The position numbers were made by a program, and so were the translations under genes. A stretch of 64,000 bases of DNA, taken from positions 32,001 to 96,000 of the forward strand of contig CAZELK010000002.1 of assembly GCA_964513145.1 (NCBI GenBank), in the 5' to 3' direction. Positions 1-64,000 of the stretch are shown in pieces (the first letter of the stretch is position 1; every line of letters starts with the position of its first letter). This stretch comes from Candidatus Woesearchaeota archaeon. Lineage in GTDB: Archaea; Nanobdellota; Nanobdellia; SCGC-AAA011-G17; JACPIM01. The notes under the pieces were generated by a model. The model did no database searches. It was given only the letters and a program-made list of their open reading frames with translations, and had not been told where the DNA came from.

Positions 1-1307
1 AAAGCATATTTTCCATAATATTTTTGCCAGCCTTTTTCTAAAGTTATTGTTCCAGAAACAGAAAATAATTCGTTGTTTACATCAATATTTAAAGTATTAG
101 TTTGTTTTTTAGCAGGTTCGCCAAAAGTGCTTAAGAATCTTCTGACAATTAAATCATATAATTTAAATCCTTTTCCATCCACTTTAGCAAATTCCCCAGT
201 GGGATGCACGCTGGGATGGGCAGGATCAGATTTTTTTCCTTCATTTGGAATTAATACATTTTTATTCAACAATTCAGAACAAATTTCTTCATAATTATTG
301 TTTTTCTTTAATTTTTCAAATATTTTTTTAAAATTCAAAGCACTGGGCAGCTTTTGCGATGAAGTTCTGGGATAAGAAATATATCCATTTATATACAAAT
401 CTTGCGCAATACTTAAAGTTTCTTTGGGAGATATATGTAAAGTCCTGTATGCTTCTACTTGTAAAGAAGTTAAATCAAATGGATAGGGTGGTTCTTGTAA
501 AAACTCTCTTTTAGAAATTTTTTTAATAAATGCTTTATTTCCTTCAGTATTTTTTAAAATTGTTTCAGCTTCTTTCTTATCCCAAATATCTCCTTTAATA
601 TGCCCAGCAGTAAATTTATCTGATATTAAATTTACCAGCCAAAAGGGAACTGGTTTAAAATTTTGAATTTCCTTTTCTCTTTTTACAATTAAATTTAAGG
701 CTGGCCCCTGAACCCTTCCGCTTGACATTAATTTAAATGCTCCGGCGCTTTTTATTGCCAACGTCAAAGCTCTTGACATATTTATCCCCCATATCCAATC
801 CATAATATGCCTAGTTTCACCTGAGTAAGCTAAAGGAAAATCAAGATGTTTTTTAACATTTTTATAACTATCAATTAAATCATCTTTTGTTAAAGTTGAG
901 AACTCCATCCTCAACCCATCTTTTTTATTAAAAATATATCTTAAAATATTCCATCCAATAACTTCTCCCTCTAAATCCTTATCAGTAGCAACAATGAATT
1001 CATCAGCATCTTTACTTAATTCTTTTAGAAGATCAAAATATTTTTGTGTGTAAGCAGACTTTTTCTTAACCTTAAAACTTTCTCTCCATTCAACATCAAA
1101 AACAGGATACTTTGATCCTTCTTTCTTTTTTTCTGCTAAATTAAATAAATGTCCTACAGTACAACAGACAATAACTTTTTTTCCTTTTATTTGAATATTA
1201 TAATAAGGCACTCCATCTTCTTTGTAAGCTGTTACTTTGCCGTCAGCTAAAGAATCTGCTATTTTCAAAGCTGCTGATGGTTTCTCGCATAAAATTAATT
1301 GTGTCAT
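1..1307 (-). CDS. topA: DNA topoisomerase I (type IA), runs off the window start
   Basis: Not in the ORF track. Manual minus-strand translation from ATG 1307 gives MTQLILCEKPSAALKIADSL, the TOPRIM motif VATDKDLEGEVIG, SSGRVQGPAL and the active-site GYISYPRT. Confidence 0.96.
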   Translation of the reverse strand, partial: MTQLILCEKPSAALKIADSLADGKVTAYKEDGVPYYNIQIKGKKVIVCCTVGHLFNLAEKKKEGSKYPVFDVEWRESFKVKKKSAYTQKYFDLLKELSKDADEFIVATDKDLEGEVIGWNILRYIFNKKDGLRMEFSTLTKDDLIDSYKNVKKHLDFPLAYSGETRHIMDWIWGINMSRALTLAIKSAGAFKLMSSGRVQGPALNLIVKREKEIQNFKPVPFWLVNLISDKFTAGHIKGDIWDKKEAETILKNTEGNKAFIKKISKREFLQEPPYPFDLTSLQVEAYRTLHISPKETLSIAQDLYINGYISYPRTSSQKLPSALNFKKIFEKLKKNNNYEEICSELLNKNVLIPNEGKKSDPAHPSVHPTGEFAKVDGKGFKLYDLIVRRFLSTFGEPAKKQTNTLNIDVNNELFSVSGTITLEKGWQKYYGKYA

Positions 1308-1539
1308 AAAATGCCCAAATATAAGACATTTATTAAATTTTTGCTTAAAAGATTTTGTATAATTAACTAAGGCTAAGAAATTTGAGTAATCCAAAACCCC
1401 AAATTTTGGCAGTTTTAAATAAGAAAATTTTTCCAAAAGAAGTTTTATTTATAAATCCTTAATTAACTTTACAGAGCCGCTTAAAATCTAAAATAGAATG
1501 TAGAAAGATTTAAAGGGTTCTTATTATTATTTTTAAATA

Positions 1540-2292
1540 ATGAAATCTAAAATTATGAATTCTTATGAGACTTTTGGAGAAATATATTATGAATCAAGAA
1601 AGAAAAAAAATGGAATAAGCTATTTTTACAATGAAAATCTTGAGATGCCTGCAACTTTAAAATTATTAGGTAATGTTAAGGGAAAGAAGATTCTGGATGT
1701 TGGCTGCGGTCCGGGAATTTACGCCAGGATTCTTACTGAAGCAGGAGCGTCTGTAAAAGGCATAGATTTCTCTAAAAAATTTATATCAATTGCAAAAAAT
1801 GAAGCACCAAAAGCATTATTTACATTAGGGGATGCAGAAAAATTACCATACCAAAACAAAGAATTTGATATTGTTTTGTCAACATTAATGTTGGGCCATT
1901 TTGAAAATTGGGATAATATATTTTCTGAAATAAAGAGAGTTCTGAAAAATAATTGTATTTTCATATTTTCAATAAAAAACCCAATTACTTCCAGCATGCA
2001 AAAAAGAAAATGGTTCTTTAGATCATTCAGGGAAGTTGTTGATTACTTTAATGAAAAATGGGTTTCGAATAAATGGAGAAGGGAAAATAGGGGAAATACC
2101 ATAACATCTTATGTGTCAGAACATCATAAAACATACAGCACTATAATCAAGACAATTATAAAAAATAGTTTTGAGATTATTGATTATGAAGATGCAAGGC
2201 CTTTGTTAAAAGCAAAAAATCTATTCCCAAAAGAATACAAAAGAACAATTAATATGCCACATTTTTGTATATGGAAACTTAGAAAGAAATAA
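1540..2292 (+). CDS. Class I SAM-dependent methyltransferase
   Basis: Motif I ILDVGCGPG, post-I GIDFS, GDAEKLPY and FDIVLS. Confidence 0.9.
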   Translation: MKSKIMNSYETFGEIYYESRKKKNGISYFYNENLEMPATLKLLGNVKGKKILDVGCGPGIYARILTEAGASVKGIDFSKKFISIAKNEAPKALFTLGDAEKLPYQNKEFDIVLSTLMLGHFENWDNIFSEIKRVLKNNCIFIFSIKNPITSSMQKRKWFFRSFREVVDYFNEKWVSNKWRRENRGNTITSYVSEHHKTYSTIIKTIIKNSFEIIDYEDARPLLKAKNLFPKEYKRTINMPHFCIWKLRKK

Positions 2293-2324
2293 ATTATCCT
2301 ATTACTAAATTACTATTTTTTGTA

Positions 2325-2365
2325 AAACTTCTTTTAGTCCTTGATTAAACTTTTTCTAAGGGTTT
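2325..2365 (-). repeat. Hairpin micro-element copy in the tRNA-Ile 3' trailer
   Basis: aaacccttagaaaaagtttaatcaaggactaaaagaagttt matches 47437-47477 (tRNA-Gly intron 2) at 36/41 positions by manual alignment. Confidence 0.85.
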
Positions 2366-2369
2366 AAAA

Positions 2370-2488
2370 TGGGCCCGATCAGATTTGAACTGACGGCCGC
2401 TCGATTATCAGTCGAGTGCTCCAATTGTCCATACTTTTAGTTTTGCCAAAGCTTTTCCTAAAAGCTTTCCAGACTAAGCTACGGGCCC
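2370..2488 (-). tRNA. tRNA-Ile(GAT) with a 44-nt D-loop intron (2425-2468, about position 19/20)
   Basis: Acceptor GGGCCCG, anticodon arm CTCGA-CT-GAT-AA-TCGAG, T-loop TTCAAAT. BHB: GTCT-GG|A pairs with GGAC-AA|T. No encoded CCA. Confidence 0.93.
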
Positions 2489-2540
2489 ATAAAGGAAACA
2501 CAATTATTTCATTTATTAAATTTTGCATATAAAAATTGAT

Positions 2541-2924
2541 TTAAAAATCAGTTAATTTAGAAAGTCTTCCTGAAACTTTGCCAGTAAAATACCTTGAGTC
2601 TTTTGGGATAAGGGGCACATAAACAGGATCTAGCTCTATTCCTAAATATCTGGCTTTGGTATAAATATGGCCTAGAGCATAGCAATAAGAATCACGTACA
2701 ATTTTATTAGCTTGCCTGAAAACAGCGATTTCACAAATTAAATCTTCAACAAATCCCCGCATTTTTTGCTCTATATTATTCATCTTCCTATTAACAGATA
2801 ATTTAGCAAGATCATACCTTCCTTCAGTCTTATGTTTAGTAATTTGAAATGATTTAGATTGTTTCAATTTTGTAACTAAATCATCTATTGAAGTTATCCT
2901 TGATTTAAGTTCTTTTTTATCCAT
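2541..2924 (-). CDS. Hypothetical protein (127 aa)
   Basis: Clean ORF with no recognised motif. Confidence 0.6.
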   Translation of the reverse strand: MDKKELKSRITSIDDLVTKLKQSKSFQITKHKTEGRYDLAKLSVNRKMNNIEQKMRGFVEDLICEIAVFRQANKIVRDSYCYALGHIYTKARYLGIELDPVYVPLIPKDSRYFTGKVSGRLSKLTDF

Positions 2925-2950
2925 AAACCCAATATAAAAAAGAAAGGCTT

Positions 2951-3112
2951 TTAATCCTTCCTTTTTTTCGTTCTAAAAGCCCTTATTAAATCATCAGGGC
3001 ATCTGGTTGTTTTATAGCAATTAGGGCAGATTAAGATAGGGTTATCAGCATCAAACTTATAAGGTCCCATAAAATTGTGGCATCCACATTTACATGTAAA
3101 TTCATATTCCAT
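2951..3112 (-). CDS. Small Cys-rich zinc-ribbon-like protein (53 aa)
   Basis: Manual translation MEYEFTCKCGCHNFMGPYKFDADNPILICPNCYKTTRCPDDLIRAFRTKKRKD, with CxC and CxxC motifs. Below the ORF-track cutoff. Confidence 0.7.
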   Translation of the reverse strand: MEYEFTCKCGCHNFMGPYKFDADNPILICPNCYKTTRCPDDLIRAFRTKKRKD

Positions 3113-3254
3113 TATTAATAAAAATCAAACTAATTATTTAAAGAAAAGCTGTATAAATTAATACTTTATTTTCTAAAAAATACAGATGCATATATTTTTG
3201 TTAAAAACTTTCAAAATAAAATTTTGTACTACTATTAAATTATTACTTCTACTA

Positions 3255-3296
3255 TTTATAAATACCACTGGACAAAACCTACTGGACAAGACAAAG
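3255..3296 (+). promoter_or_regulatory. TATA-like box followed by an ACTGGACAA direct repeat (putative operator)
   Basis: TTTATAAATA at 3255-3264, ACTGGACAA at 3267-3275 and 3281-3289, plus a partial GACAAAGAC. Confidence 0.45.
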
Positions 3297-3394
3297 ACCT
3301 GCCTAGCACTTTTAAAGTAAATTATCTTTTTACAATATAAGAAAAAGTTAAAAACATTTTGTCAAACTTTTTCAAAAAAATCGGAGGTACTAAA

Positions 3395-3604
3395 ATGATA
3401 ATGCAATTATTAAGCAAAAAAGAAGACAAATACATGAGTTGGGAAGAGTATAAAAAAAGGATGATAGAAATGCAGGTAATACATCTTATAGAGCAGTTCA
3501 TCAAACAAGATTCAAGTTATAGTTATGATGATCTAGAAAATTTAGACATAGCAAGATTTAAACAAATTGGGGGTGTTAAAAATGCAGGGAATATATTCGA
3601 ATGA
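3395..3604 (+). CDS. Hypothetical protein (69 aa)
   Basis: GGAGGT Shine-Dalgarno before ATG 3395, so this start is preferred over 3359. Confidence 0.6.
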   Translation: MIMQLLSKKEDKYMSWEEYKKRMIEMQVIHLIEQFIKQDSSYSYDDLENLDIARFKQIGGVKNAGNIFE

Positions 3605-3695
3605 GTTTAGGGAAGAGTTAATAGATGATGATGAGATCTCAGCAGAAGAATATTTTTTTATGCTTGGATATGAATCTGAAGATTTAGATTTTTAA
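3582..3695 (+). CDS. Acidic micro-protein (37 aa), paralog of 56678-56821
   Basis: MQGIYSNEFREELIDDDEISAEEYFFMLGYESEDLDF, with a GGGGGTG SD 6 nt upstream. Confidence 0.75.
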   Translation: MQGIYSNEFREELIDDDEISAEEYFFMLGYESEDLDF

Positions 3696-3730
3696 ATTTT
3701 ATTTTTTTATTTAATTTATAAAAATTAAAA

Positions 3731-4024
3731 ATGAATGAATTAAATTTTAAAGATAAATTTGAGAAAAATATAATCCTAACACTAGAACGAATAAAACATA
3801 TAAGTCTTCATATTCAAGTAAATAATTATATTTCAATCATTGAGAATACGTTAAAATATCCGGAGATTTTATCAAAAGACTCTGAAAAAAATATATATTA
3901 TTACCAAAAATATTTAAAGTTAGAGAACATATATTTTATAATAGTAGTTAAACTTACTAATGAAGAGGGTTCGATAATAACAGTTTATAAAATGCAAAAC
4001 CAAAAAAATGAAACAAAAAATTAA
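3731..4024 (+). CDS. Putative toxin (RelE/PBECR-like nuclease fold), partner of DUF2283
   Basis: LTLERIKHI...TLKYPE...IIVVK...GSIITVY pattern, overlapping the DUF2283-like gene. Confidence 0.55.
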   Translation: MNELNFKDKFEKNIILTLERIKHISLHIQVNNYISIIENTLKYPEILSKDSEKNIYYYQKYLKLENIYFIIVVKLTNEEGSIITVYKMQNQKNETKN

Positions 4025-4226
4025 AATATTGTATGATGAGGAAGGCGATTATTTAGAAATAAATTTAAGGAAAACTAAAGATACTTATTTTGATGAAATA
4101 AAAAAAGATTTTGCTCGAATTTTAGAAACAAAAACAAATAAAATTGTAGGTTATGCAGTTTTTAATTTTACAAAACAAAAAAACAAACCTATTGAAATCG
4201 AGATACCGACCGTAATTTCAGCTTAG
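4008..4226 (+). CDS. DUF2283-family protein (putative antitoxin)
   Basis: ILYDEEGDYLEI...KIVGYAVFNF pattern. Confidence 0.75.
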   Translation: MKQKIKILYDEEGDYLEINLRKTKDTYFDEIKKDFARILETKTNKIVGYAVFNFTKQKNKPIEIEIPTVISA

Positions 4227-4230
4227 AAAA

Positions 4231-5316
4231 TTAATCTAAAAAGTCTTTATTTTTAATTTTTTCAGGTAAGTATTTCTCAGAAATAAAACTTATACCTTTA
4301 GAAGTAAGGGACTGAATTTCTACTTTAGCTTCGAATTCTTTCATCATCTTAAATTGTCTTTGCCATTCTTTATTATCTTTAAACCAAGCATATTCTGAAA
4401 CTTGTTTAATTCTTGCATAATCTTTTTCATCTAATTTAATGAAGTGTTTTTTAAGATCGTATTTGATAACATCATCCATAGTGATACCAACATATTTTAC
4501 GCCCGGAATTGTTAATCTTCCTGACGCATGAGACAGCGCGATGCTGCCGTATTTAATTACGGAGTAAATATATGCACCGTAAATGTCCCCGTCACAGAGT
4601 ACATAAACTGGTAGCTTATGTTCTTCATATAATCTTTGTAATAATCTTCTAATTCCTCTTGTAGTTTGACCTTGTGAAGAAATTATAATACAATCATTTT
4701 TTTCCCAGAATTTATCTTCCTGCAAACGTTCCCAAACAGCTGCTTTTTCCATATAAAGAACATATTTAGCATTTACTTTCTTAAATATGATTTCATCAGT
4801 GATAGATGGGACACTCCACCCCCCACTACCCATTTTACTTAAGTCAATAGTATCTCCTTTATCTTCAATTACAACTTTTCCAGCTACACTTCCCATTTTA
4901 TTAGCAGCTACATGTAATTGTTCCCTGGAAAAATCAGTAATGACTTCTAAATCTTCAATAGCTTTGTCAGATTCGGTTTGATCATCAACTAGATTAATAT
5001 TTGTGCCTGGTATAGTTCTCTTTACCATGTAAAATACATCTCTTAAACTTGAATGTTTGCCAGAACTCAATAATTCATTTTTTATAACAGAGGCAACTTC
5101 AACAGTCTGTAAAAATTTCTTGGAATGTGCAACATTAAAGAAGCTCCTGGAAGACATTTTGTCTCCTAATTTTAGTATTTTTTGTTTAGTATCATAAACT
5201 ATATTGCTTAAATTTCTTAAGCTCATTTCAATTTCAGGATTTTTTCCTTTTTTAATTTGATCAACTATCTTATTGCCAAAATCTTCCAAAACTTTTTTTG
5301 ATTTATTTTCTGCCAT
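4231..5316 (-). CDS. top6A: DNA topoisomerase VI subunit A
   Basis: SLRDVFY active-site Tyr, MEKAAV and DGDIYG TOPRIM motifs. Confidence 0.97.
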   Translation of the reverse strand: MAENKSKKVLEDFGNKIVDQIKKGKNPEIEMSLRNLSNIVYDTKQKILKLGDKMSSRSFFNVAHSKKFLQTVEVASVIKNELLSSGKHSSLRDVFYMVKRTIPGTNINLVDDQTESDKAIEDLEVITDFSREQLHVAANKMGSVAGKVVIEDKGDTIDLSKMGSGGWSVPSITDEIIFKKVNAKYVLYMEKAAVWERLQEDKFWEKNDCIIISSQGQTTRGIRRLLQRLYEEHKLPVYVLCDGDIYGAYIYSVIKYGSIALSHASGRLTIPGVKYVGITMDDVIKYDLKKHFIKLDEKDYARIKQVSEYAWFKDNKEWQRQFKMMKEFEAKVEIQSLTSKGISFISEKYLPEKIKNKDFLD

Positions 5317-5318
5317 AA

Positions 5319-7040
5319 TTATTTGCCAAGCTTGGTTTGTCTATCCTTGCCAGATTTTTTCTTTTCTTTGCCTTTCTTTGTTTCTTTCTTATTATCTTCC
5401 ATTAACTCTTTTTGTTCTTCCATATCTTGCTTGATTTCTTCTTTTAACTCTTTATTTTCAACACTGCTTAACAATTCTTTCATATTTTTATGAAGTATTT
5501 TTGTAAGTTCCTCAGTTAGAATATTTTCTTTTTCATTAGTTAACATACTTAAAGCCCTGGATAATTCTGGAATATATTTGATAAATAAATCTATTTTTTC
5601 TTTTTGCTCTTTAGCTTTGACATTTTTCCTGATAAATATTCCTAGTCTTCTTCCGCATTCTTGCAATCCCAATTTAATTTCTTTAATTATATCTTCATAA
5701 TGGGCAATTGCGTCCTTGCTTTCAGATGTAAATGGCACCCATACAGATGCCATGTGGACAACTAATACTAAAGGTCCGTAAGGTAATGATCCTGAACTTT
5801 GCTGTAATCCATAAGGTCTCCAATTTATGTTTTGAACACTTTCAGTAATTGCACATGCGCCTTGTTGATATAATAAGGGAACCCTGTTTGCAAATCTCAT
5901 TAATCTGACTTGTCCTTCTTTTTCTAAATCTCCCCCAAATGCACAGCTCACTTCTATGGCAAAGGGTCTTCCTTTGTAAACTACAGGGCTTCTTGAAACA
6001 GCAGTATAAAAATCAGCATTAATTTCTTTTTTCAACCCTTTAACTAATAATTCTTCTCCAATTGGGCTGATGCAATTAGTAGGCGGAGCAATTATTTTTG
6101 TGTTCTGCATTGATTTATACAAACTTTCACTTTGTGCAAGATCTAACTCTTCTGGTTTTAATTTTGCATCCAATATTGCTTTATCACAAATCTCTTTTGC
6201 AGTTACAGAGCTAATCCTTGAAAAATCATTTTGTAAAAAAGAGCTTAATGTTCGTGACTCTGTGTTTTTCAGCATTTTAATTAAAATACCTAATTCAATG
6301 CCATAAGGATGCGGCTTAATTTCCTGTGCTTCAACAGGCAGTTCGTTAGTTGCCCTAGGATACTCAACTTTCTCATTTAAAGGATTTATATAAACAATTC
6401 TAGCATGCGGGTTTACAATTGCAGTTTGTTTTAAATATTCGTCAACACTTTGTTTTCCTTTTTGGTACTTTCCTTCTAATTCAAGTTCTACCTTGGTTCC
6501 ATGATCTTTATTCCAGTCAAAATTTTCCTCTTTAACAATTTCAGGTTCATTTTTTACTGTGTCAATATGCAGCCAATAATGATGTGCTTTTTGTTTAGGT
6601 CCGATTTTGGAAGTTATAATAACTGGTTTTCCAGTAGTTAATTGAGAATATAAAACAGCAGCGCTTATCCCAATTCCTTGCTGTCCTCTTTGCATTTTCA
6701 TAGCATGAAACTTGCTTCCATATAATAATTTTGCAAAAATTCTCGGAATTTGTTCTTTTACAATCCCAGGTCCATTATCTTCAACTATAATTTTAAACCT
6801 GCTTTCAGATAATTGTTTTATTTCGACAAAGATTTCGGGTAGTATCTTCATTTCTTGAGCTGCGTCAAGAGAATTATCGCAAGCTTCTTTAATTGCCATC
6901 AAAATTGCTTTAGCTGGACTATCAAAACCTAGTAAATGCCTGTTTTTGGTAAAAAATTCAGAAACTGATATTTCACGTTGCTTCTTTGCAAGCTCTTCAG
7001 CTTTAATCACTTCTTTTATTTCACTATCCTTTGACATCAT
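5319..7040 (-). CDS. top6B: DNA topoisomerase VI subunit B
   Basis: GHKL motifs KEACDNSLDA, EDNGPGI and QRGQQGIG, plus RFANRVPL. Confidence 0.98.
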   Translation of the reverse strand: MMSKDSEIKEVIKAEELAKKQREISVSEFFTKNRHLLGFDSPAKAILMAIKEACDNSLDAAQEMKILPEIFVEIKQLSESRFKIIVEDNGPGIVKEQIPRIFAKLLYGSKFHAMKMQRGQQGIGISAAVLYSQLTTGKPVIITSKIGPKQKAHHYWLHIDTVKNEPEIVKEENFDWNKDHGTKVELELEGKYQKGKQSVDEYLKQTAIVNPHARIVYINPLNEKVEYPRATNELPVEAQEIKPHPYGIELGILIKMLKNTESRTLSSFLQNDFSRISSVTAKEICDKAILDAKLKPEELDLAQSESLYKSMQNTKIIAPPTNCISPIGEELLVKGLKKEINADFYTAVSRSPVVYKGRPFAIEVSCAFGGDLEKEGQVRLMRFANRVPLLYQQGACAITESVQNINWRPYGLQQSSGSLPYGPLVLVVHMASVWVPFTSESKDAIAHYEDIIKEIKLGLQECGRRLGIFIRKNVKAKEQKEKIDLFIKYIPELSRALSMLTNEKENILTEELTKILHKNMKELLSSVENKELKEEIKQDMEEQKELMEDNKKETKKGKEKKKSGKDRQTKLGK

Positions 7041-7296
7041 GATTGAAAAAAATTATTTATTTATAAAGTTTTGTTTTTAAGCAGGTTAGGCAATTTTATA
7101 AAAATATTTTAATATATCAAAAATATGGGCTCTGATAAACAGACAAATTTATTTTTCAGAAGAAAATATTTAATTGATATTAATTATGTTAATTATTATT
7201 GGAGTAAAAATAGATTATATTAATAGCTGCAGTTGACAAAGATATACATTATCACATAATGCACACCATCTTAGAAATTGATTCGGAAATTTTATA

Positions 7297-7809
7297 CTAA
7301 AGTTCGTCTATTTTACTAAGTTCTCTTTCCATGTATTTGTAAGCATTTCCATGAGGCGCTCCCCTTAATAAAATTTCCATTCCTCTTTTGGCGATATCAA
7401 CTTGTATTATTTTGCCTATAATAGAAACAGTTTTTCCATAAATAACAATATTAGTATCAGTTAAATTTTCTACTGCTTCTCTTGCCTTTCCCTCTTTTCC
7501 AATAATCCTTGCTTTTAATCTCTCAAATTTCTTCTTGGATTTTCCTGTAAAATCTTTTATATTTATAATCTCAATGCAAAATTCATCTTTTAATAAATTC
7601 TTGGCAACTGAAGGGTTAAAACCACGGCCAACTGCCTTTACAATAAGATTGGCGTCATAAACTCCAATACCCTCTCCTTCAATAAAAACTCCGCCTTCTT
7701 TATCAACAGTTATCTTTGTATGTGTATCTCTCTCTATTGATTTCTTTACTTCTCCATTCTTTCCAATTAAAACTCCAACCCTTTCTTTGGGTATTCTTAA
7801 GTCATGCAT
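7297..7809 (-). CDS. KH-domain rRNA-processing protein (Dim2/Pno1 homolog)
   Basis: IGKNGEVK and RIIGKEGKAR KH motifs, AVGRGF, GAPHGNAY. Confidence 0.92.
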   Translation of the reverse strand: MHDLRIPKERVGVLIGKNGEVKKSIERDTHTKITVDKEGGVFIEGEGIGVYDANLIVKAVGRGFNPSVAKNLLKDEFCIEIINIKDFTGKSKKKFERLKARIIGKEGKAREAVENLTDTNIVIYGKTVSIIGKIIQVDIAKRGMEILLRGAPHGNAYKYMERELSKIDEL

Positions 7810-7813
7810 TTTT

Positions 7814-8158
7814 CTAGAATTCTTCTACATTTTCCAGCTTCTTAATATAATTCTTTTGTTTTAGCCATTCAATTTGAGATGGCCTGTATTTAAAAATTAT
7901 GTCTCCTTTTTCATCTCCACCTAAAGCCCAAGGTTCAACTAAAACATAATCTCCTTCTCTTAGCCATAATTTTCTTTTTAGTCTTCCTGGAATTCTGCAT
8001 ATTCTTACTTTTCCATCAAAACATTTCACTCTCATTCTACTGGCACCAAGTCTTTGGTCTAGCAACCCTATACTCTGGTTGCCTCTTGGTAATTTAACCC
8101 TTGAAATCTCGCTCTGTATTTCTTCTTGCTTTGCTAGCTCGTCGCTTTTCTTGCTCAT
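7814..8158 (-). CDS. eif1a: Translation initiation factor aIF-1A
   Basis: LGASRMRVKCFDGKVRICRIPGRLKRKLWLREGD. Confidence 0.96.
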   Translation of the reverse strand: MSKKSDELAKQEEIQSEISRVKLPRGNQSIGLLDQRLGASRMRVKCFDGKVRICRIPGRLKRKLWLREGDYVLVEPWALGGDEKGDIIFKYRPSQIEWLKQKNYIKKLENVEEF

Positions 8159-8195
8159 ATATTAAGATTTAATTAACAAATGTTTATAAAAGTTC

Positions 8196-9038
8196 TTATT
8201 CCCTATTGATAATATAGAAAATTTCATTTTCAGTGTCAAGTCTTTCATAATTTAAATTTATTTTACCCAATAAATTTACAAACCATTTCCTTTCTATGTT
8301 TCTCATATTTTTCAAAGAAATAGTTTTTTTAGAAAAACTTACAACTAAGTATTTGCAGTTTATATTGTCAATTAAATTATTGAAGAAAATTATCCTCTTA
8401 TTGGCCAGATCTAAAAACTTAAATAAAAAACATACATCTGCTTTTTCATAATTAAAATAATCAACTATATTTCTAACTCTCGCCTTGCCGAAAATTCCGA
8501 ATTTGGAAACTTCCTTAAAATAATTGTTTAAAAAATCAACATCACTCTTGCTTATATCATATGCAAAATAATTTCCTTTAAATTGGCTTAATATAATTGA
8601 ACATGGATTCAAGCCGCAAGCCAGATCTAATATTGATTTAGGCTTTCCAGTAATATTGAAAATAAGATTATAAACTTTTGAATAATTCTCAAGTCTTTCT
8701 CTTGAAGAAGTGTGCAGTTTTAAAATCTCTTTGGATAGCTTTTTTATTGCGTCTAAATTTTCTGTTTTTTGTAATTCTACTAGCAACTTATTTTTCTTAG
8801 ATTGTTTCTTTATTTGAAAAACCCCATAATTTTTATACAATTGCTTTCTGATTTCTTTAGTTAATTGTTTAAATTTTTTATTCTTAATAATTAAATCTAA
8901 ATCTTTTTTAAAAAGTCCATTAAAATAATCATTTTTTAAGTATTTGGATAAAATAGTTGATACATAAGAATCATCAATCCCAAAATTTTTCTTTCCCTTA
9001 ATCAAAAAAATTAACTTCTGAATCTTGTTTTTCTTCAT
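8196..9038 (-). CDS. ArmA/RmtB/FmrO-like 16S rRNA (guanine-N7) methyltransferase homolog
   Basis: LHTSSRERL, ILDLACGLNP, AYDI, DVCFLFK, VVSFSKKTIS and WF...ENEIFY follow the motif order of the ArmA/Rmt family. Confidence 0.82.
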   Translation of the reverse strand: MKKNKIQKLIFLIKGKKNFGIDDSYVSTILSKYLKNDYFNGLFKKDLDLIIKNKKFKQLTKEIRKQLYKNYGVFQIKKQSKKNKLLVELQKTENLDAIKKLSKEILKLHTSSRERLENYSKVYNLIFNITGKPKSILDLACGLNPCSIILSQFKGNYFAYDISKSDVDFLNNYFKEVSKFGIFGKARVRNIVDYFNYEKADVCFLFKFLDLANKRIIFFNNLIDNINCKYLVVSFSKKTISLKNMRNIERKWFVNLLGKINLNYERLDTENEIFYIINRE

Positions 9039-9357
9039 TTAATCTAAAACAAACAGTAACCCTATAAATATCCTTGCTTGACATCTTGTCTCTGGTATGC
9101 AGTTTTCTGCTTAAAATTAATTTGCCTTTAAAACTTCTCTTCAGCTTCTGTCCCAAAGCCCTGGCAAATCTCTGGTCACTCAAATAAATATCAACACCAG
9201 TTTTTAAATTAATCTCTTTGGCAATAAAAACATTTTTTCTTTCTGAAATTCTATCTAAAACAAACTTATAGAGTTTTTCATCCCTGGGTCTTAGCTGTAT
9301 AATAGCTTGAAAATAACCATGATGTTTATCTGGATCATAATCTGACGCCTTGAGCAT
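8998..9357 (-). CDS. Short NMD3-related protein
   Basis: YFQAIIQLR...GVDIYLSD...ARALG...YRVTV resembles the central NMD3 domain; no N-terminal Zn fingers. Confidence 0.75.
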   Translation of the reverse strand: MLKASDYDPDKHHGYFQAIIQLRPRDEKLYKFVLDRISERKNVFIAKEINLKTGVDIYLSDQRFARALGQKLKRSFKGKLILSRKLHTRDKMSSKDIYRVTVCFRLNEEKQDSEVNFFD

Positions 9358-9640
9358 GTGGTACTCCTTTTATTGTAATAATGCTGTCTTCATGTATAAG
9401 ATGCAATTCTAAAGCCATGGCAACTATGTCCTTGCCAACAATATTAAAATTATCTGACTGTACTAAGACTTCTTTGGCTTTTTCACTATTTATTTTTTCT
9501 CCTTTATAAAAATCTTCTTTAACATCAAAAAAAAGATCTCCTTCCTCAAAAGTTTTCCCCAAAATTCCTTCATCACAAATAGCTGCTACTTCTCTGCCTA
9601 ATTTTTGATGAATTTTAACAAAAAACATTTTTTCTTCCAT
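9335..9640 (-). CDS. DUF424 family protein
   Basis: VAAICDEGILGK...FYKGE...NIVGK...GVPHAQ. Confidence 0.88.
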   Translation of the reverse strand: MEEKMFFVKIHQKLGREVAAICDEGILGKTFEEGDLFFDVKEDFYKGEKINSEKAKEVLVQSDNFNIVGKDIVAMALELHLIHEDSIITIKGVPHAQGVRL

Positions 9641-9672
9641 TTTAGATTAGGAGTTGATAAGAACCTTGGTTC

Positions 9673-10083
9673 TTATATTTTGGCTGTGACAGAATGCTTT
9701 GCTCCGCAAGCACTACACCTTAGAAATAAAAATCGGTCTTCTTTAATTAATTTCGTGTCAGGTTTGCCGCATTCTTTGCATAAAACAAAATTCTTGGCAA
9801 ATTGTTCTATTCTTTGGTTAATAAAATTAGAATTTAATTTTCTTCCAAAAATTAATCTTTGCCCGTCAATTTGTGCAGGCGTAGCTAATTCTTTTTGTAA
9901 ATATTTTAGAAGCTGTGCAGGTTCTCTGCCAAATGTATTACATATAGCTATGAAGTTTGTAACTATAGTCTTGTTCCCTTCTACATGTCCAGTAACTGTC
10001 GGGATTTCAAATCTCTCCTTTGTATTAACAATAGTTTTAGGAAGTTCATTTCTCGCTTTTTTCAATAATTCAACATATTCCAT
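9673..10083 (-). CDS. eif2b: Translation initiation factor aIF-2 beta subunit
   Basis: ERFEIP, GNKTIVTNF, KELAT, CKECGKPDT and CSACGA. Start taken at ATG 10083. Confidence 0.96.
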   Translation of the reverse strand: MEYVELLKKARNELPKTIVNTKERFEIPTVTGHVEGNKTIVTNFIAICNTFGREPAQLLKYLQKELATPAQIDGQRLIFGRKLNSNFINQRIEQFAKNFVLCKECGKPDTKLIKEDRFLFLRCSACGAKHSVTAKI

Positions 10084-10157
10084 AAAAACTCTAAAGAAAA
10101 GCACTTTTTAAAGGTTTTTAATGCAAGGGCTTTGCACATAACAGTAATTTTTCAAAA

Positions 10158-10535
10158 TTATTCAGTTAGTATTAATCCAAATTCTTTTAATCTTTCAAAA
10201 TGTTTTTTATTATTAGTTAATAATTCTATATTATTATCGATGCAAATTGCAGCTATAAATATATCTTTTAACTCTAGTATCTGCCCTTTTAATTCTAGCT
10301 TTCTTAAAATATCTCCTGCTAAAATAGATGATTCTTGATTAAACTCTAAAACATTAAGCCATTCAAAAAATTGGAAAATATCTTCTGAATTTTTTCTTCC
10401 ATACCATAATTCAAAAGTATTTATAGAAGTAGTAAACAAATCAGCATCTAAATTCTGAATCATTTTAATAGTTTCATTTTGATTTCTTAATATATTAATT
10501 AATACATCAGAATCTAGGCATACTTTTCTTGCCAT
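10158..10535 (-). CDS. vapC: VapC PIN-domain toxin
   Basis: CLDSDVLI...FEL...DIFIAAI...LLTNNKKHF. Confidence 0.92.
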   Translation of the reverse strand: MARKVCLDSDVLINILRNQNETIKMIQNLDADLFTTSINTFELWYGRKNSEDIFQFFEWLNVLEFNQESSILAGDILRKLELKGQILELKDIFIAAICIDNNIELLTNNKKHFERLKEFGLILTE

Positions 10536-10732
10536 TTCTTCCACATCTTTTCCAGATTAGAAATTCTTTTGCTATCAATTCCGTCAGTTCCTGCAAAAGA
10601 CAGAACCTTCTCCTTGTTAGTTTTGCTTTTATTTTCTATCATACTTCTAAGTAATTTTGAATAACTCTCATTTCCTTTCATTTTTTTAAGATTTTTGTAA
10701 ACATCATCTGATACACTTATTAATTTTGACAT
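10514..10732 (-). CDS. vapB: VapB-type antitoxin (UPF0330-like)
   Basis: KLISVSDDVYKNLKKMKGNESYSKLL, overlapping vapC. Confidence 0.85.
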   Translation of the reverse strand: MSKLISVSDDVYKNLKKMKGNESYSKLLRSMIENKSKTNKEKVLSFAGTDGIDSKRISNLEKMWKKWQEKYA

Positions 10733-10768
10733 AAAAATATAAATATATACATATATATATAAATATTT

Positions 10769-13700
10769 CTAAATCTTGCTAATAAATCCAACTTTGGGCT
10801 GGAATATTTCTCCTTCCCTTTTCATTTTTTCAAGAACTTCATCTATAACACTTTCTTCCAAGCCTTTCTCCCTGCACACGCTGATTATATCGTTAACAGG
10901 AATAGTCTTAATTCCATTTTTATCAAATTCATAAATAACTTCTCTTACTACAATTATTTTATTTCTTTGGCTTGTTGTAATTCCAGTAGCAAGAACATCA
11001 ACATCAAGTTTTCCTGTTTGTGGGTCAATTCCAACTTGATATAAACATTTTTTCAAAATTCTGATTGCTCTTTTTGCATCGTCCTTTGTTATTTTATTGC
11101 TTAATCTTATTTTAGCAGAAGCCTCACTTAATCTTATCAAAGCTTCTAATTGTCTAGCACTAATTGGTATTGGTTTTACATCATCCTTACTGCTGCCAGA
11201 ATTTCTAATACTAACATAAAAATTTCTAATTTCATCTTTTGCAACATCGCTCAATTTTGGAAAGACTTTATTTTTAGCATATGAAACATATTTTCTTAAT
11301 AAACTTGGCTCTATATCTGGTTCCATATTTCCTGTATTTCCATGAACATCTAAAATATGTGTAGCTATTTTAGCATCTAATTTTTCATCAGGTATATCTC
11401 TCATAGGAAAAATTAAATCAAATCTATTAATCAAAGCAGGGGGTAAATTAATTTGTGCGGCAATTGGCTGATAAGGATCAAATCTTCCTAATTTTGGATT
11501 TGCAGCAGCTAAAGCGCTGACTCTTGTTAACAAAGTAGCTTGAATATTTGCTTTGCTAAAACTAATTTGCTGTTGTTCTAAACCTTCGTGCAAAGCGCTG
11601 GTATCATCTTCATCCATTTTATCAAGTTCATCTAAAAAGATTGCTCCACCATTTGCTAAAGCCATTGCTCCGCCTTCCAAAGCCCATCCTTTTAAAAATT
11701 CATCTTTGACTATTGCACCAGTCAATCCCGCAGCCGAAGCTGACTTACCAGAAACATATCTTGCTTTTGGTGCAACTTTAGACATATACATAAGTAAAGA
11801 AGAATTATGACAATAAAAATTATTAGCAACAAAATTATGAACTTTATCAACAGTTAAATCATAAACAAATTCTTCTTCAGATTTTATTTTTTCTACAGAT
11901 TGAATTTTATCCCAAAATATACTTGAGTAAGCTAAATAGTATAAACGAAGTATTCCTTGTTTCAAAGCAAAATCATTAACTATTCCTTTTATTAAACTTA
12001 AAAGAGATTCATTAATATATGATTGTTGTACTGGCCTAATTTTTTCTAACTCATAATGTGAAATTAAAGTTTGGGAACAATTAACAGAATTCGCTAAAGT
12101 TGCTTGACTAGTGTATAGATCTTCTCTTAAGCTTTTTGAATCAAATTCTTGTTTTTTTAAAACTGAAATCAAATAAGAATATCGTTCACTTACAGCAGTT
12201 AAGATTTTTCTTAAAGAATTTCTCGAAGGATTTCTATCTCCTCTTTCAAAATGTTGGTAAGTGGTTCTAGGAATACCAAATTCAAACTGAGTTAATTTTA
12301 ATTTTTTTCTTACTGATTTAAGAATTTTAGGTAATCCAGGTATAACATCAATATTAGTATTATAAGTTTGATCAGGATTATTTATTGAATTAATCAATTT
12401 TCTTTGTTTTTCAGAAGAATTAAAACCTATCTTACTAGAATATTTTAAAACTTCTTTTCCAGATACAGTTAAAATCCAATAAGGTCTTTTTATTTTGGCT
12501 TTTGTATTAGTGGCACAGGCTATAGTTTTATGAGTTTGTGAAATAATATTAAACCTTAATAATAAAGTCTTTAAATCATAAATTAAATCCTTACTAGCAG
12601 AAGAAACTTTTACCTCTCTTTTATCTTCCACAACAGTAGCTTCACCGTCAAAATAACTTTTTAAAAACTCTTTAACAATTGAGTTTGGAGATTTTTGAAT
12701 TATTTTTGGTACTTGTTTATGTTTAGCTCTCATAATTAAGCTAGGTTCTATTTTCTCAAAAAATCTTAAAAACTCAATTGATGAAACATCTAATTCAGAA
12801 GCAATTTTTCCTTTTCTAGGTTTTTTAAATCTAGGTTCAATATTAAAAATTTTTTTTACTAAGAAACTATAATCATCTAATAAAATTTTATCTTCATTAG
12901 TGAAAGCAGTTCGTCCAGTAGTTTCTTCATAATTCATATAAGTTTCTGAAGTTAAATATCCTAATAATCTTGCTAATTCAGGACTGCAAAATTTAGGAAT
13001 TTTAATATGTGTACCATTATGAGCTGAAGTTCTCTCTATATCAAAATCTATTTTTTGAAATTCTGTATTAAGTTTTAGATTTCTGGGGCTTGCAATAAAA
13101 TCTCCTTTTTTTAATTCTTCACTTCTTTTAGAAAAAACAATTCCATTTTCAGTTAAAAACATCGGGTGTGTTGGAGAAACAGTAATCTCATTGCCAGTCT
13201 CAGTTATTATTTTATATAAAAATTCAGGAGCTTTTCTTTTCCAAACAGCATTGCATAAACCAGTATAATTTCTATAATCAAATCCTAAAGAAGATAAAGA
13301 AAAATTAGTTTTATTAAAAACTCCATCATCACATTTCTCAAAATTATTTAAATTTTCATCAACTAAATATTTTATTTCTTTAATTGAACCATCTTTTAAA
13401 ATAACTTTCGTATCTCCTTTTACACACTTGGATGATCCTGGATCACCTACCAATAAAATATGTATATCTCCCCTGTTCCATGTGCCGTCTTTTCTTTCCT
13501 TCCTTACTCCACCCATTAATTGCAATGATAAGGCTTCTTTAATATCAGCATGACCGTAAATTGATGGAGCAATACTTCCAATAAATTTATCATAAATTTT
13601 TGGATTCTTGCTTAAGGAAATAATTTTTTCTTCCTCTTCTTTGTCAATTATAAGCTCTTCAAAAGTTTCTTCAAGAGGTTCAATAAAATTAGAGTCCATC

Positions 13701-14419
13701 ATCAAATCATATTTTGTGCTTGCAGCTCCAGTTCTTAGTAAAATAGGAACTTCTTTTACAACTCCATTTACTCGTACTTTGCTTCCTGGGGTGGTTTTTC
13801 TTTCCATTATAGGCTCAACTAAATCTTCCTTTAAAAATATACTGAGTCTTTTTGGCTGTTCACCGCCTTGCAAACTATCAGGGCTTTCTTCAAGAACAAG
13901 TCTTTGTGCATCAACTAATTCTTTGCTCAATAATCTGAATCTCCCTTTTTTTCCACAAGTACATCTATAGGGTTCTTTAAATTTAGCATCTAATTGTAAA
14001 ATAGAAATTGAATTTCCACAACTAGGGCATTCAAACTTTGCGCTTGTAACTTGTGGTCTTACATCCGAAGCTTGTCTTACTATCCCTTCAATAATTAAAA
14101 ATTGTCCTAAGTGTTCGCTTCTTACATCTTTAATTTTTATTTTTTGGTTTACAGGCAAATTAAAAAATCTAATTCTTAAATACCTGTCAATTTCAAAATT
14201 TTCTAATGATAACTCAAAAGCCTTGATAGTTTCTTCAGGCTCATCCAATAATTGGTCAGCCAATTGGTGATCGTATTCTGCAAGCTTGGAGAAATCAATA
14301 AGTAAAAATTTTTTTCCAGTTAAAATAGCCTGGTTAATTTGATCTCTATAATTCTGATCTATAAAATCATTAAACTTCTCTACTTGCTCAATAACATCAT
14401 TCACCAAATCTTCCCCCAA
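10769..14419 (-). CDS. mcm: Replicative helicase MCM containing one intein (about 675 aa after splicing)
   Basis: Zn finger CPSC, Walker A GDPGSSK|S, Walker B LDELDKM, AAANPK and Arg finger INRFDL. Confidence 0.98.
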   Translation of the reverse strand: MGEDLVNDVIEQVEKFNDFIDQNYRDQINQAILTGKKFLLIDFSKLAEYDHQLADQLLDEPEETIKAFELSLENFEIDRYLRIRFFNLPVNQKIKIKDVRSEHLGQFLIIEGIVRQASDVRPQVTSAKFECPSCGNSISILQLDAKFKEPYRCTCGKKGRFRLLSKELVDAQRLVLEESPDSLQGGEQPKRLSIFLKEDLVEPIMERKTTPGSKVRVNGVVKEVPILLRTGAASTKYDLMMDSNFIEPLEETFEELIIDKEEEEKIISLSKNPKIYDKFIGSIAPSIYGHADIKEALSLQLMGGVRKERKDGTWNRGDIHILLVGDPGSSKCVKGDTKVILKDGSIKEIKYLVDENLNNFEKCDDGVFNKTNFSLSSLGFDYRNYTGLCNAVWKRKAPEFLYKIITETGNEITVSPTHPMFLTENGIVFSKRSEELKKGDFIASPRNLKLNTEFQKIDFDIERTSAHNGTHIKIPKFCSPELARLLGYLTSETYMNYEETTGRTAFTNEDKILLDDYSFLVKKIFNIEPRFKKPRKGKIASELDVSSIEFLRFFEKIEPSLIMRAKHKQVPKIIQKSPNSIVKEFLKSYFDGEATVVEDKREVKVSSASKDLIYDLKTLLLRFNIISQTHKTIACATNTKAKIKRPYWILTVSGKEVLKYSSKIGFNSSEKQRKLINSINNPDQTYNTNIDVIPGLPKILKSVRKKLKLTQFEFGIPRTTYQHFERGDRNPSRNSLRKILTAVSERYSYLISVLKKQEFDSKSLREDLYTSQATLANSVNCSQTLISHYELEKIRPVQQSYINESLLSLIKGIVNDFALKQGILRLYYLAYSSIFWDKIQSVEKIKSEEEFVYDLTVDKVHNFVANNFYCHNSSLLMYMSKVAPKARYVSGKSASAAGLTGAIVKDEFLKGWALEGGAMALANGGAIFLDELDKMDEDDTSALHEGLEQQQISFSKANIQATLLTRVSALAAANPKLGRFDPYQPIAAQINLPPALINRFDLIFPMRDIPDEKLDAKIATHILDVHGNTGNMEPDIEPSLLRKYVSYAKNKVFPKLSDVAKDEIRNFYVSIRNSGSSKDDVKPIPISARQLEALIRLSEASAKIRLSNKITKDDAKRAIRILKKCLYQVGIDPQTGKLDVDVLATGITTSQRNKIIVVREVIYEFDKNGIKTIPVNDIISVCREKGLEESVIDEVLEKMKREGEIFQPKVGFISKI
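11804..13426 (-). mobile_element. Intein in MCM (541 aa; Hint + LAGLIDADG + two XRE-like HTH motifs)
   Basis: Begins CVKGDT after the Walker A Lys and ends VHNFVANNFYCHN|S. LAGLIDADG-like blocks LGYLTSE and FLKSYFDGEA. Confidence 0.95.
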
Positions 14420-14509
14420 TATATTAAATTACAATAGATAATTCACTTGTTTATATAATTTCTGTAAAGATTTTTATAATTACTGAAAATATTCCTAAGA
14501 AGTCGTAAA

Positions 14510-15442
14510 TTATTCAAATTCCTTTGCAAAACTTTCTAAATCCATAAAATTCATTAGTGTGTCTCCTTTAGAAGATATAGACTCGAAAAACAACAAGCTG
14601 GCATAATTTTTACTTAGTTTCTTCATCCATTTTCTTCCTATGCCAAAAGCTACAGAATGACCGACTAATTCATTTGCCAGCCTGTCTTCTAATAAAGGGT
14701 ATCTTTCCATATAATTTTTTAAATCTAAAGAATGTTTTTTAAATTCTTTTCCTGCATCAGTTAGTATCCAGTCTAAACCCTTTCCAGTTTTCTTTTGAAC
14801 ATTTGAAATTATATTTTTTACAAAATAATATACTATGACTGCAAAAATTAGTAAAGGTAATGTAAAAAAAGCTATTTGTGGAATAAATATAGATATTATA
14901 AAAAGAAAAATTAGTGATGCTATTATTGCCCATTTCGGGATTATTTTTATATTTTCAATATTTATTGGTTTATTGGAATTTTTAATTGAATATTTATCAT
15001 AAGATTTAACTTTTAAATCAACTTTTAAACCCCTATGCTTATCAGAGAATTCTTTAATTGCATCTTTTATATGTTTTGTCATTTTTTTCTGGAAATCTTT
15101 ATCAACAACGCCTTCAGTTATCATGCCATTTGTTATTATTTTTATTAATTCCTTGAATTTGGTACTATAGGCTATAATCCCCATTTCATCAAAAGTTAGT
15201 GATTCTTTACTGCCAAAAATTATTTTTATAAATTTATTTTCAAAATCTTTGGCTGGTTTTTTGTTTGTCATGATAATATGTTTGCCAACAACATTTAGAT
15301 TTCCTTTTACAATAAGATCCAGAATTGTGGCAGTAATTTCTCTGGGTCCAATAGACCAATCTACCAATACGCCAGAAAACCCAGGAGGAATTTTACTTAA
15401 TTTGTGAAAATTTAAATTTGATATATCATGAGAATCAGTCAT
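14510..15442 (-). CDS. DUF2207-like membrane protein
   Basis: ITATILDLIVKGNL motif, two TM helices and AVAFGIG-type C-terminal region. Confidence 0.7.
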   Translation of the reverse strand: MTDSHDISNLNFHKLSKIPPGFSGVLVDWSIGPREITATILDLIVKGNLNVVGKHIIMTNKKPAKDFENKFIKIIFGSKESLTFDEMGIIAYSTKFKELIKIITNGMITEGVVDKDFQKKMTKHIKDAIKEFSDKHRGLKVDLKVKSYDKYSIKNSNKPINIENIKIIPKWAIIASLIFLFIISIFIPQIAFFTLPLLIFAVIVYYFVKNIISNVQKKTGKGLDWILTDAGKEFKKHSLDLKNYMERYPLLEDRLANELVGHSVAFGIGRKWMKKLSKNYASLLFFESISSKGDTLMNFMDLESFAKEFE

Positions 15443-15455
15443 TTAATTTATATAT

Positions 15456-16013
15456 TTATTTTTTCTTGACAATTTTATTCAGATTTTTAACAAGCATGTC
15501 TACTGCTTCTCTTAATTTACCTTCGCTTCTTGTTCCTGTACAAACAATTTTTCCATTGCTAAATAATAAAAAAGTAGCCCTAGTTCCTTCCAATTTATAA
15601 ACCAAGCCAGGAAACTGCTCTGGTTCATATTCAGTGTTTTCTAAATCCAAAGCCAAAGAATTTAAATTTAAATCCATGTGAATGCTTCCAGAAGCAACCA
15701 TGTTCTGGACTTTAATTTGTGGAAAAGTTGTTATTCTTATTTTTATCTTTTCTATATTTTTAATAATAGCCTGGACAGCTAATTTAACCTTAGCCATTGA
15801 CTTTGCGCCTGTACAGACTATTTTTCCTGAACTAAAAATCAAGGCAGAAGTCTTAGGTTCTTTAATCCTCATTACCAATCCTGGAAATTGCTCAGGATTA
15901 TATTCTGTATTAGGCAATGCCTCTGCTAATTTTATTAATGGGATATCATGCCCCAAAGAAGCTGAAGCCACTATATTCTGTATTTTTATTTCTTTTTTAG
16001 CCATTTTATTCAT
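15456..16013 (-). CDS. tbp: TATA-box-binding protein
   Basis: Two repeats, EYNPEQFPGLV and EYEPEQFPGLV, each with FSxGKIVCTG. Confidence 0.98.
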   Translation of the reverse strand: MNKMAKKEIKIQNIVASASLGHDIPLIKLAEALPNTEYNPEQFPGLVMRIKEPKTSALIFSSGKIVCTGAKSMAKVKLAVQAIIKNIEKIKIRITTFPQIKVQNMVASGSIHMDLNLNSLALDLENTEYEPEQFPGLVYKLEGTRATFLLFSNGKIVCTGTRSEGKLREAVDMLVKNLNKIVKKK

Positions 16014-16061
16014 TTATAAATAGCTGAAAAGATTTATAAACCTTCGCCAAAAAAATAACTT

Positions 16062-17417
16062 CTATAACCTCTTTATAACTGGTTCTTTTTTAGTATCCTC
16101 AATAATATAGCCTTCCCTTTTAATCAAGTCTCTTAATCTGTCAGATTCTTTGAAATTTTTTTTCTTTCTAGCTTCTTCTCTTTTTTTAACCAGTTCTTTG
16201 ATTTCTCTCGGAATTTCTAGTTTCTCAAAATCCAAAAACCCAAAAAAAGTATTTATTTCTTCAAAGAATTTTAGGACTTTTTTGCCTCCAGAATTAATTT
16301 TGTTCAAATCCCTAATTAAGTTAAAAACAACAGCCAAGGCATTGGGTGTATCTAAATCATCATCCATAAATTTAAAAAATTCTTTTTTATATTTTAACAA
16401 AAGTTTGTTTGATTCTTTTGTATCTTTTCCATTCTTTAATTTCAAAATAAAATCCTGAATTCTTTGTAGGGAATTTTTAGCATCATTCATCAATTCTTCA
16501 GAATATTCAATTGAAGATCTGTAATTATGTGATAAATAAAAGTATCTTATTAATTTGAAATCATATTTTCCTAAAAAATCTCTCAAAGAAATAATATTGC
16601 CCAAAGATTTGGACATTTTACTTTTTTTCATATTTAAAAAAGCAGTATGTACCCAGTACTTAACCAAGGGTTTTCCAGAAATAGCTTCCATCTGTGAAAT
16701 TTCTGCTTCATGGTGCGGGAAAATTAAATCAACAGCCCCACCATGCATATCATATTGTGCGCCAAAAAAACTCTCAGTTATTGCAGTATCTTCTATATGC
16801 CAGCCAGGTCTTCCTTTAAAATTATCCATTTCCCAATATGGTTCATTTTCTTTCTTAAATTTCCATAAACAAAAATCCGCTTTATTTCTTTTTTCAGAAT
16901 TTTCATCTATTCTCGAAACTCCATCCTCAGCTTCTTGAATTGTTCTTCTTGCTAATTTTCCATAATCTTTAAATTTAGTGACATCAAAGTAATATCCATC
17001 AGAAATCTTGTAAGCGTATCCATTTTCAATTAATCTTTTTACTTGTGACACAATTTGAGAAATATAGTTAGTCGCACTAGCATATTTAGTTACAGAATCT
17101 ATATTTAGTTTTTTTATATCTTCAAAATAGGCTTTCTCATATTTTTCAGACAGTTGTTTCCAAGTTAGTTTTTCTTCCTTTGCTTTACTAATTATTTTAT
17201 CATCTATATCGGTAATATTCTGCAGATAAAAGACATTATATTTTTTAAATCTTAAATATTTAACAATAAAATCAAATTGAGTATAAGTTTTTGCATTACC
17301 AATATGAATATAAGAATAAGTTGTTGGACCGCATACAAACATATTTATTTTTTTTCCATACAGTGGCTTAAAAACTTCTTTTTTTCTTGTTAAAGTGTTA
17401 AATAATTTTAAGACCAT
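16062..17417 (-). CDS. cysS: Cysteine--tRNA ligase
   Basis: CGPT, HIGN, GRPGWHIE, DLIFPHHE and MSKSLGN. Confidence 0.97.
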   Translation of the reverse strand: MVLKLFNTLTRKKEVFKPLYGKKINMFVCGPTTYSYIHIGNAKTYTQFDFIVKYLRFKKYNVFYLQNITDIDDKIISKAKEEKLTWKQLSEKYEKAYFEDIKKLNIDSVTKYASATNYISQIVSQVKRLIENGYAYKISDGYYFDVTKFKDYGKLARRTIQEAEDGVSRIDENSEKRNKADFCLWKFKKENEPYWEMDNFKGRPGWHIEDTAITESFFGAQYDMHGGAVDLIFPHHEAEISQMEAISGKPLVKYWVHTAFLNMKKSKMSKSLGNIISLRDFLGKYDFKLIRYFYLSHNYRSSIEYSEELMNDAKNSLQRIQDFILKLKNGKDTKESNKLLLKYKKEFFKFMDDDLDTPNALAVVFNLIRDLNKINSGGKKVLKFFEEINTFFGFLDFEKLEIPREIKELVKKREEARKKKNFKESDRLRDLIKREGYIIEDTKKEPVIKRL

Positions 17418-17451
17418 AAGAATAAAACCAATTACTTATTTATATTATTTT

Positions 17452-17991
17452 TTAATTAAAAAGACCCTGGTTTTTTACTACAGTAACAACCAAAGATTCA
17501 GAATTATCCCCTTTGATTGTAGGAACATCAATATTACATACTTTTACGCCCAAAGCTCCGCCCTTGTCCTTGACAATTAATTTTATGTCAACTTGTTTTC
17601 CAGATTGAAGCGGATATTCTTTGGATTCTGTTTTTAATGTATCAGCAAATAAGCATTCTAAGGTTTTGTCAGAACTAGTTACTCTAGCTTTGACATTTAA
17701 AGTAGTTTCTTCAAAATCAGTAACTATAAATTGCACAATTTGCGAAGATTCTTGTTCTAATTCAATAGATGGGGGGGAAACATATACTGTTTTGTCAACT
17801 TCCTTGAAAATGTCAGATATAGCCCCGTCAGCCTTTTCAAAAGCCCCTTGCGAGAGTCTGTTTATATTCTTAAAAGTCCCCCTAACCCAGATCAAGCCCA
17901 AACTCAATAAAGTAATACCTAAAATAATAACAATAATAGTAGTCATAGAAAGTTCTATTGCCCCTTTTTTTTGAAAACTCTTTTTTCGCAT
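17452..17991 (-). CDS. Pilin-like protein with class III signal peptide
   Basis: KKG|AIELS followed by a hydrophobic helix (prepilin-peptidase type site) and a beta-rich C-terminus. Confidence 0.7.
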   Translation of the reverse strand: MRKKSFQKKGAIELSMTTIIVIILGITLLSLGLIWVRGTFKNINRLSQGAFEKADGAISDIFKEVDKTVYVSPPSIELEQESSQIVQFIVTDFEETTLNVKARVTSSDKTLECLFADTLKTESKEYPLQSGKQVDIKLIVKDKGGALGVKVCNIDVPTIKGDNSESLVVTVVKNQGLFN

Positions 17992-18099
17992 CTATTTATT
18001 GATAACTTAATATATTAATAAAGTTTTCTTTCAAAATTGATTTTGTTTATTGTAAGTTTTTGACTAGACTTGAAACATTTTCTTTTGAAGAAAAGCTTA

Positions 18100-18223
18100 T
18101 GGGCCCGGAGTGATTTGAACACCCGACATATACGGCTTCAGCGTATTGCTCTCCTTAGCCACTCTTCTTAGTTTTTTTGATTAAACTTTTTTCTAAAAAG
18201 TTTACAGGCTGAGCTACGGGCCC
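18100..18223 (-). tRNA. tRNA-Phe(GAA) with a 50-nt D-loop intron (18155-18204, position 18/19)
   Basis: Anticodon arm ATACG-CT-GAA-GC-CGTAT. BHB: AGCC-TG|T pairs with GGCT-AA|G. Splicing yields GCTCAGCCTGGGAGAGC. Confidence 0.93.
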
Positions 18224-18309
18224 GAAAAGAAAAATTAGAAGAAGGTATTTAAAGATTTCCAAGAAGGTAACGTAAAATTTATATAGTATTTTATACTATA
18301 AAATATTGA

Positions 18310-18519
18310 ATGGTTCACTTCAAAGAGATAAAGGCAACAGAACACTATAAAAATGAACATGAAAGAGAAGTTCCATTTGACAAAGTTATTGAAATAATCT
18401 TGTCTACAAAAAACCCAAGGAAAAAAGAAGATAAATTTGAAATTGAAAAAGAAGGTTACTATATATTGTTTGAAATACAAAACAATATTTTATATGTAAT
18501 AAATGCCAAAAAAACTTAG
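18310..18519 (+). CDS. Small putative toxin (DUF4258/BrnT-like)
   Basis: IKATEH...YYILFE...LYVINAK; overlaps the next gene. Confidence 0.5.
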   Translation: MVHFKEIKATEHYKNEHEREVPFDKVIEIILSTKNPRKKEDKFEIEKEGYYILFEIQNNILYVINAKKT

Positions 18520-18844
18520 GAGAGTAAAAATGAAATGTCCAAATTGTAGTTCGGAATTAAAAAAGGTAAAGGTAAAGGTAGAGAGAGCTAAAAATCCAGT
18601 CATAAGCCATCAATGTACTAATTGTGATTATTTTGAATTTGAAGAAGAATCATCAAAAAGAGTTATAGAAGAATTAAGAGAAAGTCCTCTAAAAATAAAA
18701 CAAAAAATTGTAAAAATATCACAAGATAAATTAGGAATCTATTTTAATAGTAACATTATAAGAAGTTTAGAATTAAAAAAGGGTGAAGAGATTTATATTT
18801 CTGTTCCCGATAAAAAGCATATTGTTTTAGAATTAAAAAAATAA
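18503..18844 (+). CDS. Zn-ribbon (YgiT/MqsA-type) plus AbrB-like domain protein, putative antitoxin
   Basis: CPNC...CTNC, then KIVKISQDKLGIYFNSNIIRSLELKKGEEI. Confidence 0.7.
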   Translation: MPKKLRRVKMKCPNCSSELKKVKVKVERAKNPVISHQCTNCDYFEFEEESSKRVIEELRESPLKIKQKIVKISQDKLGIYFNSNIIRSLELKKGEEIYISVPDKKHIVLELKK

Positions 18845-18961
18845 TCTAAAGGTATTCCCTGTAGTATAATCAATTTTAGTTCTCCATGATAGCTTTTTTA
18901 AGATTATTATTTAATTAATTTTTTAGTGAAGTTTTCCGTTAATGCTTTTCGCAAAATGGTT

Positions 18962-19999
18962 CTATTTCGTCAATACTCGTTTAGTTCTAAATTTACTTTT
19001 AGGTCTGGAATTCAGCATTTTATCTTGTTCTTTTATTTTAACAAAATTCCACTTCCAAACATCTTCGTCCCTTACAAAAATTATAACCCTGCTTATTTTA
19101 TCTTTTAATTTGGGAATATAACCTGTTTTATCCCCTATAACTTTTCCATACTCCTCTATATCTTTCATTGTAGGCATGTTACTTAGTTTGAGTCTTTTTT
19201 TACTTTCTCCTAGCCAGGAATACCCTTTTAATTGCACAAATTTTGGTTTGTAAATATTAATTAAATCAGAAAATTCAGAGGCATTATGATCATTCAAACC
19301 TTTTGTAATTGTAGTTCTCATTATAGTTCTTGAGTGTTTAAATTCTTTCATTAAACTTAAACTTTCTTTAACTTTTTCAAAAGCATTTGGAATCATGGAA
19401 TTTGTAATTTTTTTATAATCTTCTTCATTCGTAGCATAAACACTAATGCTTAAATTATTCGGTTCAGCATCTTTGTCCAACATTTCTTTAATTCTGTTTG
19501 GCATTGTTCCATTTGTAACAATAAAAACAGTCATCTTTCTATTTTTTATTTCTTTAATTAAATCTGCAATTTTTGGATAAAGTGTTGGTTCTCCGTCTAA
19601 TGAAATTGCAACATGATGTGGATCCATTGCCTGAGCAAAATTTTCTTTAGTAACTATTCCGCCAAAACCAGATAATAAATTTCTTTGTGCACCAATTATT
19701 CCATCAACAATTTCTTCAGGCTCATCCCATTTATTTTCTGACTTAAATCTGTCTTTGCCAAATTTACGCCAACAAAATGTGCAGGAAAAATCACAAAAAT
19801 CCATTGAGCTGGTCATTTGGACACAGCGGTGAGATTTAATACCGTAAATAGATTTGTAACAGTTATGGTCATTTTTAATTTTAGATTTAGTCCAGCGACA
19901 TAACTGAACAGCAGTATGTTTATTCTTGCCTACAAATCTATATCCTGCTTTCTCATACTTTTTCTGTTCGTCGTTCGATAATTTTACAAATTCTTGCAT
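18962..19999 (-). CDS. taw1: 4-demethylwyosine synthase TYW1 (radical SAM)
   Basis: HTAVQLCRWTK, YGIKSHRCVQMT, CDFSCTFCWR, HVAISLDGEPTLYP. Confidence 0.93.
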   Translation of the reverse strand: MQEFVKLSNDEQKKYEKAGYRFVGKNKHTAVQLCRWTKSKIKNDHNCYKSIYGIKSHRCVQMTSSMDFCDFSCTFCWRKFGKDRFKSENKWDEPEEIVDGIIGAQRNLLSGFGGIVTKENFAQAMDPHHVAISLDGEPTLYPKIADLIKEIKNRKMTVFIVTNGTMPNRIKEMLDKDAEPNNLSISVYATNEEDYKKITNSMIPNAFEKVKESLSLMKEFKHSRTIMRTTITKGLNDHNASEFSDLINIYKPKFVQLKGYSWLGESKKRLKLSNMPTMKDIEEYGKVIGDKTGYIPKLKDKISRVIIFVRDEDVWKWNFVKIKEQDKMLNSRPKSKFRTKRVLTK

Positions 20000-20041
20000 A
20001 ATAGATTTAAGAAAGAGACATTTATAAAGACAACTTACAAT

Positions 20042-20355
20042 TTATCTTGTTCTTCTTCTAAAAAAGAAATTTCTATATCCAGTAGAGAAATTTGTTATAG
20101 CTCTTTCATTAGTTATATCAACTTCTGGCAAACCATATTGTCTTAATATTGGGTTAACTTCATCAAATATAATTTTGGCCAAACCTTCTCTTCTTTTTTT
20201 ACTATTTCTGATAAGGTCTTTGCTCTTTCTATAGCTTGATTTCTATCAATTAATGAAGTAACATAGGCTTCTATAGATTCACTAGCTGTATCTGAAAATT
20301 CTAATGGTACCTTAGTATTTCTTCCAAAAATTTCTTCATAATTATGTATTAACAT
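20042..20355 (-). pseudogene. Hypothetical gene apparently split by a -1 frameshift at an A7 run (about 20194-20200)
   Basis: The track ORF ends at 20143, but the -1 frame continues REGLAKIIFDEVNPILRQYGLPEVDITNERAITNFSTGYRNFFFRRRTR to a stop at 20042. Confidence 0.45.
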
Positions 20356-20392
20356 AAACTTTCTAAAAATTTTTATTTTATAAATGTTACTA

Positions 20393-20817
20393 TTATTTTG
20401 TAGCTAAATAATGAGTTAGATACCCTACCCAATCACCTATTACAGATCTATCCCTTATAGTTTCAGGATCTAAACTGTAAATTCCACCAACAGGTATTTC
20501 TTTATATAATTTAAACAAATATCTATTGAAAGCATATAATTTACTTATTAGAGCCTCATGAATTATTTTTCTATTTTGTCTAACTCTTCTATTCTATTAA
20601 CTACATCCCATTCTTCTCTATATTTTATTAATTGAATTCTTCTTTCCATACTTGAAACAAATTCCACGTATCTTTTACAACTGTCTACAAGATCATCTAA
20701 AAGTTCTAATCCTAATTTATCATTATGATCAATAAGAAATTTATGAATTAATTCATATCTCCAGCCAGCTTTTTCAACCTCTTCTTCTGACATTAATTTA
20801 TTAAACATAGAAAACAT
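20393..20817 (-). pseudogene. DUF3232-like gene with a single-base frameshift near 20570
   Basis: The ORF stops at ELDKIEK, but the -1 frame continues RKIIHEALISKLYAFNRYLFKLYKEIPVGGIYSLDPETIRDRSVIGDW, completing the D..R..IHxAL..L...NR pattern. Confidence 0.7.
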
Positions 20818-20835
20818 TATAAATATTTTTAACTA

Positions 20836-22359
20836 ATGTCATTTATAATGGAAAATTATGATGCTATATTTGTATTCCCTAAGTTATGGGAAAAAGAATT
20901 TAATCCACCTAATCAGCCGCCTTATGGTTTGTTAATGTGCTCTGACTTATTATTAAAAAAAGGATACAATGTTTTAGTTTATGATGAAAGATTGGAAAGC
21001 CTGGGTGTAAAAAGCAGGTCAGAATTAGTTCAGGCTGTAAAGCACAGCAAGCCTTTATTTTTTGGAATATCTTCGCAATCAGGTCCAATGATTGAAAATG
21101 GTCTGTTAAATTCAAAATTCTTTAAACATGAATGTCCAGATACTCCTGTAGTCTGGGGTGGTGTTCATCCAACATTATTGCCAGACCAGACAATCAAACA
21201 TCCATTAATTGATGCTGTAATAAAAGGAGAAGGAGAACTGCCTTGTTTGGGATTGGCTGAAAATTTAAAAAAAGGAAATAAAGATTTTTCAAAAATTGAT
21301 GGTTTATATTGGAAAGACAAAAATAAAAATATTAAAATAAATAAGCCTTGCCCAGGTGTTCCAGATTTAGATGAAATTAACATGAGGTGGGATTTAGTAA
21401 ATCCGCAGCATTATATAAGAGACATTGATGGAAAGAAATGGTTAGGGGTTATCACAAGCAGAGGATGTCCTTTTAGATGTGGTTTTTGTTATAACATATC
21501 TTTCTTTGGAATGAGAAAATTCCGTGGATGGAGTCCTAAAAAATCCATAGAAGAAATAAAAAAAGTTTTGGAATGGGGTGTTGATTTTATTAATTTTGAT
21601 GATGATTATATTTTCGGCGACCCACTAAGAATGTGGGGTATTTTAGATTTAAAAAAACAAGAAAATTTAAACTTCGAATGGAAAGCCCCGATAAGAGGCC
21701 ATCTATTAAGAGATGCATTAACAAAAAGACTCAAAGATGGTGGCTGTGCAAGTGTAACAATTGGTGCAGAAAGTGGAAGTGAAAAAGTTTTAGATTATAT
21801 GACAAAAGATTCTGGTCCAGACGCTTATTATATGGCTGCCAAGAATTTAAAAAGATACGATATTCAGGGGAATTTCAGTTGGATTTTAGGTTATCCCGGT
21901 GAAACACTAAAAGATGTTTACATAACTCTAAATGTAATTAAAGACTTGGAAGAAATAAATCCAGACACAGAGCATGTTATTAACATTTATGCACCTTATC
22001 CAGGCACGCCTAGTTTTGATCAGGCTATAGAACGTGGATTCGTGCCTCCACCATCATTAGAAGGATGGACTGATAATTTCCGTGAAGCTTGCAAAGAATT
22101 GTCATACATTGATGAAAAAAATAAAAAAATAATGGAAGCAATACGATGGGCTGGTATTTTCAGGACAATGTACAAAAGAAAGAGATTATATGCAAGCTGG
22201 ATTAGACCTATTGTAAATGTTTTGGGGACTATTTCTAATGTAAGATGGAACCATAATCTATATAGCCTGCCAATAGAGCAAAAATCAGTAATTCTGGGAA
22301 GAGAAGTTTTAAAAAGAATGACAAGAAAGAAAAACGAAGAAATTGAAAACTTCTGTTAG
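20836..22359 (+). CDS. B12-binding-domain radical SAM protein
   Basis: PPYGLL, VVWGGVHPT, GEGE, TSRGCPFRCGFC, GAESGSEK and PYPGTP. Confidence 0.93.
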   Translation: MSFIMENYDAIFVFPKLWEKEFNPPNQPPYGLLMCSDLLLKKGYNVLVYDERLESLGVKSRSELVQAVKHSKPLFFGISSQSGPMIENGLLNSKFFKHECPDTPVVWGGVHPTLLPDQTIKHPLIDAVIKGEGELPCLGLAENLKKGNKDFSKIDGLYWKDKNKNIKINKPCPGVPDLDEINMRWDLVNPQHYIRDIDGKKWLGVITSRGCPFRCGFCYNISFFGMRKFRGWSPKKSIEEIKKVLEWGVDFINFDDDYIFGDPLRMWGILDLKKQENLNFEWKAPIRGHLLRDALTKRLKDGGCASVTIGAESGSEKVLDYMTKDSGPDAYYMAAKNLKRYDIQGNFSWILGYPGETLKDVYITLNVIKDLEEINPDTEHVINIYAPYPGTPSFDQAIERGFVPPPSLEGWTDNFREACKELSYIDEKNKKIMEAIRWAGIFRTMYKRKRLYASWIRPIVNVLGTISNVRWNHNLYSLPIEQKSVILGREVLKRMTRKKNEEIENFC

Positions 22360-22398
22360 AAACTTTTTTTAAAAGTTTCATCAAAAGCGAGATGTAGA
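22357..22398 (+). repeat. Hairpin micro-element copy flanked by TAGA direct repeats
   Basis: TAGA-aactttttttaaaagtttcatcaaaagcgagatg-TAGA; 20/21 match to the 3' part of tRNA-Gly intron 1. Confidence 0.85.
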
Positions 22399-22400
22399 TT

Positions 22401-22556
22401 ATGGGGAACATCACTGTTAAAGCGAGTAATGGAAAAGTAGGACATAAATTGAAAAAGTTAAAAGAACACGGGCTTTATTTATGTTTAACTTGTGGTGAAA
22501 TAGTTAAATCTGACGGAAATTTATTAGAAGGAAATGAATTTCATGGCGTGAATTAA
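22401..22556 (+). CDS. Small hypothetical protein with CxxC (51 aa)
   Basis: MGNITVKASNGKVGHKLKKLKEHGLYLCLTCGEIVKSDGNLLEGNEFHGVN; its stop overlaps the next ATG. Confidence 0.55.
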   Translation: MGNITVKASNGKVGHKLKKLKEHGLYLCLTCGEIVKSDGNLLEGNEFHGVN

Positions 22557-22851
22557 TGACAGAATCCTATAAAAATATATTATTAGATATAGCTGGCTTT
22601 ACTATTGTTTCATTTGGTATAAAAACAGAAGATGTTTTTACAACTATTTTTGGTTTATTAATTATTTTTTAGATATTAAATTCAAATTAAATGAGGTTGA
22701 AAATAAAATAGAAGATTTAAATATTAGAATAGAAGATTTAAATATTAGAATAGAAGATTTAAATATTAGAATAGATAACTATAAAGATATTGTAGAATTA
22801 AATCAAGAAATTAATCAAATAAAAAAAGGATTAGGTAAAAATAAAAAATGA
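22556..22851 (+). pseudogene. Membrane-anchored coiled-coil protein with an apparent single-base frameshift near 22609
   Basis: MTESYKNILLDIAGFTIV, then in the -1 frame SFGIKTEDVFTTIFGLLIIFLDIKFKLNEVENK(IEDLNIR)x3...KNKK. Confidence 0.5.
22708..22770 (+). repeat. Perfect 21-bp tandem repeat x3 (ATAGAAGATTTAAATATTAGA)
   Basis: Read directly; encodes the heptad IEDLNIR three times. Confidence 0.95.
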
Positions 22852-22955
22852 TAAATAAATATGGAAAAAATAAATTAGATGCATCAACAATTCTAATAAT
22901 AATATTAATTATTGTTTTTTTATATTTCCTATTACACAATAAAGGATTTATCTAA
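22848..22955 (+). CDS. Small single-TM peptide (35 aa)
   Basis: MINKYGKNKLDASTILIIILIIVFLYFLLHNKGFI; ATGA overlap with the upstream stop. Confidence 0.5.
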   Translation: MINKYGKNKLDASTILIIILIIVFLYFLLHNKGFI

Positions 22956-23351
22956 AAAGTATTTTTCAAAATTCTCACAAGGTTCATTTAACCAGGAAGG
23001 TATTTTTTCTTTTTGATTTAAGTTAGTCCATATAAACTCAGTGTGTTCTTCACTTAATTTTATAGTATTTGTAATTGGCTTGCAAAAAAATATCAGCATA
23101 ATTATTTTTTGACCATCATCTCTTATAAAATGCTGAACTTGTGAGGGAGAAATAATATTAATATCCAACCCAGTTTCTTCTTTAGTTTCTCTTTTTAATC
23201 CAATAAAAGGGTCTTCACCTAGTTCTAATCTTCCACCAGGAATATCCCAAGCTCCAGGTTTGTGAACATCATTGGTTCTTCTCCTAATTAAAAGAACATT
23301 TCCTTTATTATCAACAATAAATGATTTTACAGCTATTCTAAAATTCTCCAT
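22932..23351 (-). CDS. NUDIX hydrolase
   Basis: Nudix box PGGRLELGEDPFIGLKRETKEETGL. Confidence 0.93.
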   Translation of the reverse strand: MENFRIAVKSFIVDNKGNVLLIRRRTNDVHKPGAWDIPGGRLELGEDPFIGLKRETKEETGLDINIISPSQVQHFIRDDGQKIIMLIFFCKPITNTIKLSEEHTEFIWTNLNQKEKIPSWLNEPCENFEKYFLDKSFIV

Positions 23352-23358
23352 TTTCCAG

Positions 23359-23880
23359 TCATTTTTCTTTTTTTAATTTATCAAATAAAATCCAAAATTG
23401 ATTTATAATTTCACCACTTAATCTAAAATTATGTGAAGTCATCTCTGTAATCAAAAACTGAACTTCTTTTTCTGTAATAAACTTTTTCTTAAAAGCGAGT
23501 AATAAAACCCTTAAAGACCCACCTGAATTTAACCCATATAATTTAGCTACCTTTCGTGCGGTTTTATCGTCAGTTAACAATTCATCATGTTCCTGTAAAG
23601 CTAAAGCAATAGATTGCGCTTCACCTTTGCCTAATTGATACGTTTTTCTTAAAGATTCAGATTTATCATTCCATTTATCTTCAAGTTTCTTAACAGTAAT
23701 AAATTTATTTTCAAGAAAATCCTTTACTAGAAAAGAATCCGGAGTATTATTTATAATTCCGTTCCGAACTACTTCTTTGTATACTGCTTCAGAAATAAGT
23801 AAGTTCGAGAAAACTCTTTTTAGTAAACCTAATTTATTCAATTTACCAAAGATAATTAATGAAGTAGAATCACAGATCAT
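23359..23880 (-). CDS. PIN-domain protein (DUF3368-like toxin)
   Basis: ICDSTSLI...LGKGEAQSIALA...LLTDDKTARKVA. Confidence 0.88.
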   Translation of the reverse strand: MICDSTSLIIFGKLNKLGLLKRVFSNLLISEAVYKEVVRNGIINNTPDSFLVKDFLENKFITVKKLEDKWNDKSESLRKTYQLGKGEAQSIALALQEHDELLTDDKTARKVAKLYGLNSGGSLRVLLLAFKKKFITEKEVQFLITEMTSHNFRLSGEIINQFWILFDKLKKEK

Positions 23881-24173
23881 AAGCCTTCAAAATCTTCGAT
23901 CAATTCTTCCTTTGAGTAATGAAATAACAATCCTTTTTCTTTTAGGATATCCATAAATCTTGTTAAAGGTATTTCAGCTAATTCCGCAGCTTTCCCAATG
24001 CTTATTTCTTCTTTTTGGTATTTCTCTAAGGCAATTTCTAATTTTTTATTTTTAATGCCTATTTCTAATACATCCCTAAGTACATCTGATTTGGAGATTT
24101 TTTCTTGTTTGGATATCTGGTCTATTTCTTTAAGATTTTTTTCAGGTATTCTTACTGATATTGTTTCTGCCAT
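23877..24173 (-). CDS. UPF0175-family antitoxin (RHH plus HTH)
   Basis: ISVRIPE...SKSDVLRDVL...ISIGKAAELAEI; start taken at ATG 24173. Confidence 0.85.
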   Translation of the reverse strand: MAETISVRIPEKNLKEIDQISKQEKISKSDVLRDVLEIGIKNKKLEIALEKYQKEEISIGKAAELAEIPLTRFMDILKEKGLLFHYSKEELIEDFEGL

Positions 24174-24269
24174 AATGTATACATATGTAGCAAGATGTAT
24201 ATAAATATTTTGTTTCACAAAAAATTTGTAAATAATTAACAATATTTGCAGATTTGCGGTTCTTTTTTC

Positions 24270-24692
24270 TTAACAATTCTTTTTTTGGATTTCACAACTT
24301 TTTTTGGTTTTGCCATTTTCATTCCTACTTTGATAAACTGACCAGACAATATCAGATACAGGCTTTAAAGATTCAAATACATTTTCTCCATAAAAATAAC
24401 AAAGTGCTTCTTCTATTAATTCCCTGCCTTCTTCATTTAAATAAAAATATCTTCCTATCGGTGCAAATTTCAATAACCCGGAATTCAATATATCTCTTTC
24501 AAAATTAGTATCGCTATTTATATTAAAAAGATTAAGAAAATCGCTGAGATCAGGATAATTAGTTCCTACATTTTTTAAAGTATTAATTAGATCGTCCTCT
24601 GTAAATATTTTACTGTCTCCTTCTCTTAAAAGAATTGCGCCCAATACCTTGTCAACTGGATTAATTCTTCCAACTTCTTCTGGAATTTTCAT
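24270..24692 (-). CDS. Hypothetical protein (possible winged-helix)
   Basis: Clean ORF; the YFYLNEEGRELIEE ending resembles a wing motif. Confidence 0.55.
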   Translation of the reverse strand: MKIPEEVGRINPVDKVLGAILLREGDSKIFTEDDLINTLKNVGTNYPDLSDFLNLFNINSDTNFERDILNSGLLKFAPIGRYFYLNEEGRELIEEALCYFYGENVFESLKPVSDIVWSVYQSRNENGKTKKSCEIQKKNC

Positions 24693-24759
24693 GATAAATA
24701 CTTAATAACTACAATTTATATCTTTTTTGATTAAATAAATTTAGTAAATAGAATATATA

Positions 24760-24960
24760 TTATAAATAATCTAAAGCTTCATCTATAGATTCAAAATCAT
24801 CATCACTATTTTGTATATCTTTATTCTCTTCTGTTGATTTTTGTTCAGATGGACTTTCAGTAAGCGTTTCAGTTGTTTTTTCTTTGGTGGCAAAATAATA
24901 AACCAGTCCAATAATTAAAATCACTGCAACAATTAAAGAAATAATTTTTGAAGTTTTCAT
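24760..24960 (-). CDS. Small membrane-anchored protein with acidic tail
   Basis: N-terminal TM helix; ATGA overlap with the upstream gene. Confidence 0.65.
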   Translation of the reverse strand: MKTSKIISLIVAVILIIGLVYYFATKEKTTETLTESPSEQKSTEENKDIQNSDDDFESIDEALDYL

Positions 24961-25586
24961 TTTAAGCCAGCATCCTTCCATATATTCTTAAGCTGTTCTA
25001 ATAAGGGTTTTATTTCATTTTTCGACTTATCTAAAAATAATTTCTCTTTAATTTGTATTATAATGTCAATTATTTGTGCAGATTTTTGAGTATCTAATTT
25101 TCCTTGTTCATTTGCTTCTTCAACTCTTTCTTGTAAATCATATAGTAAAAATACAACATAATTTCTCAATGCTCCTTTGTTGTTTGCTTTCGCTTCATTT
25201 TCTAAATTTCCTTTTCCAATAAATCCAGCTATTCTTTTGAAACACTGGTCTTTTTGAACGCCATTTAAATCATAACAAGAATTAACTTTGTTGTACAAAG
25301 CCTGGCAATTGGAAGGATTAGGCAAAACTCTGCAAGATTCTTCAACACTTGATGTATCCAAACCTTTCTTTTCTAATCTGCATTTAACTCTTTCAAGACG
25401 AATATTAAAATTTTCACAAGTTTCTTTATCTGCTTCTTTTGCTGATCTTGAGTTAAATTCATCGGGGTCATCAGTAAAGCCGCTAGGAACATCATCATTA
25501 GAACCTCCGCCACCCCCGCCGCCAGCTCCATTAACTAAGGAAATCATCAATATACATATAAAAAATAAAACAAACAATTTTTTCAT
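24957..25586 (-). CDS. Secreted hypothetical protein with Gly linker and Cys pairs
   Basis: Signal peptide, GAGGGGGGS and six Cys in the mature N-terminal half. Confidence 0.75.
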   Translation of the reverse strand: MKKLFVLFFICILMISLVNGAGGGGGGGSNDDVPSGFTDDPDEFNSRSAKEADKETCENFNIRLERVKCRLEKKGLDTSSVEESCRVLPNPSNCQALYNKVNSCYDLNGVQKDQCFKRIAGFIGKGNLENEAKANNKGALRNYVVFLLYDLQERVEEANEQGKLDTQKSAQIIDIIIQIKEKLFLDKSKNEIKPLLEQLKNIWKDAGLK

Positions 25587-25704
25587 GTAGTTATTGTAAT
25601 TTAAAAGTTTATAAATTTTAGGAAGAAAGTTATTTAAATATTGATTAAAACTGTTAAAATATGAATTTGGAAGGAAACTATAATTTTAAAGAAGCTGAAA
25701 AAAA

Positions 25705-28089
25705 ATGACAAAACTAGAAATAAAGCAATGGACAAAAGAATTAGAGAAACCAATATATGAATTATGGAAAAAAGAAAATGTGTATAAGTTTAATAAAAAT
25801 TCTAATAAAAAAATTTATTCAATAGATACTCCTCCTCCTTATATTAATACTCCAATTCACATAGGGCAAGCCACAACTTATGTTCTTATGGATATGTTTG
25901 CTCGTTTTAGAAGAATGACTGGGCAAGAAGTTCTATTTCCCCTGGGATTAGATAAAAATGGACTACCAATAGAAATAGCAACTGAAAAAAAATTTAATAT
26001 AAAATTAACAGAAACCTCCAGAGAAAAGTTTCTAGAATTATGCAAGAAATTGCTAGATGAAGCTGGAACAGCAACTATAGATTCTTTTTTAAAACTTGGA
26101 ATTAGTTTTAATTCTTTTGAAAAAGGGGAAAAAGTTGGAGAAATATATGAAACAGATTCAGAAAATTATAGGGCTTTAACTCAAAATACATTTATTGATT
26201 TATGGAATAAAGGTTTAATTTATGAAGATGAAAGAATAAATAATTGGGATCCAAAATTACAAACAACATTGGCAGATTCAGAAATAAATTATGAAGATAT
26301 TCCAACTTTATTTAACGAAATAAAATTTAAAGTTAAAGAAATAAATGAAGAAATAATAATCGGCACTACAAGACCAGAGCTTATTTGCACTTGTGCAACA
26401 ATAATTTATAATCCCGAAGACAAAAGATATAAACATCTAAAAAATAAAACTGCAATTACACCAATTTATAATAAAGAAATAAAAATAATTCCCCATCCTT
26501 TAGCACAAATAGACAAAGGAACTGGCTTAGTTATGATGTGTTCTGCTGGAGATTTATCTGATATTAGATTCTTCAGAGAAATGAATTTAGATCCAGTTAT
26601 AGCAATTGAAAAAGATGGAAAAATGAATCATCATTCTGGTTTTTTAAAAGGTCTAAAAGTAAAAGAAGCAAGAGAAAAAATAATTGAAGAATTAAATAAT
26701 AAAAACTTATTAATAAAACAAACTAATATTTCTCACAGAACTCCAATTTCAGAACGTAGTGGAGCAGAAATTGAATTCATTTCTATGAAAGAGTTTTATT
26801 TAAAACAAATAGATTTTAAGGGTAAGATGAAAGAAATTGCTAATAAAATTAATTTTTTTTCTGATGAATCTAAAAATATTTTATTAAATTGGATAGAAGC
26901 CATATCTATAGATTGGCCTATTTCAAGAAGAAGATATTATGCTACAGAAATTCCGTTATGGTACTGTCAAAATTGTTCTGAAGTCATTATACCTCCAAAA
27001 GGAAAATACTATCAACCATGGAAATCAGACCCACCAATAAAAGAATGTCCTAAATGTAAATCGAAAAAATTCAGTGGCGAAACTAGGGTTTTTGACACTT
27101 GGTTTGATTCGTCAATATCACCACTATATATTTTAATGTATGAAAGAGACAATGAGTTTTTTAAAAAAGCATTTCCTTGTACACTAAGACCATCAGGAAA
27201 AGAAATAGTGAGAACTTGGGGATATTACACTCTTTTACGTTGTTATCAATTAACTAATAAAGTAATTTTCAAAGACCATTGGGTTAATTATCATATAGTA
27301 GATGAAAGTGGGCGTAAAATGTCAAAATCTTTAGGCAATGTAATTGATCCAAAAATAATTCTTGATAAATTTGGAGCAGAACCATTTAGATTATGGGCAG
27401 CAATAGAAGGGAATTTAGAAAAAATTGATTTTAAATGTTCATTAGAAAGAATAGAAGGAGCAGGTAAAACAATTACAAAATTATTAAATGCATCAAAGTT
27501 TATTTTTTTATTTAATGAAGTTAAAAAACCAAAAAAATTAGAAACTTTAGATAGTTTAATAATAAATGAAATAAATAAAATAATTAAATTTGCTAGAGAA
27601 AATTATGAAATATATGATTTTCATAATCCGGCAATAAAATTAAAAAATTTCTTATGGGAATTATTTGCATCTCATTATATTGAATTAGTAAAGGCACGAG
27701 CCTATAATCAAGATAAAAAATTCACTAGAGAACAGCAAGATTCAGCTATTTTCACTTTATACCTTTGTTTGGATAAAATATTAAAGGTTTTAGCACCCAT
27801 AAATCCACTTATAACTTATAGAATATATAAAGATTGGAAAAACAAAGATATACATTTAGAAGAATTTCCAGATATTGAAAAAGTAGAAAAAATTGATTTC
27901 AATATTGAAGAAATGATGGAATTAAATAGGCAAATTTGGAATTTTAAAAAATCAAATAATAAATCATTAAATACTGAACTATCAAAGGCTATAATTCCAA
28001 AAAAATTCAAAATAATAGAAAATGATTTAGTAAATACTCATAAAATAAAAATATTCGAATTTGGTAAGGAATTAAAAATAGAGCTATAA
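25705..28089 (+). CDS. valS: Valine--tRNA ligase
   Basis: DTPPPY, HIGQ, GTGLVMMCS, DWPISRRRYYAT and KMSKS. Confidence 0.95.
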   Translation: MTKLEIKQWTKELEKPIYELWKKENVYKFNKNSNKKIYSIDTPPPYINTPIHIGQATTYVLMDMFARFRRMTGQEVLFPLGLDKNGLPIEIATEKKFNIKLTETSREKFLELCKKLLDEAGTATIDSFLKLGISFNSFEKGEKVGEIYETDSENYRALTQNTFIDLWNKGLIYEDERINNWDPKLQTTLADSEINYEDIPTLFNEIKFKVKEINEEIIIGTTRPELICTCATIIYNPEDKRYKHLKNKTAITPIYNKEIKIIPHPLAQIDKGTGLVMMCSAGDLSDIRFFREMNLDPVIAIEKDGKMNHHSGFLKGLKVKEAREKIIEELNNKNLLIKQTNISHRTPISERSGAEIEFISMKEFYLKQIDFKGKMKEIANKINFFSDESKNILLNWIEAISIDWPISRRRYYATEIPLWYCQNCSEVIIPPKGKYYQPWKSDPPIKECPKCKSKKFSGETRVFDTWFDSSISPLYILMYERDNEFFKKAFPCTLRPSGKEIVRTWGYYTLLRCYQLTNKVIFKDHWVNYHIVDESGRKMSKSLGNVIDPKIILDKFGAEPFRLWAAIEGNLEKIDFKCSLERIEGAGKTITKLLNASKFIFLFNEVKKPKKLETLDSLIINEINKIIKFARENYEIYDFHNPAIKLKNFLWELFASHYIELVKARAYNQDKKFTREQQDSAIFTLYLCLDKILKVLAPINPLITYRIYKDWKNKDIHLEEFPDIEKVEKIDFNIEEMMELNRQIWNFKKSNNKSLNTELSKAIIPKKFKIIENDLVNTHKIKIFEFGKELKIEL

Positions 28090-28094
28090 AGAAG

Positions 28095-30704
28095 ATGGAC
28101 TTAAAAACAAAACAAAAATTAAAGAAATTTATAGCAAACTTGTCAATAGTCAGGGGAAGGCATACTGAGTTGGTTTCTGTTTATGTTCCAGCTGGATACG
28201 ATTTAAATAAAATTATTAATCATTTGCAGCAGGAGCAGGGAACAGCATCCAACATAAAAGATGCAAGAACAAGGGCAAATGTAACAGATAGTCTGGAAAG
28301 AATGATCAAGCACCTAAGATTATTTAAAAGAACTCCTGAAAACGGCTTGGCTGTATTTGCCGGTGATATTTCTCAGGCAGAAAATAAAATTGATATTCAA
28401 GTTTTTAGTATTGAACCGCCAGAGCCATTAAAAGTAAAAATTTACAGGTGCGATCAGACATTTTATTTAGATTTAATTAAAGACATGATGGAGCATAAAG
28501 AAGTTTACGGTCTTATAACTATGGACAAAAGAGAATGCAGCATTGGTTATTTACAAGGCACTTACATAAAATTAGCACATAATTTAACATCTGGTGTTCC
28601 TGGGAAAATGCGTGCCGGAGGGCAGTGCTTATTACCAGACACACTAATACAATCTGCGGAAGGCGATATTTTTGAAATTGAAAAAAGTCACAATCCTCAT
28701 GTTTTAGTTGGCTGTGAAATAGATAAATTATCAGCTAAGAATACGCCAATCACAGATAAATGGAATACTAAAAAAAATACAATTTACAAAATAATAACAA
28801 AATATCCAAGAATAGAATTAGAATGTTCAAAAGATCACGTATTTTTTGTGAGAGAAGATAAATTAGTTGAAAAAGCAGCTGAAGAACTTAAAGAAGGCGA
28901 TTTTTTAATAATGCCTGAACAAATTAATATTAAAGGTAAAGAAATCCACTTTAATCCAATAAAATATTATAATATACTTTATTTAACAAAAGAAGGTAGA
29001 GATTTAATTAAGAATTTAAGAGAAGAAAAGAAACTATATCAAAAGCAATTAGCAAAAGAAATAGGTGTAACTCAAACAGCAATTTCAATAATCGAATTAG
29101 GCAAAGAAGGAATAAGAGCTAATTTCTTGCAAAGATTATGTCAAAAATTACAGATTAATTTTGAGGAATTTATAAATAATTATACTTCTCATAAATCAAC
29201 TATAAAACTTCCAGAGAGATTAGATGAGAAACTTGCACAAATTACTGGATATTTTTTAGGTGATGGAAACTATGAAGAAGAAAGAATCTGTTTTTCAGAA
29301 GAAAGAAAAGACGTTGCAGAATATTATAGTAATTTATTAAAAAATTACTTTCGTGCAAAGGTCAGTTTAAAATATAGAGAGAAAAAGCATTATTGGTTAA
29401 TAAGAGCCAACGGAAAACCAATAGTGAGATTTTTAAAAAATGAATTTCCAGAATTAAGAAATAATGATATAAATACAATTCCAAAGAAAATACTTGAATC
29501 AGATAATAAAATAGTTGCTGCTTTTTTAAATGGTCTTTTTGACGCCGAAGGGTATCCAAGTTCTTCTCGATCAGTCAGCCTTGGGATGAATAATAAAAGA
29601 TTAATTCAACAACTACAAATGCTTTTGTTAAGATTTAGCATAATTTCCTCATTTATTGAAAATGATAATAAACATAATCCTTATACTAAAAATCATTGTT
29701 TTATTGTAGATATTACAGAAAAAGAGTCAATAAAATTATTCAAGGAGAATATCGGTTTTACAGCTATAGGAAAATGTAAAAATCTAAATGAAATAATAAA
29801 CCTAAGAAAAAACAAAAAAGAATTAAGTAGAGTAAGAAGAATTTTGATGTCTGGGAAAAAAGTTCGAGAGATTATAGAAGAGTTCGGTTATAATATAGAA
29901 TTATTCCCTAAAGTTTCAGGATTTTTTATTGATAAAAGAATGATAAGCAAAAAAGTGTTCTATAAATCAATTTTAAAAGAAGTAGAAAATAAAGATAAAA
30001 AATTATATAATAAATTATTTGAAATTTACAAAGCGAATATTCTCCCAGTTAAAATTAAATCAATAGAAGTAACAAATAAATCAGTAAAAATGGTTGATAT
30101 CTCAACGCAACAAGGTAATTTTATAGCAAATTGTTTAATAGTCCATAACTCTGCAAATCGTTTCGCAAGATTAAGGGAAGAAGCTGCTAAAGAATTTTAT
30201 AACAGAATAAGTGAAATTGTAAATAAAGAATTTTTGGGCAGACAAGAAATAAAAGGAATTATAATAGGTGGTCCAGGCCATACAAAGGAAGAGTTGCTAG
30301 AGTATCTAAATAATGAAATCAGGAAAAAAGTAATTGGCACTAAGGATATTACTTACACAGATGAATCTGGTCTTCATGATTTAGTTGAAAAATCTCAAGA
30401 TATTTTAGCAAATGAAATTGTTATGCAGGAAAAGGCATTGATGGCTCGATTCTTCGATACCTTAGGAAAAACTCCAAATAAAATTGTTTATGGTATAAAC
30501 GAAGTTAGACATGCCCTGGAATTATCTGCAGTCGACATAGTTCTTGCTAGTGAAGATTTAGATGATAAAACAATCGAGGAATTAGAAGAATCATGTATAA
30601 AAAGTGGCTGTAAGCTTCAGATAATATCTGTTGATACAAGGGAAGGAAAACAATTGAAAGATCTTGGTAGTGTTGGGGCTATTTTAAGATATGAGATTCA
30701 ATAA
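28095..30704 (+). CDS. prf1: Peptide chain release factor aRF1 containing an intein (about 361 aa after splicing)
   Basis: GRHTELVSVY, NIKD, YRCD, GGQ|S and RFARLR. Confidence 0.96.
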   Translation: MDLKTKQKLKKFIANLSIVRGRHTELVSVYVPAGYDLNKIINHLQQEQGTASNIKDARTRANVTDSLERMIKHLRLFKRTPENGLAVFAGDISQAENKIDIQVFSIEPPEPLKVKIYRCDQTFYLDLIKDMMEHKEVYGLITMDKRECSIGYLQGTYIKLAHNLTSGVPGKMRAGGQCLLPDTLIQSAEGDIFEIEKSHNPHVLVGCEIDKLSAKNTPITDKWNTKKNTIYKIITKYPRIELECSKDHVFFVREDKLVEKAAEELKEGDFLIMPEQINIKGKEIHFNPIKYYNILYLTKEGRDLIKNLREEKKLYQKQLAKEIGVTQTAISIIELGKEGIRANFLQRLCQKLQINFEEFINNYTSHKSTIKLPERLDEKLAQITGYFLGDGNYEEERICFSEERKDVAEYYSNLLKNYFRAKVSLKYREKKHYWLIRANGKPIVRFLKNEFPELRNNDINTIPKKILESDNKIVAAFLNGLFDAEGYPSSSRSVSLGMNNKRLIQQLQMLLLRFSIISSFIENDNKHNPYTKNHCFIVDITEKESIKLFKENIGFTAIGKCKNLNEIINLRKNKKELSRVRRILMSGKKVREIIEEFGYNIELFPKVSGFFIDKRMISKKVFYKSILKEVENKDKKLYNKLFEIYKANILPVKIKSIEVTNKSVKMVDISTQQGNFIANCLIVHNSANRFARLREEAAKEFYNRISEIVNKEFLGRQEIKGIIIGGPGHTKEELLEYLNNEIRKKVIGTKDITYTDESGLHDLVEKSQDILANEIVMQEKALMARFFDTLGKTPNKIVYGINEVRHALELSAVDIVLASEDLDDKTIEELEESCIKSGCKLQIISVDTREGKQLKDLGSVGAILRYEIQ
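28626..30149 (+). mobile_element. Intein in aRF1 (508 aa; Hint + XRE HTH + LAGLIDADG)
   Basis: CLLPDT start directly after GGQ; GYFLGDG and FLNGLFDAEG blocks; NFIANCLIVHN|S end. Confidence 0.95.
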
Positions 30705-30705
30705 A

Positions 30706-31554
30706 TTATTTCTCTGCTTTTACAAGAATATATTCAATCAAACCTTTTTTAAAAGATTTTAGAACGAAATAATCAATAAAAAAACTTAGTTCTGTAAGAA
30801 TTAATCCCCTAATTTTCCTTAAGTCTTTTCTAACAACTTTTCGTCTTTGTTCATAATAATATCCAGGAATTACAGATTTTCCAACCTCTTTAATTATTAT
30901 ATTCTTAAATCCTGCTTGAACTAGTTTTTCTTTGTAAACTGTAACATCATAAACATTTGCTTTTGGCACATGCCAGAGTTTTCTCGCAGCTTTTATGACA
31001 AATTTTTCCCATAAGCTTTTAGGCTGTCTCTTAATAATATAATCAGAAAGACAAATAACTCCTTTCGGTTTGAGCACTCTATATGCTTCTAAAAAAAATT
31101 TCTCCCTAGTATCAAAATGTTCTGGTCCCTCAATACTTAAGACATTTGTAAAAGAATTATCTTTAAAAGGTAAATTTATTGCAGTTCCATGAAAAATTTG
31201 AATATCTTTAGTCATATTATTTTTTTCTATGCGCTCTTTAGCAATTTTTACATGATTCCAAGTAACATCTAAAGCAGTGATATTAGATCTAAAACTCTTT
31301 TGAAGAAATACATCTTGAGCACCCATGCCACAGGCAACATCGAGCAGTTTGCTCCTTTTATTTAAACCGAGCATTCTGCCTAAAGTTAGAATAAGATTTT
31401 CAGCAGCCTTTATATAATCATTATTACCTTGTTCCCATAACCCAAAATTTAAATAACCACCATGAAAATCTCCAAATTTTTCAACGCTATCGCCATAAAA
31501 ATGCTCAACTTGATATTCCTGAAGCCCTTTAGACCAATTAACTCTTTCGTCCAT
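30706..31554 (-). CDS. Class I SAM methyltransferase (sterol/tocopherol C-methyltransferase-like)
   Basis: YLNFGLW, LLDVACGMG, LPFKDNSF, SIEGPEHF. Confidence 0.85.
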   Translation of the reverse strand: MDERVNWSKGLQEYQVEHFYGDSVEKFGDFHGGYLNFGLWEQGNNDYIKAAENLILTLGRMLGLNKRSKLLDVACGMGAQDVFLQKSFRSNITALDVTWNHVKIAKERIEKNNMTKDIQIFHGTAINLPFKDNSFTNVLSIEGPEHFDTREKFFLEAYRVLKPKGVICLSDYIIKRQPKSLWEKFVIKAARKLWHVPKANVYDVTVYKEKLVQAGFKNIIIKEVGKSVIPGYYYEQRRKVVRKDLRKIRGLILTELSFFIDYFVLKSFKKGLIEYILVKAEK

Positions 31555-31639
31555 AAAAAATTAAGATTAAATGAATTTTTAATACTTGCTAAATAAAAAA
31601 GTCATAAGGTTTAAAAATAATTAATAATATAAATTATAG

Positions 31640-32164
31640 ATGGAAAACCCAGAAGTAAAGCACAAAATAGAAGCAATACTGTTTACTCTGGGTAAATTCG
31701 TTTCTTTAGAAGAATTAGCCAGATACTGCGAAATAGGAAGCGTTGGTTTGGTAAAAGAAGCTATAGAAGAATTAAAAAAAGATTACCAAAATAAAAATTG
31801 TTCTTTGGAAATTCAGGAAAATGAAGGTAAAATAAAATTAAATATAAAAAAAGAATTTGGTTATTTGACAAATAAACTTCTTACAACAAATGAGCTCGAC
31901 AGTCCAACAACGAAAACATTGGCAATTATAGCGTATAAACAACCAGTAACTCAAAATGAAGTTATAAAAATTCGGGGAAATAAAGCTTATGATCATATAA
32001 AATCATTAAAGCAAAATAATTTAGTCACATCAGAAAAAAAAGGCAGGACAAGATTGTTAAAATTAACTCAAAATTTTTATGAATACTTTGATATAATGGA
32101 AACAGAAGCAAAAGACAAAATAAAAGCAGCTGTAGAAGAATTAGGCATTAAAAAGATGTTCTAA
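31640..32164 (+). CDS. scpB: SMC-Scp complex subunit ScpB
   Basis: IEAILF...TLAIIAYKQPVTQNEVIKIRG...LTQNFYEYF. Confidence 0.92.
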   Translation: MENPEVKHKIEAILFTLGKFVSLEELARYCEIGSVGLVKEAIEELKKDYQNKNCSLEIQENEGKIKLNIKKEFGYLTNKLLTTNELDSPTTKTLAIIAYKQPVTQNEVIKIRGNKAYDHIKSLKQNNLVTSEKKGRTRLLKLTQNFYEYFDIMETEAKDKIKAAVEELGIKKMF

Positions 32165-32177
32165 ATTTTATAAAAAT

Positions 32178-32522
32178 TTATTCTTCTTTTATTTCAACTA
32201 ATATTTTGTTTTTTCCAATTTTAGATATTAAAACTTTCTCATCACCTTTTAAATGTAAATTTTCTTCAATGTCAGTCGGTATTCTTAAAACGGTGCCACG
32301 AGCACTTCTGCTAAGTTTACGATGAAGTTTAAGTGGTTCGCCCCACAAACCTAATCTTCTGGCAATCTCTATAGTATTTTGCGATACTTTTTCCGAAATA
32401 AATTCTTCATTACAACTATTACATCTTTTACCTCTTTCTATAAAAAAGTGACCTTCAATTTCTGATATAATATCATCTACATCAATTAGTTCTCCTTTTT
32501 CACATATTGGACATTTTTTCAT
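32178..32522 (-). CDS. Zn-ribbon (YgiT-type) plus AbrB-like domain protein, putative antitoxin
   Basis: CPICEKG...CNSCNEEF, then LRIPTDIEENLHLKGDEKV. Confidence 0.75.
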   Translation of the reverse strand: MKKCPICEKGELIDVDDIISEIEGHFFIERGKRCNSCNEEFISEKVSQNTIEIARRLGLWGEPLKLHRKLSRSARGTVLRIPTDIEENLHLKGDEKVLISKIGKNKILVEIKEE

Positions 32523-32523
32523 T

Positions 32524-32718
32524 TTATTTTCTTTCAGCTCCAGATATTATAAGTATTGATTTATCAAATGAATCGTAAACAAAAATTATTTTTTTGTCTC
32601 CACTTCTTTTAGTATAAACTTCATATTTAGTTTTTTCTGATTTATCAATTTTTCTTATTAAATCTGTATTTAAATAGATCATGAGTAATTTTGCCAATAA
32701 ATAAATTATAAAATCCAA
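32524..32718 (-). CDS. Small putative toxin (start uncertain)
   Basis: KYEVYTKRSGDKKIIFVYD...ILIISG; directly upstream of the Zn-ribbon/AbrB gene. Confidence 0.4.
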   Translation of the reverse strand: MDFIIYLLAKLLMIYLNTDLIRKIDKSEKTKYEVYTKRSGDKKIIFVYDSFDKSILIISGAERK

Positions 32719-33358
32719 TTAATAATATTTTAATTCCGGTATTTAATCTGCCATTTTTCTCAAAGCGTCTGACAGAAGTTTTTATTTTAACTGAATTCAA
32801 TAAATATATCTTAGTAATCTTTTTTAATCTTCTTACATAATCAAAATCTTCACCAACCTTAATAGAGTCATCAAATCCATTTATTTTATTATGTAAGGAT
32901 TTCAATGTAAAGATACAGCAGCCATTAAATCCAATATATTTATAAAAAAATTTAATAAAAATTCTAAATCCAGCAAAAAAGAATAAATCAATTAAATTAT
33001 TGCTATCTGGGTATACAGAGCACCCGGCAATGTTCACATTTTTCTCTCTCATTTCTTTTAAAGCTTTTTCTAAAAAATAGTCATCAAATGAAGTGTCAGC
33101 ATCTAAAAATAAAACTATATCATATTTAGCCATCTTTAAGCCAAGATTTCGTTGAAAAGAAACATTTCTTTTATCAGATTTAAAGATTCTTAAATCTAAT
33201 TTTTTATTAAATCTTTTAGCATTAAAAACAGTATTGTCATCTGAGTCAGCATCAACCATAATAACTTCAAAATTTTTAAAGGTCTGTTTGCTTAAGCATT
33301 CCAATAGGCAATGTATATAGTTTTCTTCATTTAAAGTAGGTATTACAATAGATAACAT
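32645..33358 (-). CDS. Glycosyltransferase family 2
   Basis: LSIVIPTLNEE, VDADSDD, LFLDAD, EDFD and TSVRRF. Confidence 0.92.
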   Translation of the reverse strand: MLSIVIPTLNEENYIHCLLECLSKQTFKNFEVIMVDADSDDNTVFNAKRFNKKLDLRIFKSDKRNVSFQRNLGLKMAKYDIVLFLDADTSFDDYFLEKALKEMREKNVNIAGCSVYPDSNNLIDLFFFAGFRIFIKFFYKYIGFNGCCIFTLKSLHNKINGFDDSIKVGEDFDYVRRLKKITKIYLLNSVKIKTSVRRFEKNGRLNTGIKILLIGFYNLFIGKITHDLFKYRFNKKN

Positions 33359-33414
33359 AATTAAAAAAGTCTAACAATATTTATAAATATATTTAAGAAT
33401 TATATAAGTAAAAG

Positions 33415-34662
33415 ATGGTAAATATTTATAGTTCGGTAATTTATTACCTATCGTTTTTTGGACTTTTTGCTACTATCTTTTATACTATTAATTTATACTC
33501 TTATTACAAAAAATATAATTATCAAGAAGCCGAAGATAAAACAGTTAGTGTAATTATACCAGCTTATAATGAAGAAGAAAGTATTGAAAAAACGATAAAA
33601 TCAGCATTATCATTAAATTACCAAAAAGATAAAATAGAAATAATGATTATAGATGATGGAAGTAAAGATAAGACTTATGAAATAGCAAAGAGATTTAGTT
33701 CGAGAAAAGATCCCAAAGTTAAAGTATTAACAAAATCAAATGGTGGAAAAGGTTCTGCCTTAAATTTTGGTATTAAGCACTCTAAAGCGGAAATAATAGT
33801 GACTATGGATGCGGATACATTTGCAGAGAAAGATTCGTTAAGAAAAATGGTGGGATATTTTTATAACAAAGATATTACAGCAGTAACACCATCAATGGGA
33901 GTATATAAACCTAAAAATATATGGCAAAAAATTCAACAAATTGAATATGCTATGGGTGTCTTTCTAAGAAAATCTTTTTCTACTATAAATGCTATACATG
34001 TAACACCTGGTGCTTTCTCAGCTTACAGAAGAGACTTTTTTGAAACATTTGGGGGTTATGATGAAAAAAATATTACAGAAGATCTAGAAATTGCTCTAAG
34101 AATACAAAGTAAGAATCTAAAAATTGAAAACGCTTCAAAAGCTATAGCTTATACAATTGCTCCAAATAGTTTTAAAACCCTACTTATCCAAAGAAGAAGA
34201 TGGTATTCGGGATTAATAAAGAATTTATGGAGCTATAAAAGTTTATTTGGTCCGAGAAAAGGCTCTTTAGGGATATTAGTTCTTCCGATGGCTATAATAA
34301 CCATTATATTCCCAACAGCACTAACAACTTACTTAATAACCCAAAGAATAATAAAAATAAAAAATGATTTATCTTACTTAAGCTCAATAAACTATAAATT
34401 TAACAATATATTAGATTTAAATTATTATATAATCGAAAATTATTTGTTTAATCTTTTTAGTCAACCGATATTTTTATTAACTATTTTGTTTTGTACAATT
34501 ATAATTTTATATATTTACTTTTCAAAGAAAAACAATTTAAAGTTAGATGGTATAAAAATAAATTTCTTTTTATTTATTATGTGTTATTCCATATTATTAG
34601 CGATTTGGTGGATAATTTCTTTTATTTACATTTTAACAAATAAGAAAATATCATGGAGATAA
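33415..34662 (+). CDS. Processive GT2 glycosyltransferase (IcaA/PgaC/cellulose-synthase-like)
   Basis: DDGS, DAD, TED and QRRRW motifs; N- and C-terminal TM helices. Confidence 0.92.
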   Translation: MVNIYSSVIYYLSFFGLFATIFYTINLYSYYKKYNYQEAEDKTVSVIIPAYNEEESIEKTIKSALSLNYQKDKIEIMIIDDGSKDKTYEIAKRFSSRKDPKVKVLTKSNGGKGSALNFGIKHSKAEIIVTMDADTFAEKDSLRKMVGYFYNKDITAVTPSMGVYKPKNIWQKIQQIEYAMGVFLRKSFSTINAIHVTPGAFSAYRRDFFETFGGYDEKNITEDLEIALRIQSKNLKIENASKAIAYTIAPNSFKTLLIQRRRWYSGLIKNLWSYKSLFGPRKGSLGILVLPMAIITIIFPTALTTYLITQRIIKIKNDLSYLSSINYKFNNILDLNYYIIENYLFNLFSQPIFLLTILFCTIIILYIYFSKKNNLKLDGIKINFFLFIMCYSILLAIWWIISFIYILTNKKISWR

Positions 34663-35352
34663 ATGGAGTCCATAAATATAAAGAAAGATCCGAGTTTATT
34701 AAAGTATATTATATCTTTTTTAATAACAACTATAATATTTACATTAATATTTATATTTGCTTACTCAATATCATATATAAACTATCAAAGACTTTCTTAT
34801 GAAAATAATTTAATTAAAGATAATCTTCTCAAACTCGATGAAATATCAACTCTGTTTGAAGATGAAATAAATTGTAGTAACAAAATACTTCTTGAATCAT
34901 CAAGAAGGCTAGATTTTTCTGGAGATAAAATAAATATATTAGAAACAAAATTTGAGAAAGAAGATAAAAGAGTAATAGAACAGAAAAAGATTTATACTCA
35001 ACTAGAACTAAAGCATTTTAATATAATTAAAAAATTAAACTTAGTATGTGAAGGGAATTTTATAACCATCTTGTTTTTTTATTCAAATAAAGATGAAAAT
35101 AAAGATAAAAATGAAAAAATAAGCTTTATATTAAGCGCATTTAAAGAAGAAAGTCCTGAAAGAGCAATGATCTATTCATTTGACGACAACTTAGACTTTG
35201 ATATTATTAAAAAATTAAAAGAAAGATATAATATAAAAAAAATACCAATAATAATAGTAAATGAAGAAGATTTAATAGAACTGAATAATATCAATTTATT
35301 AACAAATTATTTAAAGCAGAATATAACAAAAGGAGTTAAAAATGGGTTGTGA
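34663..35352 (+). CDS. Membrane-anchored hypothetical protein (possible thioredoxin-like C-terminus)
   Basis: N-terminal TM helix; TILFFYS...IPIIIVN. Confidence 0.65.
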   Translation: MESINIKKDPSLLKYIISFLITTIIFTLIFIFAYSISYINYQRLSYENNLIKDNLLKLDEISTLFEDEINCSNKILLESSRRLDFSGDKINILETKFEKEDKRVIEQKKIYTQLELKHFNIIKKLNLVCEGNFITILFFYSNKDENKDKNEKISFILSAFKEESPERAMIYSFDDNLDFDIIKKLKERYNIKKIPIIIVNEEDLIELNNINLLTNYLKQNITKGVKNGL

Positions 35353-35791
35353 TTTATGCGGCAGTAATAGTGATTTATTTTCTTCTATTATAGAAAATAG
35401 TTTGATGAATGTCTGCCAAAGATGCTTGAAATTCGGAAAAAAAGTTGAGAGGAACAAAAATTTTAATGTTAATGAAGTAATAAAAAGAAAGCCTAAAGAA
35501 GAAACAGTAATTTTAAGAGATAATTATAATTTGTTAATAAAAGAAAATAGGGAAAAACAAAAGTTAACCCAGGATAAATTAGCTGAAAAATTAAATGAAA
35601 AAGTTTCATTAATACAAAAAGTCGAGAATAAAGAAATAATACCAAGTGATGAATTCGTGAAAAAACTTGAGAATTTCTTTCATATAAAATTATTTGAAAA
35701 ATATAAGGAAGATCATGAAATGAAATTGAATTTTCAAAGTGGTGCTTTAACAATTGGAGACTTGTTAAGATTAAAAAAGAGAAATCAATAA
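35342..35791 (+). CDS. Archaeal multiprotein bridging factor aMBF1
   Basis: CDLCG...CQRC Zn ribbon, HTH and LTIGDL. Confidence 0.92.
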
Positions 35792-35825
35792 GTTTCATAA
35801 ATACTTTTCACAAAAGTGTTCTAAA

Positions 35826-36437
35826 ATGGTTACAATGAACAAAAAAGAACTGGCAATAAATCTGTCTAAATTAAATATATTAGAAGAATTTAATGTTAAC
35901 CTGGAACAATATCAGTCTGAAGGCGAGTTAGCTGGCAATATTTTATGGGAAGCCTTCTTAAATAATGACGTAAAAGATAAAATAATAGCTGACCTCGGTT
36001 GCGGAAATGGAATCTTTGGCATAGGTGCTTTATTATTGGGTGCAAAGAAAGTTTTTTTTATAGACCTAGATAAAAATGCAATACAAATAACTAAAGATAA
36101 TTATAAAAGATTAAAATTAAATAATGGAAAATTCATAAATTCACCAATATCAGAATTCAATCAAAAAGTTGATACTGTCATTATGAATCCGCCGTTTGGA
36201 GTTCAAAATGAACATAGTGACAGGGAATTTCTTGAAAAGGCCTTTAAAATAAGCAAGTCTATTTATTCAATACATAAAATAGAAAGCAAAAAATTCATTA
36301 AAAAGATTTCTGAAAAATTTTATTTTAAAGTAATTAAAATTTATAAGCTTGATTTTTTGATTAAAAAAACATACAACTTTCATAAAAGTGATAGATATTA
36401 TGTTAAAACTGGTTGCTGGCATTTAAGAAAAGAATAA
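35826..36437 (+). CDS. METTL5-family rRNA adenine methyltransferase
   Basis: [20 protein letters not shown] and IYSIHK. Confidence 0.9.
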
Positions 36438-36461
36438 ATACAGTGAAAATTTTAAAATGAT

Positions 36462-36821
36462 ATGAAAAATAATAAACTTTTGATTTTGGTTTTAATTATA
36501 TCGTTTCTTGTCGGTTTTTTAATAAGAGGTCAAATTACAAGCAATATAATTTTAGACAAAGAACTAGATAAGAAAATAATAATTCTAGATACATGTATTT
36601 ACCAGACTAGAACCGGTGTAAATATAATTCCAAATAAGGAAATTTGTTGTAAATCAATAAAAGAATTTTTCAAATGTGATTCAATTGATGAAACAGAAAT
36701 AGAATATGGTAACTATTATACTAAAATTAACAGGCAATGTTATAATGACAAAGATTCGGAATTAAAAGTTTATTTCAGAGAAGGTTTGGAGAACTTCTGT
36801 AAAAATGAAGGCTATCTATAA
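36462..36821 (+). CDS. Membrane-anchored Cys-containing hypothetical protein
   Basis: N-terminal TM helix and several Cys. Confidence 0.6.
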   Translation: MKNNKLLILVLIISFLVGFLIRGQITSNIILDKELDKKIIILDTCIYQTRTGVNIIPNKEICCKSIKEFFKCDSIDETEIEYGNYYTKINRQCYNDKDSELKVYFREGLENFCKNEGYL

Positions 36822-37833
36822 AATAATTATTATATTATTCTTTTTAATAATAATCAATTCATGTGCAAGAAATAATTATGATGCCGTAAAAATAAAAGAA
36901 GTTAGATTTTCTGATCTATCACTAAGAGATAAAATTGGGCAGATGTTAATAATAGAGGGAAAAGAAGAAAATTTGGATGATGTTGCAAAATTAAATATTG
37001 GTGGTATTTTTTTCTTTGCTTTGAAAAACGAAAAAACGTATAAAAATTTAATAAATAAATTTCAAGAAAATTCTCATTACAGTCTCTTTATATCTACAGA
37101 TTTAGAGGGGTGTGTTAATATGTTGGAAAACGTAAAAAAATTTAGATACTTTAATGAGATAGAAACAAGCAGAGAAGCTTATGAACTAGGTTTAGAAATG
37201 GGAAAATTATTGAAGAGACTTGGATTTAATTTAAATTTTGCCCCAGTTTTGGATTTAAAGGATACAATTTGGAATTGCAGATCTTTTACTGGGTCAACAG
37301 AAGAGATTAAAGACAAGGGGTTTGCATTTATTAAAGGCCTGCAATCAACAGGAATTCTCGGAACTATAAAACATTTCCCTGGCAGAACCTTGGACATTGA
37401 CGATACGCACAAAATAGAAACCAAGGCAATTATTTCAAAAGAAGATTTATTTCCATTCTATCATCTTGAAAATATAACTAAAGTAATAATGATAAATCAC
37501 CTAATAGTAGACGGAGAAATAAACAGCAGCAATCTTCCGTCATCAATTTCACCCAAAGTTATTAACAATATTAAGGATAGAGGATATCAAAATTTAATAA
37601 TAACTGATGATTTAAAAATGAGAGGTGTGAGTGAAAGATTTTCAGATAAATATGAAGTATATGTAGCTGCAATTAATGCTGGAAATGATTTGTTATTAAA
37701 TGTCTATGAAAAAGACCCTGAAAAAGCAATAAATTATATTGAAACTGCAGTAAAGGAAAAGAGAATAAATCAAATTTTAATAGACCAGGCAGTTAGAAAA
37801 ATATTCAAAGCTAAAGATATAACTATTCTCTAA
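36805..37833 (+). CDS. Glycoside hydrolase family 3 N-terminal domain protein (NagZ-like), signal peptide
   Basis: KIGQML, STDLEG, NFAPVLD, KHFPG, DTH, ITDDLKM and AGNDLLL. Confidence 0.88.
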   Translation: MKAIYKIIIILFFLIIINSCARNNYDAVKIKEVRFSDLSLRDKIGQMLIIEGKEENLDDVAKLNIGGIFFFALKNEKTYKNLINKFQENSHYSLFISTDLEGCVNMLENVKKFRYFNEIETSREAYELGLEMGKLLKRLGFNLNFAPVLDLKDTIWNCRSFTGSTEEIKDKGFAFIKGLQSTGILGTIKHFPGRTLDIDDTHKIETKAIISKEDLFPFYHLENITKVIMINHLIVDGEINSSNLPSSISPKVINNIKDRGYQNLIITDDLKMRGVSERFSDKYEVYVAAINAGNDLLLNVYEKDPEKAINYIETAVKEKRINQILIDQAVRKIFKAKDITIL

Positions 37834-37896
37834 TGGGATAATTTGTGCTAAAAGCCTAACGAAAGTTTTAAAAATGCCGGTTTAAATAACAAATTC

Positions 37897-38169
37897 ATGG
37901 AATTAAAAATTATAGAATATAGCAAAACAAAGCTTAAATTTAATATTTTGGGCGAGGATCATACATTTGCAAATATATTAAGAAAAGAGCTTTGGAATGA
38001 CAAAAATACTGAGAAAGCAGGTTATAGTTTGGAGCATGCACTTGTTACTTCTCCATTATTTTTTTTGGAAACAACAGGAAAAGATCCCAAAGAGATAATG
38101 GAAAATGCAGTTAAGAGGTTGGTAAAACTTAATGAAAGTTTAACAACCAATATAAAAAAATTATTTTAA
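37897..38169 (+). CDS. rpoL: RNA polymerase subunit L (Rpo11)
   Basis: GEDHTFANILRKEL...AGYSLEH. Confidence 0.92.
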   Translation: MELKIIEYSKTKLKFNILGEDHTFANILRKELWNDKNTEKAGYSLEHALVTSPLFFLETTGKDPKEIMENAVKRLVKLNESLTTNIKKLF

Positions 38170-38711
38170 TGAAAAAATTTTTAAAAAAAGTTTGGTATTT
38201 TATATGGTATGAGGACTCATTGTTATCATGGATAATTAATGTTCTTCTTGCTTTTATAATTGTAAAATTTCTTATTTATCCCGGGTTGGGCTTTGTACTT
38301 GGAACAACCCACCCGTTAGTAGCTGTTGTGAGTTGTTCAATGGAACATAACACTGATTTTGAGACTTGGTGGAATTTAAATAAAAACTGGTATGAAAAGC
38401 AAGGAGTATCAAAAGATCAGTTTGCTAGTTTTCCTTTTAAAAATGGAATAAATCAGGGTGATATCATGGTTCTGGCTAATGGCGGGGAGTTGGAACTAGG
38501 TGATGTAATTGTATTTAACAGCCAAAGTACAAACCCAATTATTCATAGAATAGTTAATATAAAAAATTTACAGACAAAAGGAGATAATAATCAAATACCT
38601 GACAGCAATACTGGTGATGTTATAGGAAAAGCAGTATTTAAAATACCTTATTTTGGCTGGGTAAAAATATTTTTTAATGGCATAATTGGACAAAAGATTA
38701 TTAAATGTTAA
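38169..38711 (+). CDS. Signal peptidase I (Sec11-type)
   Basis: VVSCSME, GDIM, IIHRIV, TKGDNN and IPYFG. Confidence 0.9.
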   Translation: MKKFLKKVWYFIWYEDSLLSWIINVLLAFIIVKFLIYPGLGFVLGTTHPLVAVVSCSMEHNTDFETWWNLNKNWYEKQGVSKDQFASFPFKNGINQGDIMVLANGGELELGDVIVFNSQSTNPIIHRIVNIKNLQTKGDNNQIPDSNTGDVIGKAVFKIPYFGWVKIFFNGIIGQKIIKC

Positions 38712-38731
38712 CAAAGTATAAAAAATAGAAA

Positions 38732-39052
38732 ATGTTATTTTGCGAAAAATGTGGCAATTTAATCGTGCCAAGAAAAGATGGAAAGAAAGTTGAGATTAGT
38801 TGTACATGTGGTTTCATTCCAAAAAAAAGACCTGACTTAATTTTAAAAGAGGAAGTAAAGCTTGATAAAAAAGATGAAATAGAAGTTGTAGATAAAAAAA
38901 TTGAAATTCTGCCCAAAACAAATGAAGAATGTCCGAAATGCAGGTATAAAGAAGCTTACTATTGGTTAGTTCAGACAAGAGCATCAGATGAAGCCTCGAC
39001 CAGATTTTTTAAATGTGTAAAATGCTCATATACTTGGAGAGCTTACTCCTAA
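38732..39052 (+). CDS. tfs: Transcription factor S
   Basis: FCEKCG; CPKC...QTRASDEASTRFFKCVKC. Confidence 0.95.
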   Translation: MLFCEKCGNLIVPRKDGKKVEISCTCGFIPKKRPDLILKEEVKLDKKDEIEVVDKKIEILPKTNEECPKCRYKEAYYWLVQTRASDEASTRFFKCVKCSYTWRAYS

Positions 39053-39123
39053 TCCATATTTTCTAAAAAATAATTTTACAAGAATATAAATCTATATAAA
39101 CTAGGTTTTTCGTAAGAAGGGCA

Positions 39124-39879
39124 ATGAAATTAATGCTAAACGATCCAAAATTAATGAGCGATAGTGTTTCTGTAATTTCTGAGTTAGTCAGTGATGCAAA
39201 ATTTAAAATTGATTCTGAAAAACTTGAATTAATTGCAATGGATCCTGCTAATGTTGCTATGGTTGCTTTTCAAATATTAAGCTCAGCATTTACGGAATAT
39301 AAAGTAGAAAAAGAAATAGAGATAGCTTTAAATCTTGATTCTCTTAAGCAGATTTTAAGAAGGTCAAAGCCGAGTGACAATTTAACTATAGAACTTGATG
39401 AAGAAAAAAACAAATTAAATATAAAAATAAAAGGTGATAGCACAAGGACTTTTAGTCTGGGTTTAATTGACTTGGGTGAAAAACAGCATAAAGTTCCAAA
39501 ATTAACATTTCCCTTAAGCATCAACACAAGCACCTATATTTTCGACGAAGCTATTGAGGATATGGGGATTTTTGCAGATTCAGTAATATTTAATGTTAAT
39601 AAAAATAAATTCATAATTGAAAGTGAATCACGTATTAATAATGCAAAAGTGGAAATTCCAAATGATGGTGAAACAAAAATTGACTGGTTGTCTGAAAACG
39701 AAGAAAATATCAAAGCAAAATACTCTATTGAATATCTTAAAAAAATCAGCAAGGGTGGAAAATTAGCAGACAATGTAATGCTGCAATTTGGCAATGATTA
39801 CCCATTAAAAATAGAATTTAAAGCAAAAGATAAATTAGATTTAGTTTTTGTTTTAGCTCCAAGAGTCAGCGAAGAATAA
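39124..39879 (+). CDS. pcn: PCNA sliding clamp
   Basis: AMDPANVAMV, KYSIEYL, DYPLKIEF and LAPRV. Confidence 0.97.
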   Translation: MKLMLNDPKLMSDSVSVISELVSDAKFKIDSEKLELIAMDPANVAMVAFQILSSAFTEYKVEKEIEIALNLDSLKQILRRSKPSDNLTIELDEEKNKLNIKIKGDSTRTFSLGLIDLGEKQHKVPKLTFPLSINTSTYIFDEAIEDMGIFADSVIFNVNKNKFIIESESRINNAKVEIPNDGETKIDWLSENEENIKAKYSIEYLKKISKGGKLADNVMLQFGNDYPLKIEFKAKDKLDLVFVLAPRVSEE

Positions 39880-39886
39880 TTTTAAA

Positions 39887-41245
39887 TTATACTATTTTCT
39901 CTAAATCTGTTGCTTTTTTAGTTCTATTAATTATTTTTTCAGAATGTTCTTTAAATGAAGTCTCCAATTTATCTAGTTGTCTTCCTGCTAAATCAACTTC
40001 ACTTGGAGGCACTCTTAAGCGAATTGCGAAATGATCATCAGCCATCTCCTCTAAATTAGAAAAATGTTTTTGGTTTTCTGCTTTTAATGTTGTAACTTTT
40101 CTACCAGCCTCATAAAGAGGCACATCAGAAGGCACGACCTTTGCTGGGTCGGGAAGCAAACAGCATAAGACAGGTATTCCCTTTAATTCGTCTGTTAATG
40201 CTGTTTCCAGTTCTGTTAATCTAAGGGGATTTTTAAAAGTGTTTACAAAATCTTTTTTAAACTCTTTGTCTATGCTTTGTACTCTTTGACCCCTGACCTG
40301 TTCTTTTTTAATTCCAGAATATTTGAAAGCTAAAATAGAAACATACGGATCTCTTGACATCAAACCTTGTAAAAATTCTTTTGCTTGCTGGGCAAGATGA
40401 TTTTTTTGGGAGTTTTTATGATTCCCATTATTAATCTTATTTAAAAGAGTGTCATCTCCCAAATCCCAGATTTCATCTGCAGAAATAATTTCAGCCCTTA
40501 TCCCTAATTCAATAGCTTTCTGCAGGTGTCTTTCATAAGCCATGCTTTCTGGAGACAAATAAACCTCAGTATACATTTTAAAATAAAAATATTGCATTGC
40601 TGCCAAAATCCCAGTTTGATCTAAAGTTTGTTTTGGTGACTTTCTTATATCTACACCGTAATCATCAATAAATGTAAGAAAAGGCAATAAAGATTCCCAG
40701 TCCGGAGGGTTCCAATAATAATCACACATATCCGCATCCATTAAAGTATAGGCTAATTTATCAGCGCCAACACTTTTATCAGTGCAGATTTTTGCCTCTC
40801 TTCTTTTGCCTTGAAACATTTCTTTCAAAAAATCTACACAAGCACCTGAGTATTCTAAAACATCCCTCAATGTTCTTCCCTTTGAATCTTTTTTATCAGA
40901 ATCTAAAAGAACTAAGGCTCTTTTATTGTGATTTATTCCTGTAACTGCCTCTAAAACATATTCAGCAGCATGTGAAAATGGCGGATGTGCCATATCATGA
41001 ATTTTTGTAAACTGAACTATATTATTTCTTGAACCTGGGAGATTGCCTTTTTCTTCTAAATGCTTGCAAATTCTGTCAGCTATATATTTTGCAAAACCAA
41101 AATGATTGAAGCGGGAATGTTTGGCTTGTGGAAAAACATAAGCTACCTGTCCTAATTGCTTATGGTCTGATTGAACCTGAAGTGTAGGATGATTCAGCAC
41201 AGGGTCATCAACTTCAAATCCCCATTGATATTTTGGTTTAGGCAT
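39887..41245 (-). CDS. HD-domain phosphohydrolase (dNTPase-like), divergent
   Basis: VFPQAKHSRFNH, HDMAHPPFSH, ADKLAY and MYTEVYL. Confidence 0.8.
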   Translation of the reverse strand: MPKPKYQWGFEVDDPVLNHPTLQVQSDHKQLGQVAYVFPQAKHSRFNHFGFAKYIADRICKHLEEKGNLPGSRNNIVQFTKIHDMAHPPFSHAAEYVLEAVTGINHNKRALVLLDSDKKDSKGRTLRDVLEYSGACVDFLKEMFQGKRREAKICTDKSVGADKLAYTLMDADMCDYYWNPPDWESLLPFLTFIDDYGVDIRKSPKQTLDQTGILAAMQYFYFKMYTEVYLSPESMAYERHLQKAIELGIRAEIISADEIWDLGDDTLLNKINNGNHKNSQKNHLAQQAKEFLQGLMSRDPYVSILAFKYSGIKKEQVRGQRVQSIDKEFKKDFVNTFKNPLRLTELETALTDELKGIPVLCCLLPDPAKVVPSDVPLYEAGRKVTTLKAENQKHFSNLEEMADDHFAIRLRVPPSEVDLAGRQLDKLETSFKEHSEKIINRTKKATDLEKIV

Positions 41246-41361
41246 ATCTCCAAAAAAATTATTTTCTTATTTAAATATTATTATAAAACAAAATAGAAAT
41301 AAATATGTAACCAATTAAAGACAAAAGTTTCCTAAAAATAATAATTTAATTTTCTCAAAAA

Positions 41362-41397
41362 GCTACCAGTTTTGCTTAAGCTTTTTTTGAAAGCTTA
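41362..41397 (-). repeat. Hairpin micro-element copy (AAGCTT variant) beginning at the aCPSF1 stop codon
   Basis: taagctttcaaaaaaagcttaagcaaaactggtagc versus the tRNA-Val intron taagcttttagaaaagcttaaacaaaactagaagc. Confidence 0.8.
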
Positions 41398-43296
41398 TCT
41401 TAATCGAATAGCTTCTAAATTCTTGGGAGATAATGTTTCTAGTTTAGTTAATTTATGCAAAGTAGAAGCTAATTCAAGACATTTTGAACTTTCACCATGA
41501 CACATAACAAGCTTTTTTGGTCTTGGTTCCAAATTATTTACAAAATTAATTAATTGTGTTCTGTTGCTGTGCCCTGAAAATCCATGGATAACATGAACAT
41601 CCATTTTAACTTCTAAAACTTCTTGTTTATTGCCATTCATAAAAGTAATCTGTCTTTCTCCATCTTCAAGCCTTCTGCCTATAGACCCTGGTCCTTGATA
41701 ACAAGTCATTACTATTGAATTTTTTGCATTGTCTGCTAGCATTTTGAAATATTCTAAAGACGCGCCGCCAGTCAACATTCCTGAAGTTGCTAAAATAACA
41801 CATGGTCCTTTTTCTTCTACAACTTCCTGCATTTCTTTTCTTGACCCTACTCTTATAAACATATCAGATAAAAATGGATTTTGATCCTTGTGATAAATTA
41901 ATTTTCTCACTTTGGAATTAAAAAAATCTGGATATGCTGTATGTATAGCAGTAATGTCCCAAACCAAACCCTGAACATACACTGGTATTTTTGGTAAAGT
42001 TCCTTCTCTAACTAGTTTGTCTAAAATAACCATAATTTCTTGTGATCTTCCAGAACCTAAAACAGGAACTAAAACCTTTCCATTTCTTTCTAAAGTTTTT
42101 TTGATTATGTCAGTAAAAAATAATTCACATTCTCTTCTTGTTGGTGGCGTATCATTTTTCCCACCATAAGTAGCTTCCATTATGACAGTTTCTAGTCTTG
42201 GAAACCTTGTGTTTGCTGCTGAAAGCAAGTTGGAATTTTCATACAAAAAGTCGCCTGTATAGGCCAGGTTGTGTAAACCGTTGCCAATATGCAAATGACA
42301 AATAGCGCTTCCTAATTTGTGTCCAGCATCATAAAAAGTTAATCTGACATCTGGAGTAATATCGCTAACTTCTCCATAGTCTAAACATATTGTATGCATC
42401 ACCATTTCTTTTATATCTGAGGAAGAATAAATTGCCTTGTTTGCTTCTTTTTGTGCAATACTTATTAAATCCAAACATAGTAATGCAGCTATGTCTCTTG
42501 TTGGCATAGTCATAAAAGATGGTCCTTTAAATCCCATTTTATATAAGTAAGGTAAAAAAGCAACATGGTCGACATGCGAATGGGAAATTATTACAGCATC
42601 AAGTTCCTCTATTTTAAATTCAGGTGCTTCAAGTAATGGAAACATTTCTTCATTTGATTGTGCAGCAACATTTATTCCACAATCAAGTAATATTTTTGAT
42701 TCCGGGGTTTGTAAAAATAAGCAGCTTCTTCCAACTTGTCTTCCTGCACCTAAAAAAGTTACTCTGACCCATTCGTCTACTCTTCCTTTTGTCCATCCGC
42801 CGTAAATTCTTTTTCCAACTTTGTTCAAGAATTTTTTCCTGTATTCAGAATTTTCAAATAAAGCATAATTAATAGTTTCAATTAATTTTGATCTTATTGG
42901 GGGTGTTCTTCTGACAATAGGTATCCAAAAAGTTTGTTTTCTTATCTCTCTTAGTACTTCCCCTTGTTTTCCTATAGCAATTCCAGGTTTTTCAACTTCT
43001 AAAGTGACTAAAGATCTTTGATTATCAAATAATAAATTTACTTCGCCAGCGTCTTTTGGTATTATTTCTTTTATTGTTTTTTCAGCTTTTTCAATATCCA
43101 TTGTAATAGCAGGGTCTGGTCTTAATTCAACTCTTTTTTTTATAGTGTCAACTATAGTTTTTATAGTACCATTATTGTTCAAGAAAAAATCCTTGTCTTT
43201 TGTGTACAAAACTATGTTTGCTCCTTCAAAACAAGAATCACTAATCTTAGAGCTATCTGGTATCAGCTTCATTATTTCTTCTAATATGTCTGGCAT
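41395..43296 (-). CDS. Beta-CASP ribonuclease aCPSF1 (KH + MBL + beta-CASP)
   Basis: GANIVLYT, ISHSHVDH, AGHKLGS, TSGML and GFSGH. Confidence 0.97.
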   Translation of the reverse strand: MPDILEEIMKLIPDSSKISDSCFEGANIVLYTKDKDFFLNNNGTIKTIVDTIKKRVELRPDPAITMDIEKAEKTIKEIIPKDAGEVNLLFDNQRSLVTLEVEKPGIAIGKQGEVLREIRKQTFWIPIVRRTPPIRSKLIETINYALFENSEYRKKFLNKVGKRIYGGWTKGRVDEWVRVTFLGAGRQVGRSCLFLQTPESKILLDCGINVAAQSNEEMFPLLEAPEFKIEELDAVIISHSHVDHVAFLPYLYKMGFKGPSFMTMPTRDIAALLCLDLISIAQKEANKAIYSSSDIKEMVMHTICLDYGEVSDITPDVRLTFYDAGHKLGSAICHLHIGNGLHNLAYTGDFLYENSNLLSAANTRFPRLETVIMEATYGGKNDTPPTRRECELFFTDIIKKTLERNGKVLVPVLGSGRSQEIMVILDKLVREGTLPKIPVYVQGLVWDITAIHTAYPDFFNSKVRKLIYHKDQNPFLSDMFIRVGSRKEMQEVVEEKGPCVILATSGMLTGGASLEYFKMLADNAKNSIVMTCYQGPGSIGRRLEDGERQITFMNGNKQEVLEVKMDVHVIHGFSGHSNRTQLINFVNNLEPRPKKLVMCHGESSKCLELASTLHKLTKLETLSPKNLEAIRLR

Positions 43297-43347
43297 TTTC
43301 TTTGTTTAACTTGAGAAAAATTTCATTTATTTAAAAATAAAAAATGA

Positions 43348-43995
43348 TTAAACTATGATGTTTGTTTCTAATCTCTTTGTTAAGACTTTCTTTACACCAT
43401 CTTTGGTAATTGTAAAGACGTCTATAGCTTCTCCTGTTGCTGCATCCCTTTGAATTGCTGCATTAACTGCTTTAACACCCAATTTTATTCCATCTTGGAC
43501 AGTTATGCCCTCTTTGTATAAAGTGTCTAGTACACCCCAGGCCATAACCATTCCAGATCCGTCTGTAGCATAATTTTTATGTTCTAAAACAGAACCATCT
43601 GGACCTAATTCATATAAATAAAAACCAGTGTCATCTTTTCCACCCAATAAAAATCCTGTAATACCAGGTATTGGACTGAATTTCCTTATATTTTGATAAA
43701 CAATAGCACCCAATAAATTAGCAGTAGTTTTAACTCCAACCTCTCTTCCTGATCTAATTTTTAATAATGTTAATTCAGCTTTTATTAATTTAGTAATTAA
43801 TTGAACATCAGAAACTGTTCCTGCTGTAGTAATAGCCATATTATTTGATATCTGTGCAATTTTATCAACATTTTTATCTGCAATTATTCTTCCGGCAAAA
43901 GTAGCCCTTTTATCAGCAGTCAACACTATTCCATCTTTACAAACTATTCCTACTGTAGTAGTTCCTTTTTTTACATAATCATTTACATCTTCCAT
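43348..43995 (-). CDS. psmB: Proteasome subunit beta
   Basis: Propeptide KG|TTTVG, ADKRAT and RDAATG. Confidence 0.96.
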   Translation of the reverse strand: MEDVNDYVKKGTTTVGIVCKDGIVLTADKRATFAGRIIADKNVDKIAQISNNMAITTAGTVSDVQLITKLIKAELTLLKIRSGREVGVKTTANLLGAIVYQNIRKFSPIPGITGFLLGGKDDTGFYLYELGPDGSVLEHKNYATDGSGMVMAWGVLDTLYKEGITVQDGIKLGVKAVNAAIQRDAATGEAIDVFTITKDGVKKVLTKRLETNIIV

Positions 43996-44135
43996 ATACT
44001 TTTTCTCCTTTTTAGGTTCGAAGAACTCAATTTAAATATCTATGAACTAAACATATTTATAAAACTTACGATTTCTAAATTTTTGCTAGGTTTAATAGAT
44101 ATTGCCTTATTATCTTTATTTTAAACCTTCCTTAA

Positions 44136-44354
44136 TTATTCTATAAATTTAAATCTTGGAACTCTTTTGCTGTCTACAATTACATCTTCAAAAAACATTT
44201 TTTTAGGCCTAATCCATATTGAATCTTTTCCATATTCCTTGCTGTCATGTTTGTAAATAACAAATTCTTCTAAAGTCTCGCTGTGTCTTCCTAAGCCAAT
44301 AACATCACAAATAATGCCTTTATAATGCAGATATTTTCCTTTTTTTATTTCCAT
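44136..44354 (-). CDS. DUF1653 family protein
   Basis: KYLHYKG...HSETLEEFVIYK...WIRPKKMF...PRF. Confidence 0.9.
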   Translation of the reverse strand: MEIKKGKYLHYKGIICDVIGLGRHSETLEEFVIYKHDSKEYGKDSIWIRPKKMFFEDVIVDSKRVPRFKFIE

Positions 44355-45520
44355 AATTTAATTTCTTTTACCCTTTCTTTTATATAATTATTTCTGGATA
44401 TTTTTTTAAAATAATCTTCAACTTTAGTAAATTCTCTTTTAATATTTGTATAGCAAGTCCCATTTTTAATAAAAACCTTTTTGTGTTTCTTTTTAAATTC
44501 CCTGACATTATTAACCATATTTTCTGGAGGTCCTTTATGTAAATAATATTCACCTATTTTTTTCTCCCTTAAAAAAAACCAAAAAATAACTTCATCTCCC
44601 CAAAACCAATTATTGTCCTTGATTATAAAACCATTTTTAGTCAGTTCATTTTTTATAAAGTCAATTGTCTTGACAATCTTGTCTCCTATTAGGTCCTTTT
44701 TGCCTGGTAAGGGGATAATTTTTATAACCAAAGCACCAGAAGGAATTTTATTTTCTTTAAAGAAAAATCTTTCAGAAGGTTCTCGCAAATATAATTGTGA
44801 TAATTTTACAAATTTATTAAAATTATCTAAAGACAATGAAGCAGCAATATTTCTATTTTTGTCTACAGGATCAATTAATATCAAAGGTGAAACTGTTTTT
44901 GATGGATTAAGTTCAAATAACGGATTTTTTAATTTTTTATTTATATCAATAATTACCTTTGGTTTCCATTTTGCAGCATTTTTTAAAACATTTTTAAAAG
45001 ATTTGTAGTAAATAGTTAAAACTTCTAAAGCGTAACCAGAAAAACCTGAAATATATGACTCAGCCCCATATAATGAATTTGCCTTGCAAAAAGCCTTTAA
45101 TAATCTAATTTCATCCTTTAATTTGGAAAACTTTTTAACAAATTTAATATGCAAAGGGCTTAAATCAGTTACATTTTGGGCTTGTTCAGGTTTTTTAATG
45201 TCCAGAATTGGAACAATTTCAAAAATTAAATTCCTGTAATTAATATGAAAATAATCCCTAGAACCATGCACTATATCCACATCAAACTTTTTTTTAAGCT
45301 GCTTATATAAAATATCAGAAATATTTTTATCATAATTTTTAAATTTTGCAAAAATATCAACTTCTTTTGTTGCTTTTAGCCACGTATCTTTTGAAACTGA
45401 CCCGCCAACTATAAAGTTTACTTTTTTAATATAACTTAATTTTTTAAGAAATTCTTTCGTAATATTTTCAACTAATAATTGTTCATCTTTAGACGGCTTT
45501 ATCTGAGAAATTACATTCAT
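44345..45520 (-). CDS. cca: CCA-adding enzyme (class I)
   Basis: GGSVSKDTWL...EVDIF, EIVP, DLSPLH, GFSGY and DPVDKNRNIAAS. Confidence 0.93.
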   Translation of the reverse strand: MNVISQIKPSKDEQLLVENITKEFLKKLSYIKKVNFIVGGSVSKDTWLKATKEVDIFAKFKNYDKNISDILYKQLKKKFDVDIVHGSRDYFHINYRNLIFEIVPILDIKKPEQAQNVTDLSPLHIKFVKKFSKLKDEIRLLKAFCKANSLYGAESYISGFSGYALEVLTIYYKSFKNVLKNAAKWKPKVIIDINKKLKNPLFELNPSKTVSPLILIDPVDKNRNIAASLSLDNFNKFVKLSQLYLREPSERFFFKENKIPSGALVIKIIPLPGKKDLIGDKIVKTIDFIKNELTKNGFIIKDNNWFWGDEVIFWFFLREKKIGEYYLHKGPPENMVNNVREFKKKHKKVFIKNGTCYTNIKREFTKVEDYFKKISRNNYIKERVKEIKLWK

Positions 45521-45647
45521 TAAATAAGGTAAACATAGTTCATTAATATAAAACTTTCGAATACTAGCTTTAAAATCCGTAATTATTTCGAAATTTTTTC
45601 AGTTATTAATATTAAGAAGTTCACTCTAATAGTTAATGTGAATAAAA

Positions 45648-45854
45648 ATGACAATAAAATTGGAGGCTCGTCTTTGTTCAGATATGCTAAAAATATTTGA
45701 AAAAAATCCAGAAGAGAAATATCTTGGTTTTGCTTATATAGATAAAAAATTTACAGAACGCGATCTGGAAAATACAGCATTGTTAATCTATTCAAGAGTT
45801 TCGCGAGATATAAAAAAAGTTCCAAGAGTGGAAGTTAAGGTTGTTTATAGGTAA
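45648..45854 (+). CDS. Hypothetical protein
   Basis: ORF only. Confidence 0.5.
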   Translation: MTIKLEARLCSDMLKIFEKNPEEKYLGFAYIDKKFTERDLENTALLIYSRVSRDIKKVPRVEVKVVYR

Positions 45855-46059
45855 GATAATTAATTATATAAGCAAGAAAAGCCTTATGATAAAAATGATA
45901 GAGAAAACATTTCATAAAACAATAGTAAAAAATGTTCCAAAAGAATTTATTGAGTATCTTGTAGAAAGCTCTAAAAAAAACAAACAAATCGATAAAAAAT
46001 CAGAATGGATTTTTGAAACTTTGGGCTGGAGAAAATGTCAGAAGAAGCACAAGAATTAG
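45841..46059 (+). CDS. Hypothetical protein (start uncertain)
   Basis: ORF only. Confidence 0.4.
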   Translation: MFIGKIINYISKKSLMIKMIEKTFHKTIVKNVPKEFIEYLVESSKKNKQIDKKSEWIFETLGWRKCQKKHKN

Positions 46060-46211
46060 CTGAGTTTGGATTTGGAATTAAACTAATCAGAAACACAGAT
46101 GAAAAATTAGAATTTAAAATGCAAAGTGTGAATACATGTATAATAAAAGAAGTAGTTATTACGCAAATGAAGGCGTTTTTAAAAGATTTGGAAATAAACT
46201 ATTTTAATTAA
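46035..46211 (+). CDS. Hypothetical protein (58 aa)
   Basis: Manual translation MSEEAQELAEFGFGIKLIRNTDEKLEFKMQSVNTCIIKEVVITQMKAFLKDLEINYFN, with a GGAG SD-like element. Confidence 0.5.
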   Translation: MSEEAQELAEFGFGIKLIRNTDEKLEFKMQSVNTCIIKEVVITQMKAFLKDLEINYFN

Positions 46212-46241
46212 TTTAAAAAGAAGAACTCAGAACAATAAAAA

Positions 46242-47153
46242 TTAACCTTTTTTTATCTTTGCTATAAAAAATCCTTCAGTATCATAGAATTGCGGCCATA
46301 ATTTAATGCATTTCCTGATTTCTTTTGAATATTTTTTTCCATTAAATTCTAAATTAACTTCTGATTTAATTTTCAAGTCTATTTTTTCTATTTTGGCATC
46401 AGTATTATCCAATAAAAATTGTACCACGTCTTCTCCTTCTTCTGGCTCTAAAGAGCACACAGAATAGACTAAGCTTCCTTTTTTATTTAAATTATTATAA
46501 GCATTTAAAATTAATTTTTTTTGTAAAGTTGAAGTACTATAAATTTTATTTAAATTCCATGACTTTAACAAGTATTGTGAATTGCTTGTTAACCCCCTTA
46601 TTGTGCCAGAAGAAGTGCATGGTGCATCTAATAAAATCTTGTCGAATTTATAATTAATATTTCTGGCATCCATTAAAGTTACAACAGTATTCATAACCCC
46701 ACACCTGTTTAAGTTGGAAGTTAAAGCACTCATTCTTTCATAATTTTTTTCATTTGCAATAATAACACCTTTGTTTTTCATAAGTTCAGCCAAATGAGAA
46801 GTTTTCGCACCTGGTGAAGCACACATATCCAAGACAAGATCATTTTTAGCCGGATTTAAAATAACACAAGGGATCATTGACGCAGCTTCTTGTACAAAAA
46901 TATATCCGAGTTTATGTTCTGTTAAATTTCCTAAATCCCTCTTTTCAGATTCAACCCAAAAGCCCTCCTTGCACCAGGGAATCTGTTTTAAATTTAAATA
47001 TTCTAGTTCATCTTTTATTTTTTTGATATTTGACTTAATTGTGCTGACTCTTATTGCCTTTCTTAAAAATTTATTTAAATAAATTTCAAATTCTTCAAAT
47101 TCAGTTAATTGTTTGTATCTTTCTATAAAAGATGGTTTTAATTTTAATTTCAT
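46242..47153 (-). CDS. RsmB/NOP2-family RNA m5C methyltransferase
   Basis: QEAASM, LDMCASPGAKT, LLDAPCT and YSVCSLEPEEGE. Confidence 0.95.
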   Translation of the reverse strand: MKLKLKPSFIERYKQLTEFEEFEIYLNKFLRKAIRVSTIKSNIKKIKDELEYLNLKQIPWCKEGFWVESEKRDLGNLTEHKLGYIFVQEAASMIPCVILNPAKNDLVLDMCASPGAKTSHLAELMKNKGVIIANEKNYERMSALTSNLNRCGVMNTVVTLMDARNINYKFDKILLDAPCTSSGTIRGLTSNSQYLLKSWNLNKIYSTSTLQKKLILNAYNNLNKKGSLVYSVCSLEPEEGEDVVQFLLDNTDAKIEKIDLKIKSEVNLEFNGKKYSKEIRKCIKLWPQFYDTEGFFIAKIKKG

Positions 47154-47362
47154 TTTATTTCAATTAATTTTAATCTTGATTTTTCTCCTTTAATTATTTT
47201 AATCCGATACTTTTTAACTTTTAAAAAATCAGATAGGAGTTCAATTAAAACTTTGTTTGCTTTTCCATCAACAGCTGGAGCATTTACATGAACTTTTAAA
47301 ATTCCTTTTTCCATTAAAACATTGTTTTTCTTAGAATTTGGGATTACTTTAACCTTTAGCAT
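47150..47362 (-). CDS. DUF167 (YggU) family protein
   Basis: VKVIPNS...APAVDGKAN...GEKSRLK. Confidence 0.9.
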   Translation of the reverse strand: MLKVKVIPNSKKNNVLMEKGILKVHVNAPAVDGKANKVLIELLSDFLKVKKYRIKIIKGEKSRLKLIEIK

Positions 47363-47410
47363 ATTAGATAAAAACAAAGTTCATTTATTAATATTTTTAA
47401 AAAGTGTAAC

Positions 47411-47568
47411 TGCGCTGGCCGAGGTTTGAAATCCCGAAACTTCTTTTAGTCTTTGATTAAACTTTTTTGAAAAGTTTGCTCGGGTCAGAGCCTCTTTACT
47501 CGCTTTTGATTAAACTTTTTCAAAAGTTTATTGGCAAGGCCCAATACTAACCACTATACTACCAGCGC
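47411..47568 (-). tRNA. tRNA-Gly(GCC) with two introns: 37/38 (47494-47531) and 53/54 (47431-47478)
   Basis: Acceptor GCGCTGG/CCAGCGC. BHB1: TTGC-CA|A with GTAA-AG|A. BHB2: CCCG-AG|C with CGGG-AT|T, with both outer helices intact. Confidence 0.93.
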
Positions 47569-47684
47569 ATCAGTAATCTTTTGTAAAACAATTATATTTA
47601 AACCTTTTTAGTCATGAGGCTTTGTTGTGGAGTCCTAAATTTATTTAGAAAGATATTTAATACAATAAAATCTAATTTATTCGT

Positions 47685-48074
47685 ATGATTTTAACAGGGA
47701 TCATTGCTGGACTCGGCTTATTAGTGTCTTTTTATGCCTTTAGAACAGAATTAAAAGTAAAGCTTAATAAAAAATACAAGGCATTTTGTGATAGAAATAA
47801 TCGCATTTCCTGTTCAAAAACACTCTCAAGCAAATACGGAAATCTTTTTGGAATCCCAAATTCCTTGGCTGGAATTTTTTTCTACGCCTCTCTTCTTGTT
47901 CTTGCTTTTTTAAATATAACTAATTATATTTTTTATCTATCAATAATTGCTTTTTTAATTAGTATCTTGCTTGCATATCTATCATTTTTTAAAGTAAAAA
48001 CAATATGTCCTGTTTGTATTTCGATTTATATAATAAATACAACTTTATTGATTGTATCTTATCCAAAAATATGA
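47685..48074 (+). CDS. Vitamin K epoxide reductase (VKOR) family protein
   Basis: FC...ISCSKTLSSKYGNLFGIPNS and CPVC. Confidence 0.92.
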   Translation: MILTGIIAGLGLLVSFYAFRTELKVKLNKKYKAFCDRNNRISCSKTLSSKYGNLFGIPNSLAGIFFYASLLVLAFLNITNYIFYLSIIAFLISILLAYLSFFKVKTICPVCISIYIINTTLLIVSYPKI

Positions 48075-48075
48075 A

Positions 48076-48209
48076 TGGGCCGAGAAGGATTTTCATTGCT
48101 TCTAGTTTTGTTTAAGCTTTTCTAAAAGCTTAATTTGAACCTTCGATCTAGACGGTGTAAACGTCTTGTCATTTGCAGAGTTAAAACTTAGCCACTAGAC
48201 CACCGGCCC
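48076..48209 (-). tRNA. tRNA-Val(TAC) with two introns: D-loop (48173-48189, 17 nt) and T-loop 59/60 (48090-48133, 44 nt)
   Basis: Anticodon arm AGACG-TT-TAC-AC-CGTCT. T-loop BHB: TTCA-AA|T with TGAA-AA|T. The D-loop BHB is weaker (GTGG/CTGC). Confidence 0.9.
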
Positions 48210-48276
48210 ACACAAAGAAATTCTTACTTAGTCCCTATTTAAAATTATTGTTTTTTCTCAAAGCTTTTATTAAATA

Positions 48277-48612
48277 TTAGCTTCCAGAATTAAAAATACC
48301 AGCTACTTTTTTTTTATCTTTAAATAATTCATTAAATTTCTTGATAGCATCCTGTGTTTTTGCTGTAATCATTGAAATGCCTTTCGAACTAATTGCTTGT
48401 TTTACTGAATCAGGTACCTTCAGCAAGCCACCAGCCCCAGTTCCGATAACTATAAATTCTGGTTGAATCCTTAACAGTTCCTCTATATCCTTTACGTCTA
48501 AAACCAAATTTTCTCTTTCCCAGTATCTGACTTTTTTATCAACAATTTTTATGCTGCCAATAAATTGTTTTCCCTCAATAATAAATGCCCCTAGTTTATA
48601 TTCTTGAATCAT
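48277..48612 (-). CDS. Mth938-like (DUF498) domain protein
   Basis: PEFIVIGTGAGG...TQDAIKKFNEL...AGIF. Confidence 0.9.
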   Translation of the reverse strand: MIQEYKLGAFIIEGKQFIGSIKIVDKKVRYWERENLVLDVKDIEELLRIQPEFIVIGTGAGGLLKVPDSVKQAISSKGISMITAKTQDAIKKFNELFKDKKKVAGIFNSGS

Positions 48613-48696
48613 AGTTATATGCTGTCATAAGAATTTTTAAACTTATGCCTGAAATAACTCAAAAAGGTTTATAAATTAACATATTCTTTTCATTCT

Positions 48697-50496
48697 ATGG
48701 ATGAGCATCCTAAGCAAATAGTAATACCTGAAGAAGTAAAAGAAAAGTTTAAGGAAACAAAGGCAAATTTAACTAAATTCAAAAAAGATATTTTAAAGAA
48801 ATTTGATAAATATATTCTTGGAATAACCCTTCTTCCAAATGCTAAACTTTTAGATGAAGATTTAAGAGAGGAAAAGCCTGATGAGAAAAAAGGAAATAAT
48901 CCGAAAGATATAGGTGTCTTAATTCTTATTGATGATTCAGATAGCAAAAAGTTGAGTAAGTTTGAATTGAAAGATAAATTAACAGCAATAATCGGCAAAA
49001 GTGCCAAAGATATAAATGATAATTTAAAAACTCAGGTAATGTTATTGTCAGAGTTAAGAGAAAATTGTTTTGATTCAAAATACGAAGTTCTGGAAGCAAT
49101 CGCCTTGTCAGCTATATTCTACGATCCAAGCGATATTTTGGCTGCTTTCAAGATTGCTGAAGTACATAAAAAAATGACTATAAAAAAATTTGAGAAATAT
49201 ATCATAAGTTACATTGCAATTGGCTCTTTATTCAGGGGAGAAAAATCAAATGACATAGATGTTCTTATTGTTGTTGATGATACAGATGTTAAAAAAATGA
49301 CTAGGGGTGAACTAAAAGATAAACTAAGGGCAATAATTATAGGCTTGGGATATGATGCAAGCAAAATAACTGGAGTAAATAAAGCATTCCATATTCAAGT
49401 CCACATACTTACAGACTTTTGGGAAAGTTTAAAGGATGCTTCACCAGTAATTTTCACTTTTTTAAGAGATGGTGTCCCTTTATATGATCGTGGTGTATTC
49501 ATGCCGTGGAAACTCTTGCTTCAGATGGGCAGAATAAAACCCAGTCCAGAAGCAATAGATATGCACATGGATATAGCTGATAAATTAATACAAAGGGCTA
49601 AAGGAAAACTGCTAAGCGTTGTTGGTGAAGATTTATATTATGCAACATTAAATCCTGCACAAGCAGCATTGATGTTATATGGCATTCCGCCGCCGACACA
49701 TAGGGAGACGATAAAATTATTAAATGATATATTTGTAAAGAAAGAAAAACTTTTGGAAAAAAAATATGTTGATATTTTAGACAAGACCTTCAGGTATTTC
49801 AAGGATATTGAGCATGGAAAAGTAAAAGAAATTTCTGGAAAAGAAGTTGATAGCTTGTTAAAGGATGTTGATGATTATTTAAAAAGATTAAATAAATTAT
49901 TTAGCGCAATTGAAACAAAAGCAGAAAAAAATAGAGTACTGGAATTTTATGATGGTTGCATTTCTATTGCCCAGGATTTATTAAATACAAATGGGATAAA
50001 AGGCAATATAGAAAAAGGATTTGAAGAATTGGTTAAAAAAGGAAAAATCCCTGAAAAATTCTTAAGAACATTAAAAATAGTCGTGAAAGCGAAAAATGAT
50101 TATATAAAAAATAAAATAACTAAACAGGAAGTTGAGAAAGTAAGAAAAGAAGCAAATATATTTATTCGTGCCTTGGTTGAAATTGTGCAGAGAAAAAGAG
50201 GCTTAGACTTAGAAAGGGCAAAAATCAAAGTCAAGTATAATGACAAAATTGGCGAGGTATTTGTTTTGGATAATTCAGTTTTCATAATAAAAGATGTTAA
50301 TAGTGAAGAAAAAGAAATATTAAAGGGAGTTTTTACAGAAAACTATTGCATTGGCGAACTTAAAAAAAGTAATATGAGTGAAATGGAAGACTATCTAAAG
50401 AATATGAAGATAATAAGAAAAGTATCTTTTAATGAAAATACTATGAGTGACCTAAAAAAGGTTTTTGGAGATAAAATAGAAATTTTAGTAAATTAA
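48697..50496 (+). CDS. Tandem nucleotidyltransferase-domain plus HEPN-like protein (599 aa)
   Basis: GSLFRGEKSNDIDVLIVVDD NTase motif; duplicated ELKDKL segment; LYYATLNPAQAALM...PPPTHRET HEPN-like region. Confidence 0.8.
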   Translation: MDEHPKQIVIPEEVKEKFKETKANLTKFKKDILKKFDKYILGITLLPNAKLLDEDLREEKPDEKKGNNPKDIGVLILIDDSDSKKLSKFELKDKLTAIIGKSAKDINDNLKTQVMLLSELRENCFDSKYEVLEAIALSAIFYDPSDILAAFKIAEVHKKMTIKKFEKYIISYIAIGSLFRGEKSNDIDVLIVVDDTDVKKMTRGELKDKLRAIIIGLGYDASKITGVNKAFHIQVHILTDFWESLKDASPVIFTFLRDGVPLYDRGVFMPWKLLLQMGRIKPSPEAIDMHMDIADKLIQRAKGKLLSVVGEDLYYATLNPAQAALMLYGIPPPTHRETIKLLNDIFVKKEKLLEKKYVDILDKTFRYFKDIEHGKVKEISGKEVDSLLKDVDDYLKRLNKLFSAIETKAEKNRVLEFYDGCISIAQDLLNTNGIKGNIEKGFEELVKKGKIPEKFLRTLKIVVKAKNDYIKNKITKQEVEKVRKEANIFIRALVEIVQRKRGLDLERAKIKVKYNDKIGEVFVLDNSVFIIKDVNSEEKEILKGVFTENYCIGELKKSNMSEMEDYLKNMKIIRKVSFNENTMSDLKKVFGDKIEILVN

Positions 50497-50555
50497 ATAA
50501 TTTTTAAAAAAGCAAAAGAAAGCTTTTTATATCCTTATTTTGTACAAATTTTAAA

Positions 50556-50813
50556 ATGGAAGGAACAATAGCTAGTTTTCGAAGGGGAAGGCATACCCAG
50601 ACAAACAATCAGATGTTAATATATGTAAATGGAATTACTAATAATGATAAAGCTAAGCCACTAATAGGAAAAAGCATAAAATGGAAAAGCCCTTCTGGAA
50701 AAGAATTCGTAGGAAAAGTAGCTAGCACGCATGGAAATAAAGGGGCTTTAAGAGTCATATTTGAAAAAAACTTACCTGGTCAAAGTCTGGGTAACAAGGT
50801 ACAAGTAGCATAA
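50556..50813 (+). CDS. rpl35ae: 50S ribosomal protein L35Ae (eL33)
   Basis: FRRGRH...HGNKGALRVIF...LPGQSLG. Confidence 0.93.
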   Translation: MEGTIASFRRGRHTQTNNQMLIYVNGITNNDKAKPLIGKSIKWKSPSGKEFVGKVASTHGNKGALRVIFEKNLPGQSLGNKVQVA

Positions 50814-50814
50814 A

Positions 50815-51339
50815 ATGGCAGGATTAAGAAAAGGCAGAAGCTATAGAAAAGTAAAAAGAGCTTATACAAGAAAGTCAAAATTCAAAACTAAGGCATTTAT
50901 CAAGACAGTACCGCCAAGCAAAATAGCAAGATTCAAAATGGGCGACTTGGCAAAAAAATTTAATTATGTTCTTGAATTGCACCCAAAAGAAAGCCTGCAG
51001 ATTAGGCATAATGCATTAGAGTCAGTAAGGCAAGTTGTAAACAGAAGGCTTGAAATTGCTTTAGGTCATGATTATTTGTTTCAAATAAGAGTTTTTCCGC
51101 ATCATATTTTAAGAGAACATAAAATGTTAACTGGTGCTGGAGCAGACAGAATGTCGCCAGGTATGTCAAAAGCATTTGGAAAACCTGTAGGCATTGCTGC
51201 ACAGTTAAGAAAAGGTCAGACCATATTCTCAGTTTCCGTAGATAAGGAAAATATTGACAAAGCTAAAGCAGCACTTGCACTTGCAAAACCAAGACTTCCA
51301 GGTAATTATTTAATAAATATTAAAGAAATCAAAAATTAA
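50815..51339 (+). CDS. rpl10e: 50S ribosomal protein L10e (uL16)
   Basis: IRHNALES, HILREHKMLTGAGADR and GMSKAFGKP. Confidence 0.96.
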   Translation: MAGLRKGRSYRKVKRAYTRKSKFKTKAFIKTVPPSKIARFKMGDLAKKFNYVLELHPKESLQIRHNALESVRQVVNRRLEIALGHDYLFQIRVFPHHILREHKMLTGAGADRMSPGMSKAFGKPVGIAAQLRKGQTIFSVSVDKENIDKAKAALALAKPRLPGNYLINIKEIKN

Positions 51340-51460
51340 TTTGAGAGTTTATTTTCTGGTTTTTCTGTCTGCATAACAGTGATTTTGAAAATACAAAGGA
51401 ATTGATGGATGCTGTTAAGACATTTATTGAAAAAGAACTGTGTTTAAATTGAAAGTGTAG

Positions 51461-51853
51461 TTAAGCTGATTTAGGTGCTTCTTCTTTCTTGCCTAATAAA
51501 TTATCCAAAGATTCAGATCCATATTTTTCAACTTTTAAATTAATCTGTGCAGTTTGGTCAGAAATTATTCCACCCCTGACTGTTTTTCTTATTCTGATTC
51601 CCTTTTCTTTGACTTTTATTCCAGTGCTGTTTCCAGATAAAACTTTCTTTCTGCCAACAATTTCAATGTCTTTTCTCATTGGAAAACCAGCCTTGTCAGA
51701 GCCGCCTGTAATCTTCAATTCATAATCTTTTAATCCTACTAAATTGCCTTCAACTTTCTCTCCCAATTTCTTTCCTAAAAAAGCCTCATTATTTACAGTC
51801 TTTTGATAACTTTTTCCAGTTTTTACATCATTTACAACGATTTTAAATTCCAT
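51461..51853 (-). CDS. rps6e: 30S ribosomal protein S6e
   Basis: ITGGSDKAGFPMRKDI...RKTVRG. Confidence 0.96.
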   Translation of the reverse strand: MEFKIVVNDVKTGKSYQKTVNNEAFLGKKLGEKVEGNLVGLKDYELKITGGSDKAGFPMRKDIEIVGRKKVLSGNSTGIKVKEKGIRIRKTVRGGIISDQTAQINLKVEKYGSESLDNLLGKKEEAPKSA

Positions 51854-51908
51854 TTTTTATTTTTGTTAACTTTTTCTTAAAAGTCTTTTTGGTTTTCCGC
51901 AAAAAAGG

Positions 51909-53630
51909 TTAAATTCCCCATAAAGGTTCTTTCTTCCTTTTGAGTTCTGCAATTTCTTTCAAAAGTTCAATTTCTTCCCTATTTAAATATTTCTTAAGCT
52001 GCTTAAGTTTTACAAAATCTGCCTCTCTTAAATCAGAAATCAATACATCCCTTTCCTTTATCTGCCTTCCAACAGTTACATTTGGCAGGGCTATGGCAAC
52101 CTCATTATTTTTAACAGCAGATTCTACATTTTTACCTTCTAGTTGCATGCTTTTTACTTCAGAAATTTTATCTCCATTTAACTTGATTAAGGGTGTGCTG
52201 TTCTTAACTTGCCCACCCAAAACAATAACACCAACAACAGCAGGGTTTGACTGTCTAAAAATGCAGCCTGGTAATATCTGGATCTTGCAAGGTTTGATTA
52301 CATTTTCAAGTTCTTTTTTCTCCTGTTCTTCCAGTTTTGATTTTTTCCAATTTTCATAATCTTCAATTAATTTGTAAATAACATCATGAGTTATTACTTT
52401 AACTTCTGCAGTATTAAAATTTTTAATATTAAATCCCAAAATAACTTTGTTCAATTCATCTTCATCAGCAAGAGCATCTGAAATGTCTTTTTTAGAAATA
52501 TTTCCAAGTGAAGCCTTTTTAATATTAATTTTATTTTGTTTTAGTAAATTGGTTAAAGCTTCCAAAGAACCAAGTGTATCTGCTTTGACAACTATTCCTT
52601 GTCTGTCAGTTTGAATTAAAACCTCTTCAACTTCTTTTTGTGCTTGCTCTTTGGCTTCATCTAAATTTTTGTTTGCAACAATTAAAGGCATTCCAGAAAT
52701 TACATCCCTTACATTTGAAGCCAAGATTTTTGTTCCTGCTGCAGCAACTACTTCTTTAACTTCATTAAATTTAAATTTTTCATCAGCAATAGACAATGAA
52801 CGTATTTTTGTCACAATAGGTTTGTCAACACCACCAATTACAGCCTGGTCATTTTTCTTCAAAATGCCGTCATAAACAATAGCATAAATAACTGTTCCAG
52901 CATTTTCTTCTTTAACCTCAAGTATTGTTCCCTTTCCAGCAACATCCTTGTGAATTTCAAGATTTTTTTCTAAATATTTTTGAGCTAGACCGCAAAGAAC
53001 CATTAATAATTCTGGTATTCCTTCTCCTGTTTTTGCAGAAACAGGAACAATTGAAACAGTTTTTGTATAATCGTCAACTCTGTCAAATCTTTCTGAATTA
53101 AATCCTAATTCAGAAAGTTTTCCAACCAAGGAATAAATTTTAGAGTCTAAAGCCTGCTTAACTCTGTCCTGCTGTAAACTTATGTTTTTAATCAAAAAAT
53201 TATCTTTTTTCAGCCATCCTGGAGTAAGGTCTATTTTGTTTGCAGCAATTATAAATGGAGTCTTATATTGTTTCAAAATATTTATGCTTTCAATTGTTTG
53301 TTCTTTAATGCTTTCATTTATGTCTATAACTAAGACAGCTATATCAGCTAAATTTCCTCCTCTTTTTCTAAGGTTGTTAAAAGCAGCATGCCCTGGTGTG
53401 TCTAAAAATAAAATTCCCGGGATGCTTAATTTAATTTTTAAGGTATCCAACAAAGTGCCGCATAACTGTCTTACAGTTTTAATGCTTAGGTTGGTAAAAG
53501 AAATTGCTTGAGTAATTCCTCCAGCCTCATTTGAAACAATATCAGTGTTCCTAATTTTGTCTAATATAGAGGACTTTCCATGGTCAATATGTCCTACTAC
53601 TACGCATATTGGTGATCTGATATTGTTCAT
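51909..53630 (-). CDS. infB: Translation initiation factor aIF5B (IF-2)
   Basis: GHIDHGKSS, GGITQ, DTPGH and NKID; start taken at ATG 53630. Confidence 0.97.
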   Translation of the reverse strand: MNNIRSPICVVVGHIDHGKSSILDKIRNTDIVSNEAGGITQAISFTNLSIKTVRQLCGTLLDTLKIKLSIPGILFLDTPGHAAFNNLRKRGGNLADIAVLVIDINESIKEQTIESINILKQYKTPFIIAANKIDLTPGWLKKDNFLIKNISLQQDRVKQALDSKIYSLVGKLSELGFNSERFDRVDDYTKTVSIVPVSAKTGEGIPELLMVLCGLAQKYLEKNLEIHKDVAGKGTILEVKEENAGTVIYAIVYDGILKKNDQAVIGGVDKPIVTKIRSLSIADEKFKFNEVKEVVAAAGTKILASNVRDVISGMPLIVANKNLDEAKEQAQKEVEEVLIQTDRQGIVVKADTLGSLEALTNLLKQNKINIKKASLGNISKKDISDALADEDELNKVILGFNIKNFNTAEVKVITHDVIYKLIEDYENWKKSKLEEQEKKELENVIKPCKIQILPGCIFRQSNPAVVGVIVLGGQVKNSTPLIKLNGDKISEVKSMQLEGKNVESAVKNNEVAIALPNVTVGRQIKERDVLISDLREADFVKLKQLKKYLNREEIELLKEIAELKRKKEPLWGI

Positions 53631-53843
53631 AAAAATGCTAAGAAAAAGTATACTTTTAAAGGTTTTTATATATTGTAAATTTTTAAATAGGATATAATCT
53701 AAATAACAAAGTTTAATAAAAGCTTTAAATGACAAAATTCATTTAATTGGAAGAAGATGGAAGAACTACCTTATTTAAGTGCTATAGTACATAATTTTGA
53801 AAAAGTAAATAAAAAGAAAGTTAATTGCATATAAACTAGTAAA

Positions 53844-54611
53844 ATGAAAAAAGAATACAAAGCAGAATTTGATCATAGTACAAGAAGAATACACTATATT
53901 CAAGCAAATGAAGAAATGCCGTCAGTAAGGAAATTAGAAATATACTTAATGATGCAAAAGATAGGGGCTGCTCGAGGTGAAACAATCGCAGATTATGGTT
54001 CTGGAAAAGGTGCTCTAACATTCATGTTAGCTAAAAAAGTTGGAAAAAATGGGTATTTAATTGCTTTAGATAACTCAAAGAAAACTTTGGATATTATCAA
54101 AGAGAAGAAAAAACCAAATATAGAAACAAAGCTCCTAAAAGATGAAACAATCCCATTAAGAGACAACTCTGTTGATAAGCTAGTTTCTTTAGCAAGTTTT
54201 CATCATGTATTAAATAAAGAAAAAGCTTTCAAGGAATTCTATAGAGTAATAAAAAAAGGCGGAAAATTAATAATTGGCGATGTTGCTGATCAAACCAATG
54301 TTCAAAGATATTTTGATGGTCCTGTTAATAGTTTCTGCAGTACTGGGCATAAACATATATTTTTAGATGAAAATAGAGCTAAAGAATTATGTAGATATGC
54401 TGGGTTTAGTGAAATGAAATTTAGTATTGAACAAACTCCATGGGTATTTTGTAATGAAAAAGAAGCAGGAAGATTTTTACATTTAATTCATGATGCTACT
54501 TGTACGCCAGAAGAATGTTTAATGATGGCTAAAGAATATCTGGGTTTTTCACAAAAAAAAGATAAATTCAGCTTAAATTGGCAATTGTTTTACCTTGTAG
54601 CTGAAAAATAA
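53844..54611 (+). CDS. Class I SAM-dependent methyltransferase
   Basis: ADYGSGKG, IPLRDNSVD, SFHHV and KKGGKLIIGD. Confidence 0.88.
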   Translation: MKKEYKAEFDHSTRRIHYIQANEEMPSVRKLEIYLMMQKIGAARGETIADYGSGKGALTFMLAKKVGKNGYLIALDNSKKTLDIIKEKKKPNIETKLLKDETIPLRDNSVDKLVSLASFHHVLNKEKAFKEFYRVIKKGGKLIIGDVADQTNVQRYFDGPVNSFCSTGHKHIFLDENRAKELCRYAGFSEMKFSIEQTPWVFCNEKEAGRFLHLIHDATCTPEECLMMAKEYLGFSQKKDKFSLNWQLFYLVAEK

Positions 54612-54700
54612 AGATAAATCAGATTTGTATTTCCAGATACTACAATTCTAAAAATATATCGAAACGTTTATAAAATAAATAACGGCTGGTTTTTATTGAT

Positions 54701-55780
54701 ATGTTAATTAAAAAAAATGTAGGTGAAGATAATTGGATCCATATGGTTAGTTATAAAAAAAACGGTAAATGTGAAAGGAAACTAGAACTTGGTATAATTG
54801 GTGTAGGAAAAGTTGGAAGTCTTGTTGTGAATCAATTACTTAAAAAATACCCTGATATTAATATTAATCTTAATTCAAGGGATGACAGATACTTAAGATT
54901 GCTTCTGCCAGATATGGCTAAAATAGAAATTGACGGCAGGGAAATTCCAACAAATCAGACACTTAGCAGACTAAGGGTTTATGAAACTGTTGATGGAAAA
55001 GTGACTGTTGGAGATTCAAAAAAAAGACTACTAGATTCTGACATAATAATTCTTGCGGCACGTAAATACCGTGAGGCATATTTTAAAGAAAGAAGTGAAG
55101 AATATCTTTACAATAAGGAGCTTATTGATGATATTGGAAGAAGATTGGAAGGGTTTACAGGAGTTTTAGTTGATTTAACAAACCCATTAGAACTTACATG
55201 TGAACGGCTCGCTCAAATAAGCAAAATACCCAGGGAAAAAATTGTTGGTGTTGCCTATTCTAGTACAATAAGATTTAGAGATGCATTACAGTCAGAAATA
55301 AAAAAAAATTCAGAGTTTAGAAATAAAAAAATAAATTTGGAAAATGCTGTTGTCATAGGAGAACATGGTGCCAATATGGTTCCAATATACCATGGCGTAA
55401 TAATTGGTGATAAAAGACTTTCTCAAATACCAAATACTGAAAATATGAGGCGCAGAATACGAAAAGCAGTAAAAAAAGTACCTGCAGAAAGCCAGTCAGG
55501 AGATACATCAGCAAAAAATATTTTTGTTCCATCAATGGCTGTAGTTTATACAATTGAAGCTTTATTAGAAGGGTATCAATTGCCAATGTCATCTTTTGAT
55601 GGCGATTGCTTTATTACAAATAAAACCCGCTCAGTAAGTCTGGAAGGGAAAATTGAAAGAATTGAACCAATAAAGAAATTCTTGGAAAAAGGAAGTATTA
55701 GCAATAGTGAAAGAATTAAATATAAAAAAGCCAAAGAAGAAATCATCAAAAAATTAAAAAAAGTTGGATTGATTAAGTAA
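54701..55780 (+). CDS. Divergent lactate/malate dehydrogenase-family protein
   Basis: GIIGVGKVG Rossmann motif, TNPLE and GEHG. Confidence 0.75.
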   Translation: MLIKKNVGEDNWIHMVSYKKNGKCERKLELGIIGVGKVGSLVVNQLLKKYPDININLNSRDDRYLRLLLPDMAKIEIDGREIPTNQTLSRLRVYETVDGKVTVGDSKKRLLDSDIIILAARKYREAYFKERSEEYLYNKELIDDIGRRLEGFTGVLVDLTNPLELTCERLAQISKIPREKIVGVAYSSTIRFRDALQSEIKKNSEFRNKKINLENAVVIGEHGANMVPIYHGVIIGDKRLSQIPNTENMRRRIRKAVKKVPAESQSGDTSAKNIFVPSMAVVYTIEALLEGYQLPMSSFDGDCFITNKTRSVSLEGKIERIEPIKKFLEKGSISNSERIKYKKAKEEIIKKLKKVGLIK

Positions 55781-55782
55781 TT

Positions 55783-56547
55783 TTAATTTTTCAATACTTC
55801 GTTGGGATCATCCTTTTGAGAATAAGAAAATAAAATATCAAAATATTTTCTATAAGCATCAGCCATTCTTCTGCTTTCTATTAAAATACTTAGTATTGGT
55901 TCAGACCATATCCAAAAAGCTACCTTGCAATTGTAAATTGTTGTTGTCGCTGGACTATTAATAGCATTAGGTAAATAAGCAGCCTGAGTAAGTGGTAACC
56001 TATTAAGAAAAGCAATTCTCCTCTTTGCATTTTCATCATAAAGATGTTTCTGTTTAAGTTTAAGTGCTATTCTTCGTTTATGATAATGATTCACAAAAGA
56101 CTTTGTTCTTATTGCTGCATCTTTAGGAATTCCAAAAGCCACAACTTCATCAAAAGAATCATCTTGCTCTTTCTCTTTTATTATATCATTTAAAATTGCT
56201 TTTATTCCATTTAGGCCCTCATAGATTGTTACTTTTTCCTTATTTTTATTCAGCTTGCTATTAAGTGCCAGTCTTGGGAGAACTTTTGCAAAAGCAGCTT
56301 TTTTTTCTTCTAAAGAGTCTAAGATTTTAGTCGGGTCTTCAGCTTGAAATAATTTTTGATGTCCTTTGTAAATATAAGAAACTAGCCCCCGCTCTATTAA
56401 TCTATTTAATGCTTCGTAAACATTTGTTCTATAAACTTTGCTTTTTTCAGCTATAATTCCTGCAGCACTAGACCCAAGTTGAAGTAAAGTCAAATAAACT
56501 TTTGATTCATTTTTGCTCAAGCCTGTATTTTCTAATTCTTTTTCCAT
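55783..56547 (-). CDS. TrmB-family transcriptional regulator
   Basis: GLSKNESKVYLTLL...YEALNRLIERGLV and C-terminal effector domain (IYEGLNGIK). Confidence 0.9.
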   Translation of the reverse strand: MEKELENTGLSKNESKVYLTLLQLGSSAAGIIAEKSKVYRTNVYEALNRLIERGLVSYIYKGHQKLFQAEDPTKILDSLEEKKAAFAKVLPRLALNSKLNKNKEKVTIYEGLNGIKAILNDIIKEKEQDDSFDEVVAFGIPKDAAIRTKSFVNHYHKRRIALKLKQKHLYDENAKRRIAFLNRLPLTQAAYLPNAINSPATTTIYNCKVAFWIWSEPILSILIESRRMADAYRKYFDILFSYSQKDDPNEVLKN

Positions 56548-56578
56548 AAATTATTAAGAATCAAAATTATTATTTAAA

Positions 56579-56656
56579 TGTGTTGTTTATGATACTGCAA
56601 CACAGATTTATATATAAAATTGAATAATTAGAAGTTACCAGAAAAAATCTGGTGAC
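56579..56656. promoter_or_regulatory. Two inverted repeats in the divergent TrmB/micro-protein promoter
   Basis: TGTGTTG-N12-CAACACA at 56579-56604 beside the TATA-like TTTATATATAAA; GTTACCAGA-N5-TCTGGTGAC at 56634-56656. Confidence 0.55.
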
Positions 56657-56677
56657 AAAAGAGGTGCGGGGGTAAAA

Positions 56678-56821
56678 ATGTATTATGAAGAAGATGAATT
56701 CTATGAAGAAGAGGAAGATATATACAAAAAAGCCATGAGAAGCTTAATGCTTGAAGATGATGAAATAGACCCTGAAGAAGAAGGATTTATGTCTGGTTAT
56801 GAGGGAGACGAAGATTTATAG
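56678..56821 (+). CDS. Acidic micro-protein (47 aa), paralog of 3582-3695
   Basis: MYYEEDEFYEEEEDIYKKAMRSLMLEDDEIDPEEEGFMSGYEGDEDL, with a GAGGTG/GGGGGT SD. Confidence 0.78.
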   Translation: MYYEEDEFYEEEEDIYKKAMRSLMLEDDEIDPEEEGFMSGYEGDEDL

Positions 56822-56828
56822 GGGAAAT

Positions 56829-56957
56829 ATGAAAAGGAAAAAATGCATACTATGTGGAAATAGTATTTTTAAAAGTGCAGAAACAGACGCATATGTTTGT
56901 AGAGATTGTGAAAAAGAAAATATAGAATCAAGGTACATAAATAATTGGCAGTTATGA
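56829..56957 (+). CDS. Zinc-finger micro-protein (42 aa)
   Basis: MKRKKCILCGNSIFKSAETDAYVCRDCEKENIESRYINNWQL, with two CxxC motifs. Confidence 0.7.
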   Translation: MKRKKCILCGNSIFKSAETDAYVCRDCEKENIESRYINNWQL

Positions 56958-57149
56958 TTTCTTAAAAGAAGCTATGATATCAATTAAGTCGACGTGACCC
57001 AAGAAAATTGCTCTGCAGCAATATCTTTTCAAGCCTAAACTGTCCATTATTTTGCCTTTTTCTTCGCCTTTTTTGGATCTTTCTTTAAATTCGTCGAAAG
57101 ATTGGGCTATTGGCTTACCACATGAAACACACCTGATCGGAATTATCAT
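56952..57149 (-). CDS. rpoN: RNA polymerase subunit N (Rpo10)
   Basis: MIIPIRCVSCGK...RYCCR. Confidence 0.96.
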   Translation of the reverse strand: MIIPIRCVSCGKPIAQSFDEFKERSKKGEEKGKIMDSLGLKRYCCRAIFLGHVDLIDIIASFKKS

Positions 57150-57328
57150 AAAACTAAAGTACAAATCCAATTTTTAAAACTTTCGAAAATCTGTTTTACT
57201 GTAGTATCATGAAATATTGGATGTTTAGCTAAGTAAAAATCCCAAATATTCTTTCAATTTCATTAAATGAGTCTTTTATAGTTTAATAATTATATAGTTT
57301 TAAAAACCCATAAAATCTAGTTTAAATT

Positions 57329-58648
57329 ATGATAGAAATAGCAAGCATAGGCGGTTATAATGAAGTAGGCAAAAACATGACTGCAGTTAAGGTAGATGAT
57401 GAAGTAATAATTTTAGATGTTGGCTTGTATTTGCCTGCAGTTGTTGGTTTCGAAGATGAACAAAATTTTCTTTCAAGTGATGAAATGATAAAAATTGGGG
57501 CAATACCAAATGATACAAGCATAAAAGACTGGTGGTCCAAGATAAAAGGTGTGGTAATTAGTCATTGTCATTTGGATCATTCAGGCGCAGTCCCATATTT
57601 ATGTAATAAATATAATGCCCCGATTATAGGGACGCCATTTACAATAGAAGTTTTAAAAAAAATATTGAGAGACAAGGAAGTCAAAGTACAAAATAAATTA
57701 ATGTCAATACAACTGGGGAAGAAGTTTGATATAACAAAAAATATTCAATGTGAATTAGTCAATGTAACTCACTCGACCCTGGAAACTGCAATCGTAGTTC
57801 TATTCACAAAATATGGTAATATTGCTTATGCAAATGATTTCAAGTTAGATGAAACTCCGACATTGGGCAAAAAAACAAATTATGAGAGTTTAGGCAATTT
57901 AAAAAATACAAAAGTTCTGATAATGGACTCATTGTATTCTGAATCAAAATCAAAAACTCCCTCTGAAAATGTTGCAAAGGAAATGTTAAAAGATATTCTG
58001 TTAAATAAAAACCATAAAGGAAACGCAATTATAGTCACAACATTTTCATCGCATCTAGCCAGATTAAAAAGCATAGCCGAATTTGGGAAAAAAATGAATA
58101 GAAAAGTTGTTTTTTTCGGAAGAAGCCTGAATAAATATGTAGAATCTGGAGAAAATTTAAGTCTGGTAAAATATGATGTTGAATCAGTTTTTTGGCCGAG
58201 AAAAATAGCAAAAAAAATAAGGGAAATTGAAAAAGAGGGTCGTGGAAAATACTTGATAGTTTGCACAGGCAACCAGGGCGAACCAAAATCAGTTTTGTCA
58301 AAATTAGTTAATAAAACATTTAATTTTGAGTTTTTGCCAAATGATGTAGTAATATTTTCATGTCATGTCATACCAACAGAAGTCAGCATAAATAACAGAA
58401 GATTAATAGAAGAAAAATTGGAAAAATATAAAGTAAAAATATATAGGGATATACACCAGTCAGGTCATGGTTCTGGAGAAGACATGAAAACTTTAATAAA
58501 TCTGTTAAAGCCCTCACATATAATACCAACTCATGGGGATCATGATAAACTAATCCACCTAAGCAATATAGCAACAGAAATTGGTTATGTTTATGGAAAA
58601 ACAGTCCATTTGTTAAATGATGGAGAAAGACTAAAAATAGAAAAATGA
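57329..58648 (+). CDS. rnj: Ribonuclease J
   Basis: GGYNEVGKNMT, SHCHLDH, TGNQGEP, HQSGH and PTHG. Confidence 0.95.
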   Translation: MIEIASIGGYNEVGKNMTAVKVDDEVIILDVGLYLPAVVGFEDEQNFLSSDEMIKIGAIPNDTSIKDWWSKIKGVVISHCHLDHSGAVPYLCNKYNAPIIGTPFTIEVLKKILRDKEVKVQNKLMSIQLGKKFDITKNIQCELVNVTHSTLETAIVVLFTKYGNIAYANDFKLDETPTLGKKTNYESLGNLKNTKVLIMDSLYSESKSKTPSENVAKEMLKDILLNKNHKGNAIIVTTFSSHLARLKSIAEFGKKMNRKVVFFGRSLNKYVESGENLSLVKYDVESVFWPRKIAKKIREIEKEGRGKYLIVCTGNQGEPKSVLSKLVNKTFNFEFLPNDVVIFSCHVIPTEVSINNRRLIEEKLEKYKVKIYRDIHQSGHGSGEDMKTLINLLKPSHIIPTHGDHDKLIHLSNIATEIGYVYGKTVHLLNDGERLKIEK

Positions 58649-58959
58649 AAAAACCAGTTAAAGAAGATAAAAAGGAAAAAATAATTGATGTATTAAAAAA
58701 AGTAAATGATCCTGAAATTCATGTTGATGTATGGACTTTGGGATTAATTTATAATATAGAAATAAGTAAGGAAATAGTGGAAATAAGAATGACCTTTACT
58801 TCACCAATGTGCCCTTATGGTCCTTTCTTAGTAGATGATATTAAAAATAAAATAAAGGAAGCAAATAAATGGGTAAAGGAAGTAAAAGTTGAAGTTGTTT
58901 TTCAGCCAGTATGGCAGCCTTCTGACGAATTAAAAGAAATGCTGGGCATTCCAATATAA
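58645..58959 (+). CDS. SufT/DUF59 metal-sulfur cluster biosynthesis protein
   Basis: VNDPEI...LGLIY...MTFTSPMCP...PVW. Confidence 0.92.
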   Translation: MKKPVKEDKKEKIIDVLKKVNDPEIHVDVWTLGLIYNIEISKEIVEIRMTFTSPMCPYGPFLVDDIKNKIKEANKWVKEVKVEVVFQPVWQPSDELKEMLGIPI

Positions 58960-59019
58960 AATATACATTATTTAATAATCATTCTTAAAAACTAGTTCAT
59001 CATTTTTTGTTTGGGGGTG

Positions 59020-59060
59020 TAGAAAAGTTATTTTGATTAAACTTTTCCAAAAAGTTTAGA
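59020..59060 (-). repeat. Hairpin micro-element copy abutting the mre11 start codon, flanked by TAGA direct repeats
   Basis: Plus strand reads TAGA-aaagttattttgattaaacttttccaaaaagtt-TAGA(TG). Confidence 0.85.
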
Positions 59061-60262
59061 TGAAATTTGCGCATCTCTCTGACTGCCATATCGGCGGCTG
59101 GCGTGAGCTGGAATTAAGAAACCTGGGTATAGAAAGTCTCAGAAAAGCAGTCGAAATATGTATTGAAGAAAATGTAGGATTTATTCTAATTGCAGGAGAC
59201 TTATTTGATACTGCCTTGCCACAGACAGAACTAATAAAAGAAGTAGCCTTAATTCTAAAAAAACTAAATGAGCATGATATTGGTGTTTATGCCATACCAG
59301 GAAGTCACGACTTTTCTCCATCTGGAAAAACAATGATGGATGTTCTTGAAAATGCCGGGTTATTGCATAATGTAGTTAAATTTGATGAAAATGGAAAACT
59401 ACAATTTACATTAGACAAAACAAACACAAAAATCACAGGTTTATACGGAAAAAAGTTAGGTTTGGAAAAATTTGATTACGCAAGATTGGATAAATCAAAT
59501 TTAGAGAAAGAAAAAGGCTTCAAGATATTTATGTTTCATACAGCACTGGAAGAATTCAAGCCAGCTGAAATGGAGAAAATGGAATCTTATAGTTATAGAG
59601 ACTTGCCAAAAAATTTCAATTATTATGCCGGGGGCCATGTACATTATATTTTTGATATAAAAAAAGAAAATTACGGTTTGATAACATTTCCAGGCCCGAT
59701 GTTCCCAAATAATTTCAAGGAATTGGAAGAGCTAAGTTGCGGCGGGTTCTATATAATAGATCATGATCTAAATTTAAAACATATAAAAGTAAAATTAAAA
59801 GAAACTTTAAACTTAAAAGTTAATGTAAATAATTTAAGCAGCCAAGAAGCAGAAGAGAAAATAATAAATGAAATAAAGACTAATGATATTAAAGATAAGA
59901 TTATTCTATTAAGGGTATTCGGAACTTTAATAACAGGAAAAGTAACAGACATAAATTTTAGGAAAATTACAGTTTTGGCTAAAGAAGCATTTATACTTCT
60001 GAAAAATACCCATAAATTAACAAGCAAGGAAAATGAAATTTTGGAGAATGAAAACTATAATAGTGTAAAGGAAATTGAAGATTCAATTATAGAAAAAAAT
60101 CTGCCAGAACTTGTTCTAAGCAAAAAAGGAAAAGAAAATGATTTTGCTTTAATAAAAGAAATAATGAAGACACTGGATAAAGAAAAAGATGAGGGCGAAA
60201 AAAATACAGATTTCGAAAAAAGAATTATAAAAGACAGTGAGAAAATTCTAGAACTATGTTAA
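59060..60262 (+). CDS. mre11: DNA double-strand break repair nuclease Mre11
   Basis: SDCHIG, AGDLFD, GSHD and GGHVH. Confidence 0.93.
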   Translation: MKFAHLSDCHIGGWRELELRNLGIESLRKAVEICIEENVGFILIAGDLFDTALPQTELIKEVALILKKLNEHDIGVYAIPGSHDFSPSGKTMMDVLENAGLLHNVVKFDENGKLQFTLDKTNTKITGLYGKKLGLEKFDYARLDKSNLEKEKGFKIFMFHTALEEFKPAEMEKMESYSYRDLPKNFNYYAGGHVHYIFDIKKENYGLITFPGPMFPNNFKELEELSCGGFYIIDHDLNLKHIKVKLKETLNLKVNVNNLSSQEAEEKIINEIKTNDIKDKIILLRVFGTLITGKVTDINFRKITVLAKEAFILLKNTHKLTSKENEILENENYNSVKEIEDSIIEKNLPELVLSKKGKENDFALIKEIMKTLDKEKDEGEKNTDFEKRIIKDSEKILELC

Positions 60263-62307
60263 TAAAAAAAGTCAGATTAAATAATATCCGCAGCTATATT
60301 AATGATGAAATAAATCTGGATAAAGGCATAACATTACTGGCTGGGAATATTGGTTCTGGCAAGTCAACTATTTTATTGGCTATAGATTTTGCTTTATTTG
60401 GATTAAGAAAGGGTTATCTAAGCGGAAGTTCTTTGTTAAGAAATGGAGAGCAAAATGGATATGTAGAGTTAACATTTGAAATTGACAGTAAAGAAATTAC
60501 AATAAGAAGAACACTTAAAAGAACACAAAATTCAATATCCCAGGATTATGGTTATTTAAAAATAAATGAAAATGAAAAAGAATATGCAGCAGTTGAATTA
60601 AAACAATTTATCATAAATACGCTAAACTATCCAAAAGAATATTTAACAAAATCAAAGTATTTTATTTATAATTACACAATTTATACGCCTCAGGAAGATA
60701 TGAAACAAATTCTTCTCGGAGAAAGGGAACACAGATTAGATACAATAAGAAAGGTTTTTGGTATAGACAGATATCAGAGAATAAAAGAAAATTCAAAAAT
60801 AATAAACGATTTTCTCAAATCAAAAAAAAGAGAATTATCATTGATAGCTGACAATTACCATAATCAAGTGGAAGAAAAGATCAAAAAAGAAAATAAGCTA
60901 ACAGAAAATAAGCAAATTGCAGAAGAATGCAGGATTAAACTGGGATATGTCTTAAAGATTGTTTCGGATAAAAACGAAGAGATAAAGGTTGTTGAAGAGA
61001 GCATTAAGGATCTAAACAATGATAAAAAAGAAGCTGAATTAAAAACTTTGGAGATTAATTATAAAAATAACCAGATTAAAAAGAATGATGCTGAAATAAA
61101 CAGACTGGAAAAAGACATTGAGAAATTAATATCCGAAGTAAAAGATGAGATATTAATTGATAATAATATTAAAATAGATAAAGAAAATCAATTCAAAAAA
61201 TTAAATGATGAGCTTAATGATCTTAAATCAAAAGAAAAAGTTATTGCTCTAAAAAAGATTTCATCTTCAGAAGTAAAAAAAAGCATAGAAAAGCTCGATA
61301 TTTGCCCGACATGCCTGCAAAAAGTTTCTGAAGAATATAAAGACAACATAATAAGCAAGGAAAATGAAATAAACTACAATCTAGAAAAAGAGAAAGTTGA
61401 GATAAATAACAAAATAGAGCAGATAAATAAGGAAATTTATGCATTAAAAGGAGAAATTGACTTAATAAATAAGAAAGAAGGTTTTATAGAAATATCAAAA
61501 CTGAAAAAAATAAATTTAGAAGAAAAGATTAAAAAAACTGAAGATTTAAAGACTAATAATAAAAATTTAAACATAGAAATAATAAAATTAAATGAAATAA
61601 TAGTCAAAATACAGCTAAAAATATCGGGGTTCTTGGATATTGAAAAAATTTATAATAGTTTAAAAGAAGAATTAATTAAAAATCAGTCTGAACAAAGAGA
61701 TTTTGAAATAAAGAAAGGAATTATAGAACATGAAATTATTTTAATAAACAAAGACCTGGAAAAAATAAACAAAGAATTAGATTTTATAAAGGAAACAAAA
61801 AAGAAGCTGGAAAAAAATAATTTATTGCAGAATTTTTTTGAAAATAAATTTATAAATATTTTAGAAGCAATAGAGAAAAGAGTTTTAATAAAAATAAAAA
61901 ATGATTTTGATAATTTCTTTCAAAAATGGTTTTATATGCTGGTAGAAAGTGAATCAATAAAAGTTAAATTAGATGAAGAATTCTCGCCGATAATTGAAAT
62001 TGCCGGGCATGAAATTGAATATATTAATTTGTCAGGCGGTGAGAAAACAGCAGCAGCTTTAGCTTATAGGCTAGCCTTAAATCAAATAATAAACACATTC
62101 GTAAGCGAAATAAAAACAAAGGATGTCTTGATTTTAGATGAACCAACAGACGGGTTTTCAGCAGAACAATTGGATAGGTTAAGATTTGTTTTAGAAGAAT
62201 TAAATATCAACCAAATAATCATAGTTAGTCATGAAAGCAAAATAGAGAGTTTTGTTGACAGGATAATTAAATTGCAAAAATATAATCATATAACCCAGAT
62301 TATTTAA
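60256..62307 (+). CDS. rad50: Rad50 ATPase
   Basis: GNIGSGKST, zinc hook CPTC, LSGGE and ILDEPT. Confidence 0.93.
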   Translation: MLIKKVRLNNIRSYINDEINLDKGITLLAGNIGSGKSTILLAIDFALFGLRKGYLSGSSLLRNGEQNGYVELTFEIDSKEITIRRTLKRTQNSISQDYGYLKINENEKEYAAVELKQFIINTLNYPKEYLTKSKYFIYNYTIYTPQEDMKQILLGEREHRLDTIRKVFGIDRYQRIKENSKIINDFLKSKKRELSLIADNYHNQVEEKIKKENKLTENKQIAEECRIKLGYVLKIVSDKNEEIKVVEESIKDLNNDKKEAELKTLEINYKNNQIKKNDAEINRLEKDIEKLISEVKDEILIDNNIKIDKENQFKKLNDELNDLKSKEKVIALKKISSSEVKKSIEKLDICPTCLQKVSEEYKDNIISKENEINYNLEKEKVEINNKIEQINKEIYALKGEIDLINKKEGFIEISKLKKINLEEKIKKTEDLKTNNKNLNIEIIKLNEIIVKIQLKISGFLDIEKIYNSLKEELIKNQSEQRDFEIKKGIIEHEIILINKDLEKINKELDFIKETKKKLEKNNLLQNFFENKFINILEAIEKRVLIKIKNDFDNFFQKWFYMLVESESIKVKLDEEFSPIIEIAGHEIEYINLSGGEKTAAALAYRLALNQIINTFVSEIKTKDVLILDEPTDGFSAEQLDRLRFVLEELNINQIIIVSHESKIESFVDRIIKLQKYNHITQII

Positions 62308-62881
62308 AAAGTTTCATAAAAAAATAAATAATTATGCCAAATAAACCCCCAATTAAATTAAATATCATATCCAAAGAAGAATTTATCCATGCCCCAATTA
62401 ATGGGTCTTGCTTAAAACCTAAATCTCCTGTGCCGCCAAAATAAAAAAGTCCGTCTCCCTGACCAAAAACCAAATACCCGAGATATTCAATTATTTCAAT
62501 TACAGATCCAACACCCAAGGCCGTACATAAAGCCAATAAAATTATTATGGCTTTATTTTTAGACCATCTGGAAAAATAATTTAAGAAAAATAAACTCAGA
62601 GAGAACCCACCAATAAAATGAGTTAAATGATCATATTGAAAATAAACTGGTGAATTATTGTAAAATCCAAAGACACCAAGATTATGAGATAATAAAGATA
62701 AAAATATCAAAGAAAAGATTGCGTTGTTTAAATTAAATTCTTTATAAGACTTGAATAAAAAAATAAGGATGATAACGGAAGCTGATAAATCGAGGACATA
62801 AGGGCTTCTTTTTTGTATAGAATAAATAATTAATAATATAAAAATAATAATAAATCCATGAAATAAATTCTCTTTTTTCAT
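62300..62881 (-). CDS. Multi-pass membrane protein (DUF2238-like)
   Basis: QYDHLTHF...EIIEY...DMIFNLIGG. Confidence 0.75.
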   Translation of the reverse strand: MKKENLFHGFIIIFILLIIYSIQKRSPYVLDLSASVIILIFLFKSYKEFNLNNAIFSLIFLSLLSHNLGVFGFYNNSPVYFQYDHLTHFIGGFSLSLFFLNYFSRWSKNKAIIILLALCTALGVGSVIEIIEYLGYLVFGQGDGLFYFGGTGDLGFKQDPLIGAWINSSLDMIFNLIGGLFGIIIYFFMKLFK

Positions 62882-62900
62882 TTTGGGATTAAAAAATAAA

Positions 62901-63248
62901 ATAGGTGTGTTATAAGCCAGCTTCTGTTGAATTTCCTTTCGGAAAAATTCAGGCTAACATTTTACTAAGCGTCTGTAATAGACTTGCACTAGTCAGGGCT
63001 TGCCGTTTCATCCATTCCTATGGAATGTCTTTGGGTTAACTCATTTCCATTTCAGGAAATTTCGCCATGTTCATCCTACCCATAGGGGGTCTCGTTTCTG
63101 AGCAGTTGCCAACTTTTTCAAGTTCTTTTTTTCAAAAGTGACACTTTCACTTTCAAAAAAAGTTTTTTATAGCTTTTTCAAAAGTTTAAGTGGCTGGACT
63201 TTCCTCAGACAAGTTTAAGGCTTATCCGATAGTTAGCTGCACACCTAT
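62901..63248 (-). ncRNA. rnpB: RNase P RNA (type A-like)
   Basis: Conserved segments GAGGAAAGTCC, CAGAAAC, TGAAACGG and ACAGAAGCTGGCTTA. P1 (ATAGGTGTG/CACACCTAT), P2, P3, P4 and a P19-like hairpin pair by eye. Confidence 0.93.
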
Positions 63249-63451
63249 TTAAAAAAATTAAGGCTGTGATGCCTTTTAAATTTTTCTCTTGGTCTTCTCT
63301 GGTGCATAATCAAAACTTTTTAGTATAAATTTTCCTAAATTAGCAATAAAATCAGACTTTTACTTTAAAGATTTAGGCATTGCAGAATTATGGAAACTCT
63401 ATTTCGCATTAACCCAGAAAATAATTATTTCTTGTGCAAAGCTCAATTAAA

Positions 63452-64000
63452 TCAGGTAATAAATAACTTATATTTGTCTTCTCCTTTTATTTCTATTAGT
63501 ATTCTTTTTACAATTAATTTTCTTGGATCTGGTATTAATTTTACCCTGTTTCTAATATCATCATAACTTTCAAAAGGTTTTTCATTTCTTTTTTCCAGAA
63601 TATCAGCCATATGTTTCTTCCCAATTCCAGGCAATAGCTCTATTTGATGTCTTCTTGTATTTATGGGGTCGGCTTTGTTAAAAAACTCGACAAATTTAGC
63701 TTCATCTTTAGTAACAAGATCAGAAATAATTACTTCCAATTCTGTTTGGGCTGTTTGGGTGAGTTTATCAGCAGGAATTCTGCCTAGAATATGATGTATT
63801 TTATCCCTTTTTCCTTCACCCATATAAACTTCTTCATATGGCTGTAAAAAAACATCTCTTTTAGGAACTAATTCTAGAATTATAAAGTGTTCTTTACCAA
63901 GAGCTTGAGCTATAGGAGTCTTTCTGTGCATTGGTCTTGTGTCGAACGGGTATCCATTCGGAAGAAAATCCAATATTATTGCTTTTTCTTCTTTTACATC
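63452..64000 (-). CDS. DUF655 family putative RNA-binding protein (5' end outside the window)
   Basis: LDFLPNG, QALG, LELVPK and HQIELLPGIGKK; frame open to 64000. Confidence 0.9.
   Translation of the reverse strand, partial: DVKEEKAIILDFLPNGYPFDTRPMHRKTPIAQALGKEHFIILELVPKRDVFLQPYEEVYMGEGKRDKIHHILGRIPADKLTQTAQTELEVIISDLVTKDEAKFVEFFNKADPINTRRHQIELLPGIGKKHMADILEKRNEKPFESYDDIRNRVKLIPDPRKLIVKRILIEIKGEDKYKLFIT

Follow-up and report, generated by a model that had tools for sequence, protein, structure and literature searches.

A family of short hairpin repeats is present in the 0.98-Mb genome of a Woesearchaeota-like DPANN archaeon (98.8% complete, 29% GC), where its copies form the bodies of most tRNA introns and also stand at gene boundaries. 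On balance, the repeat unit is best read as a small non-coding, REP-like mobile mini-element that occupies tRNA introns and probably also gives rise to them. The window analysed here is a stretch of 64,000 nucleotides on contig C2 of this genome (G000), which was compared with the other genomes of its genus (G001-G003), with further relatives (G008, G019 and G020) and across a relatives panel of 41 genomes.

The repeat unit and its copies in the window

The unit is 30-45 bases long and consists of a hairpin with 8-9-bp AT-rich arms and a 1-6-nt loop, to which a conserved A-rich tail is attached on one side only. Its consensus is roughly TAAACTTTT-loop-AAAAGTTTAATCAAAAAC, with a few discrete sub-families, and the tail AATCAAAA, followed by ACTAA, is common to intron and non-intron copies. 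In the three sub-families flank base, arm base and partner are linked even when unpaired (A/A/T, C/G/C and G/G/G). Because this linkage reaches unpaired positions and the tail is common to intron and junction copies, common descent is indicated, and by their sequence the intron and non-intron copies are homologous. Most copies are single, and inverted tail-to-tail doublets are few (a tRNA intron at G000 C11:25381-25440, and junctions in G002 and G003).

An nhmmer profile built from 41 genome copies gave 70, 62 and 53 matches in the whole of G000 at cut-offs of at least 10, 12 and 15 bits, against 2, 0 and 0 in the reversed genome and 3, 2 and 0 in a dinucleotide-shuffled one; noise begins lower, with 44 matches of at least 5 bits in the reversed genome. 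The hairpin repeat family in G000 is real: shuffled AT-rich sequence had been set beforehand as the yardstick, and 62-70 copies stand against 0-3 in the controls. In the window, strict arm patterns gave 5 and 2 matches where 0.02 and 0.00 were expected, and nine copies score 17-23 bits, five in tRNA introns and four elsewhere. Only about 8 of the 70 G000 copies lie in long ORFs, while ORFs make up 83-87% of the genome.

The tRNA genes of the window, with their introns, bulge-helix-bulge (BHB) motifs and units, are as follows.

2370-2488, minus strand: tRNA-Ile(GAU) gene with one 44-nt D-loop intron, 2425-2468 (sequence; partial Rfam tRNA match at C2:34378-34430; BHB GUCU/GGAC read by hand)
2432-2468, minus strand: unit of the AAGC sub-family forming the tRNA-Ile intron (22.3 bits; exact arm pattern)
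18100-18223, minus strand: tRNA-Phe(GAA) gene with one 50-nt D-loop intron, 18155-18204 (Rfam tRNA match of 32 bits over the 3' part; sequence)
18169-18202, minus strand: unit of the AAAC sub-family forming the tRNA-Phe intron (20.2 bits; exact pattern)
47411-47568, minus strand: tRNA-Gly(GCC) gene with two introns, at 37/38 (47494-47531) and 53/54 (47431-47478) (sequence; orthologue comparison)
47446-47477, minus strand: unit in the tRNA-Gly 53/54 intron (22.1 bits; strict BHB CCCG/CGGG, inner helix of 8 bp)
47500-47527, minus strand: unit in the tRNA-Gly 37/38 intron (19.7 bits)
48075-48209, minus strand: tRNA-Val(UAC) gene with two introns, a 44-nt one in the T-loop (48090-48133) and a small one that lacks the unit (about 48169-48185) (sequence; orthologues)
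48099-48130, minus strand: unit of the AAGC sub-family forming the tRNA-Val T-loop intron (17.8 bits; orthologue alignment)

These four genes hold six introns, five of which are filled by the unit, as the earlier note on this DNA had proposed, the sole exception being the small, roughly 15-nt intron of tRNA-Val. Its further observation that the hairpin begins 1-2 nt past the 5' cut holds in all five unit introns when read by hand on the BHB helices (GUCU/GGAC, AGCC/GGCU, UUGC/GUAA, CCCG/CGGG and UUCA/UGAA). A strict BHB was found automatically in the tRNA-Gly 53/54 intron and in tRNA introns on contigs C9 and C16; the motifs of tRNA-Ile, tRNA-Phe, tRNA-Gly 37/38 and tRNA-Val are relaxed and were read by hand, as were the canonical D-arms of tRNA-Phe and tRNA-Ile that are restored on intron removal. 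ARAGORN detected none of the four tRNA genes of the window, and unit inserts hide tRNA genes from standard finders.

Outside the introns, the following sites were scored.

2334-2367, minus strand: unit in the tRNA-Ile 3' trailer, starting 4 T past the discriminator base (17.0 bits; sequence)
22358-22393, plus strand: unit whose hairpin (22360-22378) directly follows the stop of a 507-aa plus-strand ORF (distance 0; C2:54358; 21.0 bits)
41361-41397, minus strand: unit whose hairpin (41378-41396) shares 2 nt with the stop of a 633-aa minus-strand ORF (20.0 bits)
59031-59058, minus strand: unit that reads tail-first along the plus strand, with 2-3 nt between the end of its hairpin and the ATG (59060) of a 400-aa plus-strand ORF (22.9 bits)
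63171-63188, minus strand: claimed RNase P copy, not supported (5.4 bits, within noise)

The first four, at 17-23 bits, bear out the claim of clear copies outside introns, and the shared tail and profile scores uphold the larger claim of one repeat family common to tRNA introns and gene junctions. Over about 31 nt, including the tail, the trailer copy is almost identical to the copy in the tRNA-Gly 53/54 intron, and the tRNA-Val genes of G001-G003 carry a unit at the same trailer position. A copy inside the RNase P RNA (62901-63248) was rejected at its 5.4 bits, and four supposedly degenerate copies near 18080, 35803, 48255 and 51861 fell likewise into noise (3.6-6.4 bits). At the claimed copy the RNase P RNA does exceed the Rfam model, by a 48-nt expansion of a helix tip.

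Site turnover, strand orientation and distribution

An exact 22-base pattern of the unit occurs in 10-26 copies in seven genomes (all four of the genus and three of other genera) and in 0-1 copies in 34 other relatives, with pattern controls at zero in all 41 genomes. Coding DNA is about 75% identical between congeners (range 65-80%). At 42 syntenic unit sites of G001 and G003, G000 has a unit in 11, a weak unit in 3 and none in 28, and a clean 44-46-nt presence/absence difference is seen at G000 C1:181059-181069. The tRNA genes behave similarly. On orthologue alignment the T-loop intron of tRNA-Val is confined to G000, the site being empty in G001, G002, G003 and G008, while the small tRNA-Val intron is present in all five genomes compared. 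Orthologues of tRNA-Gly(GCC) have the 37/38 intron only (G001, G008) or a D-loop and a 37/38 intron (G002, G003), and the 53/54 intron in none of these four; intron-less orthologues thus exist for the tRNA-Val T-loop site and for the 53/54 and D-loop sites of tRNA-Gly.

Ribosomal-operon junctions provide a second record. In 25 or more genomes of the order, G008 among them, the S13/S4 and S4/S11 junctions are 1-25 nt long; in G000-G003 they measure 30-190 nt and are full of units whose sub-family, and even orientation, differs at the same junction; on this comparison the units are insertions into ancestrally tight operon junctions. In the 3' region of a TnpB gene, units at the loop tip and at the stop occur only in G000, a paralogue has a tandem duplicate, and the TnpB gene of G001 contains an insertion of 39 nt that keeps the reading frame and lies between the copies of a 12-nt direct repeat. 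TAA stands at both ends of several insertions, which is not significant in DNA this rich in AT. Orthologue comparison shows that unit sites turn over between sister species: copies at identical sites in all relatives had been named as the contrary outcome, and instead 28 of the 42 syntenic sites are empty and the tRNA-Val and tRNA-Gly introns differ. The suggested non-autonomous REP/MITE-like behaviour is supported. Some junctions are nevertheless occupied in every species compared; the S13 stop has a unit in all four genomes of the genus, of different sub-families, and at the stop at C2:54358 G001 and G003 have units of sub-families other than that at 22358-22393. Such constancy could mean selection for function.

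The orientation of the copies is locked to a single DNA strand for 30-115 kb at a time, irrespective of gene direction. Among 68 pairs of neighbouring copies it switches 12 times, whereas 100,000 shuffles gave 33.9 switches on average and never fewer than 17; all 12 copies on contig C3 and all 14 on C9 point one way, and C2 has a single flip, between 91 and 97 kb. The copy at 22358-22393 is one of few that oppose the local lock. Next to minority-strand genes the orientation is retained and the hairpin then abuts the ATG, and a per-contig lock is found also in G001 and G003. The lock coincides with the direction of most genes, and the one tRNA example on the minority strand has a weak score (4.6 bits). 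In G000 orc1/cdc6 lies at about C3:100-1259, and closed genomes examined for the unit had only 1-3 copies. Strand-locked orientation suggests insertion at the DNA level, which is probably coupled to replication.

Farther afield, an exact 24-base pattern was matched 125 times on more than 116 contigs, at loci of 0.25 to 0.55 GC whose flanks are not conserved. On these matches the exact unit occurs across domains, throughout DPANN, in methanogens and in some bacteria, at times again inside tRNA genes, and the bacterial contigs concerned carry genuine bacterial genes. Such letter-for-letter sharing among DPANN archaea, methanogens and gut or digester bacteria would be an unusual cross-domain case for a mini-element.

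Proposed insertion mechanism and alternative explanations

The scheme that we favour is one in which the unit is inserted as DNA, in an orientation fixed relative to the chromosome strand, the target most likely being single-stranded DNA at the replication fork, as for IS200/IS605 elements and REPs; transposition as the mechanism is our inference. The unit would survive only where it is harmless. Minimal spacers are one such place, the hairpin there coming to lie directly against a stop or start codon; the others are the leaders and trailers of tRNAs, the tips of loops in further RNAs (for instance in the guide RNA region of a TnpB element), and tRNA genes where neighbouring bases form a bulge-helix-bulge, so that the splicing endonuclease would excise the insert. 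No mobiliser with matching ends (HUH/RAYT/TnpA or IS), as the earlier note had envisaged, was found. Y1_Tnp/RAYT (PF01797) has no match in G000-G003, G019 or G020 and is present in 12 of the 41 genomes, unrelated to presence of the motif; rve is without a match in G000, whose only DDE_Tnp_1 gene has no ends matching the unit; the TnpA-bearing IS elements of relatives have other, GC-rich hairpins; and TnpB and RT genes do not track the motif.

How the unit and the intron came together may vary. The tRNA copies may have been neutralised by acquiring BHB ends, as proposed, but tail-only mini-introns at the same tRNA positions (tRNA-Gly 53/54 in G019; the D-loop of tRNA-Gly(CCC) in G000) suggest that the hairpin may also enter pre-existing introns, and some introns may predate it. 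We infer that a unit can also found a new intron on insertion and is not restricted to occupying older mini-introns, and T-loop and D-loop introns could pass between tRNA genes via their conserved flanks. A bolder version, which we put forward tentatively and think possible rather than probable, is that a cross-domain mini-element of about 30-45 nt inserts strand-specifically into single-stranded DNA without a host-encoded transposase, and that a copy landing beside a fitting 4-mer, in a stretch of an archaeal tRNA gene that encodes a loop, can be spliced as a BHB intron at once. If true, this would supply the long-sought route by which non-canonical tRNA introns arrive in archaea, and it might also mark a step towards split tRNA genes in DPANN.

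The main alternative, which we consider rather unlikely, is that the unit is a selected gene-boundary signal (a bidirectional terminator, promoter cassette or mRNA-end stabiliser) and that tRNA introns merely reuse a convenient AT-rich hairpin. Of 59 copies, 16-19 have the hairpin directly against a stop and 7 have it 2-3 nt from an ATG, the orthologous S13 stops are all occupied in spite of their differing sub-families, the unit core is conserved far better than the surrounding genes, and its T-run/A-run core resembles the TATA region of G000 promoters, some tRNA promoters being alike. However, most genomes of the order, among them G008, which has the unit elsewhere, form the same operon junctions without any hairpin; no unit is present at 28 of the 42 syntenic sites; orientation tracks the DNA strand rather than the adjoining gene; the distance from unit to next start varies from 13 to 193 nt; copies occur in the loop tips of RNAs, within tRNA genes and inside a TnpB reading frame; and the identical unit is found in bacteria, whose promoters and terminators work differently. 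A promoter variant could fit the seven copies 2-3 nt before an ATG: the promoters of this genome are of the leaderless type, and these copies put a TATA-like TTGATTAAA at about -27 to -19. An archaeal BRE/TATA promoter nonetheless fits the family poorly, the fixed distance applying to only 7 of 59 copies and orientation following the DNA strand; the general promoter profile of G000 (A-rich at -38 to -32, T at -30 to -28, A at -26 to -22) differs from the unit.

Mobility at the RNA level seems improbable; here the splicing endonuclease and RtcB would ligate excised introns into other RNAs, a reverse transcriptase would copy these back into DNA, and non-tRNA copies would be retro-inserted introns. 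It would suit insertions in RNA loops (tRNA D, anticodon and T loops; the TnpB guide-RNA loop tip), a trailer copy at 2334-2367 that looks like a complete intron body, and the DGR-type reverse transcriptases carried by related genomes. Against it, RVT_1 has no match in G000, G001 or G019, orientation is set by the DNA strand and kept beside genes of either strand, and non-tRNA copies have a BHB in 17 of 59 cases compared with 23% of random sites, which is no excess over background. Copies also occur in bacteria, which are not known to possess the archaeal splicing endonuclease. That look-alike hairpins without common origin arose repeatedly by chance and composition is hardly credible, even in a genome so rich in AT and with single copies that mostly fold no better than shuffles (z -0.6 to -2.4), given controls of 0-3 against 62-70 copies, pattern controls of zero in 41 genomes, sub-family linkage at unpaired positions and identical units in genomes of up to 55% GC.

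Relation to known intron and repeat systems

The mechanism of tRNA intron gain in archaea was unknown according to a 2014 review (PMC4090602), and no general intron route emerged from a 2026 census of tRNA genes in Asgard archaea (bioRxiv 10.64898/2026.10.13.758758). The nearest precedent is the tRNA intron families and 'intron transposition' of Thermoproteales (Fujishima et al. 2010, as summarised in PMC4090602 and bioRxiv 10.64898/2026.10.13.758758), where, as far as these summaries go, introns are likewise gained and lost between close relatives, the BHB motif limits their persistence and the arrival route is left open. The present unit differs in also lying outside tRNA genes, at stop/start junctions and in trailers and other RNAs, and its strand lock points to a general DNA element rather than intron-to-intron copying. 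With tRNA intron bodies that are copies of a dispersed repeat entering and leaving many kinds of site, intron gain becomes testable, and the unit may help explain how archaeal tRNA genes acquire introns.

Among mobile repeats, the unit resembles REPs and REPINs in being a short imperfect palindrome with a conserved asymmetric flank, in its tens of extragenic copies (about 8 of 70 in ORFs here), often right after stops, and in site turnover between relatives; a few inverted doublets also occur (G000 C11:25381-25440; a G002 junction), most copies being single. REP doublets (REPINs) and RAYT transposases were reportedly treated by Bertels and Rainey. The differences are that G000-G003 have no RAYT or Y1 transposase, that the host is an archaeon, and that copies sit in tRNA genes as predicted spliceable introns and are common to several domains. 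Bacterial REP elements and their doublets (BIMEs/REPINs) are mobilised by RAYT (Y1 HUH) transposases (PMC2817692); no report of REP-like elements in archaea was found in the literature.

The ends of IS200/IS605 elements and their miniature derivatives (PATEs) share with the unit a hairpin beside a short conserved sequence and one fixed chromosome-strand orientation. Transposition of this group is said to be strand-specific, replication-coupled and by way of single-stranded DNA (Ton-Hoang et al. 2010), and the TTGAT word adjoining the unit hairpin presumably resembles the ISDra2 target. In contrast, G000-G003 lack TnpA, their TnpB elements have other ends and are themselves hosts of unit insertions, and the hairpins of TnpA-bearing IS of relatives are unrelated and GC-rich.

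Rickettsia palindromic elements reportedly insert into genes (Ogata et al. 2000), and like them and MITEs the unit is a small palindromic repeat tolerated in functional genes, as in the in-frame 39-nt copy of the G001 TnpB gene; it is, however, much shorter than the Rickettsia elements and in RNA genes would be neutralised by predicted splicing, not translation. It differs from DDE-mobilised MITEs in lacking terminal inverted repeats shared with an autonomous IS, there being no matching DDE_Tnp_1 ends and no rve in G000, and TAA at insertion ends together with one 12-nt direct repeat is suggestive only. A further likeness to MITEs is seen in Firmicutes, where a palindromic composite of roughly 300 bp, itself MITE-like, has the unit in each of its two arms.

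A dispersed repeat family

The unit is a 30–45-nt repeat, an AT-rich hairpin with an A-rich tail on one side, that is scattered through the genome holding the window (G000), an assembly of 977,603 bp in 18 contigs (denoted by C and a number, the window being C2:32001–96000) with ~29% GC and 98.8% completeness. It belongs among the Woesearchaeota-like DPANN archaea, judging by its archaeal RNase P RNA, its tRNA genes with their many interruptions, and the titles under which related contigs are recorded. Upstream of 917 ORF starts across the genome, the base profile is typical of leaderless mRNAs: counted from the ATG, A is enriched at −38 to −32 and again at −26 to −22, T at −30 to −28, and G rises only weakly at −12 to −6. 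The evidence is consistent with the unit being a mobile mini-element similar to REPs, which enters as DNA on a strand-specific basis and is kept where it is harmless, in line with the REP/MITE-like repeat family that the earlier note had placed behind both the tRNA introns and the copies at gene junctions.

Strict arm patterns matched the window 5 and 2 times, where 0.02 and 0.00 matches were expected. A profile was built from 41 G000 copies aligned in one orientation (T-run, TTG-N-TT, arm, loop, arm), and it found 70, 62, and 53 matches in the genome at nhmmer scores of 10, 12, and 15 bits, whereas the reversed genome yielded 2, 0, and 0 and a block-wise dinucleotide-shuffled genome 3, 2, and 0; the motif thus clearly exceeds shuffled AT-rich sequence. 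Nine window copies score 17–23 bits, namely five intron copies and those at 2334, 22358, 41361, and 59031. These last four sustain the earlier claim of copies outside introns, which does not extend to the RNase P RNA, where the supposed copy reaches 5.4 bits, nor to four copies described as degenerate (3.6–6.4 bits), all within the range where controls also score. The 48-nt expansion of the RNase P RNA at that place is itself real, and the archaeal RNA at 62901–63248 carries further inserts relative to the Rfam model beyond this helix-tip expansion.

Read hairpin-first, intron and non-intron copies share the tail AATCAAAA, often followed by ACTAA, and a related sub-family with arms AACCC/GCGTT and the tail ACGGAAAAAC contributes ~12 more copies. 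The folding energy of single copies is mostly no better than that of shuffles, and the hairpin is defined by sequence conservation rather than stability. A single flank base, base 3 of the arm, and its partner occur in three discrete linked combinations, A/A/T, C/G/C, and G/G/G (21/7/5 copies in G000; 27/7/15 in the congeners G001 and G003 together), the third of which does not pair; as read from the sequences, this linkage is a signature of copy lineages and not of stem selection alone. Apart from a group II intron domain V near one Methanosarcinales copy, Rfam gave no match for the unit or for its bacterial and archaeal contexts, plasmid and phage collections gave no match to it, and its motif string had no match in the literature searched.

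Units within tRNA genes

A search of the window with ARAGORN found no tRNA genes, and its four tRNA genes, for Ile, Phe, Gly, and Val (all minus strand), are recognisable only once their inserts are taken out. They contain six introns, five of which are built on the unit, as had been claimed, and the hairpin starts 1–2 nt past the 5′ cut in all five, again in agreement with the earlier note. Canonical arms return when the introns are removed, and the borders can be read by hand as bulge-helix-bulge (BHB) motifs, which are cut by the archaeal splicing endonuclease, with central helices GUCU/GGAC, AGCC/GGCU, UUGC/GUAA, CCCG/CGGG, and UUCA/UGAA; an automatic scan also recovers the motifs of the tRNA-Gly intron at 53/54 and of unit-bearing introns on contigs C9 and C16. 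These features fit persistence of the unit in tRNA genes as the body of BHB introns, for which splicing is predicted. Non-tRNA copies were also considered as hidden BHB introns or processing sites, but 17 of 59 pass the scan against 23% of random positions, which is no signal, and nothing in their sequences suggests that they would be spliced.

Comparison with relatives bears on how the introns arose. The T-loop intron of tRNA-Val is found only in G000, the orthologues of the congeners G001, G002, and G003 and of G008 (another genus) being uninterrupted there, and in the three congeners a unit sits in the 3′ trailer instead; this gain favours new or transferred introns. The introns of tRNA-Gly lie at 37/38 and 53/54 in G000, at 37/38 alone in G001 and G008, and in the D-loop and at 37/38 in G002 and G003. 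In G019, also of another genus, the 53/54 intron of tRNA-Gly is 20 nt long and corresponds to the tail part of the G000 intron, the hairpin being absent, and such tail-only introns favour entry of the unit into older mini-introns. Three routes could be envisaged, in which a landing unit would make a new intron, would enter an older mini-intron, or would move between tRNA genes via conserved loop flanks. The unit introns resemble the tRNA intron families of the Thermoproteales, but the unit also occurs beyond tRNA genes. How introns arrive in archaeal tRNA genes is left open in published work (PMC4090602; bioRxiv 10.64898/2026.10.13.758758). The tRNA-Val gene of the window also contains a small intron of ~14–17 nt without the unit (~48169–48185), which occupies one position across the five genomes compared while its sequence varies freely.

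Gene junctions and turnover between relatives

Only about 8 of the 70 unit matches lie within long ORFs, which make up 83–87% of G000, and the positions of copies with a located hairpin agree with the earlier placement of non-tRNA copies at stop and start junctions.

Positions of 59 unit copies with a located hairpin in G000
Hairpin start −3 to +1 nt from a same-strand stop codon: 16/59 copies
Stop codon within the hairpin loop: 3/59 copies
Hairpin end 2–3 nt from the ATG of an opposite-strand gene: 7/59 copies
Copy within a tRNA gene: at least 14/59 copies
Copy directly 5′ or 3′ of a tRNA gene, or in tandem arrays: other copies

Where the hairpin starts at a stop codon, this is often a TAA in which a T is completed by the two A that open the arm. 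In the ribosomal-protein operon, the S13/S4 and S4/S11 junctions measure 1–25 nt and carry no hairpin in at least 25 genomes of the order, including G008, whereas in G000–G003 only they are 30–190 nt long and filled by units; the four species carry differing sub-families at the same junction, and at S4/S11 the orientation is opposite in G002. These junction units are therefore lineage-specific insertions into minimal spacers, and hairpins are flush with codons because an insert into a 1–4-nt spacer must abut them. Several junction inserts have TAA at both ends, which in DNA so rich in A and T no more than hints at a target or a duplication. In the G000 operon (C2:96500–116400; locus L123), the last two codons of S4 come from the unit itself.

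An exact 22-base pattern of the unit occurs 10–26 times per genome in the genus (all four genomes) and in G008, G019, and G020, which represent other genera, and 0–1 times in each of 34 further genomes from the family and order; the pattern read backwards is absent from every genome examined. Coding DNA of congeners is just 65–80% identical, so that conservation of the unit far exceeds that of the genes, which is not true of its sites. Among 42 unit sites of G001 and G003 whose flanks are syntenic in G000, 28 are empty in G000, 11 hold a unit there, and 3 a weak one, and one of the sites shows a clean difference of 44–46 nt at an 8-nt stop-start junction; together with the empty tRNA-Val T-loop orthologues, these supply the empty sites for which the earlier note had proposed a search. 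A TnpB (IS1341-type) element outside the window (C7:19019–20324; loci L075 and L076) has two units in its 3′ guide-RNA region, one of them lying in the tip of the last hairpin, and neither is present in the corresponding region of the homologues in G001 and G008. A decayed paralogue (C1:189680–190130, likewise outside the window) has one unit duplicated in tandem, and in G001 (contig C32; L082) the 3′ part of the TnpB frame has its own 39-nt in-frame unit flanked by a 12-nt direct repeat, which may reflect duplication of the target or slippage during replication.

The unit might alternatively be read as a general promoter element, a proposal for which the leaderless-type promoter profile of G000 and the seven copies 2–3 nt upstream of an ATG speak. 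As a general explanation it is rejected on the grounds that unit orientation tracks the strand, that the distance from unit to next start varies, and that orthologous sites are empty. Functional roles at gene ends are recognised for some bacterial REPs, and a role of this kind could go along with mobility of the unit. A second palindrome family unrelated to the unit, AAGAACC-NN-GGTTCTT, occurs at 9659–9674 of the window and at C3:6523–6538, C3:19036–19051, and C3:57163–57178; it often adjoins a GGAGGTGAT-like word matching a Shine-Dalgarno sequence just upstream of start codons, and it stands in place of the unit at some orthologous junctions.

Strand-specific orientation, mobilisers, and wider occurrence

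Among 80 oriented copies, those on C3 (12/12), C9 (14/14), C4 (5/5), and C6 (4/4) keep a single orientation per contig, and on C2 nine of ten point one way at 34–91 kb and eight of nine the other way at 97–124 kb, a flip located within the final 4 kb of the window, in a stretch where the genes diverge as well. Only 12 switches occur in 68 neighbour pairs, against a mean of 33.9 and a minimum of 17 in shuffles (0 of 100,000 reach 12), and orientation is likewise locked per contig in G001 and G003. It does not follow the adjacent gene, the hairpin abutting the stop of majority-strand genes and the ATG of minority-strand genes, and a fixed absolute orientation thus accounts for both the stop-flush and the ATG-flush positions. 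In a minority-strand tRNA (C3:57190–57400), the unit, a weak copy of 4.6 bits, is read tail-first. Because orientation obeys the DNA strand, insertion as DNA is favoured over a route through RNA. Replication-coupled single-strand transposition gives strand-specific orientation in IS608 and ISDra2, and we infer that the lock may be coupled to replication, bearing in mind that most genes are oriented that way too. The single orc1/cdc6 gene of G000 lies at the start of C3; GC skew tracks gene direction and is therefore useless for placing the origin, and three near-complete single-contig archaeal genomes with the unit have just 1–3 copies each, too few for an origin/terminus test.

Mobilisers were sought with profiles for Y1_Tnp, RVT_1, and TnpB across 41 genomes and for DDE_Tnp_1, rve, and Phage_integrase within G000. 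The unit would work like REP and IS200/IS605-derived elements, but a cognate HUH transposase is expected in those systems, whereas G000–G003, G019, and G020 gave no Y1_Tnp/RAYT match; twelve other genomes did, with no relation to the motif. RVT_1 had no match in G000, G001, and G019, nor rve in G000. TnpB genes are present, with a distribution that does not track the motif, and themselves host unit insertions. G000 has three tyrosine recombinases and one DDE_Tnp_1 gene, whose ends do not match the unit, and the IS200/IS605 (TnpA) elements of relatives have GC-rich hairpins unrelated to it. The candidate mobiliser with matching ends (HUH/RAYT/TnpA or IS transposase) that the earlier note had proposed looking for was thus not among the profiles and ends examined.

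Beyond the order, an exact 24-base pattern occurs in more than 116 contigs among species representatives. The matches listed include archaea (Woese-, Pace-, Nano-, Micr-, Aenigmat-, Alti-, and Iainarchaeota, Methanosarcinales, Methanophagales, Methanobrevibacter, and Methanobacterium) and bacteria (Acutalibacteraceae, Ruminococcus, Oscillospiraceae, and Aminicenantes), and among them loci range from 0.25 to 0.55 in GC without conserved flanks. In Micrarchaeota, Diapherotrites, and Nanoarchaeia, the unit is once more found within tRNA genes. Bacterial unit contigs encode LuxS, PBP5, CdaA, and similar proteins and so are not mis-binned archaeal DNA. In these Firmicutes, both arms of a palindromic multi-hairpin composite of ~300 bp contain the unit, and a terminator-like hairpin stands at its centre; in Acutalibacteraceae MAG contigs (L186, L207, L221, and L183) this composite is often at contig ends and is therefore probably a high-copy repeat that breaks assemblies. 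On a Methanosarcinales contig (L213:250–900), the unit is 270 nt upstream of a group II intron domain V recognised by Rfam, and it may ride inside a group II intron family. The L213 unit is preceded by a conserved GCGAAGCGTT word, which also precedes the unit in Methanophagales and Methanobacteriota contigs.
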